Shown: piece after piece, positions 1 through 64,000 of the stretch
How the letters are laid out: every line of letters starts with the position of its first letter
How positions within the stretch are numbered: position 1 is the stretch's first letter
From: a phage
DNA length: 64,000 nt
Direction: 5' to 3' (one strand)
Assembly (NCBI GenBank): GCA_014687725.1
Contig: GCA_014687725.1_4094.1
Made by a program: the position numbers and the translations under genes
The notes under the pieces: generated by a model
The model's database searches: none
What the model saw: the letters and a program-made list of their open reading frames with translations, nothing else
Told to the model about the DNA's origin: nothing

Positions 1-59
1 TTGACTATGTTATTATGACTCCAATCTTTGACACTGCTTACTATGATTCTTTGAAATAA
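1..59 (+). CDS. 3' end of an upstream ORF (partial, runs off window start)
   Basis: Open frame from window edge to TAA at ~57-59; no start visible. Confidence 0.2.
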   Translation, partial: DYVIMTPIFDTAYYDSLK

Positions 60-70
60 GGATAACTTAT

Positions 71-247
71 ATGAAACTACGTACTCGTAATCGACTGATG
101 GATGCACTGTACCATGAACAGCTTTCACTGAATGAAGTGAAGCGTCAGTTAATGTACACATATCAGTTTCCCGCTCGCATTGCAAAACAACGTGCTAAAG
201 AATTGCTGAAAGAAGCAATCGAGTACTGGGAATCTGATTCGTACTAA
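71..247 (+). CDS. hypothetical small protein (58 aa)
   Basis: ATG with upstream AGGA; below ORF-track size cutoff; compact spacing to next gene. Confidence 0.35.
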   Translation: MKLRTRNRLMDALYHEQLSLNEVKRQLMYTYQFPARIAKQRAKELLKEAIEYWESDSY

Positions 248-251
248 CATT

Positions 252-623
252 ATGAATATAGATTTGAAAGGTGCAACCCGAACTGTTATCCTCATTGGGG
301 AATATGCTATCAAGATTCCAACCTTTAAAAGTTGGAAGCTATTCTTAACAGGGATGATAGCTAACCTCAATGAACGTTCGTGGATGCAGTACTCCAATCG
401 TAGTGATAGTAGTATCTGCCCTACGTTGTGGTCATCATGTACTGGACTAGTAACTGTACAGAAACGTTGTAAGCCAGTACAACATAGGGGTTTATTTTGG
501 GTGGAGTTGTGTGCTTTAGCATTGAATTCAGAGTTAAGTACTGACTTCTTCTATTCAGATGCGAAGCCAGAAAACTTTGGGTATCTGGGTGGTAAGTTAG
601 TTAAACTTGATTATGGAGATTAA
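252..623 (+). CDS. mini protein-kinase-like protein (123 aa)
   Basis: Motifs GEYAIKIP and SDAKPENFGY...LVKLDYGD resemble kinase VAIK, catalytic-loop and DFG elements; same family as 43180-43764. Confidence 0.45.
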   Translation: MNIDLKGATRTVILIGEYAIKIPTFKSWKLFLTGMIANLNERSWMQYSNRSDSSICPTLWSSCTGLVTVQKRCKPVQHRGLFWVELCALALNSELSTDFFYSDAKPENFGYLGGKLVKLDYGD

Positions 624-624
624 T

Positions 625-894
625 ATGTACGCACTGTATAATAAAGAAAAGAAACGATTTGCTAAGGTTGAAATTTCGATTGATACATTTGATATGTTGG
701 AGTACTGTATTGTAACGGACCTATATGCTAACTTGTATTACGTTCTTGATGACGTATCAGTACTGCAACGATTGCTTGAGAATTCCAAAAGTCAATGCCA
801 AGGCATCCATGATGGTTCATCTTATGAAACACCTGAGTGTTCCTACGGCTATCTGGACGGGTATGAGATTGTGAAGTTGGGGATCATTGAATAA
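625..894 (+). CDS. hypothetical protein
   Basis: Track ORF 607-894 begins at TTG; ATG at 625 has GGAG 6 nt upstream. Confidence 0.45.
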   Translation: MYALYNKEKKRFAKVEISIDTFDMLEYCIVTDLYANLYYVLDDVSVLQRLLENSKSQCQGIHDGSSYETPECSYGYLDGYEIVKLGIIE

Positions 895-900
895 AGAAAA

Positions 901-933
901 GGGTTGACTTCGGTCAGCCCTTTTTGCTATAAT
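901..933 (+). promoter_or_regulatory. bifunctional intrinsic terminator / sigma70-like promoter element
   Basis: GGGTTGAC-TTCG-GTCAGCCC hairpin (UUCG loop) + TTTTT; embedded -35 TTGACT, 18-nt spacer, -10 TATAAT; repeated at 2183, 3904, ~36811, ~40502, ~43778, ~46036. Confidence 0.6.
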
Positions 934-961
934 TATTTCATCAAGACGAGAGGATGAATAC

Positions 962-1477
962 ATGACACGCATTAACTTAGTACACGTTAAAGAACTTGCT
1001 GACCAACATCTGATGGCTGAATATCGTGAACTCCCACGTGTATTTGGTGCTGTACAAAAACACGTTCAAGCACGTAAGCGTGTACGTGATTTCAAAATTA
1101 ACAGTACTTATCTGTTAGGTTCAGGTCATGTGACATTCTTTTACGACAAGTTGCTGTACTTACAGAAGCGTCATATCGATATTGTTAACGAATGTTTGCG
1201 TCGTGGTATGAAGATTCAAAACACTGAAGTAAACGACATTAGCGGCTTCCCTGCTGAGTTTTGTAATGACTACGTACCAACGGAGTCAGAGATTAAAATG
1301 TCTCGTGATCGTTTGATTGAGAAGCTCCAGATGAAGCCTACGTGGTATAAGTTTACTGATGTTGAATGTCCACAGTACGTTAAAGATATGCAGAACGTAA
1401 GTAGTAAGAACGAATCTAGTACTGATATGTTCGACGAAATTGAAGAACAAATCAAAGATGAAATGAATAATTATTAA
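962..1477 (+). CDS. denV: pyrimidine-dimer DNA glycosylase / endonuclease V
   Basis: N-terminus [45 protein letters not shown] matches T4 endonuclease V from memory; extra acidic C-terminal tail. Confidence 0.88.
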
Positions 1478-1515
1478 AGGAAAGGGTTGACTTCGGTTAC
1501 ACAAAGGAACATAAC

Positions 1516-1710
1516 ATGTTATTAGTATATTCAAAGCGTTTCTGGATTTCTTTTATTGTACTATCGCTAATCGGCTTCGGTTTGAGTATACTCTTTTCGT
1601 GGGATGAATTGGGTACATGGTATTATGAAGTCCCGTGGTACATGAAGATAGCTCCTTGTTATGCGGCATTGTTCGTGTCATTCCTTATTGTTGTCTTCAG
1701 CGAGGATTAG
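1516..1710 (+). CDS. small membrane protein (64 aa)
   Basis: Two hydrophobic segments; ATG start. Confidence 0.45.
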   Translation: MLLVYSKRFWISFIVLSLIGFGLSILFSWDELGTWYYEVPWYMKIAPCYAALFVSFLIVVFSED

Positions 1711-1761
1711 TTGATGTAGTATGTGCTACACCAAAGTATTTGGATATTTTAGATATAAACA

Positions 1762-1790
1762 TTGACACCTGTTCTATCTTTCTGTATTAT
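1762..1790 (+). promoter_or_regulatory. sigma70-like promoter
   Basis: TTGACA, 17-nt spacer, TATTAT about 30 nt upstream of 1817 gene. Confidence 0.45.
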
Positions 1791-1816
1791 GTACATCACC
1801 AAATGAGGAATACAAC

Positions 1817-2176
1817 ATGGCATCTTTAAGTGAAATCGCAGAATACAACCCACTAACAATCTCAACAATTCAACGTACAAAAACTTTTTATTTCCGTCCT
1901 GCTGATGGATGGAAACGTGGAATGAATGGTGACTATCGAGTACTGGAAGATTCACTAATCGAGCGTATCAACTCTGAACTACAGAAGTATGAAGGTGTTA
2001 AAGTTGTGCGTTCAACTTCTCGTTATTTTGAGTACTACATTGAGTCTTCAACTGTAAATGAAAACTCATCATTCTCGGTGGACAACACTGATATTCTTCG
2101 TAATGCTGTTGGTCTTTTATGCAGGATTGCAGAAGAAATTGGATTAACTATCACCACAATGAGTGAGTTAGAATAA
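1817..2176 (+). CDS. hypothetical protein
   Basis: ATG with GAGGA upstream; followed by terminator/promoter element. Confidence 0.55.
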   Translation: MASLSEIAEYNPLTISTIQRTKTFYFRPADGWKRGMNGDYRVLEDSLIERINSELQKYEGVKVVRSTSRYFEYYIESSTVNENSSFSVDNTDILRNAVGLLCRIAEEIGLTITTMSELE

Positions 2177-2182
2177 CATAAA

Positions 2183-2215
2183 GGGTTGACTTCGGTCAGC
2201 CCTTTTTGCTATAAT
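2183..2215 (+). promoter_or_regulatory. terminator/promoter element (copy 2)
   Basis: Same hairpin + T-run + TATAAT as 901-933. Confidence 0.6.
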
Positions 2216-2241
2216 TATTTTATCGAAACGAGAGGTAATAC

Positions 2242-2475
2242 ATGAAACTATCTTTTATACGTTTAGCAGAATTCTTCGGTACTGATATTATTACTTTACA
2301 ACAAATTGCAGACAATACTTCATTAAGTACACAAGAAGTACTTGACTTGGATGTAATTAAGTGCGATAATACTTCCATCGATTACAAAGAAGGTCTTGTC
2401 GAAAAAGATAAGATTCAGGCTAAGATTAATGGTGCTGGACGGGTTCAGTACTGGAAAGGAGTTTTAAGTAAATGA
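2242..2475 (+). CDS. hypothetical protein
   Basis: ATG after GAGAGG; ATGA overlap with next gene. Confidence 0.5.
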   Translation: MKLSFIRLAEFFGTDIITLQQIADNTSLSTQEVLDLDVIKCDNTSIDYKEGLVEKDKIQAKINGAGRVQYWKGVLSK

Positions 2476-3896
2476 AAATTTATATTGATAAATTTGGAAC
2501 GACTTATGAATATTATGATTATACACATTATAATTCATATATACAAAAAAATCATAACCAAATGTCACCTTATTTGCATTATGAAGATTTAATGGAACTA
2601 TTCTCTAAAAATTTAAATTCTATTAAATTTATTGGTTTTAAAGATCCAACATGGAAAAGTTCACATACGCATGTGTATTTTGAATATGATAATATGGTAT
2701 ATGAACATTCAATATCAAATATCAAAACAAAATTCGCTGATCATAGATATAAACCAGGTAGAATATGTAGAACCTTGGAACAAATTATAAATGAGTCCAT
2801 TTATATATTTAAAAAATATGATAAATTTAATTTTCATAGCATTGCATCATTTAATGGAGCACGAACTATAATCAATTATACAATTGAAGGACGTGAAAGA
2901 ATATTTTCTATATCATTCAATTCATTAATAAAAGATTTTAAAGGGGGAAGCCCATGTTATTCATATGAAGAAGTAGAAAATATATCTATAAAAAAATTAA
3001 ATGAACATAATTTGAGATTTATCTCAATTAGTAAATTTAATGGTGTGTTTAGTTGTATTGAATATGAACAACCAACTCAGAAAGGAAAAAAATATGTTGA
3101 TTTTAATATATTAATCTATAATGAATGGAAAGGTAATCTACCGAATATAACTAATGAAGAGGTGAATAATCGAATTTCAGAAAAAATGAAAAAACTAAAT
3201 ATCAATGAATATGAAATTGTAGAATATAACAGTACTAGGAGCATGGTTGAATATACAGTTGATGATATTTCATATACAACTAGTTACGATAAGATTATGC
3301 ATCCAACTTGGAAAGGTAATCCAAGATATACAAAAGAAAGAATAATAAAATTGTCGAAAAAATATTGCAAGGGTAAAAAATTTCAATTTAATAAAATAAT
3401 TGGTAATGTTAAAGGAATTAATACTATCATTGAATTAGAACTTGAAAATGGTATGTTTATATATCCAAAATTTATACAATTAAAAGGAGGTTCTGACTTT
3501 AATACATCCACTGATGGTAAGATTTTAACAGAAATAATTTATCCTTTGTTCGACAATTATATCACACAAAAACGTTTTGAAAATTGTAGAAATCCTGAAA
3601 CTGGATACTTGTTGCCATATGATTTGTATGTTCCAGAATTTAATTTATTATTAGAAAAAGATGGAGTGCAACATTACAATCCAACAGCATATTTTAATAA
3701 AACATATGAATCATATTTGAAATTGAGAGAGAGAGATGAATTTAAAAACAAATATGCCATATCAAATGGTTATAATTTCATGCGAATAGCAGATTATGAA
3801 GATCATGAAAAAATATTGAAATCTTTCCTTAAACTCATTGAAGAGAATCCAGGAAAGCAAATTGTGCAGATCTATGGTGAAGTACAAATTATCTAA
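2472..3896 (+). CDS. AT-rich protein with C-terminal Vsr/DUF559-like (PD-(D/E)xK) nuclease motif
   Basis: C-terminus YDLYVPEFNLLLEKDGVQHY ... NGYNFMRIADYE resembles the DUF559/Vsr endonuclease pattern; markedly lower GC than neighbours. Confidence 0.55.
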   Translation: MKIYIDKFGTTYEYYDYTHYNSYIQKNHNQMSPYLHYEDLMELFSKNLNSIKFIGFKDPTWKSSHTHVYFEYDNMVYEHSISNIKTKFADHRYKPGRICRTLEQIINESIYIFKKYDKFNFHSIASFNGARTIINYTIEGRERIFSISFNSLIKDFKGGSPCYSYEEVENISIKKLNEHNLRFISISKFNGVFSCIEYEQPTQKGKKYVDFNILIYNEWKGNLPNITNEEVNNRISEKMKKLNINEYEIVEYNSTRSMVEYTVDDISYTTSYDKIMHPTWKGNPRYTKERIIKLSKKYCKGKKFQFNKIIGNVKGINTIIELELENGMFIYPKFIQLKGGSDFNTSTDGKILTEIIYPLFDNYITQKRFENCRNPETGYLLPYDLYVPEFNLLLEKDGVQHYNPTAYFNKTYESYLKLRERDEFKNKYAISNGYNFMRIADYEDHEKILKSFLKLIEENPGKQIVQIYGEVQII

Positions 3897-3903
3897 AACA
3901 AAA

Positions 3904-3936
3904 GGGTTGACTTCGGTCGGCCCTTTTTGCTATAAT
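3904..3936 (+). promoter_or_regulatory. terminator/promoter element (copy 3)
   Basis: GGGTTGACTTCGGTCGGCCC + TTTTT + TATAAT. Confidence 0.6.
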
Positions 3937-3964
3937 TATTTCATCAACTGATGAGGATAACGAA

Positions 3965-4735
3965 ATGACCAGAGAAGCACGTAGCATTCAAATCCAGAAA
4001 AACTTCAACTCCATGATGGTTGCTCTTGAGTGTTTGCTCGACGATAGCAGTACTGTAAAAAGTATGGTTGTCAGCGGTGCACCTGGTGTTGGTAAGACTT
4101 ACACCCTGTCACAACGCCTCCAGAAAGCTCATGACGCAGCAGAATGGAACGTAGCCACTATCAGTGGTAAGATGACTACTCTTGCTCTGTATGAAGTTCT
4201 GTACAAGAATCGTCACAGCACTAATGTATTAGTACTTGATGATATGGATAGCATCTTTGAATCAGAAGATGGTATGAACCTACTTAAAGCTGTTTTGGAT
4301 AGTGGTAAGCGTACTGTATCTTATATGACTAGCTCTAAGTACTTGAGCACTAACGGCATTCCTAATAGCTTTGATTTTAATGGTCGCATCGTATTCATTA
4401 CTAACAAAGATTTAGCGTTAGATGCTAAAGCTAAAACTAAAATGTCTGCTCATTATGCTGCTCTTATGTCTCGTTCTGTGTACGTGGATTTACAGATTCA
4501 GACTAAAAGTGATATCATGATTCATATTGAAAATGTAATGACTAAGACTAATATTCTTGCATCTAAAGGTGTTAACAGTAACGGCAGTAAAGCAATTCTG
4601 AACTGGATGTTAAAACATGAAGATAATCTTCGTGCACCATCCCTGCGTATGCCTTTGTTGATTTCAGCAGTATATAACAACAATCCGTATGATTGGGAAG
4701 AACAATGTGAAAACTTGTTCCTTGAGAAAATCTAA
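3965..4735 (+). CDS. P-loop NTPase (AAA-like ATPase)
   Basis: Walker A GAPGVGKT and Walker B VLVLDD. Confidence 0.7.
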   Translation: MTREARSIQIQKNFNSMMVALECLLDDSSTVKSMVVSGAPGVGKTYTLSQRLQKAHDAAEWNVATISGKMTTLALYEVLYKNRHSTNVLVLDDMDSIFESEDGMNLLKAVLDSGKRTVSYMTSSKYLSTNGIPNSFDFNGRIVFITNKDLALDAKAKTKMSAHYAALMSRSVYVDLQIQTKSDIMIHIENVMTKTNILASKGVNSNGSKAILNWMLKHEDNLRAPSLRMPLLISAVYNNNPYDWEEQCENLFLEKI

Positions 4736-4802
4736 TTACATATGTTGACAGTACTACCATCGTGTAGTACTATAACTTAATATTCACCACCGGAGATACG
4801 AT

Positions 4803-5144
4803 ATGCTTGAGTTTTTTAATTCAGATACAATGCTTGGTATCACGCTAATTTACATGTTTGTATTTTTGTGTTATCATTCAATTGTAATTAGTCTGTGGTA
4901 TTTTAAAAGGAAAATTGTTTTTAAATTGTATTCGGATGATAATGTAGTCTTAGTTTTATATAGTATTATCCAAGGTGGGTTTATTTTATTTGGTGTGATG
5001 ACATATGCGATTTACATGTTACAAATTGATAATACACCACACATTACACAATATCTTGTGTTTTCAGGTCTAATCGTGTGGTTGTTGGTGTGTAGCATGT
5101 ACTTTATTATTAAAGCTCGTGATAGAATTAAAGGGGATTTCTAA
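4803..5144 (+). CDS. small multipass membrane protein, tandem family M (1/8)
   Basis: 3-4 hydrophobic helices; WYFKRK motif; close paralog of next gene. Confidence 0.6.
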   Translation: MLEFFNSDTMLGITLIYMFVFLCYHSIVISLWYFKRKIVFKLYSDDNVVLVLYSIIQGGFILFGVMTYAIYMLQIDNTPHITQYLVFSGLIVWLLVCSMYFIIKARDRIKGDF

Positions 5145-5482
5145 TGTTAACATTCTTTAAGTCAGATACAATGCTTAGTATTACTTTGATTTATCTGTTT
5201 GGTTTTTTCTTTTATCATGCACTAGTTGTAGTACTATGGTATTTTAAAAAGAAAATTGTTTTTAAACTGTATCCAGTGAGGAATTCATCACTAGTTCTTT
5301 ACACACTTGTTCAAGGTTTGTTTGCAATTGTTGGTCTTATGGCACACTTAATTTATTGTGCTAATCCTCACTTGAACTCAATCTCACAATATATTGTATT
5401 CTTTGGGTTGTTCATTTGGTTAGTTGTATACTTAATCCATCTCATTATTCATGGTAGAGATAAAATTCGCGGAGACTTCTAA
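5144..5482 (+). CDS. small multipass membrane protein, family M (2/8)
   Basis: Near-identical N-terminus to 4803 gene; TAATG coupling. Confidence 0.6.
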   Translation: MLTFFKSDTMLSITLIYLFGFFFYHALVVVLWYFKKKIVFKLYPVRNSSLVLYTLVQGLFAIVGLMAHLIYCANPHLNSISQYIVFFGLFIWLVVYLIHLIIHGRDKIRGDF

Positions 5483-5829
5483 TGTTTGAAGCTTATCTTG
5501 AGTTTTTAAGGAGTAGTCCAGTTGCACATTCAATTGCAGGGATTATTCTAACAGGTTATGTAACATTTTGGGTAGTTATGTTTCTAGGATGGTATTTTAA
5601 ACGACAATTCTATAAGCGTAATGGTGAAGATTTTATGAATTCTTTCATTAATCAATCGTTGTTTGCATCAACATTGATTGCATGTATTGTGGCTGTTCTA
5701 GCCGGAAAAGCACTACCTGCTTTTTCAGTCGTTTATGGAACAATTGGTATGATATGTGTAGTTTTTCACTTGATCATTAAACTTTGTTGTGTTATGATTG
5801 ACCTTCGAAACAAGATACCGGAGGAATGA
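5482..5829 (+). CDS. small multipass membrane protein, family M (3/8)
   Basis: Hydrophobic, WYFKRQ motif; TAATG overlap. Confidence 0.55.
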   Translation: MFEAYLEFLRSSPVAHSIAGIILTGYVTFWVVMFLGWYFKRQFYKRNGEDFMNSFINQSLFASTLIACIVAVLAGKALPAFSVVYGTIGMICVVFHLIIKLCCVMIDLRNKIPEE

Positions 5830-6164
5830 TGGAATATTTTTTACACTTACTGCCGTGGTATATGAAAGTTAGTACCATGTACTATATTATTAGTGCTGGA
5901 TTCTACTTTCTGATGTGGTTCTTTAAACGACCAATTTCAGTATTCATCGCTGATAACATGCTGCAATTAAAATTACACGCATGGTTTGGTCTGGCGATGA
6001 TTATGCCTATTATTCACTACTCAATGATTAGTAGAGGTTTCCGTTCTAATGGTGAACCAATTGTATTAGTATTCTATTGGGGTTCAACTATTGCATATGT
6101 AAGTTTGTTGTTGTTCCCAGTCGTTCATAAGTTACGTGCTAAAGTTCCTGATGCGAGGTACTAA
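5826..6164 (+). CDS. small multipass membrane protein, family M (4/8)
   Basis: Hydrophobic, WFFKR motif; ATGA overlap. Confidence 0.55.
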   Translation: MMEYFLHLLPWYMKVSTMYYIISAGFYFLMWFFKRPISVFIADNMLQLKLHAWFGLAMIMPIIHYSMISRGFRSNGEPIVLVFYWGSTIAYVSLLLFPVVHKLRAKVPDARY

Positions 6165-6478
6165 TGGATATAGTAACATTGATTTACACGTTGTATTCAT
6201 TCTATTTCATTATGTGTTGGGTTGGATTTTTATTTGTACTCAAGATGTTTGATTATGTTGAAAAACAGATAAAAGAATTTTGTATTCCTTTTATCGGTTC
6301 AACCATTATTAGTGTTTCTTGTGTGTATTTTTTGGTTTTTGATCCACCAGATAACACTGCAATGATTGACTTGATGTTACTACCAACAACTGTTACTTTT
6401 TTATGTAGTCTGATGCCGCCGATTAGCCGTGGACTAACAGAATTTAGACGCAATCAAAAGCGTAAACGAGGGATGTAA
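6164..6478 (+). CDS. small multipass membrane protein, family M (5/8)
   Basis: Hydrophobic; C-terminal basic tail QKRKRG. Confidence 0.5.
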   Translation: MDIVTLIYTLYSFYFIMCWVGFLFVLKMFDYVEKQIKEFCIPFIGSTIISVSCVYFLVFDPPDNTAMIDLMLLPTTVTFLCSLMPPISRGLTEFRRNQKRKRGM

Positions 6479-6846
6479 TGGAAATTGCTCTTATTATCTT
6501 AACTGCTATGTTGTTTATTAGTACTGTGGTTATAATTGGTAAATTCTTTTGTGTATCATTTTTAGAAACGGTATACGATGAAATTGCTGATGATTATGAA
6601 CTACAAGCCGGATTTTTCATTACGTATTGGCTTAGTTTATTTTGTCTAGTCATTGCTTGGATTTTACATATCTTTAAATGGGGTATGGTAGACGGTGATC
6701 CTATTATGGCAATTATTGTTCTAGTGTTTGGTATCCTTGGTGGTGCAGTGCATAATCTAATGGTTATCTGGCAAACTGTTCAATATGTTTTGGTTCCCTA
6801 TTTCGAAAAGATGCACAGTACAATTAAAAAACGTAAACGAGGTTAG
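6478..6846 (+). CDS. small multipass membrane protein, family M (6/8)
   Basis: Hydrophobic; C-terminal KKRKRG like previous. Confidence 0.5.
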   Translation: MEIALIILTAMLFISTVVIIGKFFCVSFLETVYDEIADDYELQAGFFITYWLSLFCLVIAWILHIFKWGMVDGDPIMAIIVLVFGILGGAVHNLMVIWQTVQYVLVPYFEKMHSTIKKRKRG

Positions 6847-6847
6847 T

Positions 6848-7210
6848 ATGAACGGGATAGAATTATCTTTCGTTGGTCAATTACTAGTAATGGCGTATAC
6901 ATTTATCTTCTCACTGAATGCATTCGTGTGCATTGGGAAGTACTTCCATAAGCGACCATTATCAAATATATATGATGTAATCCAAAAGAGATATAGTCCA
7001 GCATATACTGTGTTGGGTACAGTATTCAATTTTGGTTTTATTGTATTAATAATTGGACTGTTCACATCCTCTTTGAATACAATAACCTTCGGTCTTATGA
7101 TATGTTCATTGGTATTAGCCGTAATTATATGTTGTTTAGTACTGCACCTTGTGGTACTATTGTATATAAAGATCTCTGAAATCCACCAACGTTTGGGTAT
7201 GAGGAAATAA
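6848..7210 (+). CDS. small multipass membrane protein, family M (7/8)
   Basis: Start moved from track 6785 to in-frame ATG 6848 right after previous stop. Confidence 0.5.
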   Translation: MNGIELSFVGQLLVMAYTFIFSLNAFVCIGKYFHKRPLSNIYDVIQKRYSPAYTVLGTVFNFGFIVLIIGLFTSSLNTITFGLMICSLVLAVIICCLVLHLVVLLYIKISEIHQRLGMRK

Positions 7211-7211
7211 T

Positions 7212-7583
7212 ATGAGTTACCGTGAGATATTTTCCATTATTTCAATTATTATGTTCAGTACTGGAACACTGGTATGGTTATTATACTTCTTCTGTATTAA
7301 TCCAGTGTATAATATGTTATGTAATATTAAATCAAGTGCCGGATATATCACTTTTATGGTCTTTATGGGATATTATTGTCTAAGCATTTTAGGTGTTGTT
7401 TTGGTTGTTATATTTGATGTGGGACCAAATAGTGATGGTATGGAAATACATGAATTAATAACCATGTTTGGATGTATGATACCAACAGCACTACTGTTTG
7501 TAGCTACTGGTAGTGGATTGATAAAATTATATAATTATTTAAAATCCATTCATAATTCCATTCATAATAAGCGTATGTCATAA
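7212..7583 (+). CDS. small multipass membrane protein, family M (8/8)
   Basis: Hydrophobic; GAGGAAATAATATG start context. Confidence 0.5.
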   Translation: MSYREIFSIISIIMFSTGTLVWLLYFFCINPVYNMLCNIKSSAGYITFMVFMGYYCLSILGVVLVVIFDVGPNSDGMEIHELITMFGCMIPTALLFVATGSGLIKLYNYLKSIHNSIHNKRMS

Positions 7584-7587
7584 TAAA

Positions 7588-7613
7588 AATCCAGTACTAT
7601 TAAGTACTGGATT
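7588..7613. terminator. perfect 11-bp inverted repeat hairpin AATCCAGTACT-atta-AGTACTGGATT
   Basis: Perfect palindrome between membrane array and next gene; no T-run, so terminator assignment tentative. Confidence 0.35.
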
Positions 7614-7624
7614 AATAAGGAGTT

Positions 7625-8287
7625 ATGATGAAAACAAAATTAGGTTTGTTTTATAAAAATTATTTCGTTAAACAGCGTAAATTTATAAAAAAATATTTCT
7701 CTGGTGAGAAGTCTAGTCCTATAATTTTTAAAAGACCAAGTTATAATACTTACTTAGCTGGTGCTAAACAGTCTAAGAAATTTATTACTCTTTTAAATAA
7801 AAACAAAATTAAAGCTTCTTATGTTGAAACGAGAAGAAACTCATCAATAACTCCTGGTGATTTTATTGAGTACGGATGTTTCAATATTAAGTACAATGAT
7901 AATACATACTTTATGGATATTGATTGTAATACATCCAATCTTTTTAACATTGTAGTAAATCCATTAAAACAATATAATGTTTATGGTGATTCTATTATCA
8001 AATTAATCAAAAACAAAGATAGCTTTGATTTTGAAATAAATGTTTTAGATGATAATTTTGACGAAGTACCAGTAAACCCTGAAATCTGTGATATTTTAAA
8101 CAGTTTAAAAGGTAGTACCTACAATATATCATCTGATTTAATGTTTCAGTACTCATTAATCCATAAAGATATTGAAAAGTATATTGAATGCTCCAAAATT
8201 TTGAATTATCTTTACGATGAATTTAAAAAGAGTTCTAAAATAACTGCATACACTTTGTACAATATTCCTAAAATGGTGAATCTTTGA
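7625..8287 (+). CDS. hypothetical AT-rich protein carrying family-C signature (LMFQYSLIHKD)
   Basis: ATG after AGGAG; motif matches EEYFQxSLVxD family in 54-64 kb. Confidence 0.5.
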   Translation: MMKTKLGLFYKNYFVKQRKFIKKYFSGEKSSPIIFKRPSYNTYLAGAKQSKKFITLLNKNKIKASYVETRRNSSITPGDFIEYGCFNIKYNDNTYFMDIDCNTSNLFNIVVNPLKQYNVYGDSIIKLIKNKDSFDFEINVLDDNFDEVPVNPEICDILNSLKGSTYNISSDLMFQYSLIHKDIEKYIECSKILNYLYDEFKKSSKITAYTLYNIPKMVNL

Positions 8288-9420
8288 CAAATACAGTACT
8301 GGCAACTCCACCGTCTGTAATATATTGTCCAGTACTGTAAATTTGTATACCATCGGTTAAGTAAGTTCTGTATAAAGTTGCTGTAACATATACGTTATTC
8401 ATATTCATCTCTATTGGTAGTACACATTTGGTATAGGCCGACACATCTGTTTGTGTACCTATACCCAATTGACCTGCGTTATCGCCTGTGTTATAACCAG
8501 TTGCGTAAACACCTAATGAAGTTATAATATGATTAGAAAAATATGAATAACCCACACTGCTTCTTATTATATCACCTGGTGCTTGTGTTGTTTGTCTTAA
8601 CGAAATATATGTTTGTGATGTAGAACCATTTGCTAACTGACCAAAGTACTGTCCACCACCATGATATGCAAATAATTTATTAGTACTATTATTACTTGCT
8701 ATAGCAAAAGCGAAGTAACTTGAGTTTGTTGTATAATCTTTCACCGTATAGGTATTAGTTATTTGAGAACATAACGTGTACTTTGAATATAACGTCATGT
8801 CGGTTGTACCTACGCCTGATATTGCACCAGTATAATACAATCTCCCATCGGTTCCAATAAATCCTTGCATAAGAAAATTTGCCAGTATTTTGGATGGTGT
8901 TACTCCAGTAGGTACTGTTCCTTGTACAAATGATGAAAGTGAATCGGTACTTCTACCATTTCCCAGTTGTCCATAACTACCATAACCAGTATTCCATATC
9001 GTGTTGTCTGTACATAATACGCTTAATGCACCTGCACTAACTGCAATTTGTTTTATTGTTTTTCCTAGGGCTGTTATTCTATCAAACACTATCTTTGCAG
9101 AAGCCCACGTAGTAGACTTATCAGTTGATAAACCCAATGATGCACCATTCCCAGCGTACCACATCGTATTATCTTTCTTTTTTATTAAAGTTGACTCATA
9201 CCCGCACCCATATATCTTCTACGTTTGTATTGCATAAAACCCATTGGGTCTGTGTTATAATATTACCTATACCCATTTGCCCAAACTCTTGAGAGCCTCT
9301 ACTGTATAGTGTCCCGTCTGACATAAGGGCAAAAACTGTCGTATCAGATGAAGATATTTTGGTAACAGTAGGGGGTAGGTTCTTTTTTGATGATGTGATA
9401 ATTCTTCCAAAGGGTAGCAT
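8268..9420 (-). pseudogene. frameshifted MLPFGR-family RCC1-like propeller paralog (1/13)
   Basis: N-terminal ORF 9196-9432 (MLPFGRI...DIWVRV*) and C-terminal ORF 8268-9164 join by a 1-nt shift in a GGG run near ~9204-9210 to give DIW-CGYESTLIKKKDNTMWYAG, matching gene 2. Confidence 0.5.
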
Positions 9421-9492
9421 TGTATCCTCCAAATGTAAATCGTTATTATATTTAGGACAAAAAAATGCCAGTACAAGGCACTGGCATAAAAT
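9421..9492 (-). promoter_or_regulatory. intergenic terminator hairpin + TATAAT + GGAGGA SD unit
   Basis: Minus strand: TGCCAGT..ACTGGCA hairpin + T7 run, then TATAAT and GGAGGA. Confidence 0.45.
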
Positions 9493-20121: not shown

Positions 20122-21231
20122 TTATTTTGGTAAATCAATTTTAGTAAAGACTGCAACATCCTCGATTGCACCTGGAATGGCGTAATACGATCCAGTACTA
20201 TACACATCTCCATTTTTGGTTAATATCGATGTCAAACCATCACTAAAAAGAACATCTCTAATCTCACTAACTTCAACGGGTAATTGTAAATTGGTAGCAC
20301 TATATATAGCACCAGTTTGAGAATTGTTTAATCCCAAACCACGGTTCGCCCCAACACCCTTCTGATATGTACTAGTAATTACCATTTGTGTAGCAGTATT
20401 TAATGCAGGTGAATTCGTCATAAACAACGGAGAACTATTAGGCAAAGTACTTACAGGAACTGCACGGAATGTAGTCGTACCTGAACTAAGAAAGTTTGGA
20501 GTTTGACCACATACGAAATATGATGTACCATTATAGTAATTTAATGCATTACCACCAATGGCTGCATCGATTACACCAGAACTACGCAATCCCCAAGTGT
20601 TAATTTGTGTTTGGTTCCCCGTACCATGCTGCCCACTACTATTCCATCCAGAACTATATAGCTTATTATCTAATGTAAGATACATACTATCATTCGCATT
20701 GGTCATTACTTTACGAACGTTCGTAGCACATTGAGTTAATGTATAAATTGATGATGAACCAATACCCAAAGAACCACGATATCCATTATCTCCTGCACCA
20801 TAGAGTACTGAATTAGTGCTAAGTACAAATATTAAACCATTTGTACATACAATATTAGCAATTTCACTTACTGGTATAGCATTGGTAAACCAATTAGTCC
20901 TTTCAACTAATACAGTACTGTAAGAAGTAGTCGTAGAAGATGAGAACCAGTACGTTTGACCTGATGTCCATATAGTATTATCATTTTTAATAATAACAAG
21001 TGTACGATCACCCACGAAAAAATTAGAAACATCTGCACTTACTAATATCCATGAAGATACCGTGTTGGTATTACCATTTCCAGATTCACCACCTTGATTT
21101 CTACCTATGTAATATAAATCATGTGAATCAGTCAATAAGAATTGACCTTGTGTAGAAGCACCAACTTTAATTATATTTTTAGGACCAGGTACAATATTTC
21201 CGTACTTAACCATTCTTCCAAAAGGTAACAT
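20122..21231 (-). CDS. RCC1-like repeat propeller protein, putative receptor-binding protein (11/13)
   Basis: Start set at MLPFGRMVKYGN; motif NSSGQHGTGNQT. Confidence 0.72.
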   Translation of the reverse strand: MLPFGRMVKYGNIVPGPKNIIKVGASTQGQFLLTDSHDLYYIGRNQGGESGNGNTNTVSSWILVSADVSNFFVGDRTLVIIKNDNTIWTSGQTYWFSSSTTTSYSTVLVERTNWFTNAIPVSEIANIVCTNGLIFVLSTNSVLYGAGDNGYRGSLGIGSSSIYTLTQCATNVRKVMTNANDSMYLTLDNKLYSSGWNSSGQHGTGNQTQINTWGLRSSGVIDAAIGGNALNYYNGTSYFVCGQTPNFLSSGTTTFRAVPVSTLPNSSPLFMTNSPALNTATQMVITSTYQKGVGANRGLGLNNSQTGAIYSATNLQLPVEVSEIRDVLFSDGLTSILTKNGDVYSTGSYYAIPGAIEDVAVFTKIDLPK

Positions 21232-21304
21232 AAATCCCTCCTTATTCATTATACTATATTTAATACAAAAAAGAAAAGCCAGCATCAAGTACTGGCATAT
21301 CAAA
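21232..21304 (-). promoter_or_regulatory. intergenic terminator + promoter/SD unit
   Basis: Same conserved element. Confidence 0.5.
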
Positions 21305-22453
21305 TCACTGCAAAAATGACATATCGACTTCGGTATAATTAAGAACGTTCTGTCCAGCAATACCTCCCATTACTACAATTGAAGCCCCACAATAATATAA
21401 CTTCGAAGTGTCAGTAAGTATAAGTGAACCAGATGGGGTGCGTACCAAATTACACGAAGTATTAAACGAAGTATATGAAGGGGTATAAGAGTACTGATTA
21501 ATATTATTACCAACACCTAATTGACCAGACGAGTTGCTTCCAGATGCATAAAGTACTTCATCACCTTTAACTATATGTGACGCCATGTTACCAACACAAG
21601 TATATAAACTATAAACTCCTGAACTCAATAATGTTGGAGTTTTGTATTGTATATCTGTAGATGAAGAAGTACCACCTGTGCCAAATTCGTTCCCGTATTG
21701 TGCACCGAACTGTTTACCACATGCGTACAAATTATTATCTGATTTAATAAAAAATGTACTCTGATAACTTACATCAAAATCTATAACATCCGAAGCAATC
21801 ATCGTCACCCCAGTAATAGAAGTTTGATTACCTGTACCTAACTGATAGTAATAGTTAAAACCACAACCCCATAAAGTATTATCTTCTTTTAGGTATATGT
21901 TACCAACTGCCTTTTTAACCGAAGTTATAGTATCTACCCTTTTGAATGTGTTAAAAGAATTAATGTTTGTACCATCACCAAATGATGATAGGTTAGAGTT
22001 ATTGTTAGCTCCACAACAATACAATGTACCATCGTTTGTTATCAAATTTACCTTCATATCATTAAAACTACTCATGTATTTTATATCAGAAACATTAATA
22101 CCACCTGATGTTATCCACGTAGTACATTCCGTCCACAAAGTTTTTCTATCAGTTACACCAGTGAATGCCTTCGTGTTACCAGTGATAAAAACTTTTCCAG
22201 TACCTTTCTCTTCATACAATTGACAATCACTACTGTTATTTTCCAATAGAACTCGTTTAACATTCTCCGCACTAAGAATAAATTTACTCGACGAAACACC
22301 TGTTCCAGTACCCCAATTCGTCGCAGAAGATGCATACAACTTATCAGTATAAGTATCATGAAGATACATGGAATCACTGGAATATATTTTAAAACGTCCA
22401 TCATCACCAGGGGCAATATTCCCGTACTTAATCATTCTAACAAAAGGTAACAT
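21305..22453 (-). CDS. RCC1-like repeat propeller protein, putative receptor-binding protein (12/13)
   Basis: Start set at MLPFVRMIKYGN; motif NSSGQLGVGNN. Confidence 0.75.
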   Translation of the reverse strand: MLPFVRMIKYGNIAPGDDGRFKIYSSDSMYLHDTYTDKLYASSATNWGTGTGVSSSKFILSAENVKRVLLENNSSDCQLYEEKGTGKVFITGNTKAFTGVTDRKTLWTECTTWITSGGINVSDIKYMSSFNDMKVNLITNDGTLYCCGANNNSNLSSFGDGTNINSFNTFKRVDTITSVKKAVGNIYLKEDNTLWGCGFNYYYQLGTGNQTSITGVTMIASDVIDFDVSYQSTFFIKSDNNLYACGKQFGAQYGNEFGTGGTSSSTDIQYKTPTLLSSGVYSLYTCVGNMASHIVKGDEVLYASGSNSSGQLGVGNNINQYSYTPSYTSFNTSCNLVRTPSGSLILTDTSKLYYCGASIVVMGGIAGQNVLNYTEVDMSFLQ

Positions 22454-22555
22454 ATTTCCCTCCTTATTCATTATATCATATTTACCCCATAAAGAAAACC
22501 CTTGACATCCTTTCAGTACTGGTGTACTATAGAAGGAATATAAGGAGAACTACAC
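22454..22555. promoter_or_regulatory. divergent promoter region between minus-strand MLPFGR cluster and plus-strand family-A array
   Basis: Plus strand TTGACA, 17 nt, TACTAT then AAGGAG before 22556; minus strand TATAAT-like box and AAGGAGG. Confidence 0.45.
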
Positions 22556-22783
22556 ATGACAAATACTCTTAAGCACTACCTCAATACTCTAAATGAACTA
22601 GAGTACGGGGAATTTCTCGCGGATAGTTCGTGGCTAATTGAGCTAAAAAATTATAATAGTCCAGGATGCACCCTTATGATGAACAATGCAATTGATACCC
22701 TCATTGTGAGTATTTTACACAGCAACATCTGCGGGGATAGCAATAAACAATTATCAAAAATCTTAGTACTGCTATCTATATGA
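22556..22783 (+). CDS. family-A small protein (1/19)
   Basis: ~60-75 aa, hydrophobic/aromatic C-terminus; AAGGAG SD. Confidence 0.5.
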   Translation: MTNTLKHYLNTLNELEYGEFLADSSWLIELKNYNSPGCTLMMNNAIDTLIVSILHSNICGDSNKQLSKILVLLSI

Positions 22784-22983
22784 ACATTGAACAGTACTAC
22801 ATCGATGCACTACCAACAAAAGGTCTACGAGAAAGCCTACTGTATACACAAAATACTTTTATACACTACAAACGTTGTCCTAAACTCCTGAACTCGTACA
22901 GGAGTAATATCATAAGAAATGCTTTACAAGGGGCAGAAAGTATGCAATACTATTATATCCTTGCCCTTTTAATCGAGTACTAA
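22780..22983 (+). CDS. family-A small protein (2/19)
   Basis: ATGA overlap; ends LALLIEY. Confidence 0.5.
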   Translation: MNIEQYYIDALPTKGLRESLLYTQNTFIHYKRCPKLLNSYRSNIIRNALQGAESMQYYYILALLIEY

Positions 22984-22984
22984 T

Positions 22985-23194
22985 ATGAATACTGAACATA
23001 AAGAATTCTACACCAAATACCTTAGCAACGAAGAACAATTGTTTCTAAGGAGTGTATCACCTGTAAGTACCAATACTCACTTCGGTAGAGATTGCTTTAA
23101 TAATTGTATACGTAGTACTCTAGAAGCAATCGAATGCAATAACAAAAATATTATGTACTCAGGTTTAATAGGACTAATCTACTTCTATGAATAA
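22985..23194 (+). CDS. family-A small protein (3/19)
   Basis: MNTEHKEFYTKYL...; near-duplicate of 25998 gene. Confidence 0.55.
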   Translation: MNTEHKEFYTKYLSNEEQLFLRSVSPVSTNTHFGRDCFNNCIRSTLEAIECNNKNIMYSGLIGLIYFYE

Positions 23195-23381
23195 TCATAA
23201 AGATTTCTATGGTAGTAAACTACACAAGCAAGACCAGCTATCATTCTCTTTAGCACCACCTATGAGAAAGGATAATCTATATTACAATTACGATTTCAGG
23301 ATGGCGACACGTTATGCAATAGAACATCAGTTCCCTGAAACTAAGTACCGCTCTATCCTGAACCTCATCTTTAAGTTCTAA
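23187..23381 (+). CDS. family-A small protein (4/19)
   Basis: MNNHKDFY start; overlap with previous. Confidence 0.5.
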   Translation: MNNHKDFYGSKLHKQDQLSFSLAPPMRKDNLYYNYDFRMATRYAIEHQFPETKYRSILNLIFKF

Positions 23382-23433
23382 AAGGTGCAACAGGAACCGA
23401 GTACTTTAATATAGTAAGGCTAATTACATTATA

Positions 23434-23619
23434 ATGAATCATATAAGCTACTACTACCAACAACTATCAGACAGAGACAAGTACAGTCACAACTCCCATG
23501 TGTGGTACTACAAACGCGGCAGTATAAGAGACAAACAACATTACTTCTGTATTTCTATTAAAGAAGCACTGACAACTAAGTACACGTACCGAGCAGTACT
23601 GAAACTTATTGAAATGTAA
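23434..23619 (+). CDS. family-A small protein (5/19)
   Basis: ~61 aa, ends KLIEM. Confidence 0.5.
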   Translation: MNHISYYYQQLSDRDKYSHNSHVWYYKRGSIRDKQHYFCISIKEALTTKYTYRAVLKLIEM

Positions 23620-23627
23620 GGAAGAAA

Positions 23628-23810
23628 ATGAACATAGAATTCTATTTAACTAAACTACAACACGCCGAAAGATTCAACTTCAATAAGTTCAATATTTTCT
23701 ACAATTGCGGGAACAAAAAAGATAAACACACCTTCCTATATGTCGTCACAAGAGATGCACAAAACGAAAAGTACACATACAGAGAAGTAATGAAACTAAT
23801 CGCTATTTAA
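23628..23810 (+). CDS. family-A small protein (6/19)
   Basis: Close paralog of previous (KYTYREVMKLIAI). Confidence 0.5.
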   Translation: MNIEFYLTKLQHAERFNFNKFNIFYNCGNKKDKHTFLYVVTRDAQNEKYTYREVMKLIAI

Positions 23811-23818
23811 GGAATACT

Positions 23819-23998
23819 ATGCAACAATTCTATAGAGAACGTATAACCATAAAAGACCGTTTCATGTACGACACCTTCGTGAAGTACTACAAACTAGGAA
23901 CAAAAAGTACTAAAAATATTAATCTCAATAGCTGCATTTATGCTGTACTAACACAAGATAATCCCTACAGGGAAATCCTCGCCCTGGCATCTATATAA
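23819..23998 (+). CDS. family-A small protein (7/19, 59 aa)
   Basis: Below track cutoff; MQQFYRER..., ends ILALASI. Confidence 0.4.
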   Translation: MQQFYRERITIKDRFMYDTFVKYYKLGTKSTKNINLNSCIYAVLTQDNPYREILALASI

Positions 23999-24008
23999 AG
24001 GAAACCAA

Positions 24009-24680
24009 ATGAAACTTAATGCACACAGCAAACAATACCTTAAGCACTTTAAGTACCTCAATAGTATTCAGGCAGAATCAGTTACATCTGCATATACGTA
24101 TCACCCGAATGTACTAAAGAAACGAAATAAAAAGGAAAAATCCAGTACAAATGGAGTTAACGTATCAAAGAACCTTGAATTGTACATGAAGAAAAATAAT
24201 ATAGCTGTTCATTATATGAATATCTATAATACTGATTTAAAAGTATTGAGTACTAATACGAGCACAAAGGTACTAAAGAACGCATCCTTCATCATCAATA
24301 TGCAGTTGGATAATACCCCGTGCACTTTAATGCTATACTTCGGGAATACATACTTCTTCGGGAATTGTAACACCTCCCACGATGTCAATACAGCACAATT
24401 CCAAATGGGTGGCATATACAATATGGGTTCAAAAAAAGTACACGAGAATATGCACTTCTGGCAAGCACAACGTACAGAAGAAACTAAATCAATTGTAGAT
24501 TTCCTCAAAGAACTAGAACACAAAGAACTACAGGAAGAAGAACTATTCATGTACAGTACTGTAATCGATAATCCAGTACTCTATAAAAACGCGTACAATC
24601 TGACAAAACATGTACAGGAAATTATCAGTACTAATAAGAAAATGCATCACCTCATTACGTATATTACAAACTATGTATAA
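24009..24680 (+). CDS. hypothetical protein (223 aa)
   Basis: Largest ORF in the family-A block; relationship to family A unclear. Confidence 0.5.
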   Translation: MKLNAHSKQYLKHFKYLNSIQAESVTSAYTYHPNVLKKRNKKEKSSTNGVNVSKNLELYMKKNNIAVHYMNIYNTDLKVLSTNTSTKVLKNASFIINMQLDNTPCTLMLYFGNTYFFGNCNTSHDVNTAQFQMGGIYNMGSKKVHENMHFWQAQRTEETKSIVDFLKELEHKELQEEELFMYSTVIDNPVLYKNAYNLTKHVQEIISTNKKMHHLITYITNYV

Positions 24681-24855
24681 AGAATACTACCAAGAACATC
24701 TCCCAATGCATCTCCAACACCTTGTACCCAAAGAACCAATAGGAATAAAAGATCACGCAAAAATAATGTTCCAACAATGTACTAAGTACACGCTCATATA
24801 CGATGATAATCCATATATGCTGTACTACGTAGTAATGCTAACATTCAGGTACTAA
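24673..24855 (+). CDS. family-A small protein (9/19)
   Basis: Start moved to ATG at MYKEYYQEHL; ends LTFRY. Confidence 0.5.
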   Translation: MYKEYYQEHLPMHLQHLVPKEPIGIKDHAKIMFQQCTKYTLIYDDNPYMLYYVVMLTFRY

Positions 24856-24856
24856 T

Positions 24857-25036
24857 ATGCACAAACATAAAGAATTCTACCTCTCGTACCTTAATTCCGA
24901 TATAGTAACATCCAATACCTTCAGTACTAAAATTATCTATAATGAATTAATAAAAGAATGTATTAAAGGTGCTATTAACCCTAAAGATACGTATGACTTG
25001 TACTATGCAGTACTAACCCTTGTTTTCACGAAATAA
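24857..25036 (+). CDS. family-A small protein (10/19, 59 aa)
   Basis: Below track cutoff; MHKHKEFYLSYL... Confidence 0.4.
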   Translation: MHKHKEFYLSYLNSDIVTSNTFSTKIIYNELIKECIKGAINPKDTYDLYYAVLTLVFTK

Positions 25037-25044
25037 CACATAAT

Positions 25045-25236
25045 ATGAATAACCACAAAGAATACTACATAGAGAAACTCCCAATGTATCTCCAACACCT
25101 TGTACCAAACGTTGCATTGGGTATAGAAAAAAACTACGAAAAAGACTACTTCATTCAGTGCACTAAATCCTCGATATATATTGACGACTATAATCGAGTA
25201 CTGTATCACATCCTTTTACTAATATATAGGTACTAA
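25045..25236 (+). CDS. family-A small protein (11/19)
   Basis: MNNHKEYYIEKLPMYLQHLVP..., ends LLIYRY. Confidence 0.55.
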   Translation: MNNHKEYYIEKLPMYLQHLVPNVALGIEKNYEKDYFIQCTKSSIYIDDYNRVLYHILLLIYRY

Positions 25237-25237
25237 T

Positions 25238-25420
25238 ATGCACAAAGAATACTACACACAATTTCTCCCCAGCATTTTTGAACACTACGCCAGATATAAA
25301 GTCCCTATGGATAACGATTTGGCAGTACTGGGATTCAATAACTGCATAGAACGAAGTATAGAAAATAGTAGTAGTTATGACCAGCTATATAACACTATCC
25401 TACTTATATTCAGGTACTAA
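25238..25420 (+). CDS. family-A small protein (12/19)
   Basis: MHKEYYTQFLP..., ends LLIFRY. Confidence 0.55.
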   Translation: MHKEYYTQFLPSIFEHYARYKVPMDNDLAVLGFNNCIERSIENSSSYDQLYNTILLIFRY

Positions 25421-25421
25421 C

Positions 25422-25610
25422 ATGCATAAAGAATACTACACAAAATATTTCCCAATGTACCTCAGAACTAATCTATTAGATAAACCTCGCGGTATCAATG
25501 CACAAAATGATAAAGTGTATTTTACTATGTGCACTAAAGCATGTATACTAGATTTTGACAGCTATCATCGAGTACTGTATCATACCCTGTACCTAGCTTT
25601 CGTATTCTAA
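25422..25610 (+). CDS. family-A small protein (13/19)
   Basis: Start moved to MHKEYYTKYFPMYL. Confidence 0.5.
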   Translation: MHKEYYTKYFPMYLRTNLLDKPRGINAQNDKVYFTMCTKACILDFDSYHRVLYHTLYLAFVF

Positions 25611-25619
25611 GAGAACAAT

Positions 25620-25805
25620 ATGCATAAAGAATTCTACTTAAGCCATCTGGATCTAAACTCCCAAATGCTTATACCACTAATCCCAATAGATATCAAGGAT
25701 AAGAAAAATACCGAACAATTCATTTACCATACACAGTGTGCGATCACCCCAAATTACATTCCATATGAATTGTACTACATTATCGCCCTAATATATAGGT
25801 ACTAA
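25620..25805 (+). CDS. family-A small protein (14/19)
   Basis: MHKEFYLSHL..., ends ALIYRY. Confidence 0.55.
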   Translation: MHKEFYLSHLDLNSQMLIPLIPIDIKDKKNTEQFIYHTQCAITPNYIPYELYYIIALIYRY

Positions 25806-25806
25806 T

Positions 25807-25992
25807 ATGCATAGAGAATACTACACACAATTTGTTAAAGGGAACTACAAACATGCCGTACCCAGAACCCCTTTAAATTCTCATGACCCAAGTACTATAT
25901 TCTTGTTCCATGACGCAATACGTACAGTACTCAATACTAAAGATGAAGATGTGCAGTACGTATTCTTACTATTACTTATATACAGACACTAA
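25807..25992 (+). CDS. family-A small protein (15/19)
   Basis: MHREYYTQFV..., ends LLLIYRH. Confidence 0.55.
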   Translation: MHREYYTQFVKGNYKHAVPRTPLNSHDPSTIFLFHDAIRTVLNTKDEDVQYVFLLLLIYRH

Positions 25993-25997
25993 CTAAT

Positions 25998-26207
25998 ATG
26001 AATAAAGAACATAAAGAATTCTACTCCAAATACATAAGCCCCTCAGAACAAATGTTTCTAAGGACTACACCACCTTTAAGTACTAATACATATTTCGGCA
26101 GAGTATGCTACAATAATTGTATTCAAATGACTTTAAACGCAAACGAAGATGGTAACAGTACTAACCTGTACTCAGGTATCATAGGTATACTATTCCTGTA
26201 TGAATAA
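25998..26207 (+). CDS. family-A small protein (16/19)
   Basis: MNKEHKEFYSKYISPSEQMFLRT...; near-duplicate of 22985 gene. Confidence 0.55.
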   Translation: MNKEHKEFYSKYISPSEQMFLRTTPPLSTNTYFGRVCYNNCIQMTLNANEDGNSTNLYSGIIGILFLYE

Positions 26208-26388
26208 TTACAAAGACTTCTATTTGAATACACTACCTACTGTACTTTCTCTAAGTGCTCAATGTAAAATCCCGCTGGATAATGCTTACGCCAGATATAG
26301 CTATTCCATAACTGTTAATCGATGTATAGAGAATCATTGCAGTACTAACCAGTACTATAACATAATCCTACTTATATTCAGGTACTAA
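26200..26388 (+). CDS. family-A small protein (17/19)
   Basis: MNNYKDFY..., ends LLIFRY. Confidence 0.55.
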   Translation: MNNYKDFYLNTLPTVLSLSAQCKIPLDNAYARYSYSITVNRCIENHCSTNQYYNIILLIFRY

Positions 26389-26389
26389 T

Positions 26390-26572
26390 ATGAATAAAGA
26401 ACATAAAGAATTCTATATACGAAAACTAACATTCGTCCCCGTAAGAATATATAAAGAATGCGACCCAAGATTATACCTATGGCACTTCAATGAGTGCATA
26501 AAAGATTCTATATACCCTAAGAACTACAAAGAACAATTGTGCTCAGTACTAACACTAGTACTATCATATTAA
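26390..26572 (+). CDS. family-A small protein (18/19)
   Basis: MNKEHKEFYIRKL... Confidence 0.55.
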   Translation: MNKEHKEFYIRKLTFVPVRIYKECDPRLYLWHFNECIKDSIYPKNYKEQLCSVLTLVLSY

Positions 26573-26587
26573 TTAATAGAGAATACT

Positions 26588-26779
26588 ATGTATAAAAACT
26601 TCTATATAAGTAAACTAAAAGAAAATGAACAAGTATGGATTAGATCTATAATTCCACTGGCATTTAATAGATATGCATTTAACAGATGTACCGAGATTGC
26701 TATAGACCCTTATAATATTAAAGAGAATGTACAGTATAATCAGTACTACTATATCTTAATGCTTATATATAGGAAGTAA
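26588..26779 (+). CDS. family-A small protein (19/19)
   Basis: MYKNFYISKL..., ends MLIYRK. Confidence 0.55.
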   Translation: MYKNFYISKLKENEQVWIRSIIPLAFNRYAFNRCTEIAIDPYNIKENVQYNQYYYILMLIYRK

Positions 26780-26954
26780 TTAAACACAAGTAGACAGGGG
26801 AAGCTCCTAGTGAACAACCTTTATGTACAGGCGAATTGTTAAAATTCAGCCTGGACAAATGCGATCACTAGGATTCTCCCCAGGCTAAACCCCGTAATCA
26901 TAGGTAGTCATAAGTAATCATATATAAACATTTAAGTAATCATTTATAATCACT

Positions 26955-26983
26955 GTAGTGATCAGTAGTGATCAGTAGTGAGT
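26955..26983. repeat. tandem 10-bp repeat GTAGTGATCA (about 2.8 copies) flanked by TAATCA repeats
   Basis: gtagtgatcagtagtgatcagtagtgagtact; GTAATCA repeated several times in 26890-27130. Confidence 0.5.
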
Positions 26984-27620
26984 ACTAGAGTACAGGAATG
27001 TTCACGTTTAATCAAGAACGTAGCAGTACTGATATGCCACTAAGTAGGCAGAGGAAGTCTGCCGTACTTTGTAGTTTCCAAGCTCCTTTTCCATTTTTCA
27101 AATTACATCAAATGTAATCAAAAGTAATCACGCAATGATTAGTACTGAATTATTACTTTCACCTTAATTTCAATTACCCCTTTACCCTTCGGGGTAAAAT
27201 TCCATTACCCCTTGAGGCTCCAGCAAAAAGTTGGTTAGTACTCCATCCTAAATCTCGATCCTAAAAATTTTGGAGTACCTATGAAATAAAAGTTGGATCT
27301 TCGAAAGTTGAAATTTACGTTGGGACGTTTATGATTTGTGGGATATAATGATGTTTGTAGTCGGGTAGTTCTCAAGAATATCAGTACTGAATGGTGAAAG
27401 AAAGTTATTGACATTATGATTCAGTACTGTATAATGTTCTACATAGAGAGATGAGTTGCTGCGAACAATTCATTTACTCTACCTCCTGTCGTGAGACAGT
27501 ACAGAAAAGATAGTTCCTCCTGTGGTGGTACATCTTTTTGAACCTCATATGAAAATCGTAATAACAGTACTGATATTAACAGAATGGTGTCAGTACTGAT
27601 TTTAATCTAAAGCATTATGC

Positions 27621-27639
27621 CACCAGCTTGTGCTGGTGG
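27621..27639. repeat. perfect inverted repeat CCACCAGC-ttgt-GCTGGTGG (Chi octamer in both orientations)
   Basis: Direct reading; hairpin-capable palindrome containing Chi. Confidence 0.6.
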
Positions 27640-27785
27640 ATTCCCTCTAACAGTATTCAGTACTACATGATGGTCTTCATCCTCCTAGGGTAACATAGTG
27701 AGGGCTATGATGGCAGTACTGAATACTCCCTTTCAAAAGATAGATCTATGGTATAGTACTGACGGATTTTGGGTGTAGTTACCCT

Positions 27786-27945
27786 GGATGGATTTTGGAC
27801 GTAGATATGTCTAGTCCTCCAGAAGTCTGGAAGTAAAGATGGCTATCCATCTAGACGGCTAAACGGCTAGATTTCTGGATGGCTGGATGGCTAGACGTTT
27901 GGACGGCTAGATGGTTACACGTCTGGAAGTATAGACGGCTAAATC
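27786..27945. repeat. iteron-like cluster of short direct repeats (GACGGCTARA, GGATGGCT, TCTGGAAGTA) followed by AT-rich tract
   Basis: At least 8 imperfect repeat units in ~150 bp, then aaaattttattttgtttttt. Confidence 0.55.
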
Positions 27946-28685
27946 AAAATTTTATTTTGTTTTTTCCAATAGTTCCCCTACCGCGTGGGGATAGTTTCCC
28001 CGCAGTATCTGGAGTTAGATTTTTCTGAATCTGGAATCATTATCTTATAAACTGGGGGCAATGTCAACGGCCTGGACGGATATTTTTAAAAATTTTTTCA
28101 GTACTGAATTTTGGGCGTAACTATGCACCCGGTGGGCTTGAGTCTTTCTCGACTTGATGGAACTATTATACAGTACTGGAAAAATAAAGCAATACCCTGG
28201 AAGCAAAAAAGTTTTAATTAATTTGCTTGCTATCCTGGGCCGGACTATGGTACTATATTTCAGTACTGAGAAAGTGCTTTTACCTGCTAGGGTGCGGGAG
28301 TGTATCCTTTTTAAATTTACTGAATTTTGGGCGTAGTTCCGCACCCTGTGGGTTAGTGCCTTGTGTCCGGCTTATGTAGTAATTATACGCTTTTTCAGGA
28401 TCAAGTCAATACCTAAAAACAAAATAATTGAAAATAATTTAACGCGTTTAAACGGCCCGTAAAGCCCTGGAATGATTGGAATGGTGCAAATGTATAGCTT
28501 AGGTGTATTAATGCGTTAGAATGCGTCTGAGGCCGTTTTATGGGGTGTAGTAGTGATTTGGTTGATTCAGTACTGAATGATAGTACTACTATATAGAAAG
28601 ATAGTTCCCCTGGATGGTTGCAGTACTGAAAGATAGTTCCCCTATATAGAAAGAAAACTATTTTAAAAGTATTTGTAGAAAGTAC

Positions 28686-28713
28686 TTGCAAAGTATTGGG
28701 AAAGGTGTAGAAT
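28686..28713 (+). promoter_or_regulatory. early-type sigma70-like promoter (type 1)
   Basis: AGTACTTGCAA -35, 16-nt spacer, TAGAAT -10, then gTTTTACATcgag and 5' hairpin; this architecture recurs >20 times in 28.7-47 kb. Confidence 0.5.
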
Positions 28714-28770
28714 GTTTTACATCGAGACGGGGGATACGCTCCCGACTCACTTTTAAAAGAGATTAAAACG

Positions 28771-29133
28771 ATGGCGACTCAAATCAATACTATCATGCTT
28801 AACCTGGTTTCTTTCCGTGAAGAGATGAAAGATCTTCCCGCTGAGACTGTACGGATTCACATTGCAGCTTATCGGGAATTGATTGCAATGCTGCCGCTTA
28901 AGCGTGAACAGTACGCCGCTACTGCAATGCTGGACGCAATGATACATAAGATGATCCAGACTGATTTAACGATGGCTTATCAGTACATGGGCGAAATGTT
29001 TGCAGTGTATAGCAAGCCAGTACCAGGAATGGAAAGTACAGAAGTATTACACGGCTTAAACTTAAAACAAGATGCATGGGATAATATGCCTCGTTTCCTG
29101 GTATGGGCTGATAGTGGAAAGATTTACGAATAA
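28771..29133 (+). CDS. hypothetical early protein
   Basis: Own promoter and leader hairpin; ATG start. Confidence 0.6.
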   Translation: MATQINTIMLNLVSFREEMKDLPAETVRIHIAAYRELIAMLPLKREQYAATAMLDAMIHKMIQTDLTMAYQYMGEMFAVYSKPVPGMESTEVLHGLNLKQDAWDNMPRFLVWADSGKIYE

Positions 29134-29147
29134 GTTTTTAAAAGTAC

Positions 29148-29175
29148 TTGCAAAGTAAGTTTAAAGGCGTATAAT
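29148..29175 (+). promoter_or_regulatory. early-type promoter (type 1)
   Basis: TTGCAA, 16 nt, TATAAT. Confidence 0.5.
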
Positions 29176-29187
29176 ACTTTACATCAG

Positions 29188-29207
29188 GTGGGGAATAGTT
29201 CCCCACT
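29188..29207 (+). promoter_or_regulatory. conserved 5'-UTR stem-loop (example copy)
   Basis: GTGGGGA-atagt-TCCCCAC between -10 box and SD. Confidence 0.5.
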
Positions 29208-29226
29208 ATATAAGAGGATTAAAAAA

Positions 29227-29466
29227 ATGGCTAAATCAAAAATGTTCTTAGGTCACAAAAACAAAACTCAATGGAATGTAAGCCTTTGGATTAATAACGA
29301 CGAATCATTATACCGGTTGGCCCAGGACTTTATTGCCGCTAACACTAATCGTAATGATGCGGCCCGTCATATGATGCTATTTTTAGAACAGACTGGACAA
29401 GATAAAACACCGGACGGCTTTAAGTATAGCACTACTGCGATCCGTGCGGCGATGGTTGGAATGTAA
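29227..29466 (+). CDS. hypothetical early protein
   Basis: Track ORF starts at GTG inside the leader hairpin; ATG at 29227 follows AAGAGGA. Confidence 0.55.
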   Translation: MAKSKMFLGHKNKTQWNVSLWINNDESLYRLAQDFIAANTNRNDAARHMMLFLEQTGQDKTPDGFKYSTTAIRAAMVGM

Positions 29467-29548
29467 GAGAATAGATTAAAAGTACTATTGCACGGTGATA
29501 GTACTTTATAATAGATTTCTTTTATACAACAACGATAGGGGTAACAGC

Positions 29549-29815
29549 ATGAATATTATATACTTTGCAACGCGTGAACTTGCTCGGATTGCCGCACGCC
29601 AGGACGGGGCGACGTTTAAAGATATGGGCGTACAATCTGAACGTGGTAAACGTTGGGCCGTAGTAAAGCAAAGTACAGCCCGTTCAATTCAGTACTGGCT
29701 ATCTGCTTTAAAGCGTCCTGATAGTGTATCGCGTCGCGTGGTAGAAATAAAGCACGACCGCAAGGGCAACCGCGTTACTGTGTACAGTACTAAAAAGATT
29801 GCAGTACTTGAATAA
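29549..29815 (+). CDS. hypothetical early protein, paralog of 41865-42260
   Basis: Shared YATRE.ARI.AR..GA.FKDMG...RWAV and HDRKGNRVTVYS blocks. Confidence 0.55.
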   Translation: MNIIYFATRELARIAARQDGATFKDMGVQSERGKRWAVVKQSTARSIQYWLSALKRPDSVSRRVVEIKHDRKGNRVTVYSTKKIAVLE

Positions 29816-29901
29816 AAAGTACTTGCAAACTATGTTTAAGGGCGTATAATGTTTTACATCGAGAGCGGGAATAGTTCCCGCCTATAACCAGGAGTAATAA
29901 A

Positions 29902-30132
29902 ATGACCAATATGTATATGACTGAAGTTAAAACCGTAAAAGATACTACCACTAATAAAACTACTTACTTACAGCGGATCTGCGGTGTATGGCAACGTATC
30001 AGCAAATCAAAGTACTTTAAATTAACATCATATGCCAATCGTTCGGATTCATTCAGTACTGAAATAAAAGGTAATAAAGTACACCAATACGGCACTTATT
30101 ATTATTATAGCCTGGAGGCGATTGCAGTATAA
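29902..30132 (+). CDS. hypothetical early protein
   Basis: Promoter + GCGGGAA-tag-TTCCCGC leader hairpin + AGGAG. Confidence 0.55.
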   Translation: MTNMYMTEVKTVKDTTTNKTTYLQRICGVWQRISKSKYFKLTSYANRSDSFSTEIKGNKVHQYGTYYYYSLEAIAV

Positions 30133-30159
30133 GTAGTTTACAAATCTTTACAATTGCCA

Positions 30160-30350
30160 GTATTGACTTATTTTGTCAGTACTGGCATAATGTATTCATT
30201 GGCAGATAAGCCGTAGCCCATAGGGTGCGGGAGTGTATCTATAGAAAAATTAGTTTAGTATAGTTACAATTGTGCACCCGGTGGGTTAGCTGTTGTCATG
30301 GGGTATATTATGCCAGTACTTGATAATGCTGTCAATACTTTTTTTTAATA
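30160..30350 (+). repeat. structured repeat element with own promoter (candidate small RNA)
   Basis: TTGACT, 17 nt, CATAAT, then inverted arms CCCATAGGGTGC ... GCACCCGGTGGG and U-run; arms recur elsewhere. Confidence 0.35.
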
Positions 30351-30559
30351 TTCAGTACTGAAAACTATTTTTAAAAAGTACTTGCAAACTATGTTTAAAG
30401 GCGTATAATGTTTTACATCAGGACGGGGGACGAAATAAGTAACTTCCCGTTAAGTAGCCCAGGAGTAAGGCACACGAAAAACTCCCCTGATAAAATAGTT
30501 TGACAATTGTTTTTAAAAGCGTATAATACTTACATCAACTACTGAATGAGGGTTACAAA

Positions 30560-31171
30560 ATGAAAACTATCACTACTACTACTTTCGTTATGGATTTTTC
30601 TGAATTGAACGCAGAACAACAAACGTCAGCTATCGAACTGGTTCGGGAACGTGAAAAAAACTCAAACGACAATTATTTTTCTGAAAGTGAAATTGAATAC
30701 TATAAAGAAACAGTACTACCGGAATATGGCATTAATGACGCTGAAATACAATTCAGTGGTTTTTGGTCCCAGGGTGACGGTGCATCAATCAGTACTGACC
30801 ACGTTGACGCAGTGAAGTTTTTACGCAAGGTAAGAGCATTAACTAAGTATCGCTCAATCCGTCACCTGCTGAATGAAGATGATTTGGCGATGAGTGTAAA
30901 GCGTTCTCACTCCCACTACTCGCATGAGAATACTGTAAGCGGGTACATTGAATCGGCTTACACTGATTTAACCGCAAAACAAGAAACGTTAGTTAATGAG
31001 CTTGAGGAACTACTCACTGAAACTATTCGTGAATTGTCCCGCAAGTTGTACCGTGATTTAGAGAATGCATATGAGGATCAATTCACTACTGAAAACATTA
31101 CGGCACTGATTGAGGGTAACGAATATCAATTCAATGTTATTGATGGCGTAGTAGAATCAATCGAATATTAA
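30560..31171 (+). CDS. hypothetical early protein (203 aa)
   Basis: Tandem promoters with structured leader upstream; ATG after GAGGG. Confidence 0.6.
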   Translation: MKTITTTTFVMDFSELNAEQQTSAIELVREREKNSNDNYFSESEIEYYKETVLPEYGINDAEIQFSGFWSQGDGASISTDHVDAVKFLRKVRALTKYRSIRHLLNEDDLAMSVKRSHSHYSHENTVSGYIESAYTDLTAKQETLVNELEELLTETIRELSRKLYRDLENAYEDQFTTENITALIEGNEYQFNVIDGVVESIEY

Positions 31172-31264
31172 TTCAAAAAGTACTTGCAAACTAAGTTTAA
31201 AAGCGTATAATACTTTATATCGAGGCGGGGAATGGTTCCCCGCTCACACTAAAAGGGCAACAAA

Positions 31265-31537
31265 ATGAAAACTTTAAATATCACAACTGCACATCAATTG
31301 GTTCGGGATGCAATGGATCATGTGCAAGATTTCTTCCCTGATGTAAGTGTCGTAACTTATGAAAAAGGTACTTGGACTTATTCAACAATTAATGGTTATG
31401 AGCCTGATTTCGATGATCTGGAAGAAATGGAATTTAATTTTGATCTGCTGAATGATGCCGCCCGTGAAGTTGAAAACGATGTTCAATACATTGATGGTTC
31501 TGTCGCACCTGATGCAGTAAAAGAATTAAAAAACTAA
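31265..31537 (+). CDS. hypothetical acidic protein
   Basis: Promoter + leader hairpin + ATG. Confidence 0.55.
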   Translation: MKTLNITTAHQLVRDAMDHVQDFFPDVSVVTYEKGTWTYSTINGYEPDFDDLEEMEFNFDLLNDAAREVENDVQYIDGSVAPDAVKELKN

Positions 31538-31622
31538 AAAGTACTTGCATTGTAGTTAGATTAACGTATAATACTTTATATCGAGGCGGGGAATGGTTCC
31601 CGCCTTTACTGAGGGTTATCTA

Positions 31623-31883
31623 ATGAGCAAAGTAATTAACTATACAGTGTTAAGCAAGTCATTGTCTATTAGCCAATGTACTGATGGTTATTGGCTTTAT
31701 GATGAAACGCGTGGCATGAATTTAGCTATGCAGGAGAAAACTACTGATGCGGCATATCTTAAAGCACTGGAATACTACCAGAAGCGTTTAAAGGAAGTAG
31801 AAAACGATTATAATAACCTGAAAGCGAAAGTAGATAATTTCGTTGGTCAATTCATCGAGGAAGACGACGACATACAATATTGA
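31623..31883 (+). CDS. hypothetical early protein
   Basis: Start moved to ATG downstream of leader hairpin. Confidence 0.5.
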   Translation: MSKVINYTVLSKSLSISQCTDGYWLYDETRGMNLAMQEKTTDAAYLKALEYYQKRLKEVENDYNNLKAKVDNFVGQFIEEDDDIQY

Positions 31884-31968
31884 AAAAGTACTTGCAATTA
31901 GTTTTTAGTACTGTATAATGGTTTACATAGAGGGGGAAATGGTTCTCCCTGGTAATGAGGAAAATAAA

Positions 31969-32190
31969 ATGGCTAATATCACTACTCTTTCCCAACTGGA
32001 AGCACTGGTTAAATCTATGCGGGAACATGCCGACAAAATCGGCGTACAAGATCCAGCCGTTTGCTTCTGCGACGAATTGAATGATGATACCCTGGTAATA
32101 GCAGAAGTCCAGGACGTTTCTAACTATTCCTCGCGTTACACTGGCGGCGTAGCAAATAAAGGTGACTTCTGTTTATACCTTACAAAATAA
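31969..32190 (+). CDS. hypothetical early protein
   Basis: Start moved to MANITTL after AATGAGGAAAATAAA. Confidence 0.5.
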   Translation: MANITTLSQLEALVKSMREHADKIGVQDPAVCFCDELNDDTLVIAEVQDVSNYSSRYTGGVANKGDFCLYLTK

Positions 32191-32194
32191 CAAC

Positions 32195-32225
32195 GCGGGG
32201 AGATAATAACTCCCCGTTACTTTTT
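32195..32225 (+). terminator. intrinsic terminator
   Basis: GGGGAG-ataataa-CTCCCC then gttaCTTTTT. Confidence 0.5.
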
Positions 32226-32433
32226 CAGTACTGAATCATTTAATAGACGGATCTCGGCACCCGGTGGGTTAGTGACTGTTTCGTCTTGATGTAGTAATTA
32301 TGCCAGTACTGGATGCACTTGTCAACAACTATTTTTCAAATACTTTTTATTAAAATACTTGCAATTAGTTTTTAAACGCGTATAATGTTTTGCATAGGGG
32401 GAGCGGTTCCCCTGGTAACTAAGGAATAAGAAA

Positions 32434-32670
32434 ATGGTCGAACAAATCAAATCAACGTCTTCGAATGTAACGGGAACGGTAGCACACTTTACTAGTGATG
32501 AATCGCGGGGCGTTCCCTATTGTGCTGTACATGTAAACACTGAGGGTAACTACTGGTTTACGGTTTACGGATCATATTCATTTGGACGGCCAGGGCATCA
32601 AAAAATTCTGGATAAAGTACAACCAACGGGTAAAAATATCACTGCCGAAATGTTTTATAAAAAATCATAA
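32434..32670 (+). CDS. hypothetical early protein
   Basis: Promoter + hairpin + AAGGAATAAGAAAATG. Confidence 0.55.
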   Translation: MVEQIKSTSSNVTGTVAHFTSDESRGVPYCAVHVNTEGNYWFTVYGSYSFGRPGHQKILDKVQPTGKNITAEMFYKKS

Positions 32671-32754
32671 AGTACTTGATAATAGTTTTTAGTACTGTAT
32701 AATATTTTACATCGCAAGGGGGAGCGGTTCCCCCTGGTAACTAAGGATAATCAA

Positions 32755-33054
32755 ATGAAAATTGCAATCATCGCCCTGGCTTTATCTGTTTCCTCTTTCG
32801 CTGTTAATGCGTCATTAGATGTAAGTAGTGAAAAATTCATTCAGTGCACTGTTGCAATGACCGATGAAAGTACTGGCGAGATTGTTTTAAAGGATTTAGA
32901 GATCCAGCCAGAAGCATTTAAAAACGGGCCGTTCCATGAAGAAGACGAAAAAGGTAGCACGACAATTTATTACGATGCAAGTACTAAACGCGGTTCGGTC
33001 ACTGTTATGGATACTGAGAAAGTTACATTCACTGGCGTAATTAATTGTTTATAA
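32755..33054 (+). CDS. secreted/periplasmic small protein (predicted signal peptide)
   Basis: MKIAIIALALSVSSFAVNA/SLD: n-h-c regions with AxA-like cleavage site. Confidence 0.6.
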   Translation: MKIAIIALALSVSSFAVNASLDVSSEKFIQCTVAMTDESTGEIVLKDLEIQPEAFKNGPFHEEDEKGSTTIYYDASTKRGSVTVMDTEKVTFTGVINCL

Positions 33055-33071
33055 TATAGTACTGAATCACT

Positions 33072-33100
33072 AGCCCACTATAAGAAGTGGGCTTTTTTTA
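33072..33100 (+). terminator. intrinsic terminator
   Basis: AGCCCACT-ataagaa-GTGGGCT + TTTTTTT. Confidence 0.65.
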
Positions 33101-33292
33101 TTGTAGTATTGTAGTACTGGTATACTTTGAAAATAGTTTTAAAAAAGTAGTTGACATTACCAGGGAAAAGCGTAGAATGTATTACATCAAGACGGGGAAC
33201 ACTAAGTAGACCGCCAGTAAGTCGAATGAAAAACTGGACACGTCAAACAAACTTTGATAAACTAACTTAAACTTTAATTGAGGATTTATAAA

Positions 33293-33775
33293 ATGGCTAA
33301 TGTAAAATCATTTCTGAAAGCACTGATTTCTAACGATACTGTTATTGCTGCTGAATTGCTGGCTGACCTGGATAATGATACCATGAAAGCAGTACGCAAC
33401 AATTTTAACATTGCTTACAGTGAAGCGAAAGAACTACAAGCCAAAAAGGTAGCAGAACTGGAAGAACAGAAAAAAGCCCGTGAAGCAGAACTGCAAGCAA
33501 CAATAGAAAGTATTCAGGCGGCGGTGTCTGGTTTAGATCTGGAAGTGGTTATTGAAATGGCACATAAAGCCCTGGCGGTTAAGTACGGTGAAGATAAGCC
33601 GGAATCTAAGCCTAAAAAATGGATTCAAGAACGTGTTACGGTTGTCCTTGATAACGGGGAAGAACATTTGATTCCTGTACGCGGTAACTGCATTGCGGTA
33701 GTACTGGATGCAATCAAAGAAAGCGGTATGACTCGCGAGGAATGGATCGAAGCTCACCGCAAAGTTGAAGCATAA
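33293..33775 (+). CDS. hypothetical protein (160 aa), coiled-coil-like central region
   Basis: Start moved to MANVKSF after GAGGA; K/E/A-rich heptad-like stretch. Confidence 0.55.
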   Translation: MANVKSFLKALISNDTVIAAELLADLDNDTMKAVRNNFNIAYSEAKELQAKKVAELEEQKKAREAELQATIESIQAAVSGLDLEVVIEMAHKALAVKYGEDKPESKPKKWIQERVTVVLDNGEEHLIPVRGNCIAVVLDAIKESGMTREEWIEAHRKVEA

Positions 33776-33796
33776 CAATTAAAGTACTGAATCACT

Positions 33797-33823
33797 AGCC
33801 CACTGTATAAGTGGGCTTTTTTG
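33797..33823 (+). terminator. intrinsic terminator
   Basis: AGCCCACT-gtata-AGTGGGCT + TTTTTT. Confidence 0.65.
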
Positions 33824-34059
33824 TGTTTATCGTTTACCAGGCCACCAGCACCGCCTAGAATCGATTCTAACGCATTAAACTGATTATCTGATGCATCGCC
33901 CTAGCTGGTGGCGTTAAGGTCGTTAGAATGCGATTGAGGACGTTTAAAGTATTTTGCAAAAAGTAATAAAAAGTACTTGCACGATTAAGAGATTAGCGTA
34001 TAATGTTTTACATCGAGAGGGGGAAACGGTTCTCCTTCCAAATCAAAGGAATCAAAACA

Positions 34060-34287
34060 ATGGCTATCGTAATCGCTTATGTAACTGGTACTACTGGCAC
34101 TTCTTCTACTGTTGCTGTAATTACCAACAAGAAAGGTGCGGAATTACATTCTGCAATGGATACCTGGGCGGTAAATGAGTTCGGTCAGTGGGCAAGTGTA
34201 GCATATGTTGAAACCTATCAAGTGCCAACCATTAGCTTAACGGATCTCGGTGTAGATCGTATCCTTTGCCTGGATGAATTAAATTAA
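34060..34287 (+). CDS. hypothetical early protein
   Basis: Start moved to MAIVIAY downstream of leader hairpin. Confidence 0.5.
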   Translation: MAIVIAYVTGTTGTSSTVAVITNKKGAELHSAMDTWAVNEFGQWASVAYVETYQVPTISLTDLGVDRILCLDELN

Positions 34288-34373
34288 AAAAGTACTTGCA
34301 AAGTAAATCAGATAAAGTATAATACATTACATCAAGGGGAGAAATGGTTCTCCCTGATAATGAGGAAACTAAT

Positions 34374-34517
34374 ATGAAAACTTGTCAATGTGGTAAAAAA
34401 TCTATTACTGGTTTAAAGCGGGGCGTTGCTCTTTGCCAGTACCATTATAATTTACAAGTATGGGGTAAAGAATGGGCCGACCAGGTGGAAGCAGCAAAGA
34501 AAGCAAAAAGTAAGTAA
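34374..34517 (+). CDS. small Cys-containing protein (47 aa)
   Basis: Below track cutoff; full promoter-hairpin-SD-ATG context; CQCG...C.YH pattern. Confidence 0.4.
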   Translation: MKTCQCGKKSITGLKRGVALCQYHYNLQVWGKEWADQVEAAKKAKSK

Positions 34518-34536
34518 AATTATTATCACAGTACTA

Positions 34537-34565
34537 TTGACATAGATTGATAGTACTGGCATAAT
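34537..34565 (+). promoter_or_regulatory. early promoter (type 2, AGTACT-flanked)
   Basis: cAGTACTaTTGACA, 17 nt, gatAGTACTGG-CATAAT; no 5' hairpin; recurs at ~34820, ~37690, ~37970, ~38500, ~45410. Confidence 0.5.
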
Positions 34566-34598
34566 AGATTTTATCAAGACAACTAAGAGGAAACAATA

Positions 34599-34811
34599 AT
34601 GGCTATCATCACAAAAATCAAAGTAAACAAATCACTGGTTAAGCTGGAAGAAGTGAAAGAAGGTTATAAAGTATCGTGGTGCGGCATGTATCGGATTTTT
34701 ACAGATGTTGACGATGCAATCAATTACTACACTGACACGGTAAAAAACTTTGTTCGTGCTGATGTGGTTATGGCAGTGGCAACACACAAAGCATCGAAAG
34801 AAAGTAAGTAA
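34599..34811 (+). CDS. hypothetical early protein, paralog of 37763-37942
   Basis: Both start MAII.K; type-2 promoter upstream. Confidence 0.55.
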   Translation: MAIITKIKVNKSLVKLEEVKEGYKVSWCGMYRIFTDVDDAINYYTDTVKNFVRADVVMAVATHKASKESK

Positions 34812-34892
34812 AAATATTATCACAGTACTATTGACATAGTTTGATAGTACTGGCATAATAGATTTTATCAAGACAACTAAGAGGAAATTAAA

Positions 34893-35237
34893 ATGGCTAA
34901 TATCAACACTATCGCAAAACAAAATATCAACCTGTCTTCTGTTGAAGTTGTACATATTGCCGCTCGGCGTTGGTTCCAGGCTTCATATGGTAACACTTAT
35001 TTCTCTTTAAGTGTAGACGTAGAAATTGATGGTAATTTTATTGAAGTAGTAAACGTGCCGTTCCAATATGGATACGGGGATCACTTTGACACTGTAGCAA
35101 TGGAAGAATTTAGCAAGGTTATTAATATGGAAGATAAAGAGTTTTTACGCGGTTCTTATCTTTCCCGTTTTTGCCGTGACAATAATATCACTGTTTACAG
35201 TTCGGTAACTGATGTTAAACGCAAAAAAGATCTTTAA
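34893..35237 (+). CDS. hypothetical protein, paralog of 41446-41769
   Basis: Shared W...GNTY.S..V and F.YGYG and ITVY..V.DVKRKKD blocks. Confidence 0.6.
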   Translation: MANINTIAKQNINLSSVEVVHIAARRWFQASYGNTYFSLSVDVEIDGNFIEVVNVPFQYGYGDHFDTVAMEEFSKVINMEDKEFLRGSYLSRFCRDNNITVYSSVTDVKRKKDL

Positions 35238-35317
35238 TTAGCTTTACTTTATGCAGATACTTTGATATAGTGTCTGCATAGGGGAAAGAAATTAAATTAA
35301 CTTAAGAGGATAGTATA

Positions 35318-35587
35318 ATGAAAAATATCAGTACTTTAATTGATGCAGGTACACATGTTCGGCGGTCTATGGTTGCAACCAGTACTACAAAACAAGTAGC
35401 GAGCGGTTATCTTGTATTTGTGCACGATGGTAAACTCCTGGAACGTTCAATCAATTTTGATGTTAAAAACAATTGCCGTTTTATTATCTTTAAGCGTGAA
35501 CAATATAAAATTGATTTACCAGCGAAGCCCATAAGCGGGGCGTATAACGTCTATTCATTGTTTGAGCGTCAACCATACACCTATTAA
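35318..35587 (+). CDS. hypothetical early protein
   Basis: ATG after AAGAGGA. Confidence 0.5.
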   Translation: MKNISTLIDAGTHVRRSMVATSTTKQVASGYLVFVHDGKLLERSINFDVKNNCRFIIFKREQYKIDLPAKPISGAYNVYSLFERQPYTY

Positions 35588-35638
35588 TCAAAACATCGTT
35601 AGCGGTCGATTTAGGCCGCTTATATTGGGGATTATACC

Positions 35639-35911
35639 ATGAACGTTAATCAAGTACTGAATGAGATCGAAAGCATCATTAAACCGATGAAGCGTACTGA
35701 TGCTATGTTAACACCGGAAGAATGCCGCCTTTATGAGCGTTACAGCGTCGAACAAGTCCAGGCAATGGCTATGGCTACGCCAGCCGTTAAACCGCCTGAG
35801 AATGCGTTACAGGACGTTACAGGGGATTATATCATCAATCCAGTACTAGGGAAGATGGCTGCAATCACCGAAGATCAACAAGACTACTTAAGCCAGTACT
35901 TAAAAGGTTAA
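35639..35911 (+). CDS. hypothetical early protein
   Basis: ATG start; operon with next gene. Confidence 0.5.
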   Translation: MNVNQVLNEIESIIKPMKRTDAMLTPEECRLYERYSVEQVQAMAMATPAVKPPENALQDVTGDYIINPVLGKMAAITEDQQDYLSQYLKG

Positions 35912-35916
35912 TTAAT

Positions 35917-36126
35917 ATGCTTACTGTACAGGATAAGATCGACATCTTAAAGGTTAATATGTATGTGATTGATGCAGTACCTGGTAAAGTATTTGCATAC
36001 GATGACACCACTGTAAGCGATTTCTACTATAGCCAGGACGTGGGGGATCTTTCTGTACAGTCGGTTATTGAAAACGTAGTTAATGCAGCGTATGAGCATT
36101 TACTTTCAAATAGTACTTGCAATTAG
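35917..36126 (+). CDS. hypothetical early protein
   Basis: 5-nt spacing after previous gene. Confidence 0.5.
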   Translation: MLTVQDKIDILKVNMYVIDAVPGKVFAYDDTTVSDFYYSQDVGDLSVQSVIENVVNAAYEHLLSNSTCN

Positions 36127-36195
36127 TTTTTAAACGCGTATAATGTTTTACATGAAGGGGAGAAATGATTCTCCCCACTAATTAAGGAATATGAA

Positions 36196-36342
36196 ATGAA
36201 AGCATCAAAAAAGAGTAATACTAAGAAAGCACGTTCACCTTTCGCTGGGGTATTCCCTTTACGTTTCGTTGATGAAGTGGTTTCCTACCCGCCTGGCCTT
36301 ACTCCTGAGATGGTAGAAAGTTTGCGTAAATCTAAAAAATAA
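36196..36342 (+). CDS. small basic protein (48 aa)
   Basis: Below track cutoff; promoter, GGGGAGAA-atga-TTCTCCCC hairpin, AAGGAAT SD. Confidence 0.4.
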   Translation: MKASKKSNTKKARSPFAGVFPLRFVDEVVSYPPGLTPEMVESLRKSKK

Positions 36343-36423
36343 TACTTGCAATTAGTTTTTAGTACTGTATAATAGTTTACATGAAGGGGAGAAATAGTTC
36401 TCCCCAATAACAGGAGAAACAAA

Positions 36424-36576
36424 ATGAAACAATATAATGCTCGGATGGATGTAACTATCGGTAACGGCAAAGGTCAATTCTCTTTCAGTACTCGCAAAAG
36501 TTATACAGAAAACTTCCTGCGTAATTGTGCACTGACCGCCGCACAAATTAAACATTACTTTCAGGCTAAAAAATGA
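36424..36576 (+). CDS. small protein (50 aa)
   Basis: Below track cutoff; same promoter/hairpin/SD context. Confidence 0.4.
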   Translation: MKQYNARMDVTIGNGKGQFSFSTRKSYTENFLRNCALTAAQIKHYFQAKK

Positions 36577-36662
36577 AATCATTAGCTTATTACAGTTCGG
36601 CCCTGGTCGGTGCATTGATCGCGGCATTGTTAGTAACCTATCTATTCTTTATGGTGATTTAA
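36573..36662 (+). CDS. very small hydrophobic peptide (29 aa)
   Basis: ATGA-coupled; single predicted TM helix; speculative. Confidence 0.25.
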   Translation: MKSLAYYSSALVGALIAALLVTYLFFMVI

Positions 36663-36800
36663 ATGAATCCTAACGGTTTAATTTACAGTACTCCTAAAAC
36701 GAAAGCAGATAAAGCGAAAGCACGTAAAGCGAAAGTAAAGGAGTACATCAAGCAAGGCATGACGCGAAAGGCGGCAATTCTAAAAGCTAAAAATAAATGA
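36663..36800 (+). CDS. small lysine-rich protein (45 aa)
   Basis: TAAATG coupling; followed by terminator/promoter hairpin. Confidence 0.35.
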   Translation: MNPNGLIYSTPKTKADKAKARKAKVKEYIKQGMTRKAAILKAKNK

Positions 36801-36810
36801 AAAAAAAAGT

Positions 36811-36840
36811 GGTTGACTTCGGTCAGCCATTTTGCTATTA
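36811..36840 (+). promoter_or_regulatory. terminator/promoter element (copy 4)
   Basis: GGTTGAC-TTCG-GTCAGCC hairpin, TTTT, TATTAT. Confidence 0.5.
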
Positions 36841-37024
36841 TGTATTCATTGAGAGATAGCTCACTAGCCCACAGGGTGCATAAGTGTATCTATTGTATAA
36901 TGATTGAGTACTGAAAACTATTTTAAAGTATTTGATAAAAAGTACTTGCATACTATCTCAATAGGCGTATAATGTTTTACATCGCAAGGGGAAACGGTTT
37001 CCCCTGGTAATAAGGAAACGAATC

Positions 37025-37366
37025 ATGACTATTGCAATTGCTCAATCTAACTTTGAAAACGAAATCATCGCTCAGGCACTGCGTTTAAATGATGGTCGGG
37101 CCGAAATCAATTACGGTTTCAATAGTGGTGGATGTGAAAAATATCAGTACTTTATAACTGCTGATGGCGGTGTCCTGGGCATCAATACCGTTATTGTAAA
37201 CATTCAGAAAATTAATTTCAATGATCCAGACGATAGCCAGTTTTACATCACGGGCGTAGACGTGAACTATGAGGATGACTCACTAACTGATGATCACACT
37301 GGTGAGAAGTTAGAAAGTGCATACGGTGAAGATGATTATCAGTCCGGTCCAGAAGATTTCGAATAA
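37025..37366 (+). CDS. hypothetical acidic protein
   Basis: Promoter + leader hairpin + AAGGAAACGAATCATG. Confidence 0.55.
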   Translation: MTIAIAQSNFENEIIAQALRLNDGRAEINYGFNSGGCEKYQYFITADGGVLGINTVIVNIQKINFNDPDDSQFYITGVDVNYEDDSLTDDHTGEKLESAYGEDDYQSGPEDFE

Positions 37367-37458
37367 TATTAAAAAATAGTTTGACAATAGTTTTTAGTAC
37401 TGTATAATAGTTTACATGAAGGGGAGAAATGATTCTCCCCACTAAGAGGAAAAACAAA

Positions 37459-37671
37459 ATGGCTAATATCCGCACTGTACTGAAAAATGCAAAACAAGTT
37501 TTATTTTCTGATCATGAAAATTTCAACAAGGATATCACAGGTGTTCGGAATATCAAAGATGTAAAAAGTGTTATGGGTATCTATTGCAATATGAAACGTG
37601 TTGGCACGTTCGGCGATAAAGTACTATACCAGGCAGGGGATTACAATTTTACACTGACTATCATTAACTAA
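37459..37671 (+). CDS. hypothetical early protein
   Basis: Start moved to MANIRTV after AAGAGGA. Confidence 0.55.
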   Translation: MANIRTVLKNAKQVLFSDHENFNKDITGVRNIKDVKSVMGIYCNMKRVGTFGDKVLYQAGDYNFTLTIIN

Positions 37672-37762
37672 AAATATTATCACAGTACTATTGACAACGT
37701 TTGATAGTACTGGCATAATAACTTTTATCAAGACAACGCATATTAATTTAAGGAATACTAAA

Positions 37763-37942
37763 ATGGCTATTATCGCAAAAACTGAAATCATCGGCCTGGA
37801 TTCTATCATCATGACGTTTGAAGATCAAAAAGGGATGTATGTAGTTTCCTATGGTGATTATGTTCGGGAGTATGAAACGGTAGACGAAGCCTTTGAAAGT
37901 TACATTCGCCAGGTGAATAAAGCATACGACGACTACCGCTAA
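37763..37942 (+). CDS. hypothetical early protein, paralog of 34599-34811
   Basis: Start moved to MAIIAKT; type-2 promoter upstream. Confidence 0.5.
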   Translation: MAIIAKTEIIGLDSIIMTFEDQKGMYVVSYGDYVREYETVDEAFESYIRQVNKAYDDYR

Positions 37943-38041
37943 AATATATTACCAGTACTATTAAATCTATTGACAATGATTGATAGTACAGTATAATAAG
38001 TTTTATAAACAGTAGTTAACTTAACCTAAGAGAGAAACAAA

Positions 38042-38185
38042 ATGATCGCACTGGATTCATTCATCGACGCAGTACTGGCAAAAACTGGCGAGGATCTGAC
38101 CGCAGAACAATACGCGATGATCGAGCAATGCCAGCAAAACGGTAAATCGGTGAAAGATACTGTTAAGATTATCCGCAAGATGTAA
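38042..38185 (+). CDS. small protein (47 aa)
   Basis: Below track cutoff; type-2 promoter, AAGAGAGAAA SD, terminator downstream. Confidence 0.4.
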   Translation: MIALDSFIDAVLAKTGEDLTAEQYAMIEQCQQNGKSVKDTVKIIRKM

Positions 38186-38191
38186 GAATAT

Positions 38192-38220
38192 AGCCCACTG
38201 GTTAACGCTGGTGGGCTTTA
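38192..38220 (+). terminator. intrinsic terminator containing a Chi octamer
   Basis: AGCCCAC-tggttaacgct-GGTGGGCT + TTT; GCTGGTGG at ~38207-38214. Confidence 0.45.
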
Positions 38221-38290
38221 ATCATTTACCCTATACAATGCCAGTACTAAACCGTTTAACTCGTTAGAATGCATTACAGGACGTTTAACA

Positions 38291-38488
38291 ATGATTAGCA
38301 TGAAATCAGTACAAAAACAAATTGATACATTATCAAAAATTAAACGTAAACAATACTCATTAGAATATACAATCAATGGTAACTATCATCTAATGAAAGA
38401 GAATAATTTCATAGTCATTGATGAATCATTGCAAGTTATTAGTATAGTACTGAAAGCATTAATCAATGACAGAAAAAAGTTAAAATAA
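38291..38488 (+). CDS. hypothetical AT-rich small protein
   Basis: Track ORF; weak start context. Confidence 0.35.
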   Translation: MISMKSVQKQIDTLSKIKRKQYSLEYTINGNYHLMKENNFIVIDESLQVISIVLKALINDRKKLK

Positions 38489-38589
38489 TCTATTGACAAA
38501 TTATGCCAGTACTGGCATAATACTTACATCAAGACGAGAACGTCACTAACCCATAGGGTGCACAAATGTAGCTGTCTAATATTGATCAA

Positions 38590-38640
38590 AAAATGATCTG
38601 ATCAATACTTGATCAATTTGCGTAAAGTAGTATAATTCTA
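38590..38640. repeat. cluster of TGATCA/GATC motifs
   Basis: tgatcaaaaaatgatctgatcaatacttgatcaa in a ~240-bp gene-free stretch. Confidence 0.4.
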
Positions 38641-38819
38641 TGCAGTTGGTTAGACGAAAGGTTATGATTAGTAGTGGAAGTGTATAAAAATTTTCATGGT
38701 GTGGTGATCCGCACATATGGGGATGAATATGTCGTGTCGTATGGATTGGAAAAAGTAAGAACAAGTAATATACTTGTCGCGTTACAGTACTATAGTATTT
38801 TTATAATGAGGTTAAAATA

Positions 38820-39077
38820 ATGGCTGTAGGATTCACGAAAGATGGGGCCGAGCAAGACGAGATTAACGCAGTGATTCAGGCCGCTGTTAACCACGCTAGA
38901 ACGCAAATTAACGCACAAATAGAATCACTGATACATTGCCTCGACTGCGGCGATATAATCCCTGAGAAACGACGCCAGGCCGTTAAGGGATGTAAGTACT
39001 GCATAACTTGCCAGGAGGATCATGATAGTACTTTTAAACGTCCCCCGCGTAATTGTTGGCATAGATCTATGAGATAA
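38820..39077 (+). CDS. TraR/DksA-family C4 zinc-finger protein
   Basis: CLDCGDIIPEKRRQAVKGCKYCITCQ: CxxC-17-CxxC spacing typical of TraR/DksA. Confidence 0.7.
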   Translation: MAVGFTKDGAEQDEINAVIQAAVNHARTQINAQIESLIHCLDCGDIIPEKRRQAVKGCKYCITCQEDHDSTFKRPPRNCWHRSMR

Positions 39078-39140
39078 AAAGTATTGACAGTACTGAAAGA
39101 TAGTGTATAATATTTTATATCTTAACTGAGGATTGAAATC

Positions 39141-39497
39141 ATGGGAATACAACATATCACGCGTACTACTGACAATGGCGAGATCACTGGCTATCAAGTA
39201 CAGGGCAAAGTAGCACAATTGCAGTACTGGTTTGTTAAACGTGGAATCATTGCACCGGATCTTGATTATGACCGTGTAGCGTTTATTGATTCTCTTTATG
39301 TTGATCCTGATAGTCGGGGCAATGGTGAAGGTAACGAATTAATGAATGCCTTTATTGATGCCGCCGATGATTCAGATTGTATCATTTTAGAATGCGATAC
39401 GGGAGAAGATAACGCCTTTAATCTTAAAGAATGGTACGAAGGTTTCGGATTCGAGGTACTGATCGATAGTGAATATCCTATCATGATTTTATCATAG
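39141..39497 (+). CDS. GNAT-like N-acetyltransferase (small)
   Basis: VAFIDSLYVDPDSRGNGEGNELMNAF ... NAFNLKEWYEGFGF resembles GNAT motifs A/B. Confidence 0.5.
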   Translation: MGIQHITRTTDNGEITGYQVQGKVAQLQYWFVKRGIIAPDLDYDRVAFIDSLYVDPDSRGNGEGNELMNAFIDAADDSDCIILECDTGEDNAFNLKEWYEGFGFEVLIDSEYPIMILS

Positions 39498-39575
39498 TAC
39501 TTGCATTTAGTTTTCAGTACTGTTATAGTACTTACATCAAGGGGAAACATCTTCCCCTACTAAGAGGAAATAAAA

Positions 39576-39764
39576 ATGGAAAACTTATCAAGTATTTTAG
39601 TACAAGATGATTTCGGTAATCCTGGAAGTGCTATCATTGTTCGGGGTAATAAAGCAACATTTGTTATTGCTGGTGGACCTGTACAGCGTAGCATTAAAAA
39701 TAATGCTGTTACCATTAATAATGTACGCTATCGCTTAGATAAAGAATTGATTCATAAACTTTAA
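39576..39764 (+). CDS. hypothetical early protein
   Basis: Promoter + hairpin + AAGAGGAAATAAAAATG. Confidence 0.5.
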   Translation: MENLSSILVQDDFGNPGSAIIVRGNKATFVIAGGPVQRSIKNNAVTINNVRYRLDKELIHKL

Positions 39765-39848
39765 AAAGTATTTGACAATAGATTATAGTACTGTATAATA
39801 AGTTACATGAAGGGGTGAAATGATTCTCCCCACTAAGAGGAAAGAAAA

Positions 39849-40061
39849 ATGCAAGGTCAACTAATCGTTCGTAAATGGTCTGATACTAACGAAAAACCGT
39901 GGGATGTACAATACATCGGACCGGATGGGGTATCACGTTATCAGCCTGGCGTAACGCATAGTACTGAGCAATTCGCAAACGCTCACCGCGAACGCCTGTT
40001 AGAATCCATGAAACAGGGATTCTGTGAAAAATTCATTCAAGATCATTGGCTGAAAGATTAA
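39849..40061 (+). CDS. hypothetical early protein
   Basis: Promoter + hairpin + SD. Confidence 0.55.
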   Translation: MQGQLIVRKWSDTNEKPWDVQYIGPDGVSRYQPGVTHSTEQFANAHRERLLESMKQGFCEKFIQDHWLKD

Positions 40062-40078
40062 TATAAGGAGTACAGCTT

Positions 40079-40171
40079 ATGCAAATGAATCCGATGATTA
40101 TTGTTTTAGCTGTACTTATGATCATTCATGCAATAGTAGAAGTATTAACGCAATCAGGAGTAATAAAATGA
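40079..40171 (+). CDS. very small hydrophobic peptide (30 aa)
   Basis: AAGGAG 8 nt upstream; ATGA-coupled to next ORF; speculative. Confidence 0.3.
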   Translation: MQMNPMIIVLAVLMIIHAIVEVLTQSGVIK

Positions 40172-40341
40172 TTCAAGTAGAATTATCAGTACTGAAAGAT
40201 CTGTTTTATCGGTTAGGTACTACTGGCGAGTATCCTAAAAGTGATACCGCAAAACTTTTTGTATCACTCGACTTATGGCAACGCGAACAATTAGTAATGT
40301 CCTGGCGTAAAGGTAAAGCAGATAGCGAGGTGAAAGCATGA
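40168..40341 (+). CDS. small protein (57 aa)
   Basis: Below track cutoff; ATGA coupling both sides. Confidence 0.4.
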   Translation: MIQVELSVLKDLFYRLGTTGEYPKSDTAKLFVSLDLWQREQLVMSWRKGKADSEVKA

Positions 40342-40487
40342 AAGAATTCTTATTCGAAGTAGTGTTTCAAGGTGTCGGTAGTAACCAACTGATTCGCTCA
40401 AGTGGTTACAATGTTAACCAGGCATGGAATAACATTAAACAAATGTACCCGAACGCTATCACCTATCGCAACCCGAAACAAGTTTAA
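40338..40487 (+). CDS. small protein (49 aa)
   Basis: Below track cutoff; followed by terminator/promoter hairpin. Confidence 0.4.
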   Translation: MKEFLFEVVFQGVGSNQLIRSSGYNVNQAWNNIKQMYPNAITYRNPKQV

Positions 40488-40501
40488 AAATAATTGAAAA
40501 A

Positions 40502-40534
40502 GGGATTGACTCCGGTCAGTCCCTTTGCTATTAT
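40502..40534 (+). promoter_or_regulatory. terminator/promoter element (copy 5)
   Basis: GGGATTGAC-TCCG-GTCAGTCCC, TTTG, TTGACT/17 nt/TATTAT. Confidence 0.55.
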
Positions 40535-40635
40535 ATACGCATAGAAACAAATCAGCCCACAGGGTGCATAAATGTATCTATTGTTTGCTGGTGGCTAGTA
40601 CTATCAAGTACTGAAAACTATTTTTAAAAAAGTAC

Positions 40636-40663
40636 TTGCATTGTACTTAGAATCAAGTATAAT
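40636..40663 (+). promoter_or_regulatory. early promoter P1 of tandem pair
   Basis: TTGCAT, 16 nt, TATAAT; upstream A/T-rich tract and TCAGTACTGA. Confidence 0.5.
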
Positions 40664-40751
40664 GTTTTACATCAGGACGGGGAACGAAACAAGTAACCCC
40701 GTTAAGTAGTCCAGGAGTAAGACATAAGAAAACCTCCCCTGATAAAATAGT

Positions 40752-40779
40752 TTGACAATAGAAAGTAAACGAGTATAAT
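40752..40779 (+). promoter_or_regulatory. early promoter P2 of tandem pair
   Basis: TTGACA, 16 nt, TATAAT; separated from P1 by a ~60-nt structured leader, duplicated at 30360-30560. Confidence 0.5.
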
Positions 40780-40812
40780 ACTTACATCAACCACTGATAA
40801 GGAAACATTAAA

Positions 40813-41088
40813 ATGCGGATTCTACTGACAGCTAACGAAATCGAACAAGTACTGACTACTAACCTGGAAGACTGGAAACGTGAAGCAGATATCCAGGCGG
40901 TTCAACGGCTTAACGATGAGTTAACGCCGGATGACTTAAGCAAGATTGTAGATCCTCAATTCTACGAAGATATCCACGACACCGCGTTAAGCGTCGAGGA
41001 TGTACTAGATAAGCACTACATTGATATTGATTTGCAGGTTTACGGTCGTAAAAACTTTATCACTATTCACGACATTTACAATAATTAA
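40813..41088 (+). CDS. hypothetical acidic protein
   Basis: ATG after AAGGAAACATTAAA. Confidence 0.55.
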   Translation: MRILLTANEIEQVLTTNLEDWKREADIQAVQRLNDELTPDDLSKIVDPQFYEDIHDTALSVEDVLDKHYIDIDLQVYGRKNFITIHDIYNN

Positions 41089-41174
41089 GTATTGACAAAG
41101 TATCTTAGTACTGTATAATAGTTTACATCGAGAGGGGGAATGGTTCCCCTCCTAACAAAGAGAGAGAAATAAAA

Positions 41175-41357
41175 ATGGCTAAATGCACTATCTGTAAGAA
41201 AGAAATCGTATTAGTTCCAAGTGCCCGTGAACGTGCCGCTCGGTTCGGTGGCAAACCGTCAGACTATACAAAAATGTTTACTGTCCATGCAGCTTGCCAG
41301 GTAGCAAAACGTTCACAAGAAAGCGTAGAATTAATGCGTAAACTTTCCAAAAAATAA
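41175..41357 (+). CDS. hypothetical small protein
   Basis: Promoter + hairpin + GAGAGAGAAATAAAAATG. Confidence 0.5.
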   Translation: MAKCTICKKEIVLVPSARERAARFGGKPSDYTKMFTVHAACQVAKRSQESVELMRKLSKK

Positions 41358-41445
41358 GTATTGACAAAGTATCTTAGTACTGTATAATAGTTTACATCAA
41401 GTGAGGGGAAACGGTTCCCCTCCTAACAAAGAGAGAGAAATAAAA

Positions 41446-41769
41446 ATGGCTATGATCCTTGCCCAGAAAGTAGAACTGAAAATTGTAACCTCCTTTGACA
41501 TTAAAGTTAATCGGTGGACTGATTCACACGGCAATACTTACCACTCTTGCTACGTGTCTGCGTTAATTGGTGATCGTTGGGAAGACCTGGGACATGAAAC
41601 CTTTACATACGGTTACGGCACACAAGGCGAATACACGGGCTTGGAGATCATTAAAGAAACCGTTATAGGTTTCAACCCGAAAGAAACAGTTATTCACCGC
41701 ATCGAGGAAGAGATCAACAAAGAAATAACAGTTCGATACTACGATGTAAAACGTAAGAAAGATATGTAA
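41446..41769 (+). CDS. hypothetical protein, paralog of 34893-35237
   Basis: Start moved to MAMILAQ; duplicated promoter/leader with 41175 gene. Confidence 0.55.
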   Translation: MAMILAQKVELKIVTSFDIKVNRWTDSHGNTYHSCYVSALIGDRWEDLGHETFTYGYGTQGEYTGLEIIKETVIGFNPKETVIHRIEEEINKEITVRYYDVKRKKDM

Positions 41770-41864
41770 TAGAATCCATTTAAAGTACTATTTGACATTG
41801 CCCAGATAGTACTTTATAATAGACTCTAACTTGTAGTACTAACTCAACTAATAGGATGTATACC

Positions 41865-42260
41865 ATGATTACTAAATTCTACGCTACCCGTGAAGCTGCC
41901 CGTATTGTTGCACGCGAGGAAGGAGCAGCATTTAAAGACATGGGCAAAGATGCACCGAAAGGCCAACGCTGGGCCGTACAGTTCAAAGAGATCTCTGATA
42001 TTGTGAATTCACCTGAGCCAGTACTAACAGCAGCAGAACTAAAACGAGCGGATTTACTGGCGTCAATACTTGATGCACAAGATGAGTTTATCGCTGATTC
42101 TGATATCAAAGTACAGACAAACCATACCGCTTGGACTCACGCGGATCACCTGGCAAACCTGAAGCGTCCAAGTGAACTGGTACGCAACCAGAAAGAGATC
42201 CGACACGACCGTAAGGGTAATCGTGTAACAGTATACAGTAAACGCCGCCAGGTTATCTAA
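41865..42260 (+). CDS. hypothetical protein, paralog of 29549-29815
   Basis: Start moved to second ATG (AGGA upstream). Confidence 0.55.
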   Translation: MITKFYATREAARIVAREEGAAFKDMGKDAPKGQRWAVQFKEISDIVNSPEPVLTAAELKRADLLASILDAQDEFIADSDIKVQTNHTAWTHADHLANLKRPSELVRNQKEIRHDRKGNRVTVYSKRRQVI

Positions 42261-42282
42261 TAACTTGCAGTACTAACAACAC

Positions 42283-42307
42283 GGCGGGATCAGTTCCCGC
42301 CTTTTTT
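42283..42307 (+). terminator. intrinsic terminator
   Basis: GGCGGGA-tcagt-TCCCGCC + TTTTTT. Confidence 0.65.
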
Positions 42308-42321
42308 ATAGGACAAACAAA

Positions 42322-42576
42322 ATGATTAAGGTTCAACTATATAAAGATAATATCTTGCGGGTACACTATAAAGCCCCTCAGAGAATCATCACAAAGGCCG
42401 TACAGCTTGCTAATGAGTTTATTAATGGTAACCTATTACCAAGGAAGTTAAGCAACGGAAAACTGCGTGTAATCGATGTAGACACTAACAACAGAATAGT
42501 AATTGAGAACACAGGAAAGATAAACCTATATGAACACCAACAATATAATAAGAAAATAAAACTAATATCACGTTGA
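42322..42576 (+). CDS. hypothetical protein
   Basis: ATG after GGACAAACAAA. Confidence 0.5.
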   Translation: MIKVQLYKDNILRVHYKAPQRIITKAVQLANEFINGNLLPRKLSNGKLRVIDVDTNNRIVIENTGKINLYEHQQYNKKIKLISR

Positions 42577-42629
42577 CAGTACTCAATTGTTTTAGTACTA
42601 TGTACATATACCAACACGGGAGAAACAAA

Positions 42630-42848
42630 ATGAAATTATCTAAAATCGAAAAGAAAACTATTGATGAAGCAGTTAAGCACGGTTATACCTTTCGTAATGA
42701 TTCACATTTTACCAATTTTCAACAAGGGTATCGTACTATTAAAAAACTCATTGACAAAGGTTTATTAGTTGAAGTCAATAACGGCAATGGTATTGAGTAT
42801 CAACCAACACAAGACGCATTTTATTTTAAGAAATATAATATTATCTAA
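42630..42848 (+). CDS. hypothetical protein, tandem duplicate pair member
   Basis: Promoter TTGACA/17/TACTAT and leader duplicated at 42849-42905. Confidence 0.5.
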   Translation: MKLSKIEKKTIDEAVKHGYTFRNDSHFTNFQQGYRTIKKLIDKGLLVEVNNGNGIEYQPTQDAFYFKKYNII

Positions 42849-42905
42849 TTGACAGTACTCAAATGTTTTAGTACTATATGTACATACCAACACGGGGAAA
42901 ACAAA

Positions 42906-43148
42906 ATGATTACTTTAGAAAAACGTATCAAAGAAACTACATCGCTGGTGGAACTGTTAACAGTACTGAAATGCCGTACTACTCGGTTTAGTACACCGGA
43001 CTTTATTAATATGGTTGATGTTAACGGTCGTTATCGCATTGCAGTAGAACAAGGAACAGCGAAAGTATTCAGTACTAAAAACACTAAGGAAGTGATTCAT
43101 GCTGTAAGTGTTAAAAAAGTAGTTGCCATTGATAGTAAAGTACTGTAA
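42906..43148 (+). CDS. hypothetical protein, tandem duplicate pair member
   Basis: Same promoter/leader as previous gene. Confidence 0.5.
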   Translation: MITLEKRIKETTSLVELLTVLKCRTTRFSTPDFINMVDVNGRYRIAVEQGTAKVFSTKNTKEVIHAVSVKKVVAIDSKVL

Positions 43149-43179
43149 GATAGTTTCATTAACTCAAGGAGAACATGCA

Positions 43180-43764
43180 ATGCGTAATTATACTAAATTC
43201 ATCCGTACCCTGTCAGAAATGGAAACCAACAAAGAGATCCTTTCAGCTTGTCGGTTAGCTGGTCTGGAGATCATCGGTGCGGGTTCTTCCCGTATTGTAT
43301 TCGCTTTAAATGATCGGTTAGTGATCAAGGTCGCGAATTGTGATGCGGGTGTAGAACAAAATGAAACTGAATGTAAGGTATGGAATTTTTTAGATTATGA
43401 CCGCCCTCAATTGAAACAGTACTTTGCAAAGGTGCATATGCATTTATGCGATCCTGATAATATGTTTATCGTTATGGATCGGTTGAGTACTGCAAGTAAA
43501 GGCAGTGTAAAGCACGTAAACGCGTGCAATGAATTAAAGTACAATATTAAACGTAATGCCATTGAACGCCAGCACCGCTTTGCTGATGCACTACAACACG
43601 TTGATGATACATTATCAACACTAACGATAAGAGATATCAGAAAACAGAATATCGGCCAGGATCGTAATGGCCTTATTAAAGTACTTGATTACGGTTTAAC
43701 CCGCAATATCTGGAATCAGTACTATAAAAAGCGTGATGTAGAAGCAAGTAAGGTAACACGATAA
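43180..43764 (+). CDS. protein-kinase-like protein (atypical Ser/Thr kinase fold)
   Basis: IIGAGSSRIVF (Gly-rich loop), LVIKV (beta3 Lys), RDIRKQNIG (catalytic loop), KVLDYG (DFG-like); AAGGAG SD. Confidence 0.55.
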   Translation: MRNYTKFIRTLSEMETNKEILSACRLAGLEIIGAGSSRIVFALNDRLVIKVANCDAGVEQNETECKVWNFLDYDRPQLKQYFAKVHMHLCDPDNMFIVMDRLSTASKGSVKHVNACNELKYNIKRNAIERQHRFADALQHVDDTLSTLTIRDIRKQNIGQDRNGLIKVLDYGLTRNIWNQYYKKRDVEASKVTR

Positions 43765-43777
43765 AAAAGATTAAAAA

Positions 43778-43812
43778 AGGGATTGACTCCGGTCAGTCCC
43801 TTTGCTATTATA
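43778..43812 (+). promoter_or_regulatory. terminator/promoter element (copy 6)
   Basis: GGGATTGACTCCGGTCAGTCCC + TTTGCTATTAT. Confidence 0.55.
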
Positions 43813-43984
43813 TATTCATTGAGAGATAACTCACTGACCCATAGGGTGCGGAAGTGTATCTATTATATAAGTATTCAGTACTGAAAACTATTTTAAAAAA
43901 GTACTTGCAATGTACTTAGAATCAAGTATAATGTTTTACATAGAGAGGGGGAAATGGTTCTCCCTGGTAATAAGGAATAAAATC

Positions 43985-44206
43985 ATGACTACAATGACTT
44001 GCATTTACGCTTCCAATCTTCTGAATGATGCGGCCTTTAATGTTGATTCAGAATATCAATGTTATCGGGATGAAAATAAAAAAGTTTTTGTAGTTGATAA
44101 TAATGGTTTCCATATTGAATTACAATCCGGTTTCACTGGTGTTGATGGTAAATCAGTGTGGGGCGTACAGGATGATAAAGGCACATATCATTTTAAACGT
44201 AATTAA
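43985..44206 (+). CDS. hypothetical early protein
   Basis: Start moved to MTTMTC downstream of leader hairpin. Confidence 0.5.
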   Translation: MTTMTCIYASNLLNDAAFNVDSEYQCYRDENKKVFVVDNNGFHIELQSGFTGVDGKSVWGVQDDKGTYHFKRN

Positions 44207-44290
44207 GTATTGACAAAGTATATCAGTACTGTATAATAGTTTACATCAAGGGGAGAATAGTTCTCCCCGATACTAAAAGGAAACAAAATT

Positions 44291-44563
44291 ATGTCCAGCT
44301 ACTCCGCTACTATGATCATTAAAGATATGAACGGTAATCCTACTTCTGCTGGTGGATCATTTGGAAACATTAATTTAGATGGTCGGTTATCCATGCAATC
44401 AGCCATCGATGCAGCGAAAGAAGTTTTTAAGAATGAATGTACTGTTAGTAAGCTGGATTATATGGGATTCGCTATCGAGAAAACTAATCGTTTTGTGAAC
44501 TACAAAAATCCACTGATGATTGATACTAACCTGAAAGCTAACGAAGTGGGGTACTTATTATGA
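44291..44563 (+). CDS. hypothetical early protein
   Basis: Promoter + hairpin + AAAGGAAACAAAATTATG. Confidence 0.55.
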   Translation: MSSYSATMIIKDMNGNPTSAGGSFGNINLDGRLSMQSAIDAAKEVFKNECTVSKLDYMGFAIEKTNRFVNYKNPLMIDTNLKANEVGYLL

Positions 44564-44751
44564 CAGTAGAAGAAGTTAAAAAAGTACTGGCAGTACTACG
44601 CTATCATAATCATTGCAAGGTGAAGAATGATCCTGATTATGTTGATTCATCCCTGGAGGAAGACACATTAAACGCAATAAGCCATATGCAAACATTAGCA
44701 AAGCGTATGACCGAAAAGAATAGACCGGACTATATCGGAAATAAAATTTAA
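44560..44751 (+). CDS. hypothetical early protein
   Basis: ATGA overlap with previous. Confidence 0.5.
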   Translation: MTVEEVKKVLAVLRYHNHCKVKNDPDYVDSSLEEDTLNAISHMQTLAKRMTEKNRPDYIGNKI

Positions 44752-44837
44752 AAAGTACTTGCATTGTAGTTAGATTAACGTATAATGTTTTACATAGAGC
44801 GGGGGAACTATTCCCCCGCCAGTCCAGGAGATACACC

Positions 44838-45101
44838 ATGAACACTATCGAAATCACTATCAATGCACACGTATACGACAACGTAGTACTGCAAACTACT
44901 ATGACCGCTAATGATACCAGTACTTTGCGGAATACTGTTATTAGTGCCGTATGTGCCGCTATCGGTGATGTCGCCCTGGAAAATGCAGAACACATCAACA
45001 ACGGTTTCACTATGTGCAAACGTGATAACGCAAAACATATCATCGTAGAAGGTTACGGCGGTGTAGAATATAATCTTTATATGAAAAAAGTACTTGCATA
45101 A
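44838..45101 (+). CDS. hypothetical early protein
   Basis: Promoter + GCGGGGGAA-cta-TTCCCCCGC hairpin + AGGAG. Confidence 0.55.
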   Translation: MNTIEITINAHVYDNVVLQTTMTANDTSTLRNTVISAVCAAIGDVALENAEHINNGFTMCKRDNAKHIIVEGYGGVEYNLYMKKVLA

Positions 45102-45168
45102 TAACTAAAACAAAGTATAATGTTTTGCATAGGGGGAGATATCCTCCCCCACTAAAAGGAGTAATAAA

Positions 45169-45393
45169 ATGGCTAACTTTGATGAACTGATGCGGGAAGT
45201 AGCTAACCTGGCAGAAGAGAAGAAATCATTCGATTCTATCTATAACACCGCTCACCGTGATTCAGTACTGGCATGTACTCAGGATCAAAAAGATGAACTA
45301 ATCGCCACATATCATGAAGCATGGAAGTACTACCGCCAATGGGAGAAAGAAGAAAGCGAGTCTACCATCAACGGCATCAATAATCTAATCTAA
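45169..45393 (+). CDS. hypothetical early protein
   Basis: Promoter + hairpin + AAAGGAGTAATAAAATG. Confidence 0.55.
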   Translation: MANFDELMREVANLAEEKKSFDSIYNTAHRDSVLACTQDQKDELIATYHEAWKYYRQWEKEESESTINGINNLI

Positions 45394-45469
45394 AAGTTTT
45401 ATTTCAGTACTATTGACATAGCTTGATAGTACTGATGTAATAACTTTACTAACTACAAGGGGAAACATA

Positions 45470-45727
45470 ATGGAACAGTTCACACAATATCGGGTAAATC
45501 CTCAAGCTATGGCCTACGTAGAAGACCATAAAACGTTACCAGTACTAACACCAATTAAAGGCCATATCTATCGTGCAATGTCATGGAATACGGCCCAGGA
45601 TGGATATACTACCGCTGGCGTGGGTATGTATTGCGGGAATGGTGAATGGTTTGATCCAAATAATCCGGTAGCCATTGACAGTACTGAAAAAATGAAATGG
45701 GCCGACTACATCGAAGATATTTCATAA
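45470..45727 (+). CDS. hypothetical early protein
   Basis: Type-2 promoter; ATG after AAGGGGAAACATA. Confidence 0.55.
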   Translation: MEQFTQYRVNPQAMAYVEDHKTLPVLTPIKGHIYRAMSWNTAQDGYTTAGVGMYCGNGEWFDPNNPVAIDSTEKMKWADYIEDIS

Positions 45728-45816
45728 AACTATTTGACAGTACTAACCAGTAATGTATAATGTTTTACATAGAGCGGGGGAATAGTTCTCCCGCCAATAG
45801 TTTGGAGTAAAACATT

Positions 45817-46017
45817 ATGTCTATCGCTATCGCCCTGGTTGAAGTACTGAAAGAAGCTAAAGCCAACCTTATCGATGTACAGATTAAGGAATTACAAAAT
45901 GGTTTAATCGGCTGTACTTGTACCGCTGGTGGAGCGGCAGACTATCGGGAATTCGAATCACTTGAATCGATGGTCCGTTATCTTACCATGATCGTAGAAG
46001 ATTGGAGAATCATCTAA
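45817..46017 (+). CDS. hypothetical early protein
   Basis: Promoter + hairpin + TGGAGTAAAACATTATG. Confidence 0.5.
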   Translation: MSIAIALVEVLKEAKANLIDVQIKELQNGLIGCTCTAGGAADYREFESLESMVRYLTMIVEDWRII

Positions 46018-46035
46018 CAAAAAAGAATAAAAAAA

Positions 46036-46069
46036 GGGATTGACTCCGGTCAGTCCCTTTGCTATTATA
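46036..46069 (+). promoter_or_regulatory. terminator/promoter element (copy 7)
   Basis: GGGATTGACTCCGGTCAGTCCC + TTTGCTATTAT. Confidence 0.55.
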
Positions 46070-46263
46070 TACGCATAGACAAAAACTAGCCCACTGGGTG
46101 CAGGAGTGTATCTAAAATATATAGTTAATAACGGTGAGTAACTATCTGCTGGTGGGGTGAAAACTATTAATAAAAAAAGTATTGACAAAGTATATCAGTA
46201 CTGCAATAATGTATCTCGTAGGGCGGCAATGGTGCGACGGCCCACAAAGTTAGGAGATTCAAA

Positions 46264-46596
46264 ATGAGTACTTCAATCGCTATCGTTAAAGCTTTCATCC
46301 GTACCAATGTTTCATCTGTATTCATCGACGGTCTGGATCGGGAAGTAGAATACTCAATCATTATCGCACAGACTGCAAACGGTGCTCGGTATATCCTTAA
46401 TGATAGTGAAGCAAATCACTACTACTTCACTAAAGCTACTGGCTTTAAACGCATCGATGCTGACGTAGTATACACTAAGATGAATAAGCTGGTAGACAAG
46501 ATTAACGCGAAAGGTACTATCGATTTACAGTACTGGACCGAAACCGATCCAGAATATGGATCTCACCGCTACCTGAATCCAGGTATTAAAATGTAA
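46264..46596 (+). CDS. hypothetical early protein
   Basis: ATG after TTAGGAGATTCAAA. Confidence 0.55.
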   Translation: MSTSIAIVKAFIRTNVSSVFIDGLDREVEYSIIIAQTANGARYILNDSEANHYYFTKATGFKRIDADVVYTKMNKLVDKINAKGTIDLQYWTETDPEYGSHRYLNPGIKM

Positions 46597-46685
46597 AAAG
46601 TACTTGCATAGTACTTAGAATCAAGTATAATGTTTTACATAGAGAGGGGGAAATGGTTCTCCCTCCTAAATTAAGGAGTTTTATC

Positions 46686-47087
46686 ATGACCTTCTCAATC
46701 AATTCCTTCGCTGACGTTTTAGTACTGGCTCGGACTTTCGGTAAAGATGCACTGGAGTACGCTGTAAGTAATGGTACTATCCAACCGGAACAGTGCCGCA
46801 TCATTGGAAACTGCAAACGTTGGGCGGTATCCAATACTATTGCACTGGAAAACTTCCACGATGGCAACAATGAATATTCTGTTGATGTAGTATTCGAAGC
46901 CGTTGATCTCGGCGGTATCTATAATACTAACCTGAATGATGTGCGTATCGTTCGCACGGGGTTCGGTGCTTATGATGTATCTATTCGTGAAGCTATGAAC
47001 ACCGGATACATTAGCAAGGACTTACTTGCTCACATCATGCAGCTGTGTACGGAACGTAACGAAGCACGCACTATCTTAGGACTGTAA
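46686..47087 (+). CDS. hypothetical early protein
   Basis: Start moved to MTFSINS after AAGGAG. Confidence 0.55.
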   Translation: MTFSINSFADVLVLARTFGKDALEYAVSNGTIQPEQCRIIGNCKRWAVSNTIALENFHDGNNEYSVDVVFEAVDLGGIYNTNLNDVRIVRTGFGAYDVSIREAMNTGYISKDLLAHIMQLCTERNEARTILGL

Positions 47088-47155
47088 GCGTTACACATCA
47101 CCAAACATCATAGGCCGCCTTGTAGCGGCCTTAACTATATCAGGAGGGCATACAT

Positions 47156-47365
47156 ATGTTCTATACAGTATACAGCGTTCTAGGTACTATTGCAGGCGTA
47201 CATGATAACGTCAATGATGCTATGCGTACAGTACTGCAACAGGTTCCACTAAAGCCTAAGACCATTAAGCAGATGACAGCACGACTAACCAGGGCGACCG
47301 ATGGCGTGGAAGTATGGCAGGACTACGGGGATACACAGATAATCGTTAGCGTAACGAAGGATTAA
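47156..47365 (+). CDS. hypothetical protein
   Basis: ATG after AGGAGGG; upstream hairpin AGGCCGC-cttgta-GCGGCCT. Confidence 0.5.
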   Translation: MFYTVYSVLGTIAGVHDNVNDAMRTVLQQVPLKPKTIKQMTARLTRATDGVEVWQDYGDTQIIVSVTKD

Positions 47366-47392
47366 TGCGTAAAGGGATCTAGTACTGATTCA

Positions 47393-47459
47393 GAAAAAAG
47401 TCAAGGCGTTTTTAAAATTATGCGTTAAAAAAATGCATAGGTAATCCCTTGACTTTTTT
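47393..47459. promoter_or_regulatory. inverted-repeat regulatory region upstream of family-B array
   Basis: AAAAAAGTCAAGG ... CCTTGACTTTTTT 13-bp inverted repeat, ATGCGTWA direct repeats, promoter-like TTGACT ~30 nt upstream of array. Confidence 0.4.
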
Positions 47460-47614
47460 GAAATAAAAGGGATTGGACTATGGCAAAATGCGTAGGGGGC
47501 TAAAGGGCGGGTAACCTTAGCGACTTCGATAAAGGGGTATTACGAATAAAATGTTATTGACTTTTTATATGAATCGTATAAAATATGATTGATATTAATT
47601 TTAAGGGAGTCCCT

Positions 47615-47812
47615 ATGCGTATTTTAACTAAAGAACAGCACCACGAAAGACTTATCAATAACATGGCTATGATAATGTATAAGTCCCATGACCGTGGTAT
47701 TGCCTATAAGCGTGAATTAATTATGGCACTATTCATTGGAACTAACTTTCAGGAAAGGTATGTCAACGATTGGATTTGGTATTTAATTGAAGATATAACG
47801 AGTAAACTATGA
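47615..47812 (+). CDS. family-B small protein (1/29)
   Basis: Start moved to ATG after AAGGGAG; IGTNFQERYV motif. Confidence 0.55.
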   Translation: MRILTKEQHHERLINNMAMIMYKSHDRGIAYKRELIMALFIGTNFQERYVNDWIWYLIEDITSKL

Positions 47813-48009
47813 AAATGCGTATTTTAAATAAAGAAGAATATCAATCACTGTTACGTAAAAACTTCACAAAGATTTATAATACAGACACACACGTAGAACG
47901 AATGGAGTTATACCTTTTGATTACATTGGGAACAAACTATCAGGGTAGATGGGTGTGGCAATATATGGATACATTGAAAAATAAAATATTGTCCACGAGG
48001 AAACAATGA
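47809..48009 (+). CDS. family-B small protein (2/29)
   Basis: ATGA overlap; LGTNYQGRWV. Confidence 0.55.
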   Translation: MKMRILNKEEYQSLLRKNFTKIYNTDTHVERMELYLLITLGTNYQGRWVWQYMDTLKNKILSTRKQ

Positions 48010-48215
48010 AAACTATAACACGAACCCAATCATACGGTCTTATCTTGAAATACATGGACTTAATGGTGGATATCAGCAAAGACCTGCCTAAAACTGAAAT
48101 TGAAGTTGCAAGAGCAGAGATCCGCATGTTGGCTGTACTGAACACAAACCATCAGGAAGATTATGTTGAAGAATGGATTCGATTTTTAATAGAAGATATT
48201 AAGAGTAAACTATGA
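48006..48215 (+). CDS. family-B small protein (3/29)
   Basis: ATGA overlap; LNTNHQEDYV. Confidence 0.55.
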   Translation: MKTITRTQSYGLILKYMDLMVDISKDLPKTEIEVARAEIRMLAVLNTNHQEDYVEEWIRFLIEDIKSKL

Positions 48216-48427
48216 TTATTATAGAAAACTCATATCAATATACTAAACGCATCGCTGCCAGACAACTTGAAATCCTCATAATATACGAAGAGACTTCTGA
48301 TTTAAACTTAGCCGAGGTATTGGAAAATGAAATACTTTTGGGTGCATTCTTGGGAACAGACTATCAGGAGTATTATGAGGAAAAGTATTTGTCATCTCTA
48401 GAGAAATACATCAGGAGCAAATTATGA
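48212..48427 (+). CDS. family-B small protein (4/29)
   Basis: ATGA overlap; LGTDYQEYY. Confidence 0.55.
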   Translation: MIIIENSYQYTKRIAARQLEILIIYEETSDLNLAEVLENEILLGAFLGTDYQEYYEEKYLSSLEKYIRSKL

Positions 48428-48636
48428 TTATATTAACACCAGAAGAATATAAGAAACGTTTCAATTCTGTCCAGACTGAAATATTACTTATATACCTTTC
48501 AAATGCAGACCTTAACTTATCAAGGGCAATGGAGAAGGATTTACTTATGGGTGCATTTTTGGATACAGACTTTCAGGAGTATTATGTAGGGAAATACTTA
48601 ATTGAACTTCAGAACTACATTAAGAGTAAACTATGA
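48424..48636 (+). CDS. family-B small protein (5/29)
   Basis: ATGA overlap; LDTDFQEYYV. Confidence 0.55.
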   Translation: MIILTPEEYKKRFNSVQTEILLIYLSNADLNLSRAMEKDLLMGAFLDTDFQEYYVGKYLIELQNYIKSKL

Positions 48637-48860
48637 AACATTTAAGTAATATTGAGAAGATGAGAATTATCATTGATGCATTAAACAAATACGATACCCT
48701 TTTACAAATAAAAGGTTTAACTCGATTGGAACACAAGATAAACACCACCGATGTACGCATGTTGGCTGTACTGGGGACGAACTTTCAGGAAGAGTATGTT
48801 GTTGCACACATAGTTGCACTCACTAATTACATAATGGACAAATGTAATGAACATCATTAA
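48633..48860 (+). CDS. family-B small protein (6/29)
   Basis: ATGA overlap; LGTNFQEEYV. Confidence 0.55.
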   Translation: MKHLSNIEKMRIIIDALNKYDTLLQIKGLTRLEHKINTTDVRMLAVLGTNFQEEYVVAHIVALTNYIMDKCNEHH

Positions 48861-49071
48861 TAACTTTGAATACGAGGCCCGTGCTAAGAGTGCCAGAAAA
48901 AAAGAGAACACCATTTACTTCACTATGATGTACTTACAATGGACTGAAATTGAAGAAAAGGTTGCTGAAGTATGGATGTTGGAATTCATGGGGACGCAGT
49001 ATCAGAATAGGTTTGCGGGTGAGTATATCAATGTTCTTATGAAACAAATAGAAAGAAAGGAAAAGAACTAA
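48847..49071 (+). CDS. family-B small protein (7/29)
   Basis: MGTQYQNRF motif. Confidence 0.5.
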   Translation: MNIINNFEYEARAKSARKKENTIYFTMMYLQWTEIEEKVAEVWMLEFMGTQYQNRFAGEYINVLMKQIERKEKN

Positions 49072-49229
49072 TGGTTTTCATTAACATATCTGACCAACTC
49101 GATACTAAACTAGAAGTCGAGCAGAGTGAGGGATGGATGCTGTACTTTCTTGGAACTTCTCATCAGAATTTTTATATCCATGAACACATAGTTGCACTCA
49201 AGAATTACATTATGGACAAATGCAAATGA
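49071..49229 (+). CDS. family-B small protein, short member (8/29, 52 aa)
   Basis: Below track cutoff; LGTSHQNFY motif; TAATG coupling. Confidence 0.4.
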   Translation: MVFINISDQLDTKLEVEQSEGWMLYFLGTSHQNFYIHEHIVALKNYIMDKCK

Positions 49230-49483
49230 AATACTTAACACAAGATGAATATTCACTTAGAATTCGAAAGCTCACCCCAGAAGCAAGAGTAATCTACGAT
49301 GACCCCACCCTTACATGGAACCAAATGCGAGCTAAAGTTAATGAGCTATGGTTGCTGTACTTTATGGGGACTCAATATCAAGATAAGTTTTGCAAAGAAT
49401 TTGTCGATCAATTAATGAATGTTATACAGGATAAACTAGATGAATATTGGCTCGCAAAACATGAAGACTTTATCAGGAGTTGA
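49220..49483 (+). CDS. family-B small protein (9/29)
   Basis: MGTQYQDKF; start may be ATG at 49226. Confidence 0.5.
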   Translation: MQMKYLTQDEYSLRIRKLTPEARVIYDDPTLTWNQMRAKVNELWLLYFMGTQYQDKFCKEFVDQLMNVIQDKLDEYWLAKHEDFIRS

Positions 49484-49712
49484 GTATCAAACTGCCCTCT
49501 TCTCTCTTATTAACACCCTTAGAAAAAACAATGCATTACATGGTGCACCTGAAGTGGATGTTATCAACGGTGATGTTTATCTTATGAAATTCATTGGAAC
49601 AAACTATCAAGATCTGTTCATTCAACGATACTTGGCAGCATTAAGAAACCAAATCCAATATAAAACCCGTCAAGCCCAAAGAGAATGGAAGAGACAATGC
49701 GACAAAGACTAA
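49440..49712 (+). CDS. family-B small protein (10/29)
   Basis: IGTNYQDLF; start uncertain (alternative ATG ~49461). Confidence 0.45.
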   Translation: MNIGSQNMKTLSGVEYQTALFSLINTLRKNNALHGAPEVDVINGDVYLMKFIGTNYQDLFIQRYLAALRNQIQYKTRQAQREWKRQCDKD

Positions 49713-49945
49713 ATCACAAAATGTATTGTAAACTATTACAAACACTGGCACAGAAACACTATGACACCGTATCTGAAATATTACCCTATGATATCATGCG
49801 TTTAATTCATAGTGAGGCCGAGATGCTTGTACTGATGAGAGGGACTGATAAAACAGCAATAGCCAGATCGATTGAGCAATATATTGATGCACACTGCCAA
49901 CACATGAGAACCGAAATCTGGAGGAAAGAGAATGATAATCCTTAA
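49685..49945 (+). CDS. family-B-like small protein (11/29)
   Basis: Divergent (RGTDKTA); start uncertain (alternative ATG ~49697). Confidence 0.45.
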   Translation: MEETMRQRLNHKMYCKLLQTLAQKHYDTVSEILPYDIMRLIHSEAEMLVLMRGTDKTAIARSIEQYIDAHCQHMRTEIWRKENDNP

Positions 49946-50147
49946 TGAGTATCAGTATCATTGGAGGTTACAAACTATCAAATCAAAAGTGTATAGTATT
50001 GTGTTAAACAAATCTATTGCACAAGAGGACAAATGTGTTATAATAGCTGAAATGAAGTTGGGTGTATTCGTAGGGACAAACTATCAAAACATCTACACTG
50101 ACGTATTATTAAGTTCCTTACGTAACAAGGTGGTATCCAAAATATGA
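49932..50147 (+). CDS. family-B small protein (12/29)
   Basis: VGTNYQNIY. Confidence 0.55.
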   Translation: MIILNEYQYHWRLQTIKSKVYSIVLNKSIAQEDKCVIIAEMKLGVFVGTNYQNIYTDVLLSSLRNKVVSKI

Positions 50148-50362
50148 GAAATTTACAAGGCTTTGAATACATCAGACTCCTGAAAACATGTGGAAGCAGA
50201 AGGAGAATGATATCAAGCGATAAGAGCATCCAAGCTAACCTTAAGCACGCACTAGTAACTGAACTCTATGTAGGTGCACTCTTAGGCACAAACTATCAAC
50301 AAATGTATGTAGATCTATGGATTGACGCTCTACAGAAAGAGGTTAAAAGTAAATGCAAATGA
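50144..50362 (+). CDS. family-B small protein (13/29)
   Basis: ATGA overlap; LGTNYQQMYV. Confidence 0.55.
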   Translation: MRNLQGFEYIRLLKTCGSRRRMISSDKSIQANLKHALVTELYVGALLGTNYQQMYVDLWIDALQKEVKSKCK

Positions 50363-50571
50363 TTAATTTAAGTAAAGACGAATTTTATGTTATACTGGCG
50401 AAAACTTATCCAGCACGTAAGGCCGTTTATGATAGTCACATTATTGAACCCTCAAAGAAGTTGATTTTAGTAAATGAGATAAAGATGCTTTCAGTCTTAG
50501 GAACAAACTATCAAGAGAATGCTGTACTGATGTTAATTGATGCCCTCCAGCGAGAGGTTAAACGTAAATGA
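50353..50571 (+). CDS. family-B small protein (14/29)
   Basis: LGTNYQENAV. Confidence 0.55.
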   Translation: MQMINLSKDEFYVILAKTYPARKAVYDSHIIEPSKKLILVNEIKMLSVLGTNYQENAVLMLIDALQREVKRK

Positions 50572-50798
50572 AAATGATTCATTTAACTTACCATGAATAT
50601 CAAAAACGTTTAAATGCATCCAGAGATATAAGGATTCAAATATTCAATAACAAAAGATTGAAGCCTGATATCAGAAAAATCAAAATTATAGAAGCAGAGT
50701 TATGCAACTTTCTAGGGACCAACTATCAGGCAGGTAAGGTAAAAAACTATCTTAGAGAACTAATGAATAGTATTGAAAATAAATGTAAGGGTAATTAA
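50568..50798 (+). CDS. family-B small protein (15/29)
   Basis: ATGA overlap; LGTNYQAGKV. Confidence 0.55.
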   Translation: MKMIHLTYHEYQKRLNASRDIRIQIFNNKRLKPDIRKIKIIEAELCNFLGTNYQAGKVKNYLRELMNSIENKCKGN

Positions 50799-50799
50799 C

Positions 50800-51039
50800 A
50801 TGAAAATGATTAAATTATCTCAAGCAAAATATAAAGAACGCCTGGTGAAAATTGCACCTGGACTTAATGAAATCCATCACGGAGAAGTCATTAAACACGG
50901 AAATAAGATGATTATGAAACTTGAGTTAAAGGTGGGTGCATTCATAGGAACAAACTATCAGGAGTATTATGTAGATGAATACATAATCGCACTTAAGAGA
51001 TACATTGGAAGAAAACTATATCTACAAACTAAAGAATAG
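50800..51039 (+). CDS. family-B small protein (16/29)
   Basis: Start moved to MKMIKL; IGTNYQEYYV. Confidence 0.5.
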   Translation: MKMIKLSQAKYKERLVKIAPGLNEIHHGEVIKHGNKMIMKLELKVGAFIGTNYQEYYVDEYIIALKRYIGRKLYLQTKE

Positions 51040-51068
51040 TATTGAAAATAAATGTGAGGTTGATGAAC

Positions 51069-51332
51069 ATGCAAATGATCAATTTAAGTAAAGATGAATA
51101 TACCGAGCGTATGACAAAAATTACGCACAAACGTAATACAATCTATCACAACCCAGAAATTCAACACAGTAAGAAAATGATTATGATGCGTGAGTTAAAG
51201 ATGGGTGTATTCTTAGGAACAAACTATCAAGATACAGAAGTAAATCGCTTAATCGCGGAGTTACTACTGGAAATCAGAGGTAAGCTGTACTTTCATCAAA
51301 TGACCCAACCACTGAGGTGTACTAAGAAATGA
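51069..51332 (+). CDS. family-B small protein (17/29)
   Basis: Start moved to MQMINL; LGTNYQDTEV; upstream ~45-bp segment duplicated from 50761-50810. Confidence 0.5.
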   Translation: MQMINLSKDEYTERMTKITHKRNTIYHNPEIQHSKKMIMMRELKMGVFLGTNYQDTEVNRLIAELLLEIRGKLYFHQMTQPLRCTKK

Positions 51333-51544
51333 TCAACATCACATTGCAAGAAAGATTCATCCGAATCAACTATGCAATTACCAAATTAGATGCTACTATA
51401 GGATTCCAAAGTCTACCATACAAAACCAGATTGTTATTAGAGTGTGAAGCTAAGTTGGGTGTACTGTTAGGGACGCAACACCAACAACGATATGTGGAAA
51501 TCTGGATTGACCTTTTAACCCAAAATATATATGAGAGAATGTAA
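51329..51544 (+). CDS. family-B small protein (18/29)
   Basis: ATGA overlap; LGTQHQQRYV. Confidence 0.55.
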   Translation: MINITLQERFIRINYAITKLDATIGFQSLPYKTRLLLECEAKLGVLLGTQHQQRYVEIWIDLLTQNIYERM

Positions 51545-51775
51545 ATGCAAAATGAAATGATATACTTAACGAATGAAGAATTTCAAGAGAAGATGTTAAA
51601 AACCAAAAACATTACTCTTAAGTTCGTTCCAAATCAATCAATATCTGAAGTATCTGCAAATGTATTGTTTCAGAAGCTACCATACGTTCTTGGAACTGAT
51701 AAACAAGAATTTATGGTTCAAAATATGATTGAACATCTTATAATGAGTATTAAGGAAAAAGTTAATGCAAAATGA
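51545..51775 (+). CDS. family-B small protein (19/29)
   Basis: MQNEMIYLT...; LGTDKQEFMV. Confidence 0.55.
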   Translation: MQNEMIYLTNEEFQEKMLKTKNITLKFVPNQSISEVSANVLFQKLPYVLGTDKQEFMVQNMIEHLIMSIKEKVNAK

Positions 51776-52019
51776 AATGATATACTTAACCTATAATGAA
51801 TACGTCGAGAGATTAGTTCGTGCCAAGAGATATACCAATAAACGTCCAATTGACCTAAACCAAACCCCAGCAGAAAGGAGTGCAGAAGTATTATTCCAAT
51901 CACTACCATATCTTCTGGGAACTGATAGACAAGAGGAATATGTTGCACGTATGATTAGATATCTTAAAATCACTATTAAGGAAAAAGTAAATGCAAATGA
52001 AATACTTAACAGACGATGA
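51765..52019 (+). CDS. family-B small protein (20/29)
   Basis: Same MQNEMIYLT N-terminus as previous (recent duplicate); LGTDRQEEYV. Confidence 0.55.
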   Translation: MQNEMIYLTYNEYVERLVRAKRYTNKRPIDLNQTPAERSAEVLFQSLPYLLGTDRQEEYVARMIRYLKITIKEKVNANEILNRR

Positions 52020-52242
52020 GTTAAAAGAACGACTAATTAAATCAAGAAAACATACAAATCAACTTCCAAACGACACAAACAAGTCTCCAGCGGAAAGGAG
52101 TGCAGAAGTTTTATACATTCAACTCATGTACTTTCTTGGCACTGACAGACAAGAGTATTACATTGAAAGTATGCTTCGATATCTTAAATTCTCTATAAAG
52201 GAAAAGATACATGATCAAGTATTTAAAAATCCTAACAGTTAA
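51991..52242 (+). CDS. family-B small protein (21/29)
   Basis: LGTDRQEYYI; overlaps previous by ~29 nt. Confidence 0.5.
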   Translation: MQMKYLTDDELKERLIKSRKHTNQLPNDTNKSPAERSAEVLYIQLMYFLGTDRQEYYIESMLRYLKFSIKEKIHDQVFKNPNS

Positions 52243-52453
52243 TGAATATCATAAGATTGTAATGAAAACTAATAGTGCTTACGCTAAAAAATCAAACCCA
52301 AAGTACATACTGGAACACACATTTGAAGAACGTCAATTAGCTTTAGTTGAAGCAAAACTTCTTGCACTATTAGGAACAAACTATCAGGAAGAATACAATA
52401 GAAAACTAATATACCTTTTAACTAAACATATAAGAAAAAGAAAAAATGCATGA
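52211..52453 (+). CDS. family-B small protein (22/29)
   Basis: LGTNYQEEYN. Confidence 0.5.
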   Translation: MIKYLKILTVNEYHKIVMKTNSAYAKKSNPKYILEHTFEERQLALVEAKLLALLGTNYQEEYNRKLIYLLTKHIRKRKNA

Positions 52454-52680
52454 AACACTTGACAGATGATGAACATGGGCTTATAGTAATGGATGTAATC
52501 AACATCGAATACAAAAAGTTGATACGCTATCGTTGTTATGAAGATAAGCAACTCGTTCTAGCAGAACAGAAGTTGTTTCGACTCTTAAACACAAACTACC
52601 AAGCACAATACGAAGAATCGTATATGTACCTTTTGGCGAGGAAAGCAAAAAGAGATTATGAAAATTTTAAGCAAAGGTGA
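52450..52680 (+). CDS. family-B small protein (23/29)
   Basis: ATGA overlap; LNTNYQAQYE. Confidence 0.55.
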   Translation: MKHLTDDEHGLIVMDVINIEYKKLIRYRCYEDKQLVLAEQKLFRLLNTNYQAQYEESYMYLLARKAKRDYENFKQR

Positions 52681-52879
52681 TTCAGTAATATTACTTATAG
52701 AGAGTTCAAGTAAATTCTTAAACATAACACTGTCTGATATAGATGAAGATGACAAAGAAGTACTGAGAGCAGATTTAAGAGTACTGTTACATATCGGAAC
52801 AAACCTACAAGAAGAATATGTAGAGTGCTACATCAATGAACTTAAAGAATCAGTACTGAGAAAATGCAAATGCAAATGA
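52658..52879 (+). CDS. family-B small protein (24/29)
   Basis: IGTNLQEEYV. Confidence 0.5.
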   Translation: MKILSKGDSVILLIESSSKFLNITLSDIDEDDKEVLRADLRVLLHIGTNLQEEYVECYINELKESVLRKCKCK

Positions 52880-53097
52880 AAATCATTACCGATGTAGAAT
52901 ACCTAACAATCATAAATGGACTGTTTTTGAAGCTCTTCGTCATTAACACATCAGATATACCAGATATGGATAAAATTATTAAGAGAAATGAAGTCTATGT
53001 TCTAGCTACCCTTGGAACGAACTATCAAGAACACGACATTAAAGATTATATTAATACACTTAAACGAGCTATTGAACTAAAATGCCAAAACCACTAG
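52864..53097 (+). CDS. family-B small protein (25/29)
   Basis: LGTNYQEHDI. Confidence 0.5.
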   Translation: MQMQMKIITDVEYLTIINGLFLKLFVINTSDIPDMDKIIKRNEVYVLATLGTNYQEHDIKDYINTLKRAIELKCQNH

Positions 53098-53297
53098 GAA
53101 CAGCAGAATACATTGAACTCATGGGATTACACTTCTCATCCTTTCAGAAACTTATGCGAGAATCAAAGAATGATTTAGAATATACCATCAGAGGTTCCGA
53201 TTTAAGAATGCTTCTCACCCTAGACACAGATTCCCAAGAGCGATTTGTCAATGAGCATATTAGAGCACTTTTAATGGAAATTAAAAGTAAACTATGA
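53082..53297 (+). CDS. family-B small protein (26/29)
   Basis: LDTDSQERFV. Confidence 0.5.
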   Translation: MPKPLGTAEYIELMGLHFSSFQKLMRESKNDLEYTIRGSDLRMLLTLDTDSQERFVNEHIRALLMEIKSKL

Positions 53298-53509
53298 AGA
53301 TAATATCAAACCAAGAGTACTTGGCACTATTCAGGAAGAATAATCACAAATATATGGCACTTGATTCAAGAACTGATATAAGTGAACTTGAAAAAAATCT
53401 TTTGCGTTCAGATATGATAGTACTGACACTCTTAGGAACACAGCATCAAGAGAGAACTGTTAATTCATACATAGGTATTCTTATACAGATAGTACAGGAA
53501 AAGATATGA
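53294..53509 (+). CDS. family-B small protein (27/29)
   Basis: ATGA overlap; LGTQHQERTV. Confidence 0.55.
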   Translation: MKIISNQEYLALFRKNNHKYMALDSRTDISELEKNLLRSDMIVLTLLGTQHQERTVNSYIGILIQIVQEKI

Positions 53510-53727
53510 GAATCATAACACAACAAGATATTCTTAAGTTCACAAGGGTTCATGCATCTGAATTTGATGCTATATTATCAAAAAGTTACAATGACCCTTA
53601 TACACAAGATGTACATTACAGTGAATTATGGATGTATATACTTTTAGGTACAAATAAGCAAGAGCAAGCCGTACAGAAGTATTTGACAGCTTTACGTGAT
53701 GCTACTGCTAATGGAGTATGTGTTTAA
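53506..53727 (+). CDS. family-B small protein (28/29)
   Basis: ATGA overlap; LGTNKQEQAV. Confidence 0.55.
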   Translation: MRIITQQDILKFTRVHASEFDAILSKSYNDPYTQDVHYSELWMYILLGTNKQEQAVQKYLTALRDATANGVCV

Positions 53728-53728
53728 T

Positions 53729-53971
53729 ATGAAAGTACTGACAGAACTAGAAATGTATCATAGATTTAATAAGTACTATCATTTACTTAAGCCTATACAG
53801 AGGATTAAATGTCCATTTGAAGAGAAACAGGTTTTAATCTATGAGCACAAGTTCTTTGTATCATTAGGTACAGATCAACAAGAGTACTATTTGACGTTGT
53901 ACTTGATTACATTAATAGATTTAATTCACTATAAAACCAAACAAGCTAATAAAGAGAAATATGAAAACTAA
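53729..53971 (+). CDS. family-B small protein (29/29)
   Basis: Start moved to MKVLTELEMY; LGTDQQEYYL. Confidence 0.5.
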   Translation: MKVLTELEMYHRFNKYYHLLKPIQRIKCPFEEKQVLIYEHKFFVSLGTDQQEYYLTLYLITLIDLIHYKTKQANKEKYEN

Positions 53972-54305
53972 TATACAACTCAAGGTATATAAATCATTTG
54001 AACATACATATATCAAAAGTAGTCTATGTAGAGATGTAATGGATTACAAGGGTAAGCCATTCACAATTACCTATGATTCTTATGTTAGTGATTTATATAT
54101 ATCATTTGTTAATTACGAAAATAAAATATACAAGCACGTTGATATTAAAGATTTAAGTACTTTATCACCAGAGGAATACTTTCAGGAATCATTAGTATGG
54201 GATTTAGAGTTTCCTATGCCATTAGTACATAAGATGATAGTACTAATGAAAGAATCTAAACAGGAGCCTAATGGTGATTATGAAGAACACACAGTTGAGT
54301 ATTAA
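53961..54305 (+). CDS. family-C protein (EEYFQxSLVxD motif)
   Basis: Motif EEYFQESLVWDLEFP. Confidence 0.55.
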   Translation: MKTNIQLKVYKSFEHTYIKSSLCRDVMDYKGKPFTITYDSYVSDLYISFVNYENKIYKHVDIKDLSTLSPEEYFQESLVWDLEFPMPLVHKMIVLMKESKQEPNGDYEEHTVEY

Positions 54306-54675
54306 AAGTACTGATAATACTAAGAGTTATACAAGCTCAAGTACTGTGACAATCGAAGTGAATTCTATTAATGCTGGTAATGCAGTAGATAAGTTCTTTA
54401 TTGCTCAAGGGTACAGGAAAGATATTCATCAATATTGTTCAGTATATGGGGAGTACAATTCTACTGAAGATATAATTTATTGGTCAACACATCAAGATTA
54501 TATAACTAAAATTGGCGTTCCAGATGTTAGTACTTTATCTGAAGAAGAATACTTTCAGTACAGCTTAGTACATGATGTACCTATACCTTTAGGGTTAATC
54601 AAGGGTATGCAGGAAGAGGTTCATAAGCTTAAATCCATGAGTTCAGGTACTTTCATTAGAACAGTGCAATACTAG
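54280..54675 (+). CDS. family-C protein
   Basis: Motif EEYFQYSLVHDVPIP; start taken at MKNTQL. Confidence 0.5.
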   Translation: MKNTQLSIKSTDNTKSYTSSSTVTIEVNSINAGNAVDKFFIAQGYRKDIHQYCSVYGEYNSTEDIIYWSTHQDYITKIGVPDVSTLSEEEYFQYSLVHDVPIPLGLIKGMQEEVHKLKSMSSGTFIRTVQY

Positions 54676-54734
54676 CTTGACAGTACTTTTCATTACTGAT
54701 ATAGTACACTAACGTTAATCATAGGGTAAAAATT

Positions 54735-54980
54735 ATGTTAAATTTTTTAAATTTCCTTATCGTTTTGTGTATTGTTCTTGGGATTGCACCATTTGTATTG
54801 TATTTCATGGATTCAGATGAAATGCAGAAGATGAATTGCACAAGGACAGGACAGAGTAGAGAAGAGACGATTCTTATGCCTGTTACGGTTATTGTTAACA
54901 ACATGCCCATTACAAACATGGTCCCTACCCTAACGACAACGTACCAGTACTCTTGTGCTGACGGAGAGAGGTGGAGATGA
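54735..54980 (+). CDS. small membrane protein (N-terminal TM helix)
   Basis: Upstream TTGACA/17 nt/TATAGT; hydrophobic N-terminus. Confidence 0.5.
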   Translation: MLNFLNFLIVLCIVLGIAPFVLYFMDSDEMQKMNCTRTGQSREETILMPVTVIVNNMPITNMVPTLTTTYQYSCADGERWR

Positions 54981-55297
54981 AATTTAATATAGCAAAAACA
55001 TCGAGTATATGTATTTTTGGTTATGCAGAAGAGTTAGGTGATATTGACATTCTTTTGTACAAAAAGGATGGTGTTATGCATTTCAAGTACCAGGATGAAG
55101 AGGCAGACAATTATCCTTTACCTAATTTAGTACAAATGCAGGAAGATGAATTATTCCAGTACAGCTTAATATACGACATTGATATTTGCACGATGCCAGT
55201 ACTAATTAGTATTCAAAAAGTGATGCTCGATATGTATGATAAGCTAATACAAGGTACATCAGGGAGAATCATTGAAATCGATATACAAGACAATTAA
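54971..55297 (+). CDS. family-C protein
   Basis: Motif DELFQYSLIYDIDIC. Confidence 0.55.
   Translation: MEMKFNIAKTSSICIFGYAEELGDIDILLYKKDGVMHFKYQDEEADNYPLPNLVQMQEDELFQYSLIYDIDICTMPVLISIQKVMLDMYDKLIQGTSGRIIEIDIQDN

Positions 55298-64000: not shown

Follow-up and report, generated by a model that had tools for sequence, protein, structure and literature searches.

Does a hairpin-bearing repeat that recurs between the genes of a jumbo phage end the transcript of one gene and also start that of the next? The DNA analyzed was a stretch of 64,000 nucleotides (GCA_014687725.1_4094.1; hereafter, the window). The source phage was identified as an Asteriusvirus (121Q/PBECO4/G17-like) jumbo coliphage, and the window was 93–99% identical to Asteriusvirus records within the aligning stretches. 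No tRNA or tmRNA genes were found in the window, and Rfam searches of the whole window (gathering threshold) and of the 27–47.5 kb region (E ≤ 1) yielded no relevant family.

Identification and anatomy of the elements

A search with the pattern GGGWTGACYYCGGTCAGYCC, allowing up to three mismatches, yielded seven matches in the window, all on the + strand, at positions 901, 2183, 3904, 36810, 40503, 43780, and 46037. None of 100 dinucleotide-preserving shuffles contained a match (chance expectation 0 vs. 7 observed). The seven near-identical elements proposed in the initial annotation were all recovered, four of them 1–2 nt away from the positions given there (~36811, ~40502, ~43778, and ~46036). 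An independent hairpin scan (stem of at least 7 bp, loop of 3–6 nt, and TTGAC in the 5′ arm) returned exactly these seven stems. The copies share the consensus GGGWTGAC-YYCG-GTCAGYCC and the same order of parts, namely an A-tract, an 8–12 bp UNCG-capped stem holding TTGACT, a T-tract, and then TGn-TATAAT or TATTAT. The −35 hexamer TTGACT inside the 5′ arm and the TATAAT/TATTAT box 17–18 nt downstream, both part of the earlier description, were present in every copy. All seven are located 7–20 nt from an upstream co-directional stop codon, and the genes flanking them are mostly small hypothetical ORFs.

The copies at 901, 2183, and 3904 were assigned to group 1, and those at 36810, 40503, 43780, and 46037 to group 2. 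In element 1 (893–933, + strand), the A-tract occupies 893–900, the hairpin 901–920 (GGGTTGAC-TTCG-GTCAGCCC), the −35 hexamer TTGACT 904–909, a run of five T 921–925, TG 925–926, and the −10 box TATAAT 928–933; transcription is predicted to start at about A940, and the denV ATG is located at 962. Element 2 (2176–2215, + strand) is adjacent to an ORF ending at 2176 and carries the hairpin, the −35 hexamer, and TATAAT at 2183–2202, 2186–2191, and 2210–2215, respectively, with an ATG downstream at 2242. Element 3 (3897–3936, + strand) follows an ORF ending at 3896; its hairpin (3904–3923) has a T·G wobble at pair 5–16, the −35 hexamer is at 3907–3912, TATAAT is at 3931–3936, and the downstream ATG is at 3965. 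A degenerate copy noted earlier near 1484 is real: the relic GGGTTGACTTCGGT (1484–1497, + strand) consists of the 5′ arm and the loop, is followed by unrelated sequence, and lacks the 3′ arm, the T-run, and the −10 box.

The group-2 elements are also on the + strand and carry TATTAT as the −10 box. Element 4 (36802–36841) follows an ORF ending at 36800 and has its hairpin at 36810–36829 (outer pairs TGG..CCA), its −35 hexamer at 36813–36818, and its −10 box at 36836–36841. In element 5 (40495–40534), the hairpin at 40503–40522 (GGA..TCC, loop TCCG) lies within an extended stem at 40499–40526, and the −35 and −10 sequences are at 40506–40511 and 40529–40534, respectively. Elements 6 (43772–43811) and 7 (46029–46068) follow ORFs ending at 43764 and 46017, with hairpins at 43780–43799 and 46037–46056, −35 hexamers at 43783–43788 and 46040–46045, and −10 boxes at 43806–43811 and 46063–46068, respectively.

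Features of an intrinsic terminator

The loop is TTCG in four window copies and TCCG in three, and all seven are closed by C-G (cUUCGg or cUCCGg). The stem is directly followed by five T in group 1 and by TTTT or CTTT and then GCTATTAT in group 2. As RNA, the group-2 tract of three to four U, then GC, then a U-rich stretch is weaker than that of group 1. The predicted energy of the + strand RNA hairpin was −11 to −12.7 kcal/mol for the core and −16 to −19.5 kcal/mol with the A/U extension. The elements therefore combine a GC-rich stem, a short loop, and a U-tract directly after the stem, as intrinsic terminators do, in a weaker form in group 2. The group-1 hairpins escaped the built-in terminator scan, which extended the stem into the A/T tracts so that too few T were left; direct folding was used instead.

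The ARNold annotation in the G17 record gives terminators at 6/6 element sites (elements 1–3 and 5–7) inside the two G17 stretches compared, which leave out the counterpart of 36810. The CBB copies of the hairpins are likewise listed as terminators in Table S8 of the CBB paper. The region from 36 to 47 kb has many consensus promoters and, on the + strand, no strong terminator-like sites other than the four elements and one further hairpin. Because their T-run is short (CTTT or TTTT before GC), the group-2 copies may be leaky terminators, and their predicted termination efficiency is uncertain. Pairing of the A-tract with the U-tract may also weaken termination.

An inverted repeat at a promoter might instead be a DNA operator bound by a dimeric phage or host regulator, with no role as an RNA hairpin. 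The dyad does overlap the −35 hexamer, a frequent place for repressor binding, and symmetric changes would keep a DNA palindrome as well as an RNA stem. However, with the near-universal T·G pair, the DNA dyad is imperfect and the + strand RNA stem intact; owing to this pair, the reverse strand folds less stably, by about 6 kcal/mol. UNCG/GNRA loops, A and T tracts on either side, and placement right after stop codons are hallmarks of terminators, and identical hairpins terminate genes in unrelated bacteria. An operator is thus a highly unlikely explanation of the repeat.

Features of a promoter

The group-1 promoter consists of TTGACT, an 18-nt spacer, and TATAAT, with TG at −15/−14 (11/12 consensus matches), and the group-2 promoter consists of TTGACT, a 17-nt spacer, and TATTAT, also with TG (10/12 consensus matches). 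The 18-nt spacer of group 1 is slightly above the optimal length. An A-rich tract precedes the promoter in the elements. The arrangement agrees with that of sigma-70 extended −10 promoters in having at least 5/6 matches in the −35 hexamer, a spacer of 17 ± 1 nt, TGn, at least 5/6 matches in the −10 hexamer, and a purine start about 7 nt downstream. The start context, C-A-T at 6–8 nt after the −10 box, shows conservation (1.5 bits at the A), and in group 1, a Shine-Dalgarno (SD) sequence and an ATG are found about 60 nt past the start of the hairpin.

Downstream of the group-2 promoters, an invariant CCCAYNGGGTGC site is located at 36868–36879 (+ strand), in an untranslated stretch predicted to be transcribed from element 4, and recurs on the same strand after elements 5–7 at 40556–40567, 43838–43849, and 46090–46101, respectively. 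The conserved stretch of about 60 nt was considered as a structured small RNA, and this candidate was rejected: RNAalifold, applied to 19 copies, found nothing beyond an invariant 4-bp hairpin, with no compensatory pairs. The stretch was instead classed as a putative sequence-specific site.

Conservation of the two sets of signals among phages

In 92 copies collected from many phages, the 3′ arm was conserved and covarying. A −10 box (at least 5/6 matches, spacer 16–19 nt) was present in 79/92 copies, compared with 4/92 at a control offset, and TG was kept in 78/92. Bacterial-genome copies of the same hairpin had the −10 box in 2/18 cases and TG in 0/18, and the corresponding values for viral contigs were 29/34 and 30/34, respectively. 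Across 74 distinct copies, 99.3% of cells were paired and three pairs had double compensatory changes, values reached by 0/500 shuffles; these statistics overstate independence, since copies had been selected beforehand for two of the outer pairs and orthologues are numerous among them. The loop was TTCG or TCCG in 61/92 copies and GNRA or another sequence in the remainder. The UUCG tetraloop put forward earlier as a feature of the element thus holds in the window to the extent that all seven loops are UNCG. It does not define the cassette, because related phages vary the loop (UUCG, UCCG, GNRA, and others) while keeping the same stem.

These comparisons bear on whether the elements are terminators only, their likeness to promoters being incidental in AT-rich intergenic DNA. 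The public annotations of G17 and CBB do give the sites solely as terminators, and the same hairpin serves simply as a terminator in genomes such as those of Acinetobacter, Exiguobacterium, and Vibrio. Such an account would have to leave to chance the TGn and −10 hexamer at a spacer of 17–18 nt, whose frequency in phage copies far exceeds those at the control offset and in bacteria, together with the conserved C-A-T context and the SD and ATG at a fixed distance downstream; we regard it as quite improbable. The 3′ arm falls in the promoter spacer, where no specific sequence is needed, yet it is conserved and covarying, and TGn-TATAAT and C-A-T occur at a fixed distance in phage but not in bacterial copies. 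On these comparative grounds, the reading of the elements as terminator plus promoter is strongly supported.

The proposal of the initial annotation that the same element can close one unit and open the following one is accordingly supported by comparative sequence (3′-arm covariation, phage-only −10 and TG, ARNold calls, and a match to known phage cassettes described below), without its additional suggestion that the hairpin might occlude the −35 hexamer. Occlusion by a hairpin or cruciform would make termination and initiation mutually exclusive. Although the −35 hexamer is physically within the inverted repeat, the RNA hairpin belongs to the upstream transcript, away from the duplex promoter, and a cruciform whose short arms carry T·G and A·C mismatches should, judging from folding, be unfavorable. 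No sequence observation requires a switch of this kind, which lacks support and whose probability seems negligible.

Recombination junctions and distribution of the elements

Gene cassettes are gained and lost among close relatives, with junctions within the group-1 elements. In UE-S1, a single chimeric element replaces window positions 2225–3893, and phage fEgEco12 has a full element at the position of the half-copy at 1484, which forms the left junction of an insertion of about 2.4 kb relative to that phage. The half-copy is one of these crossovers. Insertions of HNH and other ORFs were seen at the edge of element 1; junctions were also found in JP4 and JNE01, and a 121Q junction is located at 3900. 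Homing-endonuclease genes in the variable cassettes could account for some junctions; a Pfam search of a 474-aa ORF, annotated as a homing endonuclease in relatives, yielded no match. In the five relatives compared, the group-2 elements did not act as junctions: they keep their positions unaltered, and indels in that region involve other promoter cassettes. Only for group 1, therefore, is a role in recombination shown.

Near-identical cassettes were found in phages of Escherichia, Klebsiella, Vibrio, Aeromonas, Cronobacter, Pectobacterium, and Brochothrix. The same cassette is present in the Schizotequatrovirus phages phi-pp2 and VH7D and in KVP40-type genomes, and BLAST located 5–9 cassette places per Asteriusvirus genome record.

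The junctions within elements, the chimeric and half elements, the occurrence in phages of seven host genera (Escherichia to Brochothrix), and the mini-circles reported for promoter-early stem-loops (PeSLs; PMC2839356) would also suit a repeat that is primarily a recombination or mobility device, spreading gene cassettes perhaps via DNA cruciforms or mini-circles, with its transcription signals secondary. Against this, terminator or promoter consensus accounts for every conserved position, neither target duplications nor an associated recombinase was seen, and the group-2 copies are positionally stable. The crossovers are those expected of any 45-nt repeat under homologous recombination. Homologous recombination is itself expected of large lytic phages, and we consider mobility a poor candidate for the primary function.

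Discussion

Sequence anatomy, conservation with covariation, intergenic placement, and recombination junctions are directly established for the elements. That a jumbo E. coli phage re-uses one 45-base cassette, in which the predicted stop hairpin contains half of the next gene's start signal, was confirmed as a sequence pattern. Each element is probably (roughly 80%) a compact PeSL-type regulatory cassette acting in RNA as a terminator and in DNA as a promoter.

At the RNA level, the transcript of the upstream gene would fold into an 8–12 bp stem, GGGUUGAC-UUCG-GUCAGCCC, with a UNCG tetraloop; the U-tract behind it would complete an intrinsic terminator, and the hairpin would leave a nuclease-resistant 3′ end. 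At the DNA level, the 5′ arm would supply the −35 TTGACT and the T-tract the TG of the extended −10 promoter, with TATAAT or TATTAT at a spacer of 17–18 nt. Host sigma-70 RNA polymerase would then begin a new transcript about 7 nt past the −10 box, at the conserved C-A-T, some 12 nt beyond the end of the old one. With stop and start in one cassette, each downstream unit would be shielded from transcription reading through from upstream and governed by its own promoter. The near-identical repetition of about 45 nt would also make the cassettes homologous crossover points for inserting, deleting, or swapping modules between related phages.

PeSLs have been described in the T4-type phages RB49/phi1, PST/T4, and nt-1/KVP40 (Arbiol et al. 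2010, PMC2839356; Comeau et al. 2014, PMC4122927). Five subclasses are known, one with a stem-loop overlapping the −35 sequence; lacZ fusions demonstrated that they both initiate and terminate transcription, and their loop was identified as a site of crossover (PMC2839356). The present elements share with PeSLs an intergenic location, a sigma-70 consensus promoter preceded by an AT-rich tract, and a stable terminator hairpin. Like PeSLs, they lie next to small ORFs of variable regions, in the gap that separates a stop codon from the following SD or start; and, in group 1 only, indel junctions between close relatives fall in the element, including its loop, and degraded half elements occur. The nt-1 PeSL stem consensus, A3-4 G3-loop-C3 T3-4, fits the Asteriusvirus element. 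The cassette is therefore a genuine instance of the PeSL promoter/terminator cassettes known from T4-type phages, and the kind of element is not new. Unlike PeSLs, it is carried by an Asteriusvirus jumbo phage outside the Straboviridae and has one rigid architecture, the −35 hexamer being always in the 5′ arm and the extended −10 drawn from the T-tract, whereas the stem position of PeSLs is variable. It also has just seven copies in the 64-kb window, beside a more abundant promoter-plus-leader-hairpin cassette. From the reporter-tested PeSLs, we infer that termination and initiation would actually occur at the elements.

Related signals are found elsewhere. The elements resemble C(UUCG)G intrinsic terminators in their GC-clamped stem, UNCG loop closed by C-G, U-tract, post-stop position, and prediction by ARNold, but differ from canonical ones in that a promoter hexamer dictates the stem sequence and the U-tract also supplies the promoter spacer and TG. 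Tuerk et al. reportedly described C(UUCG)G tetraloop hairpins in T4 intercistronic regions in 1988. Promoter/terminator coupling in bacteria and T7 class II terminators acting as TGn promoters are likewise reported to give short sequences both activities for E. coli RNA polymerase, but the T7 signals are hairpin-less, unlike the present element (bioRxiv 10.64898/2026.02.12.705533; 10.64898/2026.08.19.745784). The jumbo-phage papers on PA5oct and N1M2 treat promoters and terminators separately and contain nothing on their overlap. In the literature searched, no paper matched the exact element sequence, no description of the hairpins as promoters was found beside the terminator-only labels of the G17 record and CBB Table S8, and neither a transcriptome of this phage group nor mapped 5′ or 3′ RNA ends for the phage or its close relatives were found.

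Post-termination polymerase has been shown to remain on DNA (PMC6978322). A bolder and rather doubtful idea, in both its parts together, is that the cassette is a terminate-and-restart device, and that the same cassette spread or was reinvented across myoviruses of very different hosts, including phage A9 of the Gram-positive Brochothrix. The overlap would then be more than a saving of space: polymerase would release the transcript in the T-tract while already on the spacer and −10 box, stay on the DNA, be recaptured by sigma-70, and reinitiate in cis. If so, the message would be cut and the unit reset without loss of polymerase flux.

By packing a terminator and a strong extended −10 promoter into about 45 nt, the cassette would be a natural compact insulator and could serve synthetic biology. 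Since it is nearly identical in phages whose hosts are distant from one another, it could also be used to examine whether regulatory DNA converges or spreads horizontally. The finding would extend PeSL-type cassettes from T4-type phages to the 350-kb RaK2/121Q jumbo-phage group, provide a simple annotation rule for early transcription units in the genomes of this group, and account for some of the mosaicism in gene content between Asteriusvirus isolates.

Identification and organization of the elements

Pattern scanning of the window with GGGWTGACYYCGGTCAGYCC, allowing up to three mismatches, gave seven matches, all on the + strand, at 901, 2183, and 3904 (group 1) and at 36810, 40503, 43780, and 46037 (group 2), and none in 100 dinucleotide-preserving shuffles. 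The same seven sites, and no others, were returned by an independent script requiring a stem of at least 7 bp with TTGAC in its 5′ arm. The seven recurrent hairpin/promoter copies reported in the initial annotation were thus recovered, and the element is real, non-random, and well conserved. The degenerate copy noted near 1484 was also found; it consists of GGGTTGACTTCGGT followed by unrelated sequence, with the 3′ arm, T-run, and -10 box all absent.

The window stretches 600–4800 and 36000–47000 are 93–99% identical, over the aligned parts, to Asteriusvirus jumbo coliphages (e.g., 121Q, PBECO4, G17, slurp01, and ELP-22) with genomes of about 350–380 kb. Group 1 lies in a + strand block (1–8000) around denV, encoding endonuclease V (962–1477), and group 2 lies in a very promoter-dense + strand early region of small ORFs, which extends from 26 kb onward and adjoins the terminal repeat in one relative. 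The minus strand at 8–23 kb carries an array of RCC1-like paralogues (9493–22471), about ten genes of roughly 380–440 aa spaced at ~1.2 kb. Both members tested matched RCC1-like repeat domains (Pfam WD40_RLD and RCC1_2), and the starts (N-terminus MLPFGRM...) and ribosome-binding regions of the array are highly conserved. At 48321–53889 (+), about ten small tandem ORFs (~70–90 aa) have a common internal segment corresponding to repeat families D9 and D12 (consensus ...TTAGGAACAAACTATCAAGA...) and constitute a predicted paralogous small-protein family.

Every copy of the element is preceded, at a distance of 7–20 nt, by the stop codon of an upstream + strand ORF (7/7). Its parts are arranged in the order A-tract, GGG (or TGG, GGA), TTGAC, loop, GTCAG (GTCGG in the 3904 copy), CCC (or CCA, TCC), T-tract, G(C), and TATAAT or TATTAT, and the loop in the window copies is four bases, TTCG or TCCG. 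A consensus scan bore out, for both groups, the proposed -35 hexamer TTGACT in the 5′ arm of the hairpin with a -10 box at 17–18 nt: the group 1 promoter has an 18-nt spacer, TATAAT, and TG at -15/-14, and that of group 2 has a 17-nt spacer, TATTAT, and likewise TG. The -35 hexamer is made up of TTGAC and the first base of the loop, and the TG of the extended -10 is formed by the last part of the T-tract. Folded as RNA, the core stem reaches -11 to -12.7 kcal/mol, or -16 to -19.5 kcal/mol with the A/U extension; the reverse-strand hairpin is ~6 kcal/mol weaker because a U·G pair of the stem becomes an A·C mismatch there.

Downstream of group 1 hairpins, a Shine–Dalgarno (SD) sequence is followed by an ATG located 59–62 nt from the hairpin start. 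For group 2, a distance of 130–310 nt separates the hairpin start from the next ORF, the gap containing a conserved untranslated stretch in all copies, and a second strong promoter precedes the downstream ORF in three of the four copies (36810, 40503, and 43780).

Conservation of the hairpin and promoter halves

A BLAST search with a 53-nt element found 746 places in 183 phage records, including Asteriusvirus, RaK2/K64-1, CBB, Serratia BF, KVP40-like vibriophages, and Aeromonas phage 65-like phages, as well as Cronobacter and Pectobacterium phages of roughly 149 kb and Brochothrix A9. An exact-core scan of IMG/VR found 42 copies at 30 loci. The 3′ arm, which was GTCAG in 82 of 92 distinct copies, falls in the promoter spacer, for which sigma-70 has no sequence requirement. 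The loops of these copies vary freely (TTCG in 55, TCCG in 6, and several GNRA and other loops in the rest). A -10 hexamer with at least five of six matches at a spacer of 16–19 was present in 79/92 copies versus 4/92 at a control offset, TG was kept in 78/92, and C-A-T, the expected start context, was conserved 6–8 nt past the -10 box. Among 74 distinct sequences, with the caveat that the set was pre-filtered on two outer pairs and contains many orthologues, 99.3% of pair cells held standard pairs and three pairs showed double compensatory changes; no shuffle matched these pairing and covariation values.

As the clearest control, the same hairpin was found 18 times among 185,579 bacterial species genomes. 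The -10 box accompanied it in 2/18 bacterial copies versus 29/34 in viral contigs, and TG in 0/18 versus 30/34. These results indicate that, by itself, the hairpin is a good general-purpose terminator and that the hairpin–promoter composite, as seen here, is almost confined to viral contigs; the bacterial copies are apparently ordinary terminators lacking the promoter half. The hairpin GGTTGACTTCGGTCAGCC with its T-run is identical in Acinetobacter, Exiguobacterium, Vibrio, Bdellovibrio, and Bacteroidetes genomes (L045–L062), which suggests that this especially stable stem originated independently. In the 121Q record, a perfectly palindromic variant, AGGTTGACTTCGGTCAACCT plus T7, follows a structural-protein gene at 103696 (L032:722); no -10 box is present, and the sequence that comes next, TAAATATAAAA, resembles a T4-type late promoter. 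This variant looks like either a member with the terminator alone or a form of the cassette carrying a late promoter.

Taken together, the conservation of the hairpin, -10 box, and TG, the covariation, and the bacterial control argue that both halves are under selection and that the bifunctional reading put forward initially, in which one compact element terminates the upstream unit and starts the next, is very probably right.

Existing annotation and transcription blocks

The GenBank record of G17 lists ARNold terminators at the counterparts of 901, 2183, 3904, 40503, 43780, and 46037, with energies of -17.0 kcal (group 1) and -13.0 kcal (group 2). The G17 stretches compared do not include the counterpart of 36810. 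Table S8 of the CBB paper gives GGGTTGACTTCGGTCAGCCC... three times, as terminators, and this sequence was not found elsewhere in the supplements of that paper. Annotation in these two sources covers the terminator half only.

On the + strand at 36–47 kb, ten perfect (12/12) sigma-70 promoters were detected, and the strong terminator-like sites were limited to the four elements and a hairpin at 42283. The elements would therefore divide the early region into blocks of 2.3–3.7 kb with immediate restart of transcription. An Rfam Trp_leader match at 33760–33824 (+) scored 29.9 bits (E=0.016), below the gathering score of 41, and is probably due to chance.

Recombination at the elements

Junctions were taken from comparison with eight relatives. 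UE-S1 lacks 2225–3893, containing a small ORF and a 474-aa ORF annotated as a homing endonuclease in relatives, and has instead a single chimeric element, its left flank matching 2183 and its leader matching 3904. fEgEco12 lacks 1498–3900 and carries an intact element that combines the left flank of the 1484 relic with the right side of 3904, indicating that the relic represents a crossover just past the loop. JP4 has an additional ORF at 2183 with a degraded copy to its left, and a replacement in 121Q ends at 3900.

The gap between the upstream stop codon and element 901 is exactly occupied by a free-standing HNH endonuclease gene in JP4 and fEgEco12 (3308–3721 in both L036 and L037). This gene has decayed to a ~90-nt remnant in ELP-22 and SHEFM2K (L033:3297–3390 and L034:2409–2500), and JNE01 has three additional ORFs at the same point. 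Part of the mosaicism near the elements may be due to homing endonucleases. Over the 8 kb compared, about seven distinct events had a junction no farther than 15 nt from an element, compared with five or six located elsewhere, the element zones making up only about 4% of that length. Group 2 elements were stable in position in five relatives, and indels near them use other repeated promoter cassettes, as in SHEFM2K, which lacks 41182–41348 between two copies of one.

Other promoter cassettes in the early region

The second, much larger cassette family, AAAAAGTACTTGCA-N17-GTATAATGTTTTACAT, has 27 copies at 27401–46646 (+). A GGGGRAA..TTCYCCC leader hairpin lies downstream, seen in the 19 copies that make up the longer repeat family D2, and is followed by an SD sequence in at least some copies. 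Indels between relatives are located at these cassettes (the SHEFM2K gap; junctions at 39762 and 44205–44303), suggesting that they too behave like promoter-early stem-loops (PeSLs). The third promoter class, TATTGACA-N10-AGTACTGGCATAAT, has eight copies (4733, 30161, 34535, 34829, 37689, 38491, 45411, and 46180; +). An AGTACT palindrome recurs in or beside many promoters of the early region, and several promoters of all three classes have the initial transcribed sequence (T)ACATC(A/G)AGAC in common.

The invariant 12-mer CCCAYNGGGTGC occurred ten times versus 0.47 expected, at 30217, 36868, 38550, 40556, 43838, and 46090 (+) and 28136, 28352, 30285, and 32268 (-), in every case about 30 nt past the -10 box of a sigma-70-type promoter. 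The site is found after each of the four group 2 hairpin promoters but after no group 1 promoter, and is kept in relatives and metagenomic RaK2-like contigs. Apart from an invariant hairpin of 4 bp, no covariation was found around it. It is a candidate sequence-specific protein site on DNA or nascent RNA, perhaps nut/boxB-like. Convergent promoter pairs without an intervening ORF occur at 28090–28400 and 30160–30340; in the latter, the + promoter at 30162 faces the - promoter at ~30335 across ~170 bp, with a CCCAYNGGGTGC site after each. Such pairs would yield overlapping antisense RNAs, and the layout recurs in the metagenomic relatives L011 and L017.

Proposed mechanism and relationship to PeSLs

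A + strand terminator-type RNA hairpin and an extended -10 sigma-70 promoter are both encoded in a single 40-nt stretch, where the predicted 3′ end (T-tract) precedes the predicted 5′ end by ~12 nt. The upstream transcript would be released with a UNCG-capped hairpin at its 3′ end, and the downstream gene would be expressed from its own promoter only and so be insulated. The U·G position would deny the reverse strand both a good hairpin and a TTGAC -35. The suggestion that the hairpin occludes the -35 gained no support, since the RNA hairpin is carried away with the upstream transcript and a DNA cruciform this short, with mismatches, is improbable. A just-terminated polymerase, positioned on top of the promoter, could possibly reinitiate in cis (cf. 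PMC6978322).

The PeSLs of T4-type phages are composite cassettes joining a sigma-70 promoter to a stem-loop that can overlap the -35; lacZ fusions demonstrated both promoter and terminator activities, and copies recombine, shuffling ORFan cassettes, with one crossover mapped to the loop (PMC2839356, PMC4122927). Judged from sequence, the element fits every PeSL feature testable at that level. The nt-1/KVP40 stem consensus, A3-4 G3-loop-C3 T3-4 (PMC2839356, PMC4122927), matches the window element, and the same cassette is present in KVP40-type genomes. Unlike PeSLs, the window element occurs in Asteriusvirus, not Straboviridae, has a rigid single architecture, and is low in copy number beside a second cassette type. 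Thus, this kind of element is already known, and what is new is its occurrence in another phage group, Asteriusvirus.

What the first reader, a model, noticed from the sequence alone, without database searches (positions are those of the whole stretch)
2472..3896. Low-GC 474-aa gene ending in a Vsr/DUF559-like nuclease motif: possible selfish or defence-related insert
This ORF is visibly more AT-rich than its neighbours (long runs of AAA/TAT codons). Its C-terminus (YDLYVPEFNLLLEKDGVQHY...NGYNFMRIADYE) follows the PD-(D/E)xK-type DUF559/Vsr pattern. Composition skew plus a nuclease domain is typical of homing endonucleases or acquired defence/anti-defence genes.
Basis: partly seen in the sequence, partly recalled or inferred. 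Interest (0 to 1): 0.5.

Follow-up and report, generated by a model that had tools for sequence, protein, structure and literature searches.

The report
Free-standing Vsr-like homing endonuclease gene
This AT-rich 474-codon gene in a jumbo E. coli phage is most likely a selfish "homing endonuclease" gene that copies itself between related phages; it is an ordinary kind of element, though its DNA-binding repeats have unusually lost their zinc-binding cysteines.

Summary
ORF 2472..3896 (+) encodes 474 aa at 24.8% GC, against 35.3% for the window. It is the lowest-GC stretch of its length in all 64 kb.

The N-terminal 340 aa form five alpha/beta repeats. They are homologous to CapR-type zinc-finger arrays of relatives but lack every zinc-ligand cysteine.

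The window comes from an Asteriusvirus jumbo coliphage. The gene occurs in only three database phages. Two Salmonella phages have an exactly empty site. Other relatives carry four or more different endonuclease genes at the same nucleotide position. In phage JNE01 the gene and the upstream 77-aa gene form a 99.6%-identical island inside 60-87% flanks.

Verdict: a free-standing homing endonuclease gene in a contested insertion hotspot. No defence-system similarity was found. Cleavage activity and target site are untested. This is a new member of a known kind, already labelled "homing endonuclease" in two GenBank records. Interest is low to moderate.

The parts
2472..3896 (+). Homing-endonuclease-like ORF, 474 aa, 24.8% GC
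   Evidence: PHROG 559 (3e-15) and 9084 'homing endonuclease' (6.7e-14)
2568..3500 (+). Five tandem ~60-aa alpha-beta-beta-beta-alpha repeats (aa 33-343). They are cysteine-free homologues of CapR-type zinc-finger DNA-binding units. Repeat 3 is modelled with low confidence.
   Evidence: alignment A1; AF2 full-length model; colinear BLASTP to Zn-finger arrays of P0002 (1e-10) and P0017 (6e-11); Cys statistics
3507..3800 (+). Vsr-like PD-(D/E)xK nuclease core (aa 346-443) with invariant D384, E395, D397/G398, H401, D422, K425
3801..3893 (+). Conserved C-terminal helix plus beta-hairpin tail (…SFLKLIEENPGKQIVQIYGEVQII), specific to the jumbo-phage subfamily. The last ~150 bp of the ORF (3745-3896) are about 80-93% identical in DNA (100-bp bins) to G17's otherwise dissimilar occupant.
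2242..2475 (+). Upstream 77-aa gene of unknown function (phrog_34150). Its stop overlaps the ORF's ATG (ATGA). It was co-transferred with the ORF in JNE01 but occurs without it in two Salmonella phages.
2456..2461 (+). AAGGAG Shine-Dalgarno-like sequence 10 nt upstream of the ORF's ATG, inside the conserved 3' end of the 77-aa gene. It is also present at empty sites.
   Evidence: sequence
2183..2215 (+). Hairpin (UUCG loop, U-run) overlapping a TTGACT-N18-TATAAT promoter-like site: left bracket of the two-gene unit
3904..3936 (+). Second copy of the same hairpin/promoter element, starting 8 nt after the ORF's stop codon: right bracket. It serves the downstream AAA-like gene.
2231..3911 (+). 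Island 99.6% identical to phage JNE01 (7 mismatches) inside flanks of 60-87% identity: the laterally transferred segment

Best explanation
The ORF is a free-standing homing endonuclease gene (HEG) sitting in an intergenic insertion hotspot of Asteriusvirus jumbo coliphages.

The protein is modular. Five tandem CapR-like repeats, here without zinc ligands, are inferred to read a long DNA target. A C-terminal Vsr-like PD-(D/E)xK domain with a complete set of invariant acidic and histidine residues is inferred to cut DNA. It probably acts as a dimer, because a Vsr-type site cuts one strand.

The gene has no promoter of its own. It is read from the promoter upstream of the 77-aa gene and is translationally coupled to that gene (ATGA overlap, with the Shine-Dalgarno sequence inside the upstream gene). 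Transcription ends at the hairpin that also carries the next gene's promoter.

In a mixed infection the enzyme is inferred to cleave a related genome that lacks it, near this locus. Recombinational repair from the carrier genome then copies the ORF, with a variable length of flank, into the cut genome.

Shown: fold, intact invariant residues, modular architecture, exact presence/absence, allelic replacement, and a near-identical island in divergent flanks. Inferred: DNA cleavage, target site, dimerisation, and homing itself.

For: Invariant residues: D384, E395, G398, H401, D422 and K425 are invariant in a 44-sequence alignment and intact here. The D-to-H spacing is 17, as for D196 to H213 in I-Bth0305I.

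Family: 7680 representative clusters carry the module, almost always at the C-terminus behind Zn-finger arrays. BFVD matches include proteins named 'Homing endonuclease' and 'Group I intron protein'. PHROG 9084 'homing endonuclease' scores 6.7e-14.

Distribution: the full-length gene is in only 3 phage records, out of about 39 Escherichia/Salmonella records that match the flanks.

Junctions: homology breaks at 2471/2472 and resumes at 3896-3900. SD-2_S15 and SD-15_S21 have an exactly empty site.

Allelic occupants: at least four other endonuclease-type genes start within 1-2 nt of the same point.

Transfer: the JNE01 island 2231-3911 is 99.6% identical inside 60-87% flanks. Each carrier has its own left-flank haplotype up to about 2231, 2419 or 2425.

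Composition: it is the lowest-GC stretch in the window.

Precedent: promoter-less free-standing HEG cassettes in T4, and replacement of mobC/mobE by segH/hef at the same sites. Hef is placed in the Vsr-like family.
Against: No biochemical evidence exists, and no target site can be named. No SNP in the flanks is shared by all carriers and absent from all non-carriers.

Homologous recombination between the conserved 77-aa gene and the conserved hairpin/tail could move any cargo without a nuclease.

CapR needs its four cysteines to bind DNA, and this protein has none at those positions. Repeat 3 is poorly modelled. The DNA-binding array could therefore be impaired.

HMMER profile searches do not link the module to I-Bth0305I by sequence. 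Pfam finds no domain.
Confidence: 0.75

Rival explanations
1. It is a decaying or already inactive HEG. The gene arrived by homing or recombination recently, but its DNA-binding array has lost zinc coordination, so it now persists only by linkage on its way to deletion.
For: All conserved Cys positions are replaced. CapR's cysteines are required for DNA binding. Repeat 3 has pLDDT 37-65. The extreme AT drift fits relaxed selection. Decay at this slot is seen elsewhere: E9.1 has a truncated 449-aa copy of the phAPEC6-type gene followed by a separate 193-aa CDS.
Against: The 474-codon frame is intact in four genomes at 99.2-100% protein identity. All catalytic-type residues are intact. Four of the five repeats fold confidently without zinc. 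The near-identical island in JNE01 indicates very recent spread. A few other family members also lack Cys motifs.
Confidence: 0.12
2. It is a domesticated or dual-use nuclease used in conflict, for example to cut competing phages, satellites or host DNA (defence, anti-defence or exclusion), rather than to spread itself.
For: There are precedents of HEG-derived proteins co-opted in phage-satellite conflict (Odn, CapR) and of a T-even HEG that aids immune evasion (title and abstract listed). Accessory-gene position and low GC would also fit a moron.
Against: PADLOC gives no match for the protein or its neighbours. The gene is dispensable in most relatives. The slot holds interchangeable endonuclease genes of two families, which fits selfish turnover better than a conserved function. 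Marker exclusion is in any case a by-product of homing.
Confidence: 0.1
3. It is a Vsr-type DNA repair nickase acting on mismatches, next to the denV repair gene.
For: The best structural match is Vsr. denV lies 1 kb upstream.
Against: Only 14% identity to Vsr. A 340-aa sequence-reading repeat array is not part of Vsr. The gene is sporadic and is replaced by unrelated endonucleases. The module's relatives are HEG-like proteins.
Confidence: 0.02

Closest known systems
I-Bth0305I and the 'EDxHD' (Vsr-like) homing endonuclease family, including phage Hef (Taylor et al. 2011, PMC3239194)
   Different: No sequence-profile link to 3R3P was detected. The N-terminus is five CapR-like repeats rather than NUMOD/HTH motifs. 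The gene is free-standing, not intron-encoded. It has an extra conserved C-terminal helix/hairpin tail. The loop between H401 and D422 is longer (21 residues against 9).
CapR/DUF723/DUF4379 zinc-finger arrays of T5orf172 homing endonucleases (Netter 2021, PMC8096241; Barth 2023, PMC10448857)
   Same: A 'beads-on-a-string' array of ~60-aa units precedes a nuclease domain. There is evidence of module shuffling between HEGs. The window protein's repeats align colinearly with Zn-finger units of relatives that Pfam calls CapR.
   Different: The nuclease is Vsr-like, not T5orf172. All CxxC/CxC ligands are missing. The Pfam CapR model does not hit the protein, and the profile-profile probability is only 8.8%.
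Free-standing seg/mob homing endonuclease genes of T4-like phages (Edgell 2010, PMC2988022)
   Same: A promoter-less cassette sits between conserved genes and uses an upstream promoter. Distribution is sporadic, different HEGs replace each other at one site (segH/hef for mobC/mobE), and flanks are co-converted. Searches show the same features here.
   Different: The nuclease family differs (Vsr-like rather than GIY-YIG or HNH). The host is a jumbo phage lineage. The target gene is unknown.
Vsr very-short-patch repair endonuclease and DUF559 proteins
   Same: Same core fold and the same motif pattern: D…(E/V)-x-(D/H)-G…H…D.
   Different: 14% identity to Vsr. Pfam does not detect DUF559. The modular DNA-binding array and the mobile-element context are not features of repair enzymes.

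Membership tests
Vsr-like / EDxHD homing endonucleases | Catalytic domain with the Vsr endonuclease fold | tested here: met
Vsr-like / EDxHD homing endonucleases | Conserved catalytic Asp (Mg ligand), His (general base) and second Asp | tested here: met
   D384, H401 and D422 are invariant in 44- and 150-sequence alignments and present here. The D-to-H spacing of 17 equals D196 to H213. Residue-by-residue superposition was not inspected.
Vsr-like / EDxHD homing endonucleases | Detectable sequence homology to family members such as I-Bth0305I | tested here: not met
   The profile of A3 against PDB sequences does not retrieve 3r3p at E<=10. Only AbaSI (0.15) and 3hrl (1.4) appear. phmmer finds nothing.
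Vsr-like / EDxHD homing endonucleases | N-terminal NUMOD/HTH DNA-binding region | tested here: not met
   No NUMOD or HTH hit in Pfam. The N-terminus is five CapR-like repeats.
Vsr-like / EDxHD homing endonucleases | Site-specific double-strand cleavage of the allele that lacks the gene | not testable with these tools
   Needs enzyme assays.
Free-standing homing endonuclease gene (intronless homing) | Intergenic position between genes conserved in relatives | tested here: met
   It lies between the 77-aa gene and the AAA-like gene. Breakpoints are at 2471/2472 and 3896-3900.
Free-standing homing endonuclease gene (intronless homing) | Sporadic presence among close relatives, with intact empty sites | tested here: met
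   Three carrier records. Exact empty sites in SD-2_S15 and SD-15_S21.
Free-standing homing endonuclease gene (intronless homing) | Evidence of lateral movement with flank co-conversion | tested here: met
   JNE01 island 2231-3911 at 99.6% inside 60-87% flanks. Carrier-specific left haplotypes.
Free-standing homing endonuclease gene (intronless homing) | Super-Mendelian inheritance in mixed infection that depends on the nuclease | not testable with these tools
   Needs phage crosses.
CapR homology domain (PF21817) arrays | Match to the Pfam CapR model | tested here: not met
   No CapR hit at E<=1 in the window protein. Relatives P0005, P0006, P0029 and 121Q gp221 do hit.
CapR homology domain (PF21817) arrays | CxxC…CxC zinc-ligand motif | tested here: not met
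   Zero CxxC/CxC motifs in aa 1-342. V/N/L/S/N occupy columns that are 89-100% Cys in the subfamily.
CapR homology domain (PF21817) arrays | Homology of the repeat units to Zn-finger units of family members | tested here: met
   BLASTP of the N-terminus against P0017 gives 6e-11 and against P0002 gives 1e-10, both colinear over Cys-bearing units. The profile-profile comparison is inconclusive.
Pfam DUF559 / Vsr | Pfam model hit above threshold | tested here: not met
   None in the window protein. More distant relatives give only sub-threshold DUF559 hits and mostly sub-threshold DUF2726 hits; one DUF2726 hit passes its cut-off.
Known anti-phage defence systems | Match to a PADLOC model, or defence-type neighbours | tested here: not met
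   No hit for the protein or the 77-aa gene. The AAA-like neighbour gives only P-loop-level hits.

The most novel reading that the evidence does not exclude
Two novel readings remain open. First, the site between the 77-aa gene and the AAA-like gene may be a multi-allelic battleground. At least five endonuclease genes, from two nuclease families and with shuffled DNA-binding arrays, displace one another at the same nucleotide. Second, the window's allele may be a functional zinc-independent version of the CapR-type DNA-reading repeat. That would be a metal-free modular DNA-binding scaffold fused to a Vsr-like cutter.
Probability: 0.3. Interest if true: 0.5.

Novelty: new member of a known kind. 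Interest (0 to 1): 0.3.

Why it matters
The finding adds a well-delimited example of a free-standing Vsr-like homing endonuclease in jumbo coliphages. Empty, filled and alternatively filled alleles are all available, so it is a ready-made system for crosses that test homing and competition between homing endonucleases.

If the cysteine-free repeats still bind DNA, CapR-type modules can work without zinc. That matters for how such arrays evolve new specificities, and possibly for engineering. For genome annotation, it shows that this Pfam-invisible module is one of the commonest phage nuclease domains (7680 representative clusters).

Tried and rejected
1. Pfam and NCBIfam on the protein gave nothing significant.
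2. phmmer against PDB sequences gave nothing. The profile of the domain against PDB sequences gave only marginal hits to AbaSI and 3hrl, and none to 3r3p.
3. hhalign of the five repeats against CapR repeats gave 8.8% probability, which is inconclusive.
4. An HMM built from the five repeats and searched against family members gave no significant hit.
5. Foldseek of the full-length multi-domain model against the PDB gave no hit below E 0.1. The repeat fold therefore has no named structural match.
6. My guess by eye that the 121Q/PBECO4/phAPEC6 occupants end in a T5orf172/GIY-YIG module was not confirmed by Pfam. They are only classed as phrog_681 'endonuclease'.
7. I looked for a flank SNP diagnostic of carriers, as a clue to the target or immunity site. 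None exists in the left flank.
8. PADLOC search for defence similarity found nothing.
9. The Hef paper (PMC1275590) is not held.
10. I considered the hairpin/promoter element itself as the target and rejected it. It occurs three times within 4 kb, including in carrier genomes.

Full report
**Observation.** The ORF is real and at the stated coordinates: 2472..3896 on the + strand, ATG start, 474 aa. Its GC content is 24.8% against 35.3% for the whole window. Neighbouring 400-bp windows run at 35-41%. Among all 1425-bp sliding windows of the 64 kb it is the minimum, about 3.3 SD below the mean.

**Where the window comes from.** Megablast of bases 1-6000 places the window in the Asteriusvirus jumbo coliphages (the 121Q/PBECO4 group). 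The nearest record is Escherichia phage BAU.Micro_ELP-22, at 98.7% over the full 6 kb.

**The C-terminal module is a Vsr-like nuclease domain.**
- Pfam, NCBIfam and phmmer against PDB sequences find nothing significant in the protein. PHROGs gives phrog_559 (3e-15, whole length) and phrog_9084 'homing endonuclease' (6.7e-14, aa 362-449).
- An exhaustive phmmer search with aa 337-474 finds 7680 representative clusters at E<=0.001. The match is almost always at the C-terminus of 200-530-aa proteins.
- In alignments of 150 and 44 of these, D384, E395, G398, H401, D422 and K425 are invariant or nearly so (D397 is conserved in 84%). All are intact in the window protein.
- AlphaFold2 on the 44-sequence alignment gives a model of aa 351-474 with pLDDT 95.7 and pTM 0.88.
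- The spacing D384 to H401 (17) equals D196 to H213 in I-Bth0305I, as given by Taylor et al. 2011.
- By sequence profile the module is not linked to 3r3p. Only marginal hits to AbaSI (E 0.15) and 3hrl (E 1.4) appear, both over the D…E-x-D-G-x-x-H motif.
- In the viral structure library the domain has 109 matches at E<=0.001. They include proteins named 'Homing endonuclease' (Enterococcus phage EFP01), 'Group I intron protein' (Lactobacillus phage LpeD), and DUF559- or DUF2726-domain proteins.

**The N-terminal 340 aa are a cysteine-free CapR-like repeat array.**
- By eye and by alignment the region holds five ~60-aa repeats.
- The full-length AlphaFold model has mean pLDDT 79.9. Its pTM of 0.39 is as expected for independent beads. 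It shows five alpha-beta-beta-beta-alpha units, with the third at low confidence, followed by the nuclease domain and a helix plus beta-hairpin tail.
- Relatives that share the nuclease module carry arrays of CapR (PF21817), DUF4379 treble-clef and DUF723 zinc-finger units.
- The window protein's N-terminus aligns colinearly with those arrays: P0002 at E 1e-10 and P0017 at E 6e-11. For P0017 the figure is 9e-9 against the 161-sequence set, where the best shuffled hit was 0.002. P0006 aligns through two Pfam-called CapR units. Repeat 2 lies on P0017's CxxC…CxxC unit.
- The direct tests are negative or inconclusive. Pfam CapR does not hit, hhalign gives 8.8%, and an HMM of the five repeats finds nothing significant.
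- The protein has no CxxC or CxC motif N-terminal to the nuclease. In the subfamily alignment it has V, N, L, S and N where 89-100% of relatives have Cys. Only 5 of 135 family representatives have no such motif, and two of those five are this protein and its near-identical twin P0001.
- CapR is a Zn-finger DNA-binding domain derived from HEGs, and its four cysteines are required for DNA binding. Arrays of such units are the 'beads-on-a-string' DNA-binding regions of T5orf172 HEGs.
- No solved structure matched the whole model.

**The locus.**
- Only three phage records encode the full protein, at 99.2-99.8% identity: SHEFM2K, ELP-22 and JNE01. All other tblastn matches are below 60% and cover only the C-terminal part.
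- Pairwise blastn against relatives shows homology stopping at 2471/2472 and resuming at 3896-3900 in nearly all of them.
- Two Salmonella phages (SD-2_S15, SD-15_S21) have an exactly empty site: …GTTTTAAGTAAA|AAAAGGGTTGACTTCGG….
- In the window the ORF's ATG overlaps the stop of the upstream 77-aa gene (ATGA). An AAGGAG lies 10 nt upstream, inside that conserved gene.
- The ORF's stop is followed within a few bases by a UUCG-loop hairpin with a U-run (-16.8 kcal/mol, z -4.6). That hairpin overlaps a TTGACT-N18-TATAAT site serving the downstream AAA-like gene.
- This hairpin/promoter element occurs only three times in the 64 kb, at 901, 2183 and 3904. The 77-aa gene and the ORF therefore form one promoter-to-terminator unit.

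**A contested hotspot.** In 19 genomes the slot is in at least six states:
- the 474-aa gene: window, ELP-22, SHEFM2K, JNE01;
- a 372-aa gene with the same Vsr-like module (53% identity over the last 109 aa) but a different N-terminus: G17 and JP4, plus Sharanji by tblastn;
- a 487-aa gene: 121Q, UB;
- a 628-aa gene: phAPEC6, with a truncated 449-aa copy followed by a separate 193-aa CDS in E9.1;
- a 379-aa gene: PBECO4;
- exactly empty: the two Salmonella phages;
- the slot and the 77-aa gene both absent: UE-S1, EC.P1, ph0011, fEgEco12.

WPEC3 and CMSTMSU lack the anchor sequences and were not classified.

The non-Vsr occupants belong to phrog_681 'endonuclease' and carry CapR or treble-clef units. 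G17, phAPEC6 and PBECO4 genes start within 1-2 nt of the same position. Modules are shuffled between occupants. G17 and PBECO4 share an N-terminus but differ in their C-terminal module. The last ~150 bp of the window ORF (3745-3896) are about 80-93% identical in DNA, by 100-bp bin, to G17's otherwise dissimilar gene. All occupants are low in GC, at 29-32%.

**Evidence of movement.**
- In JNE01 the segment 2231-3911 (the 77-aa gene plus the ORF) has 7 mismatches in about 1.68 kb (99.6%). The flanks are 60-87% identical, and the downstream AAA-like gene is the divergent UE-S1/ph0011 allele.
- UE-S1 looks like that background without the two genes.
- A SNP map of the left flank shows that each carrier keeps its own haplotype until about 2425 (ELP-22), 2419 (SHEFM2K) or 2231 (JNE01). 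This points to separate recombination events.
- No flank SNP is diagnostic of carriers, so the target or immunity site cannot be inferred.

**Interpretation.** These are the hallmarks of a free-standing homing endonuclease gene as described for T4-like phages. Such genes are promoter-less cassettes between conserved genes, are sporadically distributed, replace one another at a site (segH/hef for mobC/mobE) and co-convert flanks. Their cleavage sites often lie hundreds of bases from the gene. Taylor et al. place phage Hef in the Vsr-like 'EDxHD' family, so a free-standing Vsr-like HEG has precedent.

I therefore read the ORF as a free-standing Vsr-like HEG (confidence 0.75). Rivals:
- a decaying HEG whose DNA-binding array has lost zinc coordination (0.12);
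- a conflict nuclease, for defence, anti-defence or exclusion (0.10); PADLOC gives no support;
- a repair nickase (0.02).

Cleavage, target, dimerisation and homing are inferred, not shown.

**Novelty.** ELP-22 and SHEFM2K already annotate the gene as 'homing endonuclease' through PHROG 9084. The kind of element is known. What is new is modest: the pairing of a Vsr-like cutter with a cysteine-free CapR-like array, and a clearly multi-allelic hotspot with empty, filled and decayed states. Overall interest is 0.3.

Noticed in passing
window 901-933, 2183-2215, 3904-3936: A 33-bp element occurs three times, identical or with one mismatch. It combines a UUCG-loop terminator-like hairpin with a TTGACT-N18-TATAAT promoter-like site, inside ~75-bp intergenic repeats. 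These are the only copies in the 64 kb. The larger deletions in UE-S1, EC.P1, ph0011 and fEgEco12 join at or next to copies of the intergenic repeat that carries it, so it looks like a recombination substrate as well as a regulatory site.
   Followed up: partly
window ~895-960 (upstream of denV); L007 1407-1820, L015 2192-2605, L017 5729-6142, L010 1108-1521: In JP4, WPEC3, fEgEco12 and EC.P1 a 137-aa HNH endonuclease gene (phrog_2255, 9e-32) sits next to the first hairpin/promoter element, just upstream of denV. UB has a shorter 64-aa 'HNH endonuclease' CDS at that position. The window has no such gene, so this is a second HEG hotspot 1.5 kb away.
   Followed up: partly
L018 7558-9521 (phage E9.1): The phAPEC6-type 628-aa endonuclease gene appears broken in E9.1. 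A 449-aa ORF matches the phAPEC6 protein almost throughout and then diverges in its last ~20 residues before stopping. A separately annotated 193-aa 'endonuclease' CDS follows. This looks like a decaying HEG in the same slot.
   Followed up: partly
window 4803-7583: Eight tandem genes encode 104-141-aa proteins that look like multi-pass membrane proteins. The first two (4803-5144, 5144-5482) are clearly paralogous, and blastn shows about 80% cross-matches between them. Copy number varies among relatives.
   Followed up: no
window 7201-8401 (ORF 7625..8287, 220 aa) and 55701-56401 (ORF 55692..56084, 130 aa): These are the only other islands below 28% GC in the window. Both ORFs belong to PHROGs of unknown function (phrog_34359, phrog_29252) and have no Pfam hit. 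They could be further acquired genes.
   Followed up: partly
window 3965-4735: The downstream P-loop/AAA-like gene (phrog_1250) exists in two allele classes only 60-70% identical in DNA: the window/121Q/G17 type and the JNE01/UE-S1/ph0011 type. The 474-aa ORF is found next to both.
   Followed up: partly
window 962-1477 and 1366-1756: The denV (pyrimidine-dimer glycosylase) gene has a variable 3' end. phAPEC6, PBECO4 and SHEFM2K lack window 1366-1756 and encode a 144-aa protein. In the two Salmonella phages denV is fused in frame to the following 119-aa gene.
   Followed up: no
window 3801-3893 (aa 444-474): The tail …SFLKLIEENPGKQIVQIYGEVQII is almost invariant across the jumbo-phage subfamily, whatever the N-terminal array. 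It is modelled as a helix plus beta-hairpin at pLDDT ~97. It is a candidate dimerisation element and a candidate homology patch for allele exchange.
   Followed up: partly

Follow-up and report, generated by a model that had tools for sequence, protein, structure and literature searches.

Phage T4 Imm and Sp are small inner-membrane proteins that are made from early promoters, are non-essential and protect the infected cell at its envelope, where they block DNA entry by a second phage or its lysis-from-without. Both are encoded by single genes and have fewer TM segments than the proteins described here. To our knowledge, superinfection-exclusion proteins are known as single genes and never as arrays. 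Class I holins of the lambda S105 type have about 105–120 aa, three TM helices, an N-out/C-in topology and a charged, basic cytoplasmic C-terminus; they are expressed late, from a lysis cassette beside endolysin or spanin genes, and form lethal holes that can be triggered and let the endolysin out. Immunity proteins against E1-type pore-forming colicins are inner-membrane proteins of ~110 aa with three TM segments that recognise their target within the membrane; immunity genes often occur in diversified tandem paralog arrays, including 'orphan' arrays. We set these systems beside a locus from a RaK2-like jumbo phage, a group that is under development as therapy against E. coli and Klebsiella and in which most genes are without assigned function.

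The window (the whole stretch of DNA that was analysed, 64,000 nucleotides with ~153 putative ORFs) comes from a 121Q/PBECO4-type (RaK2-like) jumbo coliphage. At 4803–7583 we found eight ORFs back to back, of 104–123 aa each, all of them where an earlier note on this DNA had placed them. They form an operon of eight coupled members of a clade-specific family, ~110 aa long with three TM segments, behind a sigma70-like promoter. The locus is laid out as follows:

3907–3936, plus strand: ATPase promoter, sigma70-like, TTGACT-18-TATAAT (11/12), inside a GGG...CCC hairpin
3965–4735, plus strand: NrdC.10-like AAA+ ATPase, 256 aa, the conserved 5' neighbour of the array
4745–4773, plus strand: array promoter, sigma70-like, TTGACA-17-TACTAT
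4803–5144, plus strand: M1, 113 aa, three TM segments, WYFKRK motif, phrog_19454
5144–5482, plus strand: M2, 112 aa, three TM segments, WYFKKK motif
5482–5829, plus strand: M3, 115 aa, three TM segments, WYFKRQ motif, phrog_19046
5826–6164, plus strand: M4, 112 aa, three helices, WFFKRP motif, phrog_27396
6164–6478, plus strand: M5, 104 aa, three TM segments, basic C-tail RRNQKRKRGM, phrog_33258
6478–6846, plus strand: M6, 122 aa, three TM segments, GKFFCV motif, phrog_26405
6848–7210, plus strand: M7, 120 aa, three TM segments, GKYFHKRP motif, no PHROG match
7212–7583, plus strand: M8, 123 aa, three TM segments, basic C-tail, phrog_27618
7588–7613, no strand assigned: conserved stem-loop with an 11-bp stem, AATCCAGTACT-loop-AGTACTGGATT, which closes the operon

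The mechanical ORF of M7 opens at 6785, within M6; we place the start at 6848, which has a Shine-Dalgarno site and is the start annotated in relatives. M6 has an acidic loop 1 and a basic C-tail (KKRKRG), and M4 is the best-conserved member of the array. When the whole window was scanned, all small ORFs (≤150 aa) with at least three predicted TM segments fell within the array, and no members of the array family were found elsewhere in the window. The translational coupling described in the earlier note holds: four of the seven junctions are TAATG and one is ATGA (M3/M4), the other two being 1-nt spacers (M6/M7 and M7/M8). A GGAG, GAGG or similar Shine-Dalgarno sequence lies 6–9 nt 5' of all eight starts.

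With its perfect TTGACA, the array promoter is one of a class that recurs in this phage, with further copies at 42573, 42849 and 22502 of the window. Its spacer contains two AGTACT sequences (4750 and 4766) that make up an inverted repeat, and the promoter is conserved in slurp01, WPEC5, ph0011, UE-S1 and Turkey5. The hairpin-promoter unit before the ATPase is repeated at 904, 2186, 36813, 40506, 43783 and 46040; since no terminator lies between the ATPase and the array, this promoter can also drive the array. RaK2, K64-1 and A4 have no recognisable sigma70-like promoter before the array, which is therefore probably co-transcribed with the ATPase in these phages. The stem that closes the operon is kept in slurp01, WPEC5, ph0011 and UE-S1, and Turkey5 has a longer counterpart flanked by T-runs on either side; the stem of the window has its T-run towards the minus-strand side and only a weak one on the plus side. 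The T4-type late motif TATAAATA has zero occurrences in the whole window. The region of the related phage CBB that is presumed to be early is recognised by its RpoD-like promoters (PMC5259590). The type of the array promoter, the RpoD-like promoters of CBB and the absence of TATAAATA lend support to early expression of the array, a timing that we infer from promoter sequence only.

Every array protein contains exactly three strongly hydrophobic 19-residue segments on the Kyte-Doolittle scale, and Wimley-White sums (–6 to –16 kcal/mol) give the same three. Hence, the multipass character claimed previously stands, while the count of three to four helices narrows to three. TM1 and TM2 of M4 are aromatic-rich and weaker on the Kyte-Doolittle scale (1.38); AlphaFold2 models them as helices 11–32 and 47–69 (pLDDT of the model 67). 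Charges obey the positive-inside rule, and the topology is predicted to be N-out/C-in, with a short periplasmic N-terminus and with loop 1 (TM1–TM2, 13–22 residues) and the basic C-tail in the cytoplasm. TM1 is followed by W[YF]FK[RK] or G[KR]FFC, and TM3 by R-x-K-[IL]-P or a basic tail; these are the conserved cytoplasmic juxtamembrane motifs, in which W31, F33, K34 and R104 (M4 numbering) are invariant. The WYFK(R/K)K-like motif that had been ascribed to all eight proteins is strict, as W[YF]FK[RK], in M1–M4 but not in M5–M8: M7 has KYFHKRP, and M5, M6 and M8 retain only a degenerate x[FY]F. The TM2-loop2-TM3 part is the most variable (0.29–0.35 versus 0.47 for TM1 and the cytoplasmic segments).

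Profile-profile comparison with hhalign joins all eight proteins into one family with scores of 21–61, against a maximum of 18.7 among the 56 reversed-profile comparisons used as the null. Scores between subfamily profiles were 61.5 for G3–G4, 42.1 for G6–G8, 39.3 for G3–G5, 36.8 for G3–G7, 36.7 for G6–G7 and 32.2 for G1–G3, giving a connected graph (G1-G3-G4, G3-G5, G3-G7 and G7-G6-G8; link scores 32–61) in which M3 is the 'hub' subfamily. Intermediate sequences, in turn, match several subfamilies. By these profile scores, with similarity collinear over most of the protein length, M1–M8 are one paralogous family, which bears out the paralogy seen by eye in the earlier note. Its description of M1 and M2 as close duplicates is right in that no other two members are as close, but they were duplicated long ago (54–58% aa identity, dS 1.6). 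An extra member of the RaK2 ORF316 type (G9) was considered for the family and rejected: it scored 19.2 at best and was not linked above the null. The PHROG matches of M1/M2, M3, M4, M5, M6 and M8 are full-length (E 1e–49 to 1e–70), and the families concerned (phrog 19454, 19046, 27396, 33258, 26405 and 27618) are all labelled 'unknown function'. PHROGs thus hold six separate families, with none for M7, whereas we see one divergent family in a conserved array.

The array was found in every RaK2-like genome sampled, after a short NrdC.10-like ATPase, and its copy number in related phages, a comparison that had been proposed along with the locus, does vary, from 4 to 12. Carriers are Asteriusvirus, Alcyoneusvirus, EJP2, a GAP32-like genome, Erwinia phage Hallingskeid and metagenomic contigs. 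The subfamilies stand in largely the same order in all of them, and M4–M8 have one-to-one orthologs across genera; RaK2 has a single gene of the M6/M7 type, and no more than 4 members occur in the GAP32-like genome. With 26 clusters among 5.8 billion sequences and 10 representatives among 1.84 billion, the family is, as far as sequence searches reach, confined to one phage clade. No array follows NrdC.10 in T4-like AR1, PA5oct, Vibrio VP-1, Xanthomonas BUDD or two metagenomic contigs. In A4, RaK2/K64-1, L012 and L020 a DUF1190 protein comes after the array; its lipobox-like sequence ends in Cys, and K64-1 annotates it as 'outer membrane lipoprotein'. This neighbour suggests an envelope-directed locus.

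The upstream ATPase is 38% identical to the annotated nrdC.10 product of T4-like phage AR1 (tblastn, E 7e–48) and scores 24.5 bits against Pfam AAA (PF00004; cut-off 21.2). Its G38, G41, G43 and K44 are invariant, so that homology, Walker A and the AAA+ fold all place it in the NrdC.10 family. The AlphaFold2 model (pLDDT 93) has a generic AAA+ fold, with a Foldseek probability of 1.00 to AAA+ ATPases; its relatives include Bcs1 and NSF and, equally close, ORC/Cdc6, RuvB and RFC. A fold this generic is uninformative on whether the ATPase is a partner of the array. The order of ATPase then array holds down to 46% ATPase identity among the RaK2-like genomes sampled. ATPases beside the array are a short form of 254–264 aa, versus 320–384 aa elsewhere. 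The ATPase family occurs in 1310 phage records, and the non-RaK2-like ones examined had no array. The other flank of the array consists of RCC1-like genes and is as syntenic as the ATPase side.

Selection acts on all eight members (dN/dS 0.06–0.67, below 1 for each in several comparisons), and the ORFs are therefore real genes. Whichever phage is compared, most of the array values exceed that of the ATPase: 0.03 versus 0.11–0.67 for WPEC5, and 0.13–0.14 versus 0.06–0.42 for ph0011 and UE-S1. M1 is missing in many close relatives, and its presence or absence varies, via an M1/M2 recombinant, among phages that are >95% identical. In Salmonella SD phages, which we take to be viable since they were deposited as isolates, a deletion runs from the ATPase C-terminus through M1, and 49 codons of M3 are also lost. 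Mosaicism is cassette-wise; in WPEC5, M3 is at 95% and M8 at 63%. A4 combines an ATPase at 96% with array proteins at 26–66%, and ph0011 an ATPase at 59% with an array at 73–86%.

Scans of all eight proteins against Pfam, NCBIfam and PADLOC gave sub-threshold noise only, namely MLANA, 7tm_3, SUR7, Wzy, SdhC-like TIGR02970 (E 0.047) and PycTM, the best PADLOC match, which is not significant (E 0.018). A profile search of the PDB returned 0 matches at E ≤ 10, and Foldseek of the M4 model against PDB and BFVD returned nothing below E ~1. No homology to Sie, immunity or defence-related families was found in Pfam, PHROGs, NCBIfam or PADLOC. There was no Pfam MotA_ExbB match at E ≤ 1; moreover, stators of the MotA/TolQ/ExbB type have a large TM1–TM2 cytoplasmic loop, whereas loop 1 of the array is only 13–22 residues long. 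A ph0011 note, 'Phi92_gp231/gp233', pointed to phi92, but tblastn of M2 over 50,697 phage records (E ≤ 1) gave no phi92 match, and we therefore treat it as a labelling artefact. In the literature on Sharanji, fEgEco12, CBB, jumbo phages, NrdC.10 and AGTACT we found no description of the array and no transcriptome for the RaK2-like group.

Overall, we tentatively suggest, at well short of even confidence, that the array is a battery of diversified, individually dispensable accessory proteins for altering or guarding the infected cell's membrane. Its proteins would be made early and inserted into the host inner membrane, where the battery may alter or guard the membrane of a long-lived infected cell, superinfecting phages or other membrane-attacking agents being the likeliest targets. 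The conserved TM1 and cytoplasmic juxtamembrane motifs could serve insertion, topology or a shared interaction, and the fast-evolving hairpin of TM2, periplasmic loop and TM3 could give each paralog its own specificity. M1 loss, the SD deletions, cassette-wise mosaicism, the variable TM2-loop2-TM3 part and the DUF1190 neighbour support a putative accessory, arms-race character. The predicted N-out/C-in topology and the changes in copy number likewise favour an accessory role at the membrane, in protection or takeover. Superinfection exclusion and membrane remodelling both appear compatible with the early-type promoter, the accessory behaviour and the mosaicism of cassettes. However, gene order, M4–M8 orthology, coupling and the cytoplasmic motifs fit a single complex at least as well as a set of guards.

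Such a complex is the main rival to the guard battery, and we consider it possible, though not probable. The paralogs would be distinct subunits of a hetero-oligomeric inner-membrane assembly (channel, scaffold or anchoring platform), which the adjacent NrdC.10-like ATPase may operate or assemble by docking on the conserved cytoplasmic motifs. All RaK2-like genomes sampled do have the ATPase ahead of the array, in its short form, and in RaK2, K64-1 and A4 the two are probably co-transcribed; but the RCC1-like flank is equally syntenic, and adjacency may therefore just reflect collinearity of the clade. Moreover, the alleles of the ATPase recombine independently of those of the array (A4, ph0011), and the wide ATPase family is found without an array in the other phages examined. 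The action of the AAA+ fold relatives Bcs1 and NSF on membrane proteins is matched by equal nearness to ORC/Cdc6, RuvB and RFC. Start/stop overlaps favour balanced synthesis, and the largely fixed subfamily order, the one-to-one orthologs of M4–M8 and the concentration of conservation in TM1 and the cytoplasmic segments are what distinct subunits would show. A fixed machine accords less well with a copy number of 4–12, with subfamilies gained or lost (RaK2, GAP32-like) and with natural phages from which M1, a portion of M3 and most of the ATPase are missing. A more specific version, a phage-built inner-membrane ring or platform of paralogous three-TM subunits coupled to the short-form ATPase, seems unlikely to us; it would be specific to RaK2-like phages, comprise up to a dozen paralogs and couple through the conserved cytoplasmic motifs.

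We are equally doubtful of a role as effectors of host takeover or anti-defence, in which each paralog would bind its own inner-membrane protein of the host and inhibit or hijack it; transporters, proteases and the membrane effectors of abortive-infection systems would be examples of such targets. The early-type promoter beside other units with sigma70-like promoters, the fast, mosaic evolution and the restriction of the family to one clade would suit effectors, and helix-helix recognition could lie with the variable intramembrane hairpin. Yet no similarity to known anti-defence or takeover proteins was found (PycTM at E 0.018 being the best PADLOC match), and subfamily identities are kept across Escherichia, Klebsiella and Erwinia hosts (also Cronobacter, provided that the GAP32-like genome is indeed what it seems). 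This possibility also overlaps with the guard battery, from which sequence cannot separate it.

Lysis-timing control is disfavoured, and it is improbable that the proteins are holins, antiholins or class I-type regulators of endolysin release. The earlier note held that none resembles a canonical holin, which is true of homology and context but not of shape: ~105–120 aa, three TM segments, a predicted N-out/C-in topology and a basic C-tail are the generic class I architecture. Also in favour, the RaK2-like endolysin has an N-terminal TM domain and the CBB paper names no holin (PMC5259590). On the other hand, the array has a sigma70-like promoter, with no late-type motif in the window, and is flanked by the AAA+ ATPase and RCC1-like genes, with no endolysin or spanin gene adjacent. 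Holin families gave no match in Pfam (E ≤ 1), PHROGs or NCBIfam, and the proteins lack a dual-start motif with a charge in between. The authors of the fEgEco12 genome report a holin candidate of the T4 T type, 220 aa long, at a separate site (HHpred to 6PX4_B at 89.9). It is thus context and lack of homology, not shape, that disfavour a holin role; we also know of no precedent for eight to twelve holins in one operon. Finally, that the ORFs arose by chance in AT-rich DNA and are hydrophobic through T-rich codons, as the negative AT skew of the region (a T-rich plus strand) would favour, is effectively refuted by the dN/dS values below 1, by frames kept across genera at 23–39% aa identity, by Shine-Dalgarno sites and coupled junctions, and by subfamily motifs that persist in distant metagenomic arrays.

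With this analysis, eight 'hypothetical proteins' in six unlinked PHROGs become one defined, clade-wide array of 4–12 three-TM proteins. If the battery protects the cell, a slow-growing giant phage would be seen to defend its host cell from faster competitors, which would bear on the design of phage cocktails. An ATPase-linked multi-subunit machine would add a new type of membrane apparatus to those of phages, and a ring or platform would give the widespread, uncharacterised NrdC.10 family its first functional context. Because the locus is small, is bounded by a promoter and a stem-loop and has natural deletions in several members, deletion and expression tests should be straightforward.

Among the described systems, class I holins share with the array three TM segments, the predicted N-out/C-in topology and a basic C-tail. 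Unlike them, the array is multi-copy, has an early-type promoter, lies away from lysis genes and has no dual-start motif. E1-type colicin immunity proteins are similar in size and TM number (~110 aa, three), a likeness that we take as a lead only, since the Pfam scan gave no detectable homology. Their loci also differ: the array is a phage operon of early type and not a bacteriocin or toxin locus, and its order and orthology are conserved across genera, whereas immunity arrays are usually shuffled. No homology to Imm or Sp appeared among the Pfam and PHROG matches. The array may nevertheless resemble these T4 proteins, with putative accessory genes for small, predicted inner-membrane proteins behind an early-type promoter, and departs from them in having 4–12 paralogs, each with three TM segments, in a largely fixed order.

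Judged by DNA identity across positions 3900–8300, the window is from a 121Q/PBECO4-type jumbo coliphage of the RaK2-like genus Asteriusvirus: it matches Escherichia phage SHEFM2K at 99.8% and 121Q, PBECO4, G17 and Sharanji at 95–97%. The array of eight small membrane-protein ORFs described in an earlier note was found in place, with Shine-Dalgarno sites and junctions that are coupled or have 1-nt spacers. Its genes (M1–M8) and flanking elements are as follows.

3965–4735 (+), NrdC.10-like AAA+ ATPase gene
4745–4773, sigma70-like promoter TTGACA-17-TACTAT, 5′ of the array
4803–5144, M1
5144–5482, M2
5482–5829, M3
5826–6164, M4
6164–6478, M5
6478–6846, M6
6848–7210, M7
7212–7583, M8
7588–7613, conserved stem-loop at the 3′ end of the operon

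GGAG or GAGG lies 6–9 nt 5′ of every start, and the junctions comprise four TAATG, one ATGA and two 1-nt spacers. A mechanical ORF list placed the M7 start at 6785, inside M6; the Shine-Dalgarno site belongs to 6848, the start also used in the annotation of relatives. Strongly hydrophobic segments of 19 residues number exactly three in every protein, so that the helices noted earlier occur in all eight but number three, not three to four. The weaker segments 1 and 2 of M4 were modelled as helices by AlphaFold2 (pLDDT 67). Among ~153 putative ORFs in the window, all small ones with at least three predicted transmembrane (TM) segments lie within the array, and no further family members were found in the rest of the 64 kb.

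Pairwise BLAST gives a clear match for M1/M2 alone (54% identity), the remaining pairs being marginal. We compared by hhalign ortholog-group profiles (G), built from the window, WPEC5, ph0011, UE-S1, A4, Turkey5, RaK2 and K64-1, against a null of reversed-sequence profiles matched for composition and TM pattern (56 comparisons, maximum score 18.7). Scores above the null were obtained for G3–G4 (61.5; 97% probability, 106 columns), G6–G8 (42.1; 109 columns), G3–G5 (39.3), G3–G7 (36.8), G6–G7 (36.7) and G1–G3 (32.2). Since above-null links join all eight, M1–M8 form one family. Two intermediate sequences agree with this: RaK2 ORF312 matches both M4 and M1, and A4_232 matches M6, M7 and M3. Within the family there are two clades, M1–M4 and M5–M8. 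The first has W[YF]FK[RK] in common right after TM1 and, beyond TM3, R-x-K-[IV]-P, with W31, F33, K34 and R104 invariant in alignment A2; in the second, G[KR][FY]F follows TM1 in three of four members and a basic C-tail is present in all. The WYFK(R/K)K-like motif, earlier taken as common to the array, is thus kept strictly by no more than four members, M1–M4. Likewise, M1 and M2 are indeed the clearest pair, but their duplication is old (dS 1.6).

As judged from codon substitutions and the persistence of their frames, M1–M8 are genuine protein-coding genes, and the purifying selection on them is relaxed. Array dN/dS is 0.06–0.67, mostly 0.15–0.4 (window versus ph0011, WPEC5 and UE-S1), and the ATPase falls below most array values in each comparison (0.03 versus WPEC5, 0.13–0.14 versus ph0011 and UE-S1). 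Reading frames are kept in RaK2 at 23–39% amino acid identity, and in metagenomic arrays. Within ortholog groups, conservation is highest in TM1, cytoplasmic loop 1 and the C-tail (mean pairwise identity ~0.47) and lowest in TM2, periplasmic loop 2 and TM3 (0.29–0.35). The charge distribution is the one that the positive-inside rule predicts for proteins with N-out/C-in topology.

In the databases searched, the family is very narrowly distributed. The eight-paralog profile matched 26 clusters in a set of 5.8 billion sequences. The M1–M4 profile, run exhaustively by hmmsearch over 1.84 billion representatives, gave 10 matches, and tblastn of M4 and M2 hit records of Asteriusvirus and Alcyoneusvirus alone, apart from one weak match to an Erwinia phage. 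A short (254–264 aa) NrdC.10-like AAA+ ATPase lies directly 5′ of the array in every genome or contig tabulated, and on this evidence the array is a clade-wide feature. No array follows the NrdC.10 homologs of T4-like AR1, PA5oct, Vibrio VP-1, Xanthomonas BUDD or two more distant contigs. The comparison across related phages that the earlier note had proposed gave 4–12 copies.

Three-TM array copies in the window and related genomes
Window: 8
slurp01, WPEC5: 7 (PBECO4 likewise, judged from DNA match length)
A4: 7, plus one 2-TM extra
Turkey5: 8
RaK2, K64-1: 8
EJP2: 7
GAP32-like genome: 4
Erwinia phage Hallingskeid: about 11
Metagenomic contig L012: 6
Metagenomic contigs L013/L014: 12
JGI 361-kb contig L020: about 8

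Array order is largely kept: the WFFK-type usually comes first (2–6 copies), and M5-, M6/M7- and M8-like members come next, in some genomes together with extra types. The exceptions are EJP2 and the GAP32-like genome. A conserved 42-aa soluble ORF (MKPEQWII.DMRAMR...), absent from the window, heads the array or lies within it in RaK2 (~3767–3895 of its record), K64-1 (2807–2935), Hallingskeid (4850–4978) and EJP2 (7152–7280).

Copy number changes by recombination; the single M1/M2-type gene of slurp01 is the first 30 nt of M1 fused to the M2 body. Alleles form a cassette-wise mosaic: M3 of WPEC5 is at 95% and its M8 at 63%, the A4 ATPase at 96% and its array proteins at 26–66%, the ph0011 ATPase at 59% and its array proteins at 73–86%. 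Two ATPase alleles occur in Asteriusvirus, at 96–97% amino acid identity (A4, WPEC5) and 59% (ph0011, UE-S1). Which allele a phage carries does not follow how closely its array is related, and this places a recombination boundary near 4736–4802. Salmonella SD-series phages lack the equivalent of window 4247–5143, from the ATPase C-terminus through M1, and 49 codons of M3, in-frame. These phages have genomes of 310–326 kb; SD-2_S15 has the truncated ATPase and both the M1 and M3 losses. If the isolates are viable as deposited, this suggests that the deleted parts are dispensable. The deletions amount to natural knock-outs usable for phenotype tests.

The array promoter is kept in slurp01, WPEC5, ph0011, UE-S1 and Turkey5 and belongs to the phage's recurrent class carrying AGTACT elements. 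A separate promoter, at 3907, serves the ATPase gene, and the two units have no terminator between them. No sigma70-like promoter is recognisable directly before the array in A4, RaK2 and K64-1, where array and ATPase are probably transcribed together. For CBB, a related phage, RpoD-like promoters are described as characteristic of the presumed early region and a T4-like ATAAATA motif as characteristic of late genes (PMC5259590). Given this division and the lack of TATAAATA in the whole window (0 occurrences, ~17 expected), we infer that the array is expressed early.

Several features of the surrounding DNA were also recorded. T4-type late-promoter cores are strongly depleted window-wide (ATAAATA 2, expected ~48; TAAATA 29, expected ~150), although apparently structural RCC1-like genes sit on the minus strand. 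At 904, 2186, 3907, 36813, 40506, 43783 and 46040 (+) there is a unit, aaaGGG TTGACT tcggtcagCCCtttttgc TATAAT, whose –35 hexamer forms part of a terminator-like stem, in its 5′ arm; the unit seems to be terminator and promoter in one. The mostly plus-strand region ~27400–46200 looks like a dense early-gene region, with more than 20 near-consensus promoters (TTGACA-N9-11-AGTACTG(G)-[TC]ATAAT) ahead of short ORFs. The AGTACT palindrome (often CAGTACTG) occurs 252 times versus ~21 expected, roughly 12-fold enriched (159 coding, 93 non-coding; 46 adjacent pairs at most 40 nt apart, in promoter spacers and hairpin stems), with sites on either side of the array (4750, 4766, 7593 and 7603) and none in the 4-kb bins 48001–52000 and 56001–60000. 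We found no literature on this enrichment; a phage factor may bind or modify AGTACT.

A DUF1190-family protein that has a Cys-terminated lipobox-like sequence is encoded directly 3′ of the array in A4 (6803–7354 of its record), K64-1 (5785–6372), L012 (5417–6001) and L020 (11240–11899), confirmed by Pfam in the latter two; RaK2 has a similar-sized ORF at this position. The window instead has an unrelated 220-aa ORF (7625–8287) with no Pfam match, and no DUF1190 homolog anywhere in its 64 kb. The operon is bordered by at least two tandem opposite-strand ORFs (8268–9164 and 9493–10662, –). In relatives, the equivalent ORFs bear the annotation 'regulator of chromosome condensation' (RCC1-like), and an RCC1/WD40_RLD plus Laminin_G_3 gene flank is kept in distant relatives too. 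Upstream, a 474-aa ORF (2472–3896, +) apparently contains internally repeated ~60-aa modules, by eye; ORFs at the equivalent position are annotated endonuclease (121Q) or DUF4379 protein (Turkey5), and in 121Q some 2 kb of additional DNA separates this region from the array.

Databases split the array into unrelated 'hypothetical' families. No family was found for M1–M8 in Pfam, NCBIfam or PADLOC, no relatives in PDB or BFVD, and no description of the array in the searchable literature. PHROGs matches fall into six separate 'unknown function' families, with none for M7, and distant members match the same PHROGs or none.

The locus is shown to be an operon of eight coupled three-TM paralogs, clade-specific, labile in copy number and alleles, and largely conserved in subfamily order. 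Its products would be synthesised early, insert N-out/C-in into the inner membrane and play an accessory role there. We tentatively favour a diversified protection or takeover battery, because the promoter is of early type, members appear dispensable, cassettes are mosaic, the intramembrane/periplasmic hairpin is variable and a DUF1190 lipoprotein is often adjacent in relatives. The main rival, a hetero-oligomeric complex that might act together with the AAA+ ATPase, is conceivable if rather unlikely: conserved subfamily order, translational coupling, conserved cytoplasmic motifs and invariable ATPase–array synteny argue for it, whereas the variation in copy number (4–12), the independent exchange of ATPase and array alleles and the natural deletions argue against it. 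The ATPase model is confident (pLDDT 93) and does not decide such a partnership, since its AAA+ fold is generic, equally near ORC/Cdc6, RuvB, Bcs1, sigma54 activators, RFC and NSF. Host-protein inhibition or anti-defence, which overlaps the battery reading, seems improbable. A holin or antiholin role is very doubtful: the generic architecture fits, but promoter type and neighbourhood do not, and a separate T-type holin candidate is reported for fEgEco12. The array locus is well defined and open to testing. Overall, the array is best placed among the small accessory membrane proteins that large myoviruses make early, among which it is unusual in being multi-copy and order-conserved.

Follow-up and report, generated by a model that had tools for sequence, protein, structure and literature searches.

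Positions 22556–26779 of the window (the whole 64-kb stretch of phage DNA analyzed here) hold a dense series of small genes, hereafter the family A array, which we read as an early operon with coupled translation that encodes small, diversified binding proteins, their putative role being host takeover or counter-defence (probability roughly 0.5). Family A itself is probably a multigene family of long standing, restricted to the lineage of the Asteriusvirus jumbo coliphages, whose products are cytoplasmic four-helix proteins of ~7 kDa. Small genes of unknown function take up tens of kilobases in jumbo phages, and in family A they are real, selected, and ancient, with a confidently predicted fold, a fixed order, and a conserved early-type promoter.

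Organization of the Array

The array is an unbroken series of 19 ORFs on the + strand (m01–m19), comprising 18 genes of 59–75 a.a. and one of 223 a.a. The start positions of two ORFs were amended, to 24673 instead of 24610 (m09) and to 25422 instead of 25377 (m13). The consecutive intergenic gaps from m01 to m19 are −4, 1, −8, 52, 8, 8, 10, −8, 1, 8, 1, 1, 9, 1, 5, −8, 1, and 15 nt, and thus lie between −8 and +15 nt with a single exception (52 nt), which bears out the earlier description of stop codons abutting or overlapping start codons. The neighbours of the array are an ORF-poor region and genes for RCC1-like virion proteins. The window also holds the family B array, a 14-member RCC1-like family, and a run of membrane-protein ORFs; in BLAST clustering within the window, families A and B formed one cluster each.

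Family Membership, Motifs, and Fold

The earlier note had counted about 19 paralogs, a number that stood only in part: 13 genes are clear members by HMM and BLAST and four are remote members by hhalign, while m01 is without support and the 223-a.a. m08 is unrelated. The core comprises m03 (22985–23194, 69 a.a.), m04 (23187–23381, 64 a.a.), whose start overlaps the m03 stop (ATGAATAA), m09 (24673–24855, 60 a.a.), whose start overlaps the m08 stop, m11 (25045–25236, 63 a.a.), m12 (25238–25420, 60 a.a.), m16 (25998–26207, 69 a.a.), m17 (26200–26388, 62 a.a.), and the final gene, m19 (26588–26779, 63 a.a.), together with m10 (24857–25036, 59 a.a.), m13 (25422–25610, 62 a.a.), m14 (25620–25805, 61 a.a.), m15 (25807–25992, 61 a.a.), and m18 (26390–26572, 60 a.a.). 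The core HMM scored the 13 sequences, the same ones from which it was built (no leave-one-out), at E-values of 1e-17 to 2e-26, and no unrelated ORF of the window did better than 0.018. An all-against-all BLASTP placed 11 core members in one cluster at E < 1e-4, and PHROG 11711 (function unknown) matched all five core members tested across its whole 62-position profile (m03, E 1.7e-12; m11, 1.3e-25; m12, 2e-24; m17, 2.5e-14; m19, 7e-24).

The remote members were recovered by profile–profile comparison. The subfamily of m05 (23434–23619, 61 a.a.), m06 (23628–23810, 60 a.a.), and m07 (23819–23998, 59 a.a.) aligned to the core with 90% probability (E 1.9e-6), and for m02 (22780–22983, 67 a.a.) the alignment covered 60 collinear columns with a probability of 84% (E 7e-6); the m02-like genes of two divergent contigs, L009 and L012, match the core HMM (E 3e-5 to 6e-5). 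PHROG 11711 gave no match with m01, m02, m05, or m07. The operon's first gene, m01 (22556–22783, 75 a.a.), and m08 (24009–24680), a conserved gene lying inside the array, showed no relationship to the core using hhalign (1% and 0.2% probability, respectively). The latter belongs to PHROG 29152 (function unknown) and its AlphaFold model was unusable (pLDDT 38). Comparison of families A and B with hhalign gave a probability of <1%, in agreement with the earlier proposal that the two are distinct.

A motif, [KR][EDN][FY]Y, lies close to the N-terminus of all 13 core members, which end in a hydrophobic helix. The terminal motifs described earlier are accordingly retained at the N-terminus and as a C-terminal hydrophobic helix, but the exact 'RY' ending occurs in just five of the 13. 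AlphaFold modelled m12 as four helices (pLDDT 92, pTM 0.75); residues 3–7 form the predicted first helix, which is part of a confidently folded domain and not a disordered leader. Fold searches returned no informative structural relative. The scaffold kept across the paralogs consists of the N-terminal HKE(F/Y)Y helix and the C-terminal hydrophobic helix, with the middle of the protein differing most.

Coding Character of the ORFs

The array ORFs are genes under purifying selection as proteins. Across 111 ortholog pairs, dN/dS was 0.43 in frame, compared to 1.08 and 1.16 in the other two frames, and differences were in excess at codon position 3 (569 vs. 385 and 305), in keeping with the earlier view of these ORFs as true protein-coding paralogs rather than a DNA-only repeat. 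Among orthologues, pN/pS was lowest in the C-terminal helix (0.30) and highest in alignment columns 1–24 (0.56–0.66). A dN/dS above 1, which would point to an arms race, was found in no segment.

Promoter and Flanking Signals

A sigma70-type promoter, TTGACA-N8-CAGTACTG-N3-TACTAT (22502–22530, + strand; 10/12 in our promoter scan), faces the array, and its −35 hexamer, CAGTACTG, and −10 hexamer are conserved in nine phages. Thirteen intergenic promoters in the 27.4–46.2 kb interval have the same architecture. This assignment is a consensus match, with early timing assigned by analogy: in CBB, a related phage, promoters of the RpoD type are concentrated in a short-ORF region interpreted as early, host-takeover genes (PMC5259590). 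Just upstream of m01 lies its Shine–Dalgarno (SD) sequence AAGGAG (22542–22547, + strand), which forms the strongest anti-SD duplex in the array (−9.3 kcal/mol). A candidate internal promoter, TTGACA-17-TATCAT with AGTACTG (25555–25583, + strand; 11/12 in the scan), lies within m13 and fits the phage promoter pattern; the count of promoter-like hits in the region was not above that in shuffled sequences.

The array is divergent from the RCC1-like 'propeller' genes, as first reported, and the 84-bp spacer between them is almost invariant in nine phages. The earlier suggestion of a shared promoter fared less well, given that the spacer has a sigma70-type promoter toward family A and the propeller genes encode proteins found in the phAPEC6 virion (PMC7247149). 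Because their products are virion proteins, the propeller genes probably use a different, late-type signal, which would place them in a temporal class separate from that of the array. At the other end, a long imperfect hairpin begins just past the last stop codon (26797–26881, + strand; MFE −39.7 kcal/mol, z −4.0). Its outer stem is invariant in nine phages, with no informative covariation, and it is possibly the 3′ end or a stabiliser of the operon transcript.

Predicted Translational Coupling

We propose that the 19 genes form one polycistronic unit, which host sigma70 RNA polymerase would transcribe from the conserved phage-type early promoter described above, with translation predicted to be coupled from gene to gene via the overlapping or 1-nt-spaced stop and start codons. 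The sequence has the hallmarks of a coupled operon, namely stop–start overlap or abutment and SD motifs inside the upstream coding sequence. Anti-SD pairing had a median of −3.7 kcal/mol at gene starts, compared to −0.2 kcal/mol at other ATGs of the region (p 1.5e-4). At 1-nt spacing, the penultimate arginine codon AGG (AGG TAC TAA N ATG) would act as the SD of the next gene: of seven arginine codons in penultimate position six are AGG, against 5 of 43 arginine codons elsewhere, and all 'RY' tails coincide with a 1-nt gap before the next ATG. The use of AGG TAC as the ribosome-binding site of the following gene would therefore explain part of the conserved 'RY' tail. The conservation of AGG may partly stem from shared ancestry, and m19 retains AGG with no gene following it.

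Paralog Age and Turnover between Phages

The window derives from an Asteriusvirus jumbo coliphage, with 97.5% identity to 121Q and 94.7% to JP4. The m03 and m16 genes (starting at 22985 and 25998), each the other's nearest paralog and previously described as near-duplicates, are the closest pair of the array, yet share only 59% a.a. and 75% nt identity (245 nt). Among eight related phages, m03-type orthologues occur in all eight and m16-type orthologues in five (m16 is missing from 121Q), which places the m03/m16 duplication before these phages. Within-genome paralog identity did not exceed 59% in any of nine genomes, and near-identical adjacent copies, as expected of a gene accordion, were found in none of the nine. 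The idea of ongoing tandem amplification must therefore be corrected: the sequences favour ancient duplication, then diversification and differential loss or replacement, with recombinational turnover between strains and no recent accordion.

Content nonetheless varies around a stable frame. The ORFs are intact in the eight related phages, and m01 has orthologues in all eight (56–99% identity). The positional anchor is m08, which is found in all relatives, and the array order is fixed around it, even in the divergent contigs L009 and L012, where m08 is 41% identical; m07 and its counterpart in L012 share 58% identity. Against this, the number of small genes ranges from 14 to 22 per phage, and identity to JP4 jumps from 100% to 62% between adjacent genes in a mosaic fashion. 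The m06 gene is single-copy here; JP4 and EcMJ carry four m06-like genes, and BF17 carries three, besides a fourth similar ORF that has its best score against m05. The 121Q phage is without a close m17 orthologue, its best match being 44% identical and adjoining m08. Turnover between strains would proceed via recombination at conserved junctions of the genes, together with exchange between related phages: a junction block, AAAGAAT(T/A)CTAC, shows 84–88% identity among paralogs, and junction repeats of 45–69 nt are 62–82% identical. A profile search for family A yielded 29 small-protein clusters, and no homologue outside the Asteriusvirus-like phages was seen among the clusters with a source name or the contigs inspected.

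Putative Function

Under our main reading, the family A proteins might act as host-takeover or counter-defence effectors, with the paralogs perhaps differing in the host target that they bind, or in the variant of a single target. The 62 virion proteins of the phAPEC6 phage (PMC7247149) include the RCC1-like neighbours but no family A protein of ~7 kDa, although mass spectrometry easily misses proteins this small. A more specific form, which we advance only tentatively, is a library of diversified inhibitor cassettes on one minimal four-helix scaffold, in which the paralogs would each inactivate a separate defence effector or host-factor variant, and each junction would serve at once as C-terminus, ribosome-binding site of the next gene, and recombination site. 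If so, cassettes could be swapped, lost, and gained between co-infecting Asteriusviruses with expression intact. No known anti-CRISPR (Acr) or other anti-defence homologue was found in Pfam, NCBIfam, or PADLOC, nor is there an adjacent Aca-type HTH gene.

Tandem, diversified small paralogs whose content varies from strain to strain would also suit an immunity-like or superinfection-exclusion set, each member counteracting its own nuclease, toxin, or competing phage, and PMC3113570 describes immunity arrays made of paralogs as well as their recruitment by viruses with DNA genomes. We consider this unlikely, given that Pfam and PADLOC revealed no similarity to immunity families (including Imm and SUKH, for which Pfam gave no match) and that no toxin-like gene adjoins the array. 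As a special case of the binding-protein reading, the immunity reading is not separable from it by sequence.

Less probable again are small nucleic-acid-binding regulators (transcription modulators or AGTACT binders) acting on the phage genome instead of host proteins, a role compatible with the small helical domains, the basic nature of several members (pI 8.5–9.5), and the AGTACT motif, which is 11.5-fold over-represented and part of the early promoter consensus.

Internal proteins of T-even phages are polymorphic; those of T4 have in common a conserved targeting peptide at the N-terminus and differ from strain to strain. By analogy, the conserved MxHKE(F/Y)Y peptide could target family A proteins to the capsid as packaged internal or inner-body proteins, to be injected with the DNA, and both 121Q and phAPEC6 have an inner body. 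We regard this as very improbable: family A is absent from the phAPEC6 virion set (with the caveat on small proteins given above), the promoter is of the sigma70 and not the late type, inspection of the sequences revealed no consistent protease-site motif after the N-terminus, and residues 3–7 are predicted as a helix of the folded domain rather than a disordered leader.

Finally, that the ORFs are nonfunctional, with their conservation reflecting DNA-level repeats or duplication relics, might be suggested by the repeated junction DNA and by several public annotations that leave out most ORFs, yet this reading is largely refuted by the frame-specific purifying selection, the intact ORFs in unchanged order across nine genomes and divergent metagenome contigs, the SD signals enriched at gene starts, the confident predicted fold, and a TRF search that found no tandem DNA repeat spanning gene units (its sole match in the array being a 24-nt, two-copy repeat at 25126–25149).

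Family A offers a concrete, clonable set, about 17 natural versions of a single 60-residue scaffold, for use in screens for host targets or for activity against host defences. Many of these genes are missed by most public Asteriusvirus annotations, which list, for example, four of about 17 in Sharanji and about six in PBECO4.

Comparison with Known Systems

A tandem array of '>30 very similar genes' has been described in 121Q and interpreted as tandem duplication (Hua et al. 2017, PMC5646251). This most likely corresponds to family B of the window (47585–55726, LGTNYQ motif), and a specific description of family A was not found in the literature searched. The two families share the genome type, the strand, small proteins, and an interpretation by tandem duplication; however, they are unrelated in sequence, and family A has fewer, more diverged members and surrounds a 223-a.a. 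anchor. The early clusters of small, non-essential ORFs in T4-like and Rak2-like phages (e.g., CBB_390-546) likewise have short hypothetical genes packed densely behind promoters of the sigma70/RpoD type, with content varying between relatives. Family A differs in that 17 of the 19 genes belong to a single diverged family whose shared fold is recognisable and in being a single (predicted) coupled operon with few intergenic promoters.

Polymorphic toxin immunity arrays (SUKH, Imm; PMC3482391, PMC3113570) also consist of small paralogs that have diversified and presumably differ in their binding partners, but family A showed no resemblance to them in sequence or fold, has no nearby toxin gene, and is encoded by a lytic phage. 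Anti-CRISPR and anti-defence operons similarly comprise small proteins without database homology behind early-type promoters, with content variable between relatives, although family A lacks the features of known Acr loci noted above and its members are mutually paralogous, which is unusual for Acr loci.

Copy number varies by isolate in the MGF100/110/360 families of ASFV, in poxvirus gene families, and in the poxvirus 'gene accordions', and these families are linked to host range and immune evasion. Family A resembles these multigene families of eukaryotic DNA viruses in being an isolate-dependent number of tandem paralogs in a large DNA virus, but, unlike the poxvirus accordions, it has no near-identical copies (≤59%), bears no sign of recent expansion, and belongs to a virus of a different host. 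Should the cassette-library reading prove true, family A would be the phage equivalent of such multigene families in large DNA viruses of eukaryotes.

Organization and Relatives of the Family A Array

The plus strand of the window carries an unbroken series of ORFs from nt. 22556 to 26779, which confirms the row of small family A genes described in the earlier note, subject to corrections to the member count and to the claim of near-duplicate members; the note's overall interpretation is partly supported. With family-typical starts (MYKEYY at 24673 and MHKEYY at 25422), two N-terminal extensions vanish, and the series comprises 19 genes (m01-m19), 18 of which encode proteins of 59–75 a.a and one of which, m08 (nt. 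24009-24680, plus strand), encodes 223 a.a. The intergenic gaps are, in order, −4, 1, −8, 52, 8, 8, 10, −8, 1, 8, 1, 1, 9, 1, 5, −8, 1, and 15 nt. No repeat spanning the gene units was detected with Tandem Repeats Finder, the sole match within the array being a 24-nt two-copy repeat (nt. 25126-25149). Direct DNA repeats in the array are short (20–82 nt, 60–95% identical) and are located at gene junctions, covering the end and stop codon of one gene plus the ATG and initial codons of its successor.

Using Megablast, nt. 22000-27500 matched 37 phage records, all of them Escherichia/Salmonella jumbo phages of the genus Asteriusvirus, including 121Q phage (97.5% identity) and JP4 phage (94.7% with full coverage). 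The genes of the region are annotated in these records solely as "hypothetical protein", beside "regulator of chromosome condensation" (RCC1-like) genes. Family A is also under-annotated publicly, with 4 genes in Sharanji phage (nt. 36711-40714; a 20.7-kb terminal repeat is reported for this phage), ~6 in PBECO4, and ~13 in BF17, out of 17–23 intact conserved ORFs.

Family Membership and Predicted Fold

Thirteen members (m03, m04, and m09-m19) form a clear core, scoring E values of 1e-17 to 2e-26 against an HMM built from them (these being self-hits of the building sequences, without leave-one-out), with the best other ORF in the window at E 0.018. At E < 1e-4, BLAST placed 11 of the 13 in one cluster, with m10 and m18 forming a pair, and the five core members tested matched the public PHROG 11711 ("unknown function") along its full length. 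Against the core HMM, m01, m02, and m05-m07 fell below significance. Using hhalign, with profiles that included orthologues from eight other phages, the m05-m07 group aligned to the core over 54 collinear columns (90% probability, E 1.9e-6) and the m02 group over 60 columns (84%, E 7e-6), while no link was found for m01 (1%) or m08 (0.2%). The m02-like genes of divergent metagenome contigs match the core HMM directly (E 3e-5 to 6e-5). Given these HMM, BLAST, PHROG, and hhalign results, the 19 paralogs originally counted become 13 clear and four remote members, with m01 left unassigned and m08 unrelated. The genes starting at nt. 22985 and 25998, previously described as near-duplicates, are the closest pair, yet share 59% amino acid identity and 75% nucleotide identity over 245 nt. 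The separation of family A from the small-protein family B holds, with an hhalign probability of <1%.

The AlphaFold2 model of m12, computed from a 58-sequence family alignment, was confident (pLDDT 92, pTM 0.75) and predicted helices at residues 3–7, 12–18, 27–42, and 46–58; the model of the 223-a.a m08 was not usable (pLDDT 38). A Foldseek search of the PDB returned no match below E 5, and matches in BFVD were limited to an orthologue and a 121Q paralog. No meaningful match was found in Pfam, NCBIfam, PADLOC, or PDB sequence profiles. A word-indexed search of 5.8 billion proteins identified 61 family A relatives, and a profile searched exhaustively against 1.84 billion representative proteins gave 31 matches, 29 of them small-protein clusters (59–69 a.a), with no distant relative of known function; the two long matches (1805 and 531 a.a), each with multiple short matched stretches, were taken as spurious. 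An IMG/VR scan with m08 matched 121Q phage only. Every named source among the 61 relatives is either an Asteriusvirus phage or an E. coli record with phage-sized contigs (~350–380 kb), and the longest contigs are of 340–380 kb or else short metagenome fragments; family A is therefore lineage-restricted.

Coding Status and Selection

The array ORFs of eight phages (121Q, JP4, BF17, A4, vB_Ec-M-J, UE-S1, SD-1_S14, and PBECO4) were mapped onto the window genes. Across 111 ungapped ortholog pairs (Nei–Gojobori), dN/dS was 0.43 in the annotated frame (0.29 to 0.48 by individual phage) versus 1.08 and 1.16 in the other two frames; the family A genes are therefore protein-coding paralogs, and conservation through DNA-level repeats only, named in the earlier note as the refuting explanation, is refuted. 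Differences at codon positions 1, 2, and 3 numbered 385, 305, and 569, respectively. In our judgement, selection on these genes is relaxed, a reading that concerns the array genes, for which the ratios were measured. Along the protein, pN/pS was lowest in the C-terminal helix (0.30) and highest in the first 24 columns (0.56–0.66), with no segment above 0.66 and hence none with a value >1 indicative of positive selection.

Copy Number, Gene Order, and Turnover

The number of small genes in the array varies from 14 (UE-S1 and SD-1_S14) through 16 (121Q), 17 (A4 and PBECO4), and 18 (the window) to 21 (JP4) and 22 (BF17 and vB_Ec-M-J), and the differences between phages are of whole genes. For example, JP4 phage has four m06-like genes at the position of the window's single one, and 121Q phage lacks m10, m16, and a close m17 orthologue. 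Identities between the window and JP4 along the array (99, 84, 99, 94, 100, 62, 95, 75, 83, 93, 95, 100%, and so on) form a mosaic typical of recombinational replacement. No paralog pair exceeds 59% identity within any genome compared, and therefore nothing points to recent amplification.

Two divergent metagenome contigs, L009 and L012, carry related arrays in the same order, namely an m01-like gene, two m02-like genes, an m05-like gene, a core member, an m07-like gene, an m08-like gene (41% identical to m08), and at least 10 core members. Single orthologues remain traceable in these contigs for m02 (52%), m07 (58%), and m15 (57–58%). Because both order and recognizable orthologues are retained, the array is ancient, with its members kept as distinct genes.

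Probable Translational Coupling at Gene Junctions

Predicted anti-Shine–Dalgarno (anti-SD) pairing at gene starts in the array (median −3.7 kcal/mol) is stronger than at other regional ATGs (−0.2 kcal/mol; Mann–Whitney p 1.5e-4). Five genes terminate in AGG TAC TAA, a single base separating this stop from the ATG of the gene that follows, which places AGGT 7–10 nt upstream of that start codon. A penultimate arginine is encoded by AGG in six of seven cases, compared to 5 of 43 arginine codons elsewhere in the array, and genes with an 8–10-nt spacer after them lack "RY", their spacer containing TAAGGAA in its place. At three junctions, the genes overlap as ATGnAnTAA. The codon bias, the spacing to the next start, and the TAAGGAA alternatives suggest that the conserved C-terminal motif is in part a nucleotide-level signal.

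The best-conserved DNA block between paralogs, AAAGAAT(T/A)CTAC (84–88% identity), encodes K-E-(F/Y)-Y and, together with the tail, makes up junction repeats of 45–69 nt (62–82% identity), at which unequal recombination, or recombination between phages, could plausibly occur. At the same K-E-F codons, five family A genes (starts between nt. 22985 and 26600) carry an EcoRI site (GAATTC) within AAAGAATTCTAC, a notable feature in a coliphage.

Neighboring Gene Blocks

On the minus strand, nt. 8268-22471 hold ~12 tandem paralogs encoding RCC1-like beta-propellers; BLAST joins 14 ORFs of this block (62–439 a.a), some of which are fragments. Virion mass spectrometry of phAPEC6 phage detected eight proteins from the block, six annotated as "DNA condensation protein" and two as "hypothetical" (PMC7247149). 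Given this detection, the RCC1-like proteins are structural proteins rather than chromatin regulators, possibly forming "hairy" fibers. Family B (nt. 47585-55726, plus strand) comprises 29 BLAST-linked proteins of 52–96 a.a with an LGTNYQE motif, encoded by genes with overlapping stops and starts, and is most likely the array of ">30 similar genes" mentioned in 121Q phage by Hua et al. 2017 (PMC5646251). A further plus-strand run of 7–8 abutting genes (nt. 4803-7583) encodes membrane-like proteins of 104–141 a.a, hydrophobic as judged by eye, of which BLAST links the first two alone (4803 and 5144). Judged by eye, the ORF at nt. 962-1477 (plus strand; N-terminus MTRINLV...) resembles a T4 endonuclease V/pyrimidine-dimer DNA glycosylase.

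Candidate Promoter and Possible Transcript 3′ End

An 84-bp spacer separates m01 from the divergent RCC1-like gene, which starts at nt. 22471 on the minus strand. This spacer is almost invariant across nine phages, including A4, whose m01 is only 56% identical, and contains a candidate plus-strand promoter (TTGACA-N8-CAGTACTG-N3-TACTAT, nt. 22502-22530), followed by an AAGGAG whose anti-SD pairing (−9.3 kcal/mol) is stronger than at any other gene start of the array. The regular expression TTGA[CA]...AGTACT...TAnnnT has 15 plus-strand matches, comprising the site at 22502, one inside m13 (25555), and 13 sites that lie between genes (nt. 27408-46182) and share the consensus TTGACA-N8/9-AGTACTG-(T/GC)ATAAT. 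On the basis of these matches, family A appears to share its promoter type with the adjacent small-gene region. Each of the 13 intergenic promoters lies upstream of a small gene (~60–120 a.a), with a GC-rich 5′ hairpin (e.g., ggggagaaatgattctcccc) and a AAGAGGAAA ribosome-binding site downstream of several of these promoters, and an additional consensus-type match occurs on the minus strand at 30335. AGTACT also sits 15–50 nt upstream of many stop codons in the array; an internal promoter in every gene was rejected, given an enrichment of only ~2-fold and a promoter scan not above shuffles, leaving the 25555 site as the sole internal candidate.

In the related CBB phage, such RpoD-like promoters cluster among short hypothetical ORFs, viewed by the authors as early host-takeover genes (PMC5259590), while in phAPEC6 phage the RCC1-like paralogs belong to the virion, whose 62 proteins include no ~7-kDa protein of this array (PMC7247149). 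From the promoter type, the CBB early region, and the phAPEC6 virion proteins, we infer that the two divergently oriented units fall into separate temporal classes, with family A early and the RCC1-like genes late. No Asteriusvirus transcriptomics were found in the literature searched. Downstream of m19, a long imperfect hairpin (nt. 26797-26881, z −4.0), whose outer stem is invariant among phages without covariation, may form the transcript 3′ end.

AGTACT Motif and ORF-Poor Region

The AGTACT palindrome (a ScaI site) exceeds its expected count far more than any other hexamer in the window (252 observed versus ~21 expected, 11.5-fold), and CAGTACTG occurs 50 times versus 0.8 expected. AGTACT is densest at nt. 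24000-48000 and 26780-28770 and, unlike in the remaining window, absent from 48001-52000 and 56001-60000. It lies between genes as well as within genes in all three reading frames, and is part of the early promoter consensus; the divergent relative L012 has 50 copies in 6 kb. No earlier report of this enrichment was found in the literature searched. The motif may serve as a promoter or regulator element, as a target of modification, or as a binding site for a protein.

Directly downstream of family A lies a 2-kb ORF-poor stretch (nt. 26780-28770), unannotated in 121Q phage, which contains 11 CAGTACTG sites, short tandem repeats (GTAGTGATCA and TAAGTAATCAT, three copies each), the cumulative GC skew minimum, and the top sigma70 match of the whole window (nt. 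27408-27435, 12/12). GC content over 27–29 kb (~0.39–0.40) is higher than in the flanks. Nine phages share a ~100-nt block (nt. 26838-26935) almost without change, the exceptions being one JP4 substitution, a UE-S1 insertion, and a variable base near 26900. Rfam returned nothing for the whole window at the gathering threshold or for nt. 26700-28800 in E-value mode, and ARAGORN found no tRNA in the window. The stretch could be a regulatory region, a replication origin, or a non-coding RNA locus.

Likely Role of Family A

The paralogs of family A are small and folded, are under selection, and are confined to one lineage; they have a conserved scaffold and differing middles, and the content of the array varies. 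The array would be expressed as an early, sigma70-driven, translationally coupled operon, its products being diversified proteins that bind host targets and thereby serve takeover or counter-defence. Two rival explanations are that the products are immunity or exclusion proteins, or that they are nucleic-acid-binding regulators. Packaging of the products as internal virion proteins is disfavored, both by their absence from the phAPEC6 virion set and by the conserved promoter upstream of m01, which is of sigma70 type and not late type. That the ORFs are non-genes is essentially refuted by the frame-specific dN/dS.

No paper on family A itself was found in the literature searched, and the array represents a well-defined, testable family. 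It is of the same kind as the arrays of small paralogous genes in the early regions of large phages. Both the multigene families known from large DNA viruses of eukaryotes and the immunity-gene arrays of bacteria are analogous to family A, not homologous.

Follow-up and report, generated by a model that had tools for sequence, protein, structure and literature searches.

The hexamer AGTACT was over-represented approximately 12-fold in the 64,000-nucleotide stretch of phage DNA that we analyzed (hereafter, the window), and it is best explained as a recognition word that Rak2-like jumbo phages share as a clade rather than as a promoter element as such. With 252 unstranded sites between positions 1 and 64,000, compared to 21.0 ± 4.3 expected and a maximum of 35 in dinucleotide-preserving shuffles, the over-representation claimed in an earlier note proved real and larger than noted. 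AGTACT was the sole enriched 6-bp palindrome in the window, while CAGCTG, ACCGGT, TCTAGA, and AAGCTT were avoided. Densities were 2.8 per kb in coding and 8.1 per kb in non-coding sequence, coding copies fell in all three frames, and the enrichment extended beyond 26,780–47,000 to all parts of the window except two segments of 5.4 and 7.7 kb. The interval 26,780–47,000 contained 130 sites (50 coding and 80 non-coding by our own ORF calls), where by our own arithmetic about 7 are expected from base composition. The dozens of copies mentioned in the earlier note hold for this core but not for the 10-mer TCAGTACTGA, which had 13 copies in the window (0.07 expected), 11 of them inside 26,780–47,000. 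CAGTACTG was present in 50 copies (0.7 expected), and the full 12-bp palindrome TTCAGTACTGAA in six exact copies (28,097–28,108, unstranded, and at 28,566, 30,052, 30,351, 32,224, and 43,874) and 20 copies at ≤1 mismatch (0.29 expected), clustered on the left side of the terminal repeat described below and in some cases approximately 23 bp upstream of type-1 promoters.

This enrichment followed the phage clade. The 348.5-kb genome of 121Q carried approximately 903 AGTACT, a ∼7.6-fold excess over 331 kb with all 10-kb bins above expectation, and every Rak2-like genus sampled (Asteriusvirus, RaK2, CBB, and Munch) had a ∼5–10-fold excess, with values of 5.1–10.2-fold in Munch, RaK2, CBB, and a 366-kb uncultivated relative. 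The excess was still 4.6–5.4-fold in late regions almost without intergenic DNA. It was not seen in PA5oct-like relatives or in relatives with 43–45% TerL identity. A 100-kb sample of E. coli K-12 had 6 AGTACT (0.26-fold, about 1 per 17 kb), and the unrelated coliphage BME3 had none in 36 kb, compared to 12 expected. In the searchable literature, we found nothing on AGTACT over-abundance in Rak2-like jumbo phages. In phage DNA, AGTACT was present at about 1 per 250–400 bp; outside the early region, the word had no preference for gene starts or ends and a spacing barely more even than random (CV 0.8), and late regions had no long gaps. This near-random spacing counts against a recognition word, as does the absence of the palindrome from the 5.4-kb and 7.7-kb segments.

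Purifying selection holds AGTACT even at synonymous codon positions. Long genes of the window contained 83 copies, compared to 29.6 ± 4.6 after within-gene synonymous codon shuffling, and three 121Q regions agreed (z = 9.8–17.5 overall, 3–4.4-fold excess), supporting the DNA-level signal proposed in the earlier note, as codon usage did not explain the counts. Between the window and 121Q, 88% of AGTACT sites were intact, compared to 64–77% for control hexamers. Between genera, at 69% nucleotide identity, the word occupied the same alignment column in 14/32, 7/21, and 9/17 cases (∼0.05 expected by chance), and where the spanning amino acids were identical, it was kept in 29/35 cases (83%), compared to 31–36% for all hexamers.

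The interval flagged in the earlier note coincided with the equivalent of a direct terminal repeat of approximately 20.5 kb, an early region on the + strand (27,043–47,517) delimited by the fEgEco12 record, which starts at window position 27,043 and ends at 47,517. A terminal repeat of similar design, 22,456 bp in length, is annotated in the CBB record and has 4–7.6 AGTACT per kb. Small genes here lie between promoter-plus-hairpin cassettes, in which a conserved GGGGA...TCCCC hairpin and a sigma70-type promoter precede each small ORF; AGTACT reaches its top density (∼130 sites), and true Chi sites are enriched and co-oriented. Among 40 strong sigma70-like promoters of the terminal repeat, 28 carried AGTACT at discrete registers, with its first A at −39 (9), −42/−43 (4), −29/−30 (4), −19/−20 (16), and −14 (2). 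In the type-1 promoter (29,143–29,175, + strand), AGTACT at 29,143–29,148 adjoins a TTGCAA −35 element, followed by a 16-nt spacer and TATAAT; nine type-1 promoters in the region place the first A at −39. The type-2 promoter (34,530–34,565, + strand; AGTACT-a-TTGACA, N9, AGTACTGg-CATAAT) has sites at −42 and −20, the second giving the TG of an extended −10, with further copies at 34,824 and 37,684 and a variant at 45,406. The spacer-type promoter (41,092–41,119, + strand; TTGACA, N9, AGTACTG-TATAAT) has its site at −19, while in the overlap-type promoter (42,573–42,601, + strand; TTGACAGTACT), repeated at 42,849, one site overlaps the −35 and a second overlaps the −10-like TACTAT. The promoter placements listed in the earlier note (AGTAC-TTGCAA; AGTACTaTTGACA...AGTACTGgCATAAT; AGTACTGTATAAT) were all present. 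Given that there are several registers and that 12 of the 40 promoters lack the word, AGTACT itself is not a sigma70 promoter element, and the claimed tie to promoter architecture stands for 28 of 40 early promoters but only as a local layer, with more than half of the window's copies inside genes and evenly spread. As the promoters belong to a few duplicated cassette families, perhaps 4–5 independent architectures underlie the 10-bp phasing of their registers. The terminator stems claimed for the propeller (RCC1) cassette, GCCAGTAC...GTACTGGC hairpins, were also found. An intergenic terminator-like hairpin at 14,306–14,375 (− strand), GCCAGTAC-ag-AGTACTGGC, is followed by a T run and then a promoter, and most of ten intergenic gaps in the cassette hold similar hairpins, with AGTACT in five hairpin gaps and in one non-hairpin gap (10,663–11,042).

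AGTACT had symmetric flank preferences: C occupied −1 in 45% of half-sites and G, the rarest base there, in 6–9%, with T favored from −2 to −4 and A further out, at −8/−9. Late coding regions and other genera showed the same preferences, and the two flanks were independent (50 observed CAGTACTG, 51 expected). The 7.7-kb segment that lacked the palindrome (55,198–62,914, + strand) held a strand-polar array of 40 AGTACA (14.6-fold), with no TGTACT and no AGTACT, its copies in all three frames with varied flanks and some in tandem (AGTACAGTACAG). At 32 of 40 orthologous positions 121Q also had AGTACA, and the array in ph0011 (74% identity) had 27 AGTACA on the + strand, none on the − strand, and 5 AGTACT. 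This locus was unique in 121Q and Asteriusvirus-specific, with no such array in CBB. The 5.4-kb mirror segment directly after the terminal repeat (47,381–52,759, unstranded) had no AGTACT and no top-strand AGTAC; all 11 of its GTAC were TGTACT, most of them at a Val-Leu codon pair that is conserved across small paralogs. Half-sites were top-strand to the right of 52.8–55.2 kb and bottom-strand to the left, and this interval itself was ordinary coding sequence that lacked origin-like features. Across more than 95% of the genome, the word was palindromic with no large-scale polarity. The occurrence of 40 AGTACA on one strand without AGTACT or TGTACT suggests that the unit read is a one-strand half-site, which appears to be (C)AGTAC(A/T); the palindrome would then be this half-site present on both strands at one spot.

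Given an excess of about ten-fold over chance in these giant phages and selection that keeps AGTACT even inside genes, the word resembles a "this is phage DNA" signal. Our preferred reading, which we offer tentatively, is that it serves as a self-marking word for a candidate phage DNA-binding or DNA-tracking protein that would also gate early promoters. AGTACT would be the binding or loading site of a putative, probably phage-encoded, sequence-specific DNA protein, and given that the word is far denser in phage DNA, this putative reader would be concentrated there and would mark phage DNA as self. At terminal-repeat promoters, where sites are centered near −36.5, −26.5, and −16.5, a protein bound to them would overlap the contacts of RNA polymerase. 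Early transcription would thereby be gated by the factor as well, and would most likely be shut off as the factor accumulates. Of the host or phage DNA-binding factor proposed in the earlier note, the phage version is the best reading. No candidate protein was found: Pfam detected no helix-turn-helix or other DNA-binding domain in 133 window ORFs and selected 121Q genes, and the nine terminal-repeat proteins conserved with CBB had no DNA-binding domain. A host factor is unlikely: the one E. coli site with an AGTACT core known to us, the SlmA site GTGAGTACTCAC, had no above-chance matches when up to two mismatches were allowed, and the G that flanks its core is the base rarest at −1.

A twofold-symmetric dimer does not explain the 40:0 polar array of an asymmetric variant, which fits better with a protein tracking along DNA, or with a second reader. 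It is conceivable, though we find it rather doubtful, that an enzyme travelling along phage DNA reads AGTAC(A/T) on one strand as a polar signal, such as a recombination nuclease/helicase (Chi-like), an orienting translocase (KOPS/FtsK-like), or an enzyme acting upon head-on collision of two copies; the palindrome would work both ways, and one-strand arrays by the terminal repeat would impose a single direction. The array's polarity, with neither palindrome nor opposite orientation, is conserved at 74–93% identity, the neighboring 5.4-kb segment has no top-strand half-sites, and the array density (5.2 per kb on one strand) resembles the two-strand total elsewhere, all in line with such an enzyme, as are the slightly regular late-region spacing and the SbcCD-like, Cas4-like, and UvsW/Dda-like enzymes encoded in the genome. 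The enriched, co-oriented Chi sites of the terminal repeat likewise indicate that end-processing enzymes matter to this phage. However, the genome largely lacks the large-scale polarity of Chi or KOPS, and given that the polar array occurs only in Asteriusvirus and not in CBB, it cannot explain a clade-wide word. Flank preferences to ±9 bp and fixed promoter registers fit static binding better, and we know of no translocase that reads a 5–6-nt palindrome.

The link to DNA modification raised in the earlier note is unlikely. Under this explanation, AGTACT would be the target of a phage modification (methylation or bulkier) that protects or marks the DNA and tunes promoters epigenetically. The type II restriction enzyme ScaI recognizes AGTACT, and given the under-use of this site in K-12 and BME3, ∼900 unprotected sites look risky; hyper-abundant palindromes of cyanobacteria reportedly go with matching methyltransferases. 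The clade has two conserved DNA methyltransferases, and RaK2 DNA reportedly withstands digestion by methylation-sensitive restriction enzymes (PMC3622015). However, the closest solved relatives of the clade C5-methyltransferase over its whole length were the catalytic domains of DNMT3A/B/C, and RaK2 bisulfite data were described as CpG methylation (PMC3622015), while AGTACT contains no CpG. Neither the 121Q record annotation nor the Pfam scans that we ran contained a third DNA methyltransferase. Members of PF05869, the phage Dam family that includes the second enzyme, are usually GATC-specific. We detected no deamination or repair signature (AGTATT/AATACT, 1.28-fold), and modification by itself does not account for the enrichment, the flank preferences, or the strand-polar AGTACA array.

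We consider it very unlikely that the half-site is the preferred start of a T4-type phage primase on the lagging-strand template, with palindromes serving forks of either direction and the one-strand array reflecting forks that always move one way. While genes for a gp61-like primase and a gp41-like helicase are present in the clade, site orientation around 52.8–55.2 kb matches the lagging-strand templates of forks leaving there, and the site frequency (about 1 per 250–570 bp) is of the order that we infer for effective priming sites, known T4-type primases need only a trinucleotide (GTT/GCT in T4), so that enrichment of AGTACT is not required for priming. As a leading-strand primase site should be harmless, the strict avoidance of the other orientation is unexplained, as are the promoter registers; the central interval has no origin-like features and CBB lacks the array. 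A role in RNA (AGUACU/AGUACA), for instance as the place where an RNA enzyme of the phage or host would cleave or bind, with the DNA palindrome ensuring that transcripts of either strand carry the word, is highly improbable. All 40 array copies lie on the sense strand of + strand genes, and RCC1 cassette hairpins use half-sites as stem arms, but the mirror segment, also with + strand genes, carries the opposite orientation, and either orientation relative to transcription occurs elsewhere in 121Q. Given that more than 90% of genes are on one strand, an RNA signal would not need a palindrome, and symmetric flank preferences and the many sites upstream of promoters also speak against it. Finally, the possibility that the excess is a functionless by-product of codon or dipeptide usage, cassette copying, or mutation bias is almost negligible: although duplicated promoter and terminator cassettes inflate the early-region non-coding count, the codons AGT, ACT, GTA, and TAC are common, and codon shuffling expects 25–30 sites where our own arithmetic gives roughly 10–16 from base composition, it is already contradicted by the excess left after synonymous shuffling in long, non-repeated genes (z = 10–17) and by inter-genus conservation of synonymous positions within sites (83% vs. 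33%), while one-mismatch neighbors were neither depleted nor inflated in a conversion-bias-like pattern and late regions with hardly any intergenic DNA kept their excess.

Several known systems resemble AGTACT in part. SlmA sites have the central hexamer in common, but the phage consensus is TTCAGTACTGAA, and the SlmA flanking G is the least used at −1. The avoidance of other 6-bp palindromes in this genome is usual for phages, whereas the ScaI-type site AGTACT shows the opposite, being 8–12-fold enriched and conserved. The terminal-repeat string of small ORFs, with a sigma70-type promoter and a conserved hairpin before each ORF, resembles the promoter-early-stem-loop (PeSL) cassettes of T4-type phages, for which the same layout is reported; to our knowledge, PeSLs do not carry AGTACT, and they leave the genome-wide copies inside genes unexplained. 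In mycobacteriophage L5 (stoperators) and SPO1 (TF1 sites), one phage protein has numerous sites throughout the genome that encodes it, a part of them over early promoters, with transcriptional silencing as the outcome, a similar arrangement to that proposed here. However, those phages have tens of sites compared to ∼900 AGTACT, no repressor is known for AGTACT phages, and stoperators are 13 bp, asymmetric, and oriented with transcription, while TF1 requires a modified base. Like AGTACT, Chi, KOPS, and DNA-uptake sequences are over-represented and much rarer in foreign DNA, allowing a protein to distinguish self from non-self, and orientation matters in at least one AGTACT-variant locus; those words are asymmetric, polar over whole replichores, and have known readers, in contrast to the mostly palindromic AGTACT. 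AGTACT also resembles HIP1 (GCGATCGC), the highly iterated palindrome of cyanobacteria, which is another short perfect palindrome in many-fold genome-wide excess, in all frames and in non-coding DNA, held beyond codon needs, and, like AGTACT, without an assigned reader or function. HIP1 is 8 bp, GC-rich, chromosomal, and paired with a matching methyltransferase, whereas AGTACT, for which no such enzyme was found, is a 6-bp, AT-rich word of lytic jumbo phages that is built into early promoters and has a strand-polar variant array.

AGTACT occurs 252 times in the window, compared with 21.0 ± 4.3 copies, and never more than 35, in dinucleotide-preserving shuffles, and it is the sole enriched 6-bp palindrome there (11.7-fold). 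Phages normally purge short palindromes, and CAGCTG, ACCGGT, TCTAGA, and AAGCTT were under-represented in the window, as is usual in phages; an 11.7-fold excess is the reverse of restriction-site avoidance, which appears as under-representation relative to composition. Extended forms were in excess too, with 13 copies of TCAGTACTGA (0.07 expected), 50 of CAGTACTG (0.7 expected), and, for the full 12-bp palindrome TTCAGTACTGAA, 6 exact copies and 20 with at most one mismatch (0.29 expected). The over-representation claimed in the earlier note was thus borne out. That note had placed it at 26,780–47,000, where we did find 130 copies, 80 of them non-coding, but the excess extends beyond this interval. 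According to the simple, crude ORF calls made in this analysis, site density in the window was 2.8/kb in coding and 8.1/kb in non-coding DNA, with all three coding frames used (58/32/48).

The window is 89–99% identical to the Escherichia coli Asteriusvirus jumbo phages (121Q, PBECO4, slurp01, G17, Sharanji, and others) and corresponds to approximately 108–172 kb of 121Q. The entire 348,532-bp 121Q genome, reassembled from eight pieces, contains 903 copies; across 331 kb, 847 were observed versus 112 expected, and 10-kb bins ranged from 11 (3.4 expected) to 65, the maximum lying in the terminal repeat. Enrichment was also detected in Salmonella phage Munch (5.1-fold), a 366-kb uncultivated contig (5.1-fold), RaK2 (7.2-fold), and CBB (10.2-fold, with 4–7.6 sites/kb in its terminal repeat), and was absent in PA5oct-like relatives (terminase identity 43–45%) and in the unrelated coliphage BME3 (36 kb; 0 copies versus 12 expected). 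In 100 kb sampled from E. coli K-12, 6 copies were counted versus 23 expected, and the word is therefore ∼45–65 times denser in the phage than in this host sample. BME3, a Justusliebigvirus, represents the opposite extreme to the window, and megablast matches suggest that early-region DNA is partly common to its phage group and Asteriusvirus. In two uncultivated PA5oct-like contigs (L011 and L017), other palindromes were ∼5-fold over-represented: CAGCTG in each, with TGGCCA as well in L017. This could reflect codon bias (Gln-Leu) or lineage-specific words.

The earlier note had proposed codon usage as a possible refutation, and codon usage failed to account for the word. When synonymous codons were shuffled within each gene, which preserves the protein and each gene's own codon usage, long genes in the window had 83 sites versus 29.6 ± 4.6, and three 121Q regions had 49–106 versus 15–25 (z = 9.8–17.5). 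Of the 189 sites that could be aligned between the window and 121Q, which are 92% identical, 166 (88%) were intact, compared with 64–77% of control hexamers. We also compared 121Q with Munch, the 366-kb contig, and RaK2 over 44 pairs of orthologous genes close to the terminase, aligned by codon (∼69% nucleotide identity), where AGTACT occupied the same column in 14/32, 7/21, and 9/17 cases, with ∼0.05 expected by chance. Where the spanning codons encoded identical amino acids, AGTACT was kept in 13/14, 7/9, and 9/12 cases (29/35, 83%), compared with 31–36% for all hexamers, indicating that synonymous positions within the word are conserved across genera. There was turnover as well, with more than half of the sites unshared between genera. 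Shuffles and cross-genus conservation together ruled out a codon, dipeptide, or cassette-copy artefact. Conversion bias driven by VSP-type repair is unlikely, since one-mismatch neighbours were undepleted (AGTATT/AATACT 1.28-fold, TGTACT/AGTACA 2.4-fold).

In the linear record of the relative fEgEco12, the first base corresponds to window position 27,043 and the last to 47,517, so that this ∼20.5-kb stretch, found at both ends of the record, is a direct terminal repeat. In CBB, a terminal repeat of 22,456 bp ("redundant repeat") is annotated, in which small genes and gaps are arranged in the same way. Judging from these relatives' records, the AGTACT-rich interval at 26,780–47,000 is the terminal repeat and the early-gene region. 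Its first 1.6 kb (27043–28700) holds 17 AGTACT, no convincing ORF, and no Rfam family match, and could contain end-recognition signals or small RNAs; neither an Rfam family nor a tRNA was detected anywhere in the window. Short direct repeats lie close to the repeat start (GATCAGTAGT at ∼26960–26980; GGCTAGA/GGATGGCT units at 27800–27930), followed by leftward promoters at ∼28409 and ∼28067. On the − strand, type-2 promoters that face left (TTGACA-N17-CATAAT, the spacer containing AGTACTGG) occur at ∼28040–28410, 30200–30335, and 32235–32325; the conserved, ORF-free CCCACCGGGTGC (− strand) occurs downstream of them, and these units are possibly small antisense or non-coding RNAs of the early region.

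Other features of the early region were recorded. The E. coli Chi sequence GCTGGTGG is present in 14 copies on both strands (27620–46155; 0.5 expected), 11 of them inside the terminal repeat: nine on the + strand (27632, 33904, 38207, 39669, 40587, 42944, 44348, 45925, and 46148) and two on the opposite strand near its left end (27620 and 33842), with a Chi-containing hairpin at 27620–27639. The cluster is also present in 121Q, and its orientation would suit the taming of RecBCD arriving from the genome ends. A perfect 28-nt hairpin, AAAGGGATTGACTCCGGTCAGTCCCTTT, occurs in three identical copies and one variant (36806–36833, 40499–40526, 43776–43803, and 46033–46060); it encloses a −35-like TTGACT followed by TATTAT, such that the −35 of a promoter-like unit sits within the stem. 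Pfam identifies a ParE-like toxin domain (E = 6e-11) in an 84-aa early protein (42322–42576) that is conserved in the CBB terminal repeat, and we recognised no antitoxin-like neighbour.

Forty strong σ70-like promoters lie on the + strand at 27.1–47.05 kb, and 28 of them carry the word one or more times within the interval −52 to −2. Its first A falls at −39 in nine promoters (AGTAC-TTGCAA), at −42/−43 in four, at −29/−30 in four (overlapping TTGACA), at −19/−20 in 16 (AGTACTG-TATAAT or AGTACTGg-CATAAT), and at −14 in two. The two architectures described in the earlier note, type 1 with AGTACT abutting the −35 TTGCAA and type 2 with AGTACT before both TTGACA and CATAAT, are thus recovered. The main registers are 10 bp apart and therefore share one helix face, a phasing that rests on few independent cases since the promoters are copies of a few cassette families. 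The 12 promoters without the word often have a one-base variant at the matching position. With five registers and 12 of 40 promoters lacking it, AGTACT differs from a σ70 element, which would hold a single fixed position in essentially all promoters, and AGTACTG supplies the canonical TGn only in the CATAAT class. In T4-type phages, promoter-early-stem-loop (PeSL) cassettes recur between the small ORFs of the hyperplastic early region, each combining a σ70-type promoter with a conserved stem-loop; the ∼40 TTGACA/TTGCAA-N16/17-TATAAT promoters here, each separated from a downstream small ORF by a GGGGA...TCCCC hairpin, have this organisation.

The claimed tie to promoter architecture stood for these early promoters but not elsewhere: beyond the early region, site density was flat across gene starts and stops, most copies lie outside promoters, and the 300–310 kb bin of 121Q, mostly filled by the 9,972-bp structural gene 582, has 17. 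The word's tie to promoters thus forms a local layer over a genome-wide one. Hairpins assembled from AGTACT-family stems, also described earlier, are indeed present in the RCC1 (propeller) cassette, where GCCAGTAC(N2-5)GTACTGGC plus a T run occupies most of ten intergenic gaps; five contain AGTACT itself, and the arms are two half-sites drawn apart. With GC-containing stem-loops and T runs downstream of genes, they are predicted intrinsic terminators. The cassette (9493–22453, − strand) comprises about ten tandem RCC1-like beta-propeller paralogues of ∼370–396 aa, and downstream of each come the same hairpin, resembling a terminator, and a promoter/ribosome-binding unit that is nearly identical throughout; copy number varies among relatives.

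Folding both halves of each site together, we found C at −1 of the half-site in ∼45% of cases (17% background) and G in only 6–9%, with weaker preferences for T at −2 to −4 and A at −8/−9. This pattern was identical in late, nearly pure coding regions and in other genera. The flanks are mutually independent (CAGTACTG: 114 × 113/252 = 51 expected, 50 observed), and the 3.1-fold enrichment of GTAC multiplied by independent 5′ A and 3′ T preferences predicts 214 AGTACT versus 252 counted. The best consensus is TTCAGTACTGAA. Symmetric, additive half-site preferences over a ∼20-bp footprint are the pattern expected of a DNA-binding protein rather than of a restriction-type enzyme or an RNA signal.

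Our preferred reading, which we hold tentatively, is that AGTACT is the recognition word of a putative, probably phage-encoded, DNA protein. Such a protein would be concentrated on phage DNA because the word is far denser there, and at early promoters it would occupy the position of RNA polymerase and switch early transcription, probably off. Domain scans yielded no candidate reader: no DNA-binding domain was detected in the 133 window ORFs (Pfam, PHROGs) or in selected 121Q genes, nor a DNA-binding Pfam domain in nine terminal-repeat proteins common to CBB, three of which, inspected by eye, did not look DNA-binding. Phd/YefM-type antitoxins bind GTAC-core palindromes, and the ParE-like domain raised the idea of such a partner, which was not detected. 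The site of the host protein SlmA shares the core hexamer AGTACT. This candidate was ruled out, as GTGAGTACTCAC, including its GTG/CAC flanks, had 2 matches at up to two mismatches versus 1.9 expected, and the rarity of G at −1 also contradicts it.

Two window segments are free of AGTACT, 47,381–52,759 and 55,198–62,914. The latter has 40 AGTACA on the + strand (14.6-fold), 0 TGTACT, and 0 AGTACT; the copies use all three frames, have varied flanks, again frequently with C at −1, and are in part tandem (AGTACAGTACAG). At orthologous positions, 121Q has AGTACA at 32 of 40 and AGTACT at none, and the relative ph0011 (74% identity over the array) has 27 AGTACA, every one of them on the + strand, together with 5 AGTACT. 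The agreement of these independent records ruled out a sequencing artefact, such as systematic base-calling errors at a modified motif close to the genome ends, and by this comparison the one-strand array is real and selected. The locus is unique within 121Q, and no such array follows the terminal repeat of CBB. In the mirror segment at 47,381–52,759, which adjoins the terminal repeat, there are 0 top-strand AGTAC in 5.4 kb (∼6 from composition), and 11 of 11 GTAC are TGTACT, copies that are not independent since most fall at a single Val-Leu codon pair that is conserved across a set of small paralogous genes. Both polar segments carry + strand genes, so polarity is independent of transcription. 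Matches to the AGTACT-free segments were confined to Asteriusvirus records, which ruled out horizontal origin.

The small genes (∼60–90 aa, with overlapping stops and starts) form a large tandem family at 47615–53971 and probably also at 22556–26779, and phrog_4148 matches 25 window ORFs. Members left of 52.7 kb lack AGTACT, and right-hand members have it at the same Val-Leu codon pair.

The simplest reading of the polar segments is that the functional unit would be AGTAC(A/T) on one strand, with the palindrome as its two-strand form, and that the array locus wants one orientation and excludes the other. The local 40:0 array is compatible with recognition by a translocating enzyme, and a polar signal for a DNA-tracking enzyme is the best account of it. 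Nevertheless, such a signal leaves the palindromic majority and the flank footprint unexplained, and we regard it as a less likely basis for the word as a whole than the DNA protein proposed here.

That AGTACT is a modification target, a link also raised in the earlier note, is unlikely. Gene 91 of 121Q (286 aa, positions 12483–13343 of genome piece L004, outside the window) encodes a C5 DNA methyltransferase present in all Rak2-like genera (63–100% identity, from Asteriusvirus to RaK2); the BME3 methyltransferase is 51% identical to it. Among solved structures, those nearest to the gene 91 enzyme along its full length are mammalian DNMT3A/B/C catalytic domains, suggesting that it acts on a short motif (CpG-type). 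Several Asteriusvirus records match gene 91 only over residues 78–286, and it may be truncated or interrupted in these. The second methyltransferase of the clade is of the phage Dam family, and Pfam searches of ten neighbours of its gene revealed no further one. AGTACT contains no CpG and would not be an expected target of either enzyme. A passage of the RaK2 paper mentions CpG methylation, with bisulfite data not shown (PMC3622015). These enzymes are thus unlikely to target the word, and the proposed modification link is unsupported.

Primase start sites are an improbable explanation; a replication origin between the two polar segments was ruled out, the interval being ordinary coding sequence of the paralog family. 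A signal acting at the RNA level is more doubtful still, set beside half-site preferences typical of DNA binding, and a word without any function, set beside its synonymous conservation across genera, is hardly credible.

Returning to a dedicated DNA protein, we consider it possible, if speculative, that Rak2-like phages, which are T4 relatives without hydroxymethylcytosine, mark self DNA by a word in place of a base modification: a dedicated phage protein would read the ∼900 AGTAC(A/T) on each strand separately and so tell phage DNA from that of the host, in the service of transcription control, protection, or processing, with the palindrome as a two-way signal and the 7.7-kb array as a one-way stretch by the terminal repeat. 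Full-text literature searches retrieved no account of an AGTACT excess in these phages, and the promoter, motif, and methylation passages of the CBB, RaK2, and Sharanji papers do not mention the word. A clade of 350-kb phages that gained and keeps ∼900 copies of one palindrome points to a protein-DNA system spanning the entire genome. Once found, the reader could show how self and host DNA are distinguished by little-studied jumbo phages that have neither a nucleus-like shell nor T4-type base modification, and how they time the early burst of transcription in the terminal repeat. AGTACT is also a simple genomic marker of the Rak2-like clade in metagenomes and a practical handle, open to digestion with ScaI, pull-downs with oligonucleotides, and synonymous recoding, and the one-strand AGTACA array offers a natural experiment on orientation dependence.

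The nearest systems in kind are the highly iterated palindromes, of which cyanobacterial HIP1 is one, and over-represented self words such as Chi, KOPS, or uptake sequences, but AGTACT departs from these in defining respects. Chi and KOPS are asymmetric and polar over large domains, whereas AGTACT is a palindrome, and the non-palindromic half-sites of 121Q lack consistent polarity except at 155–170 kb. A HIP1-like word would co-occur with a methyltransferase of matching specificity; the methyltransferases found here are the DNMT3-like C5 and Dam-family enzymes, neither of which would be expected to target AGTACT. With highly iterated palindromes it shares a genome-wide, many-fold excess of a short perfect palindrome that occurs in all coding frames and is kept beyond codon and amino-acid constraint.
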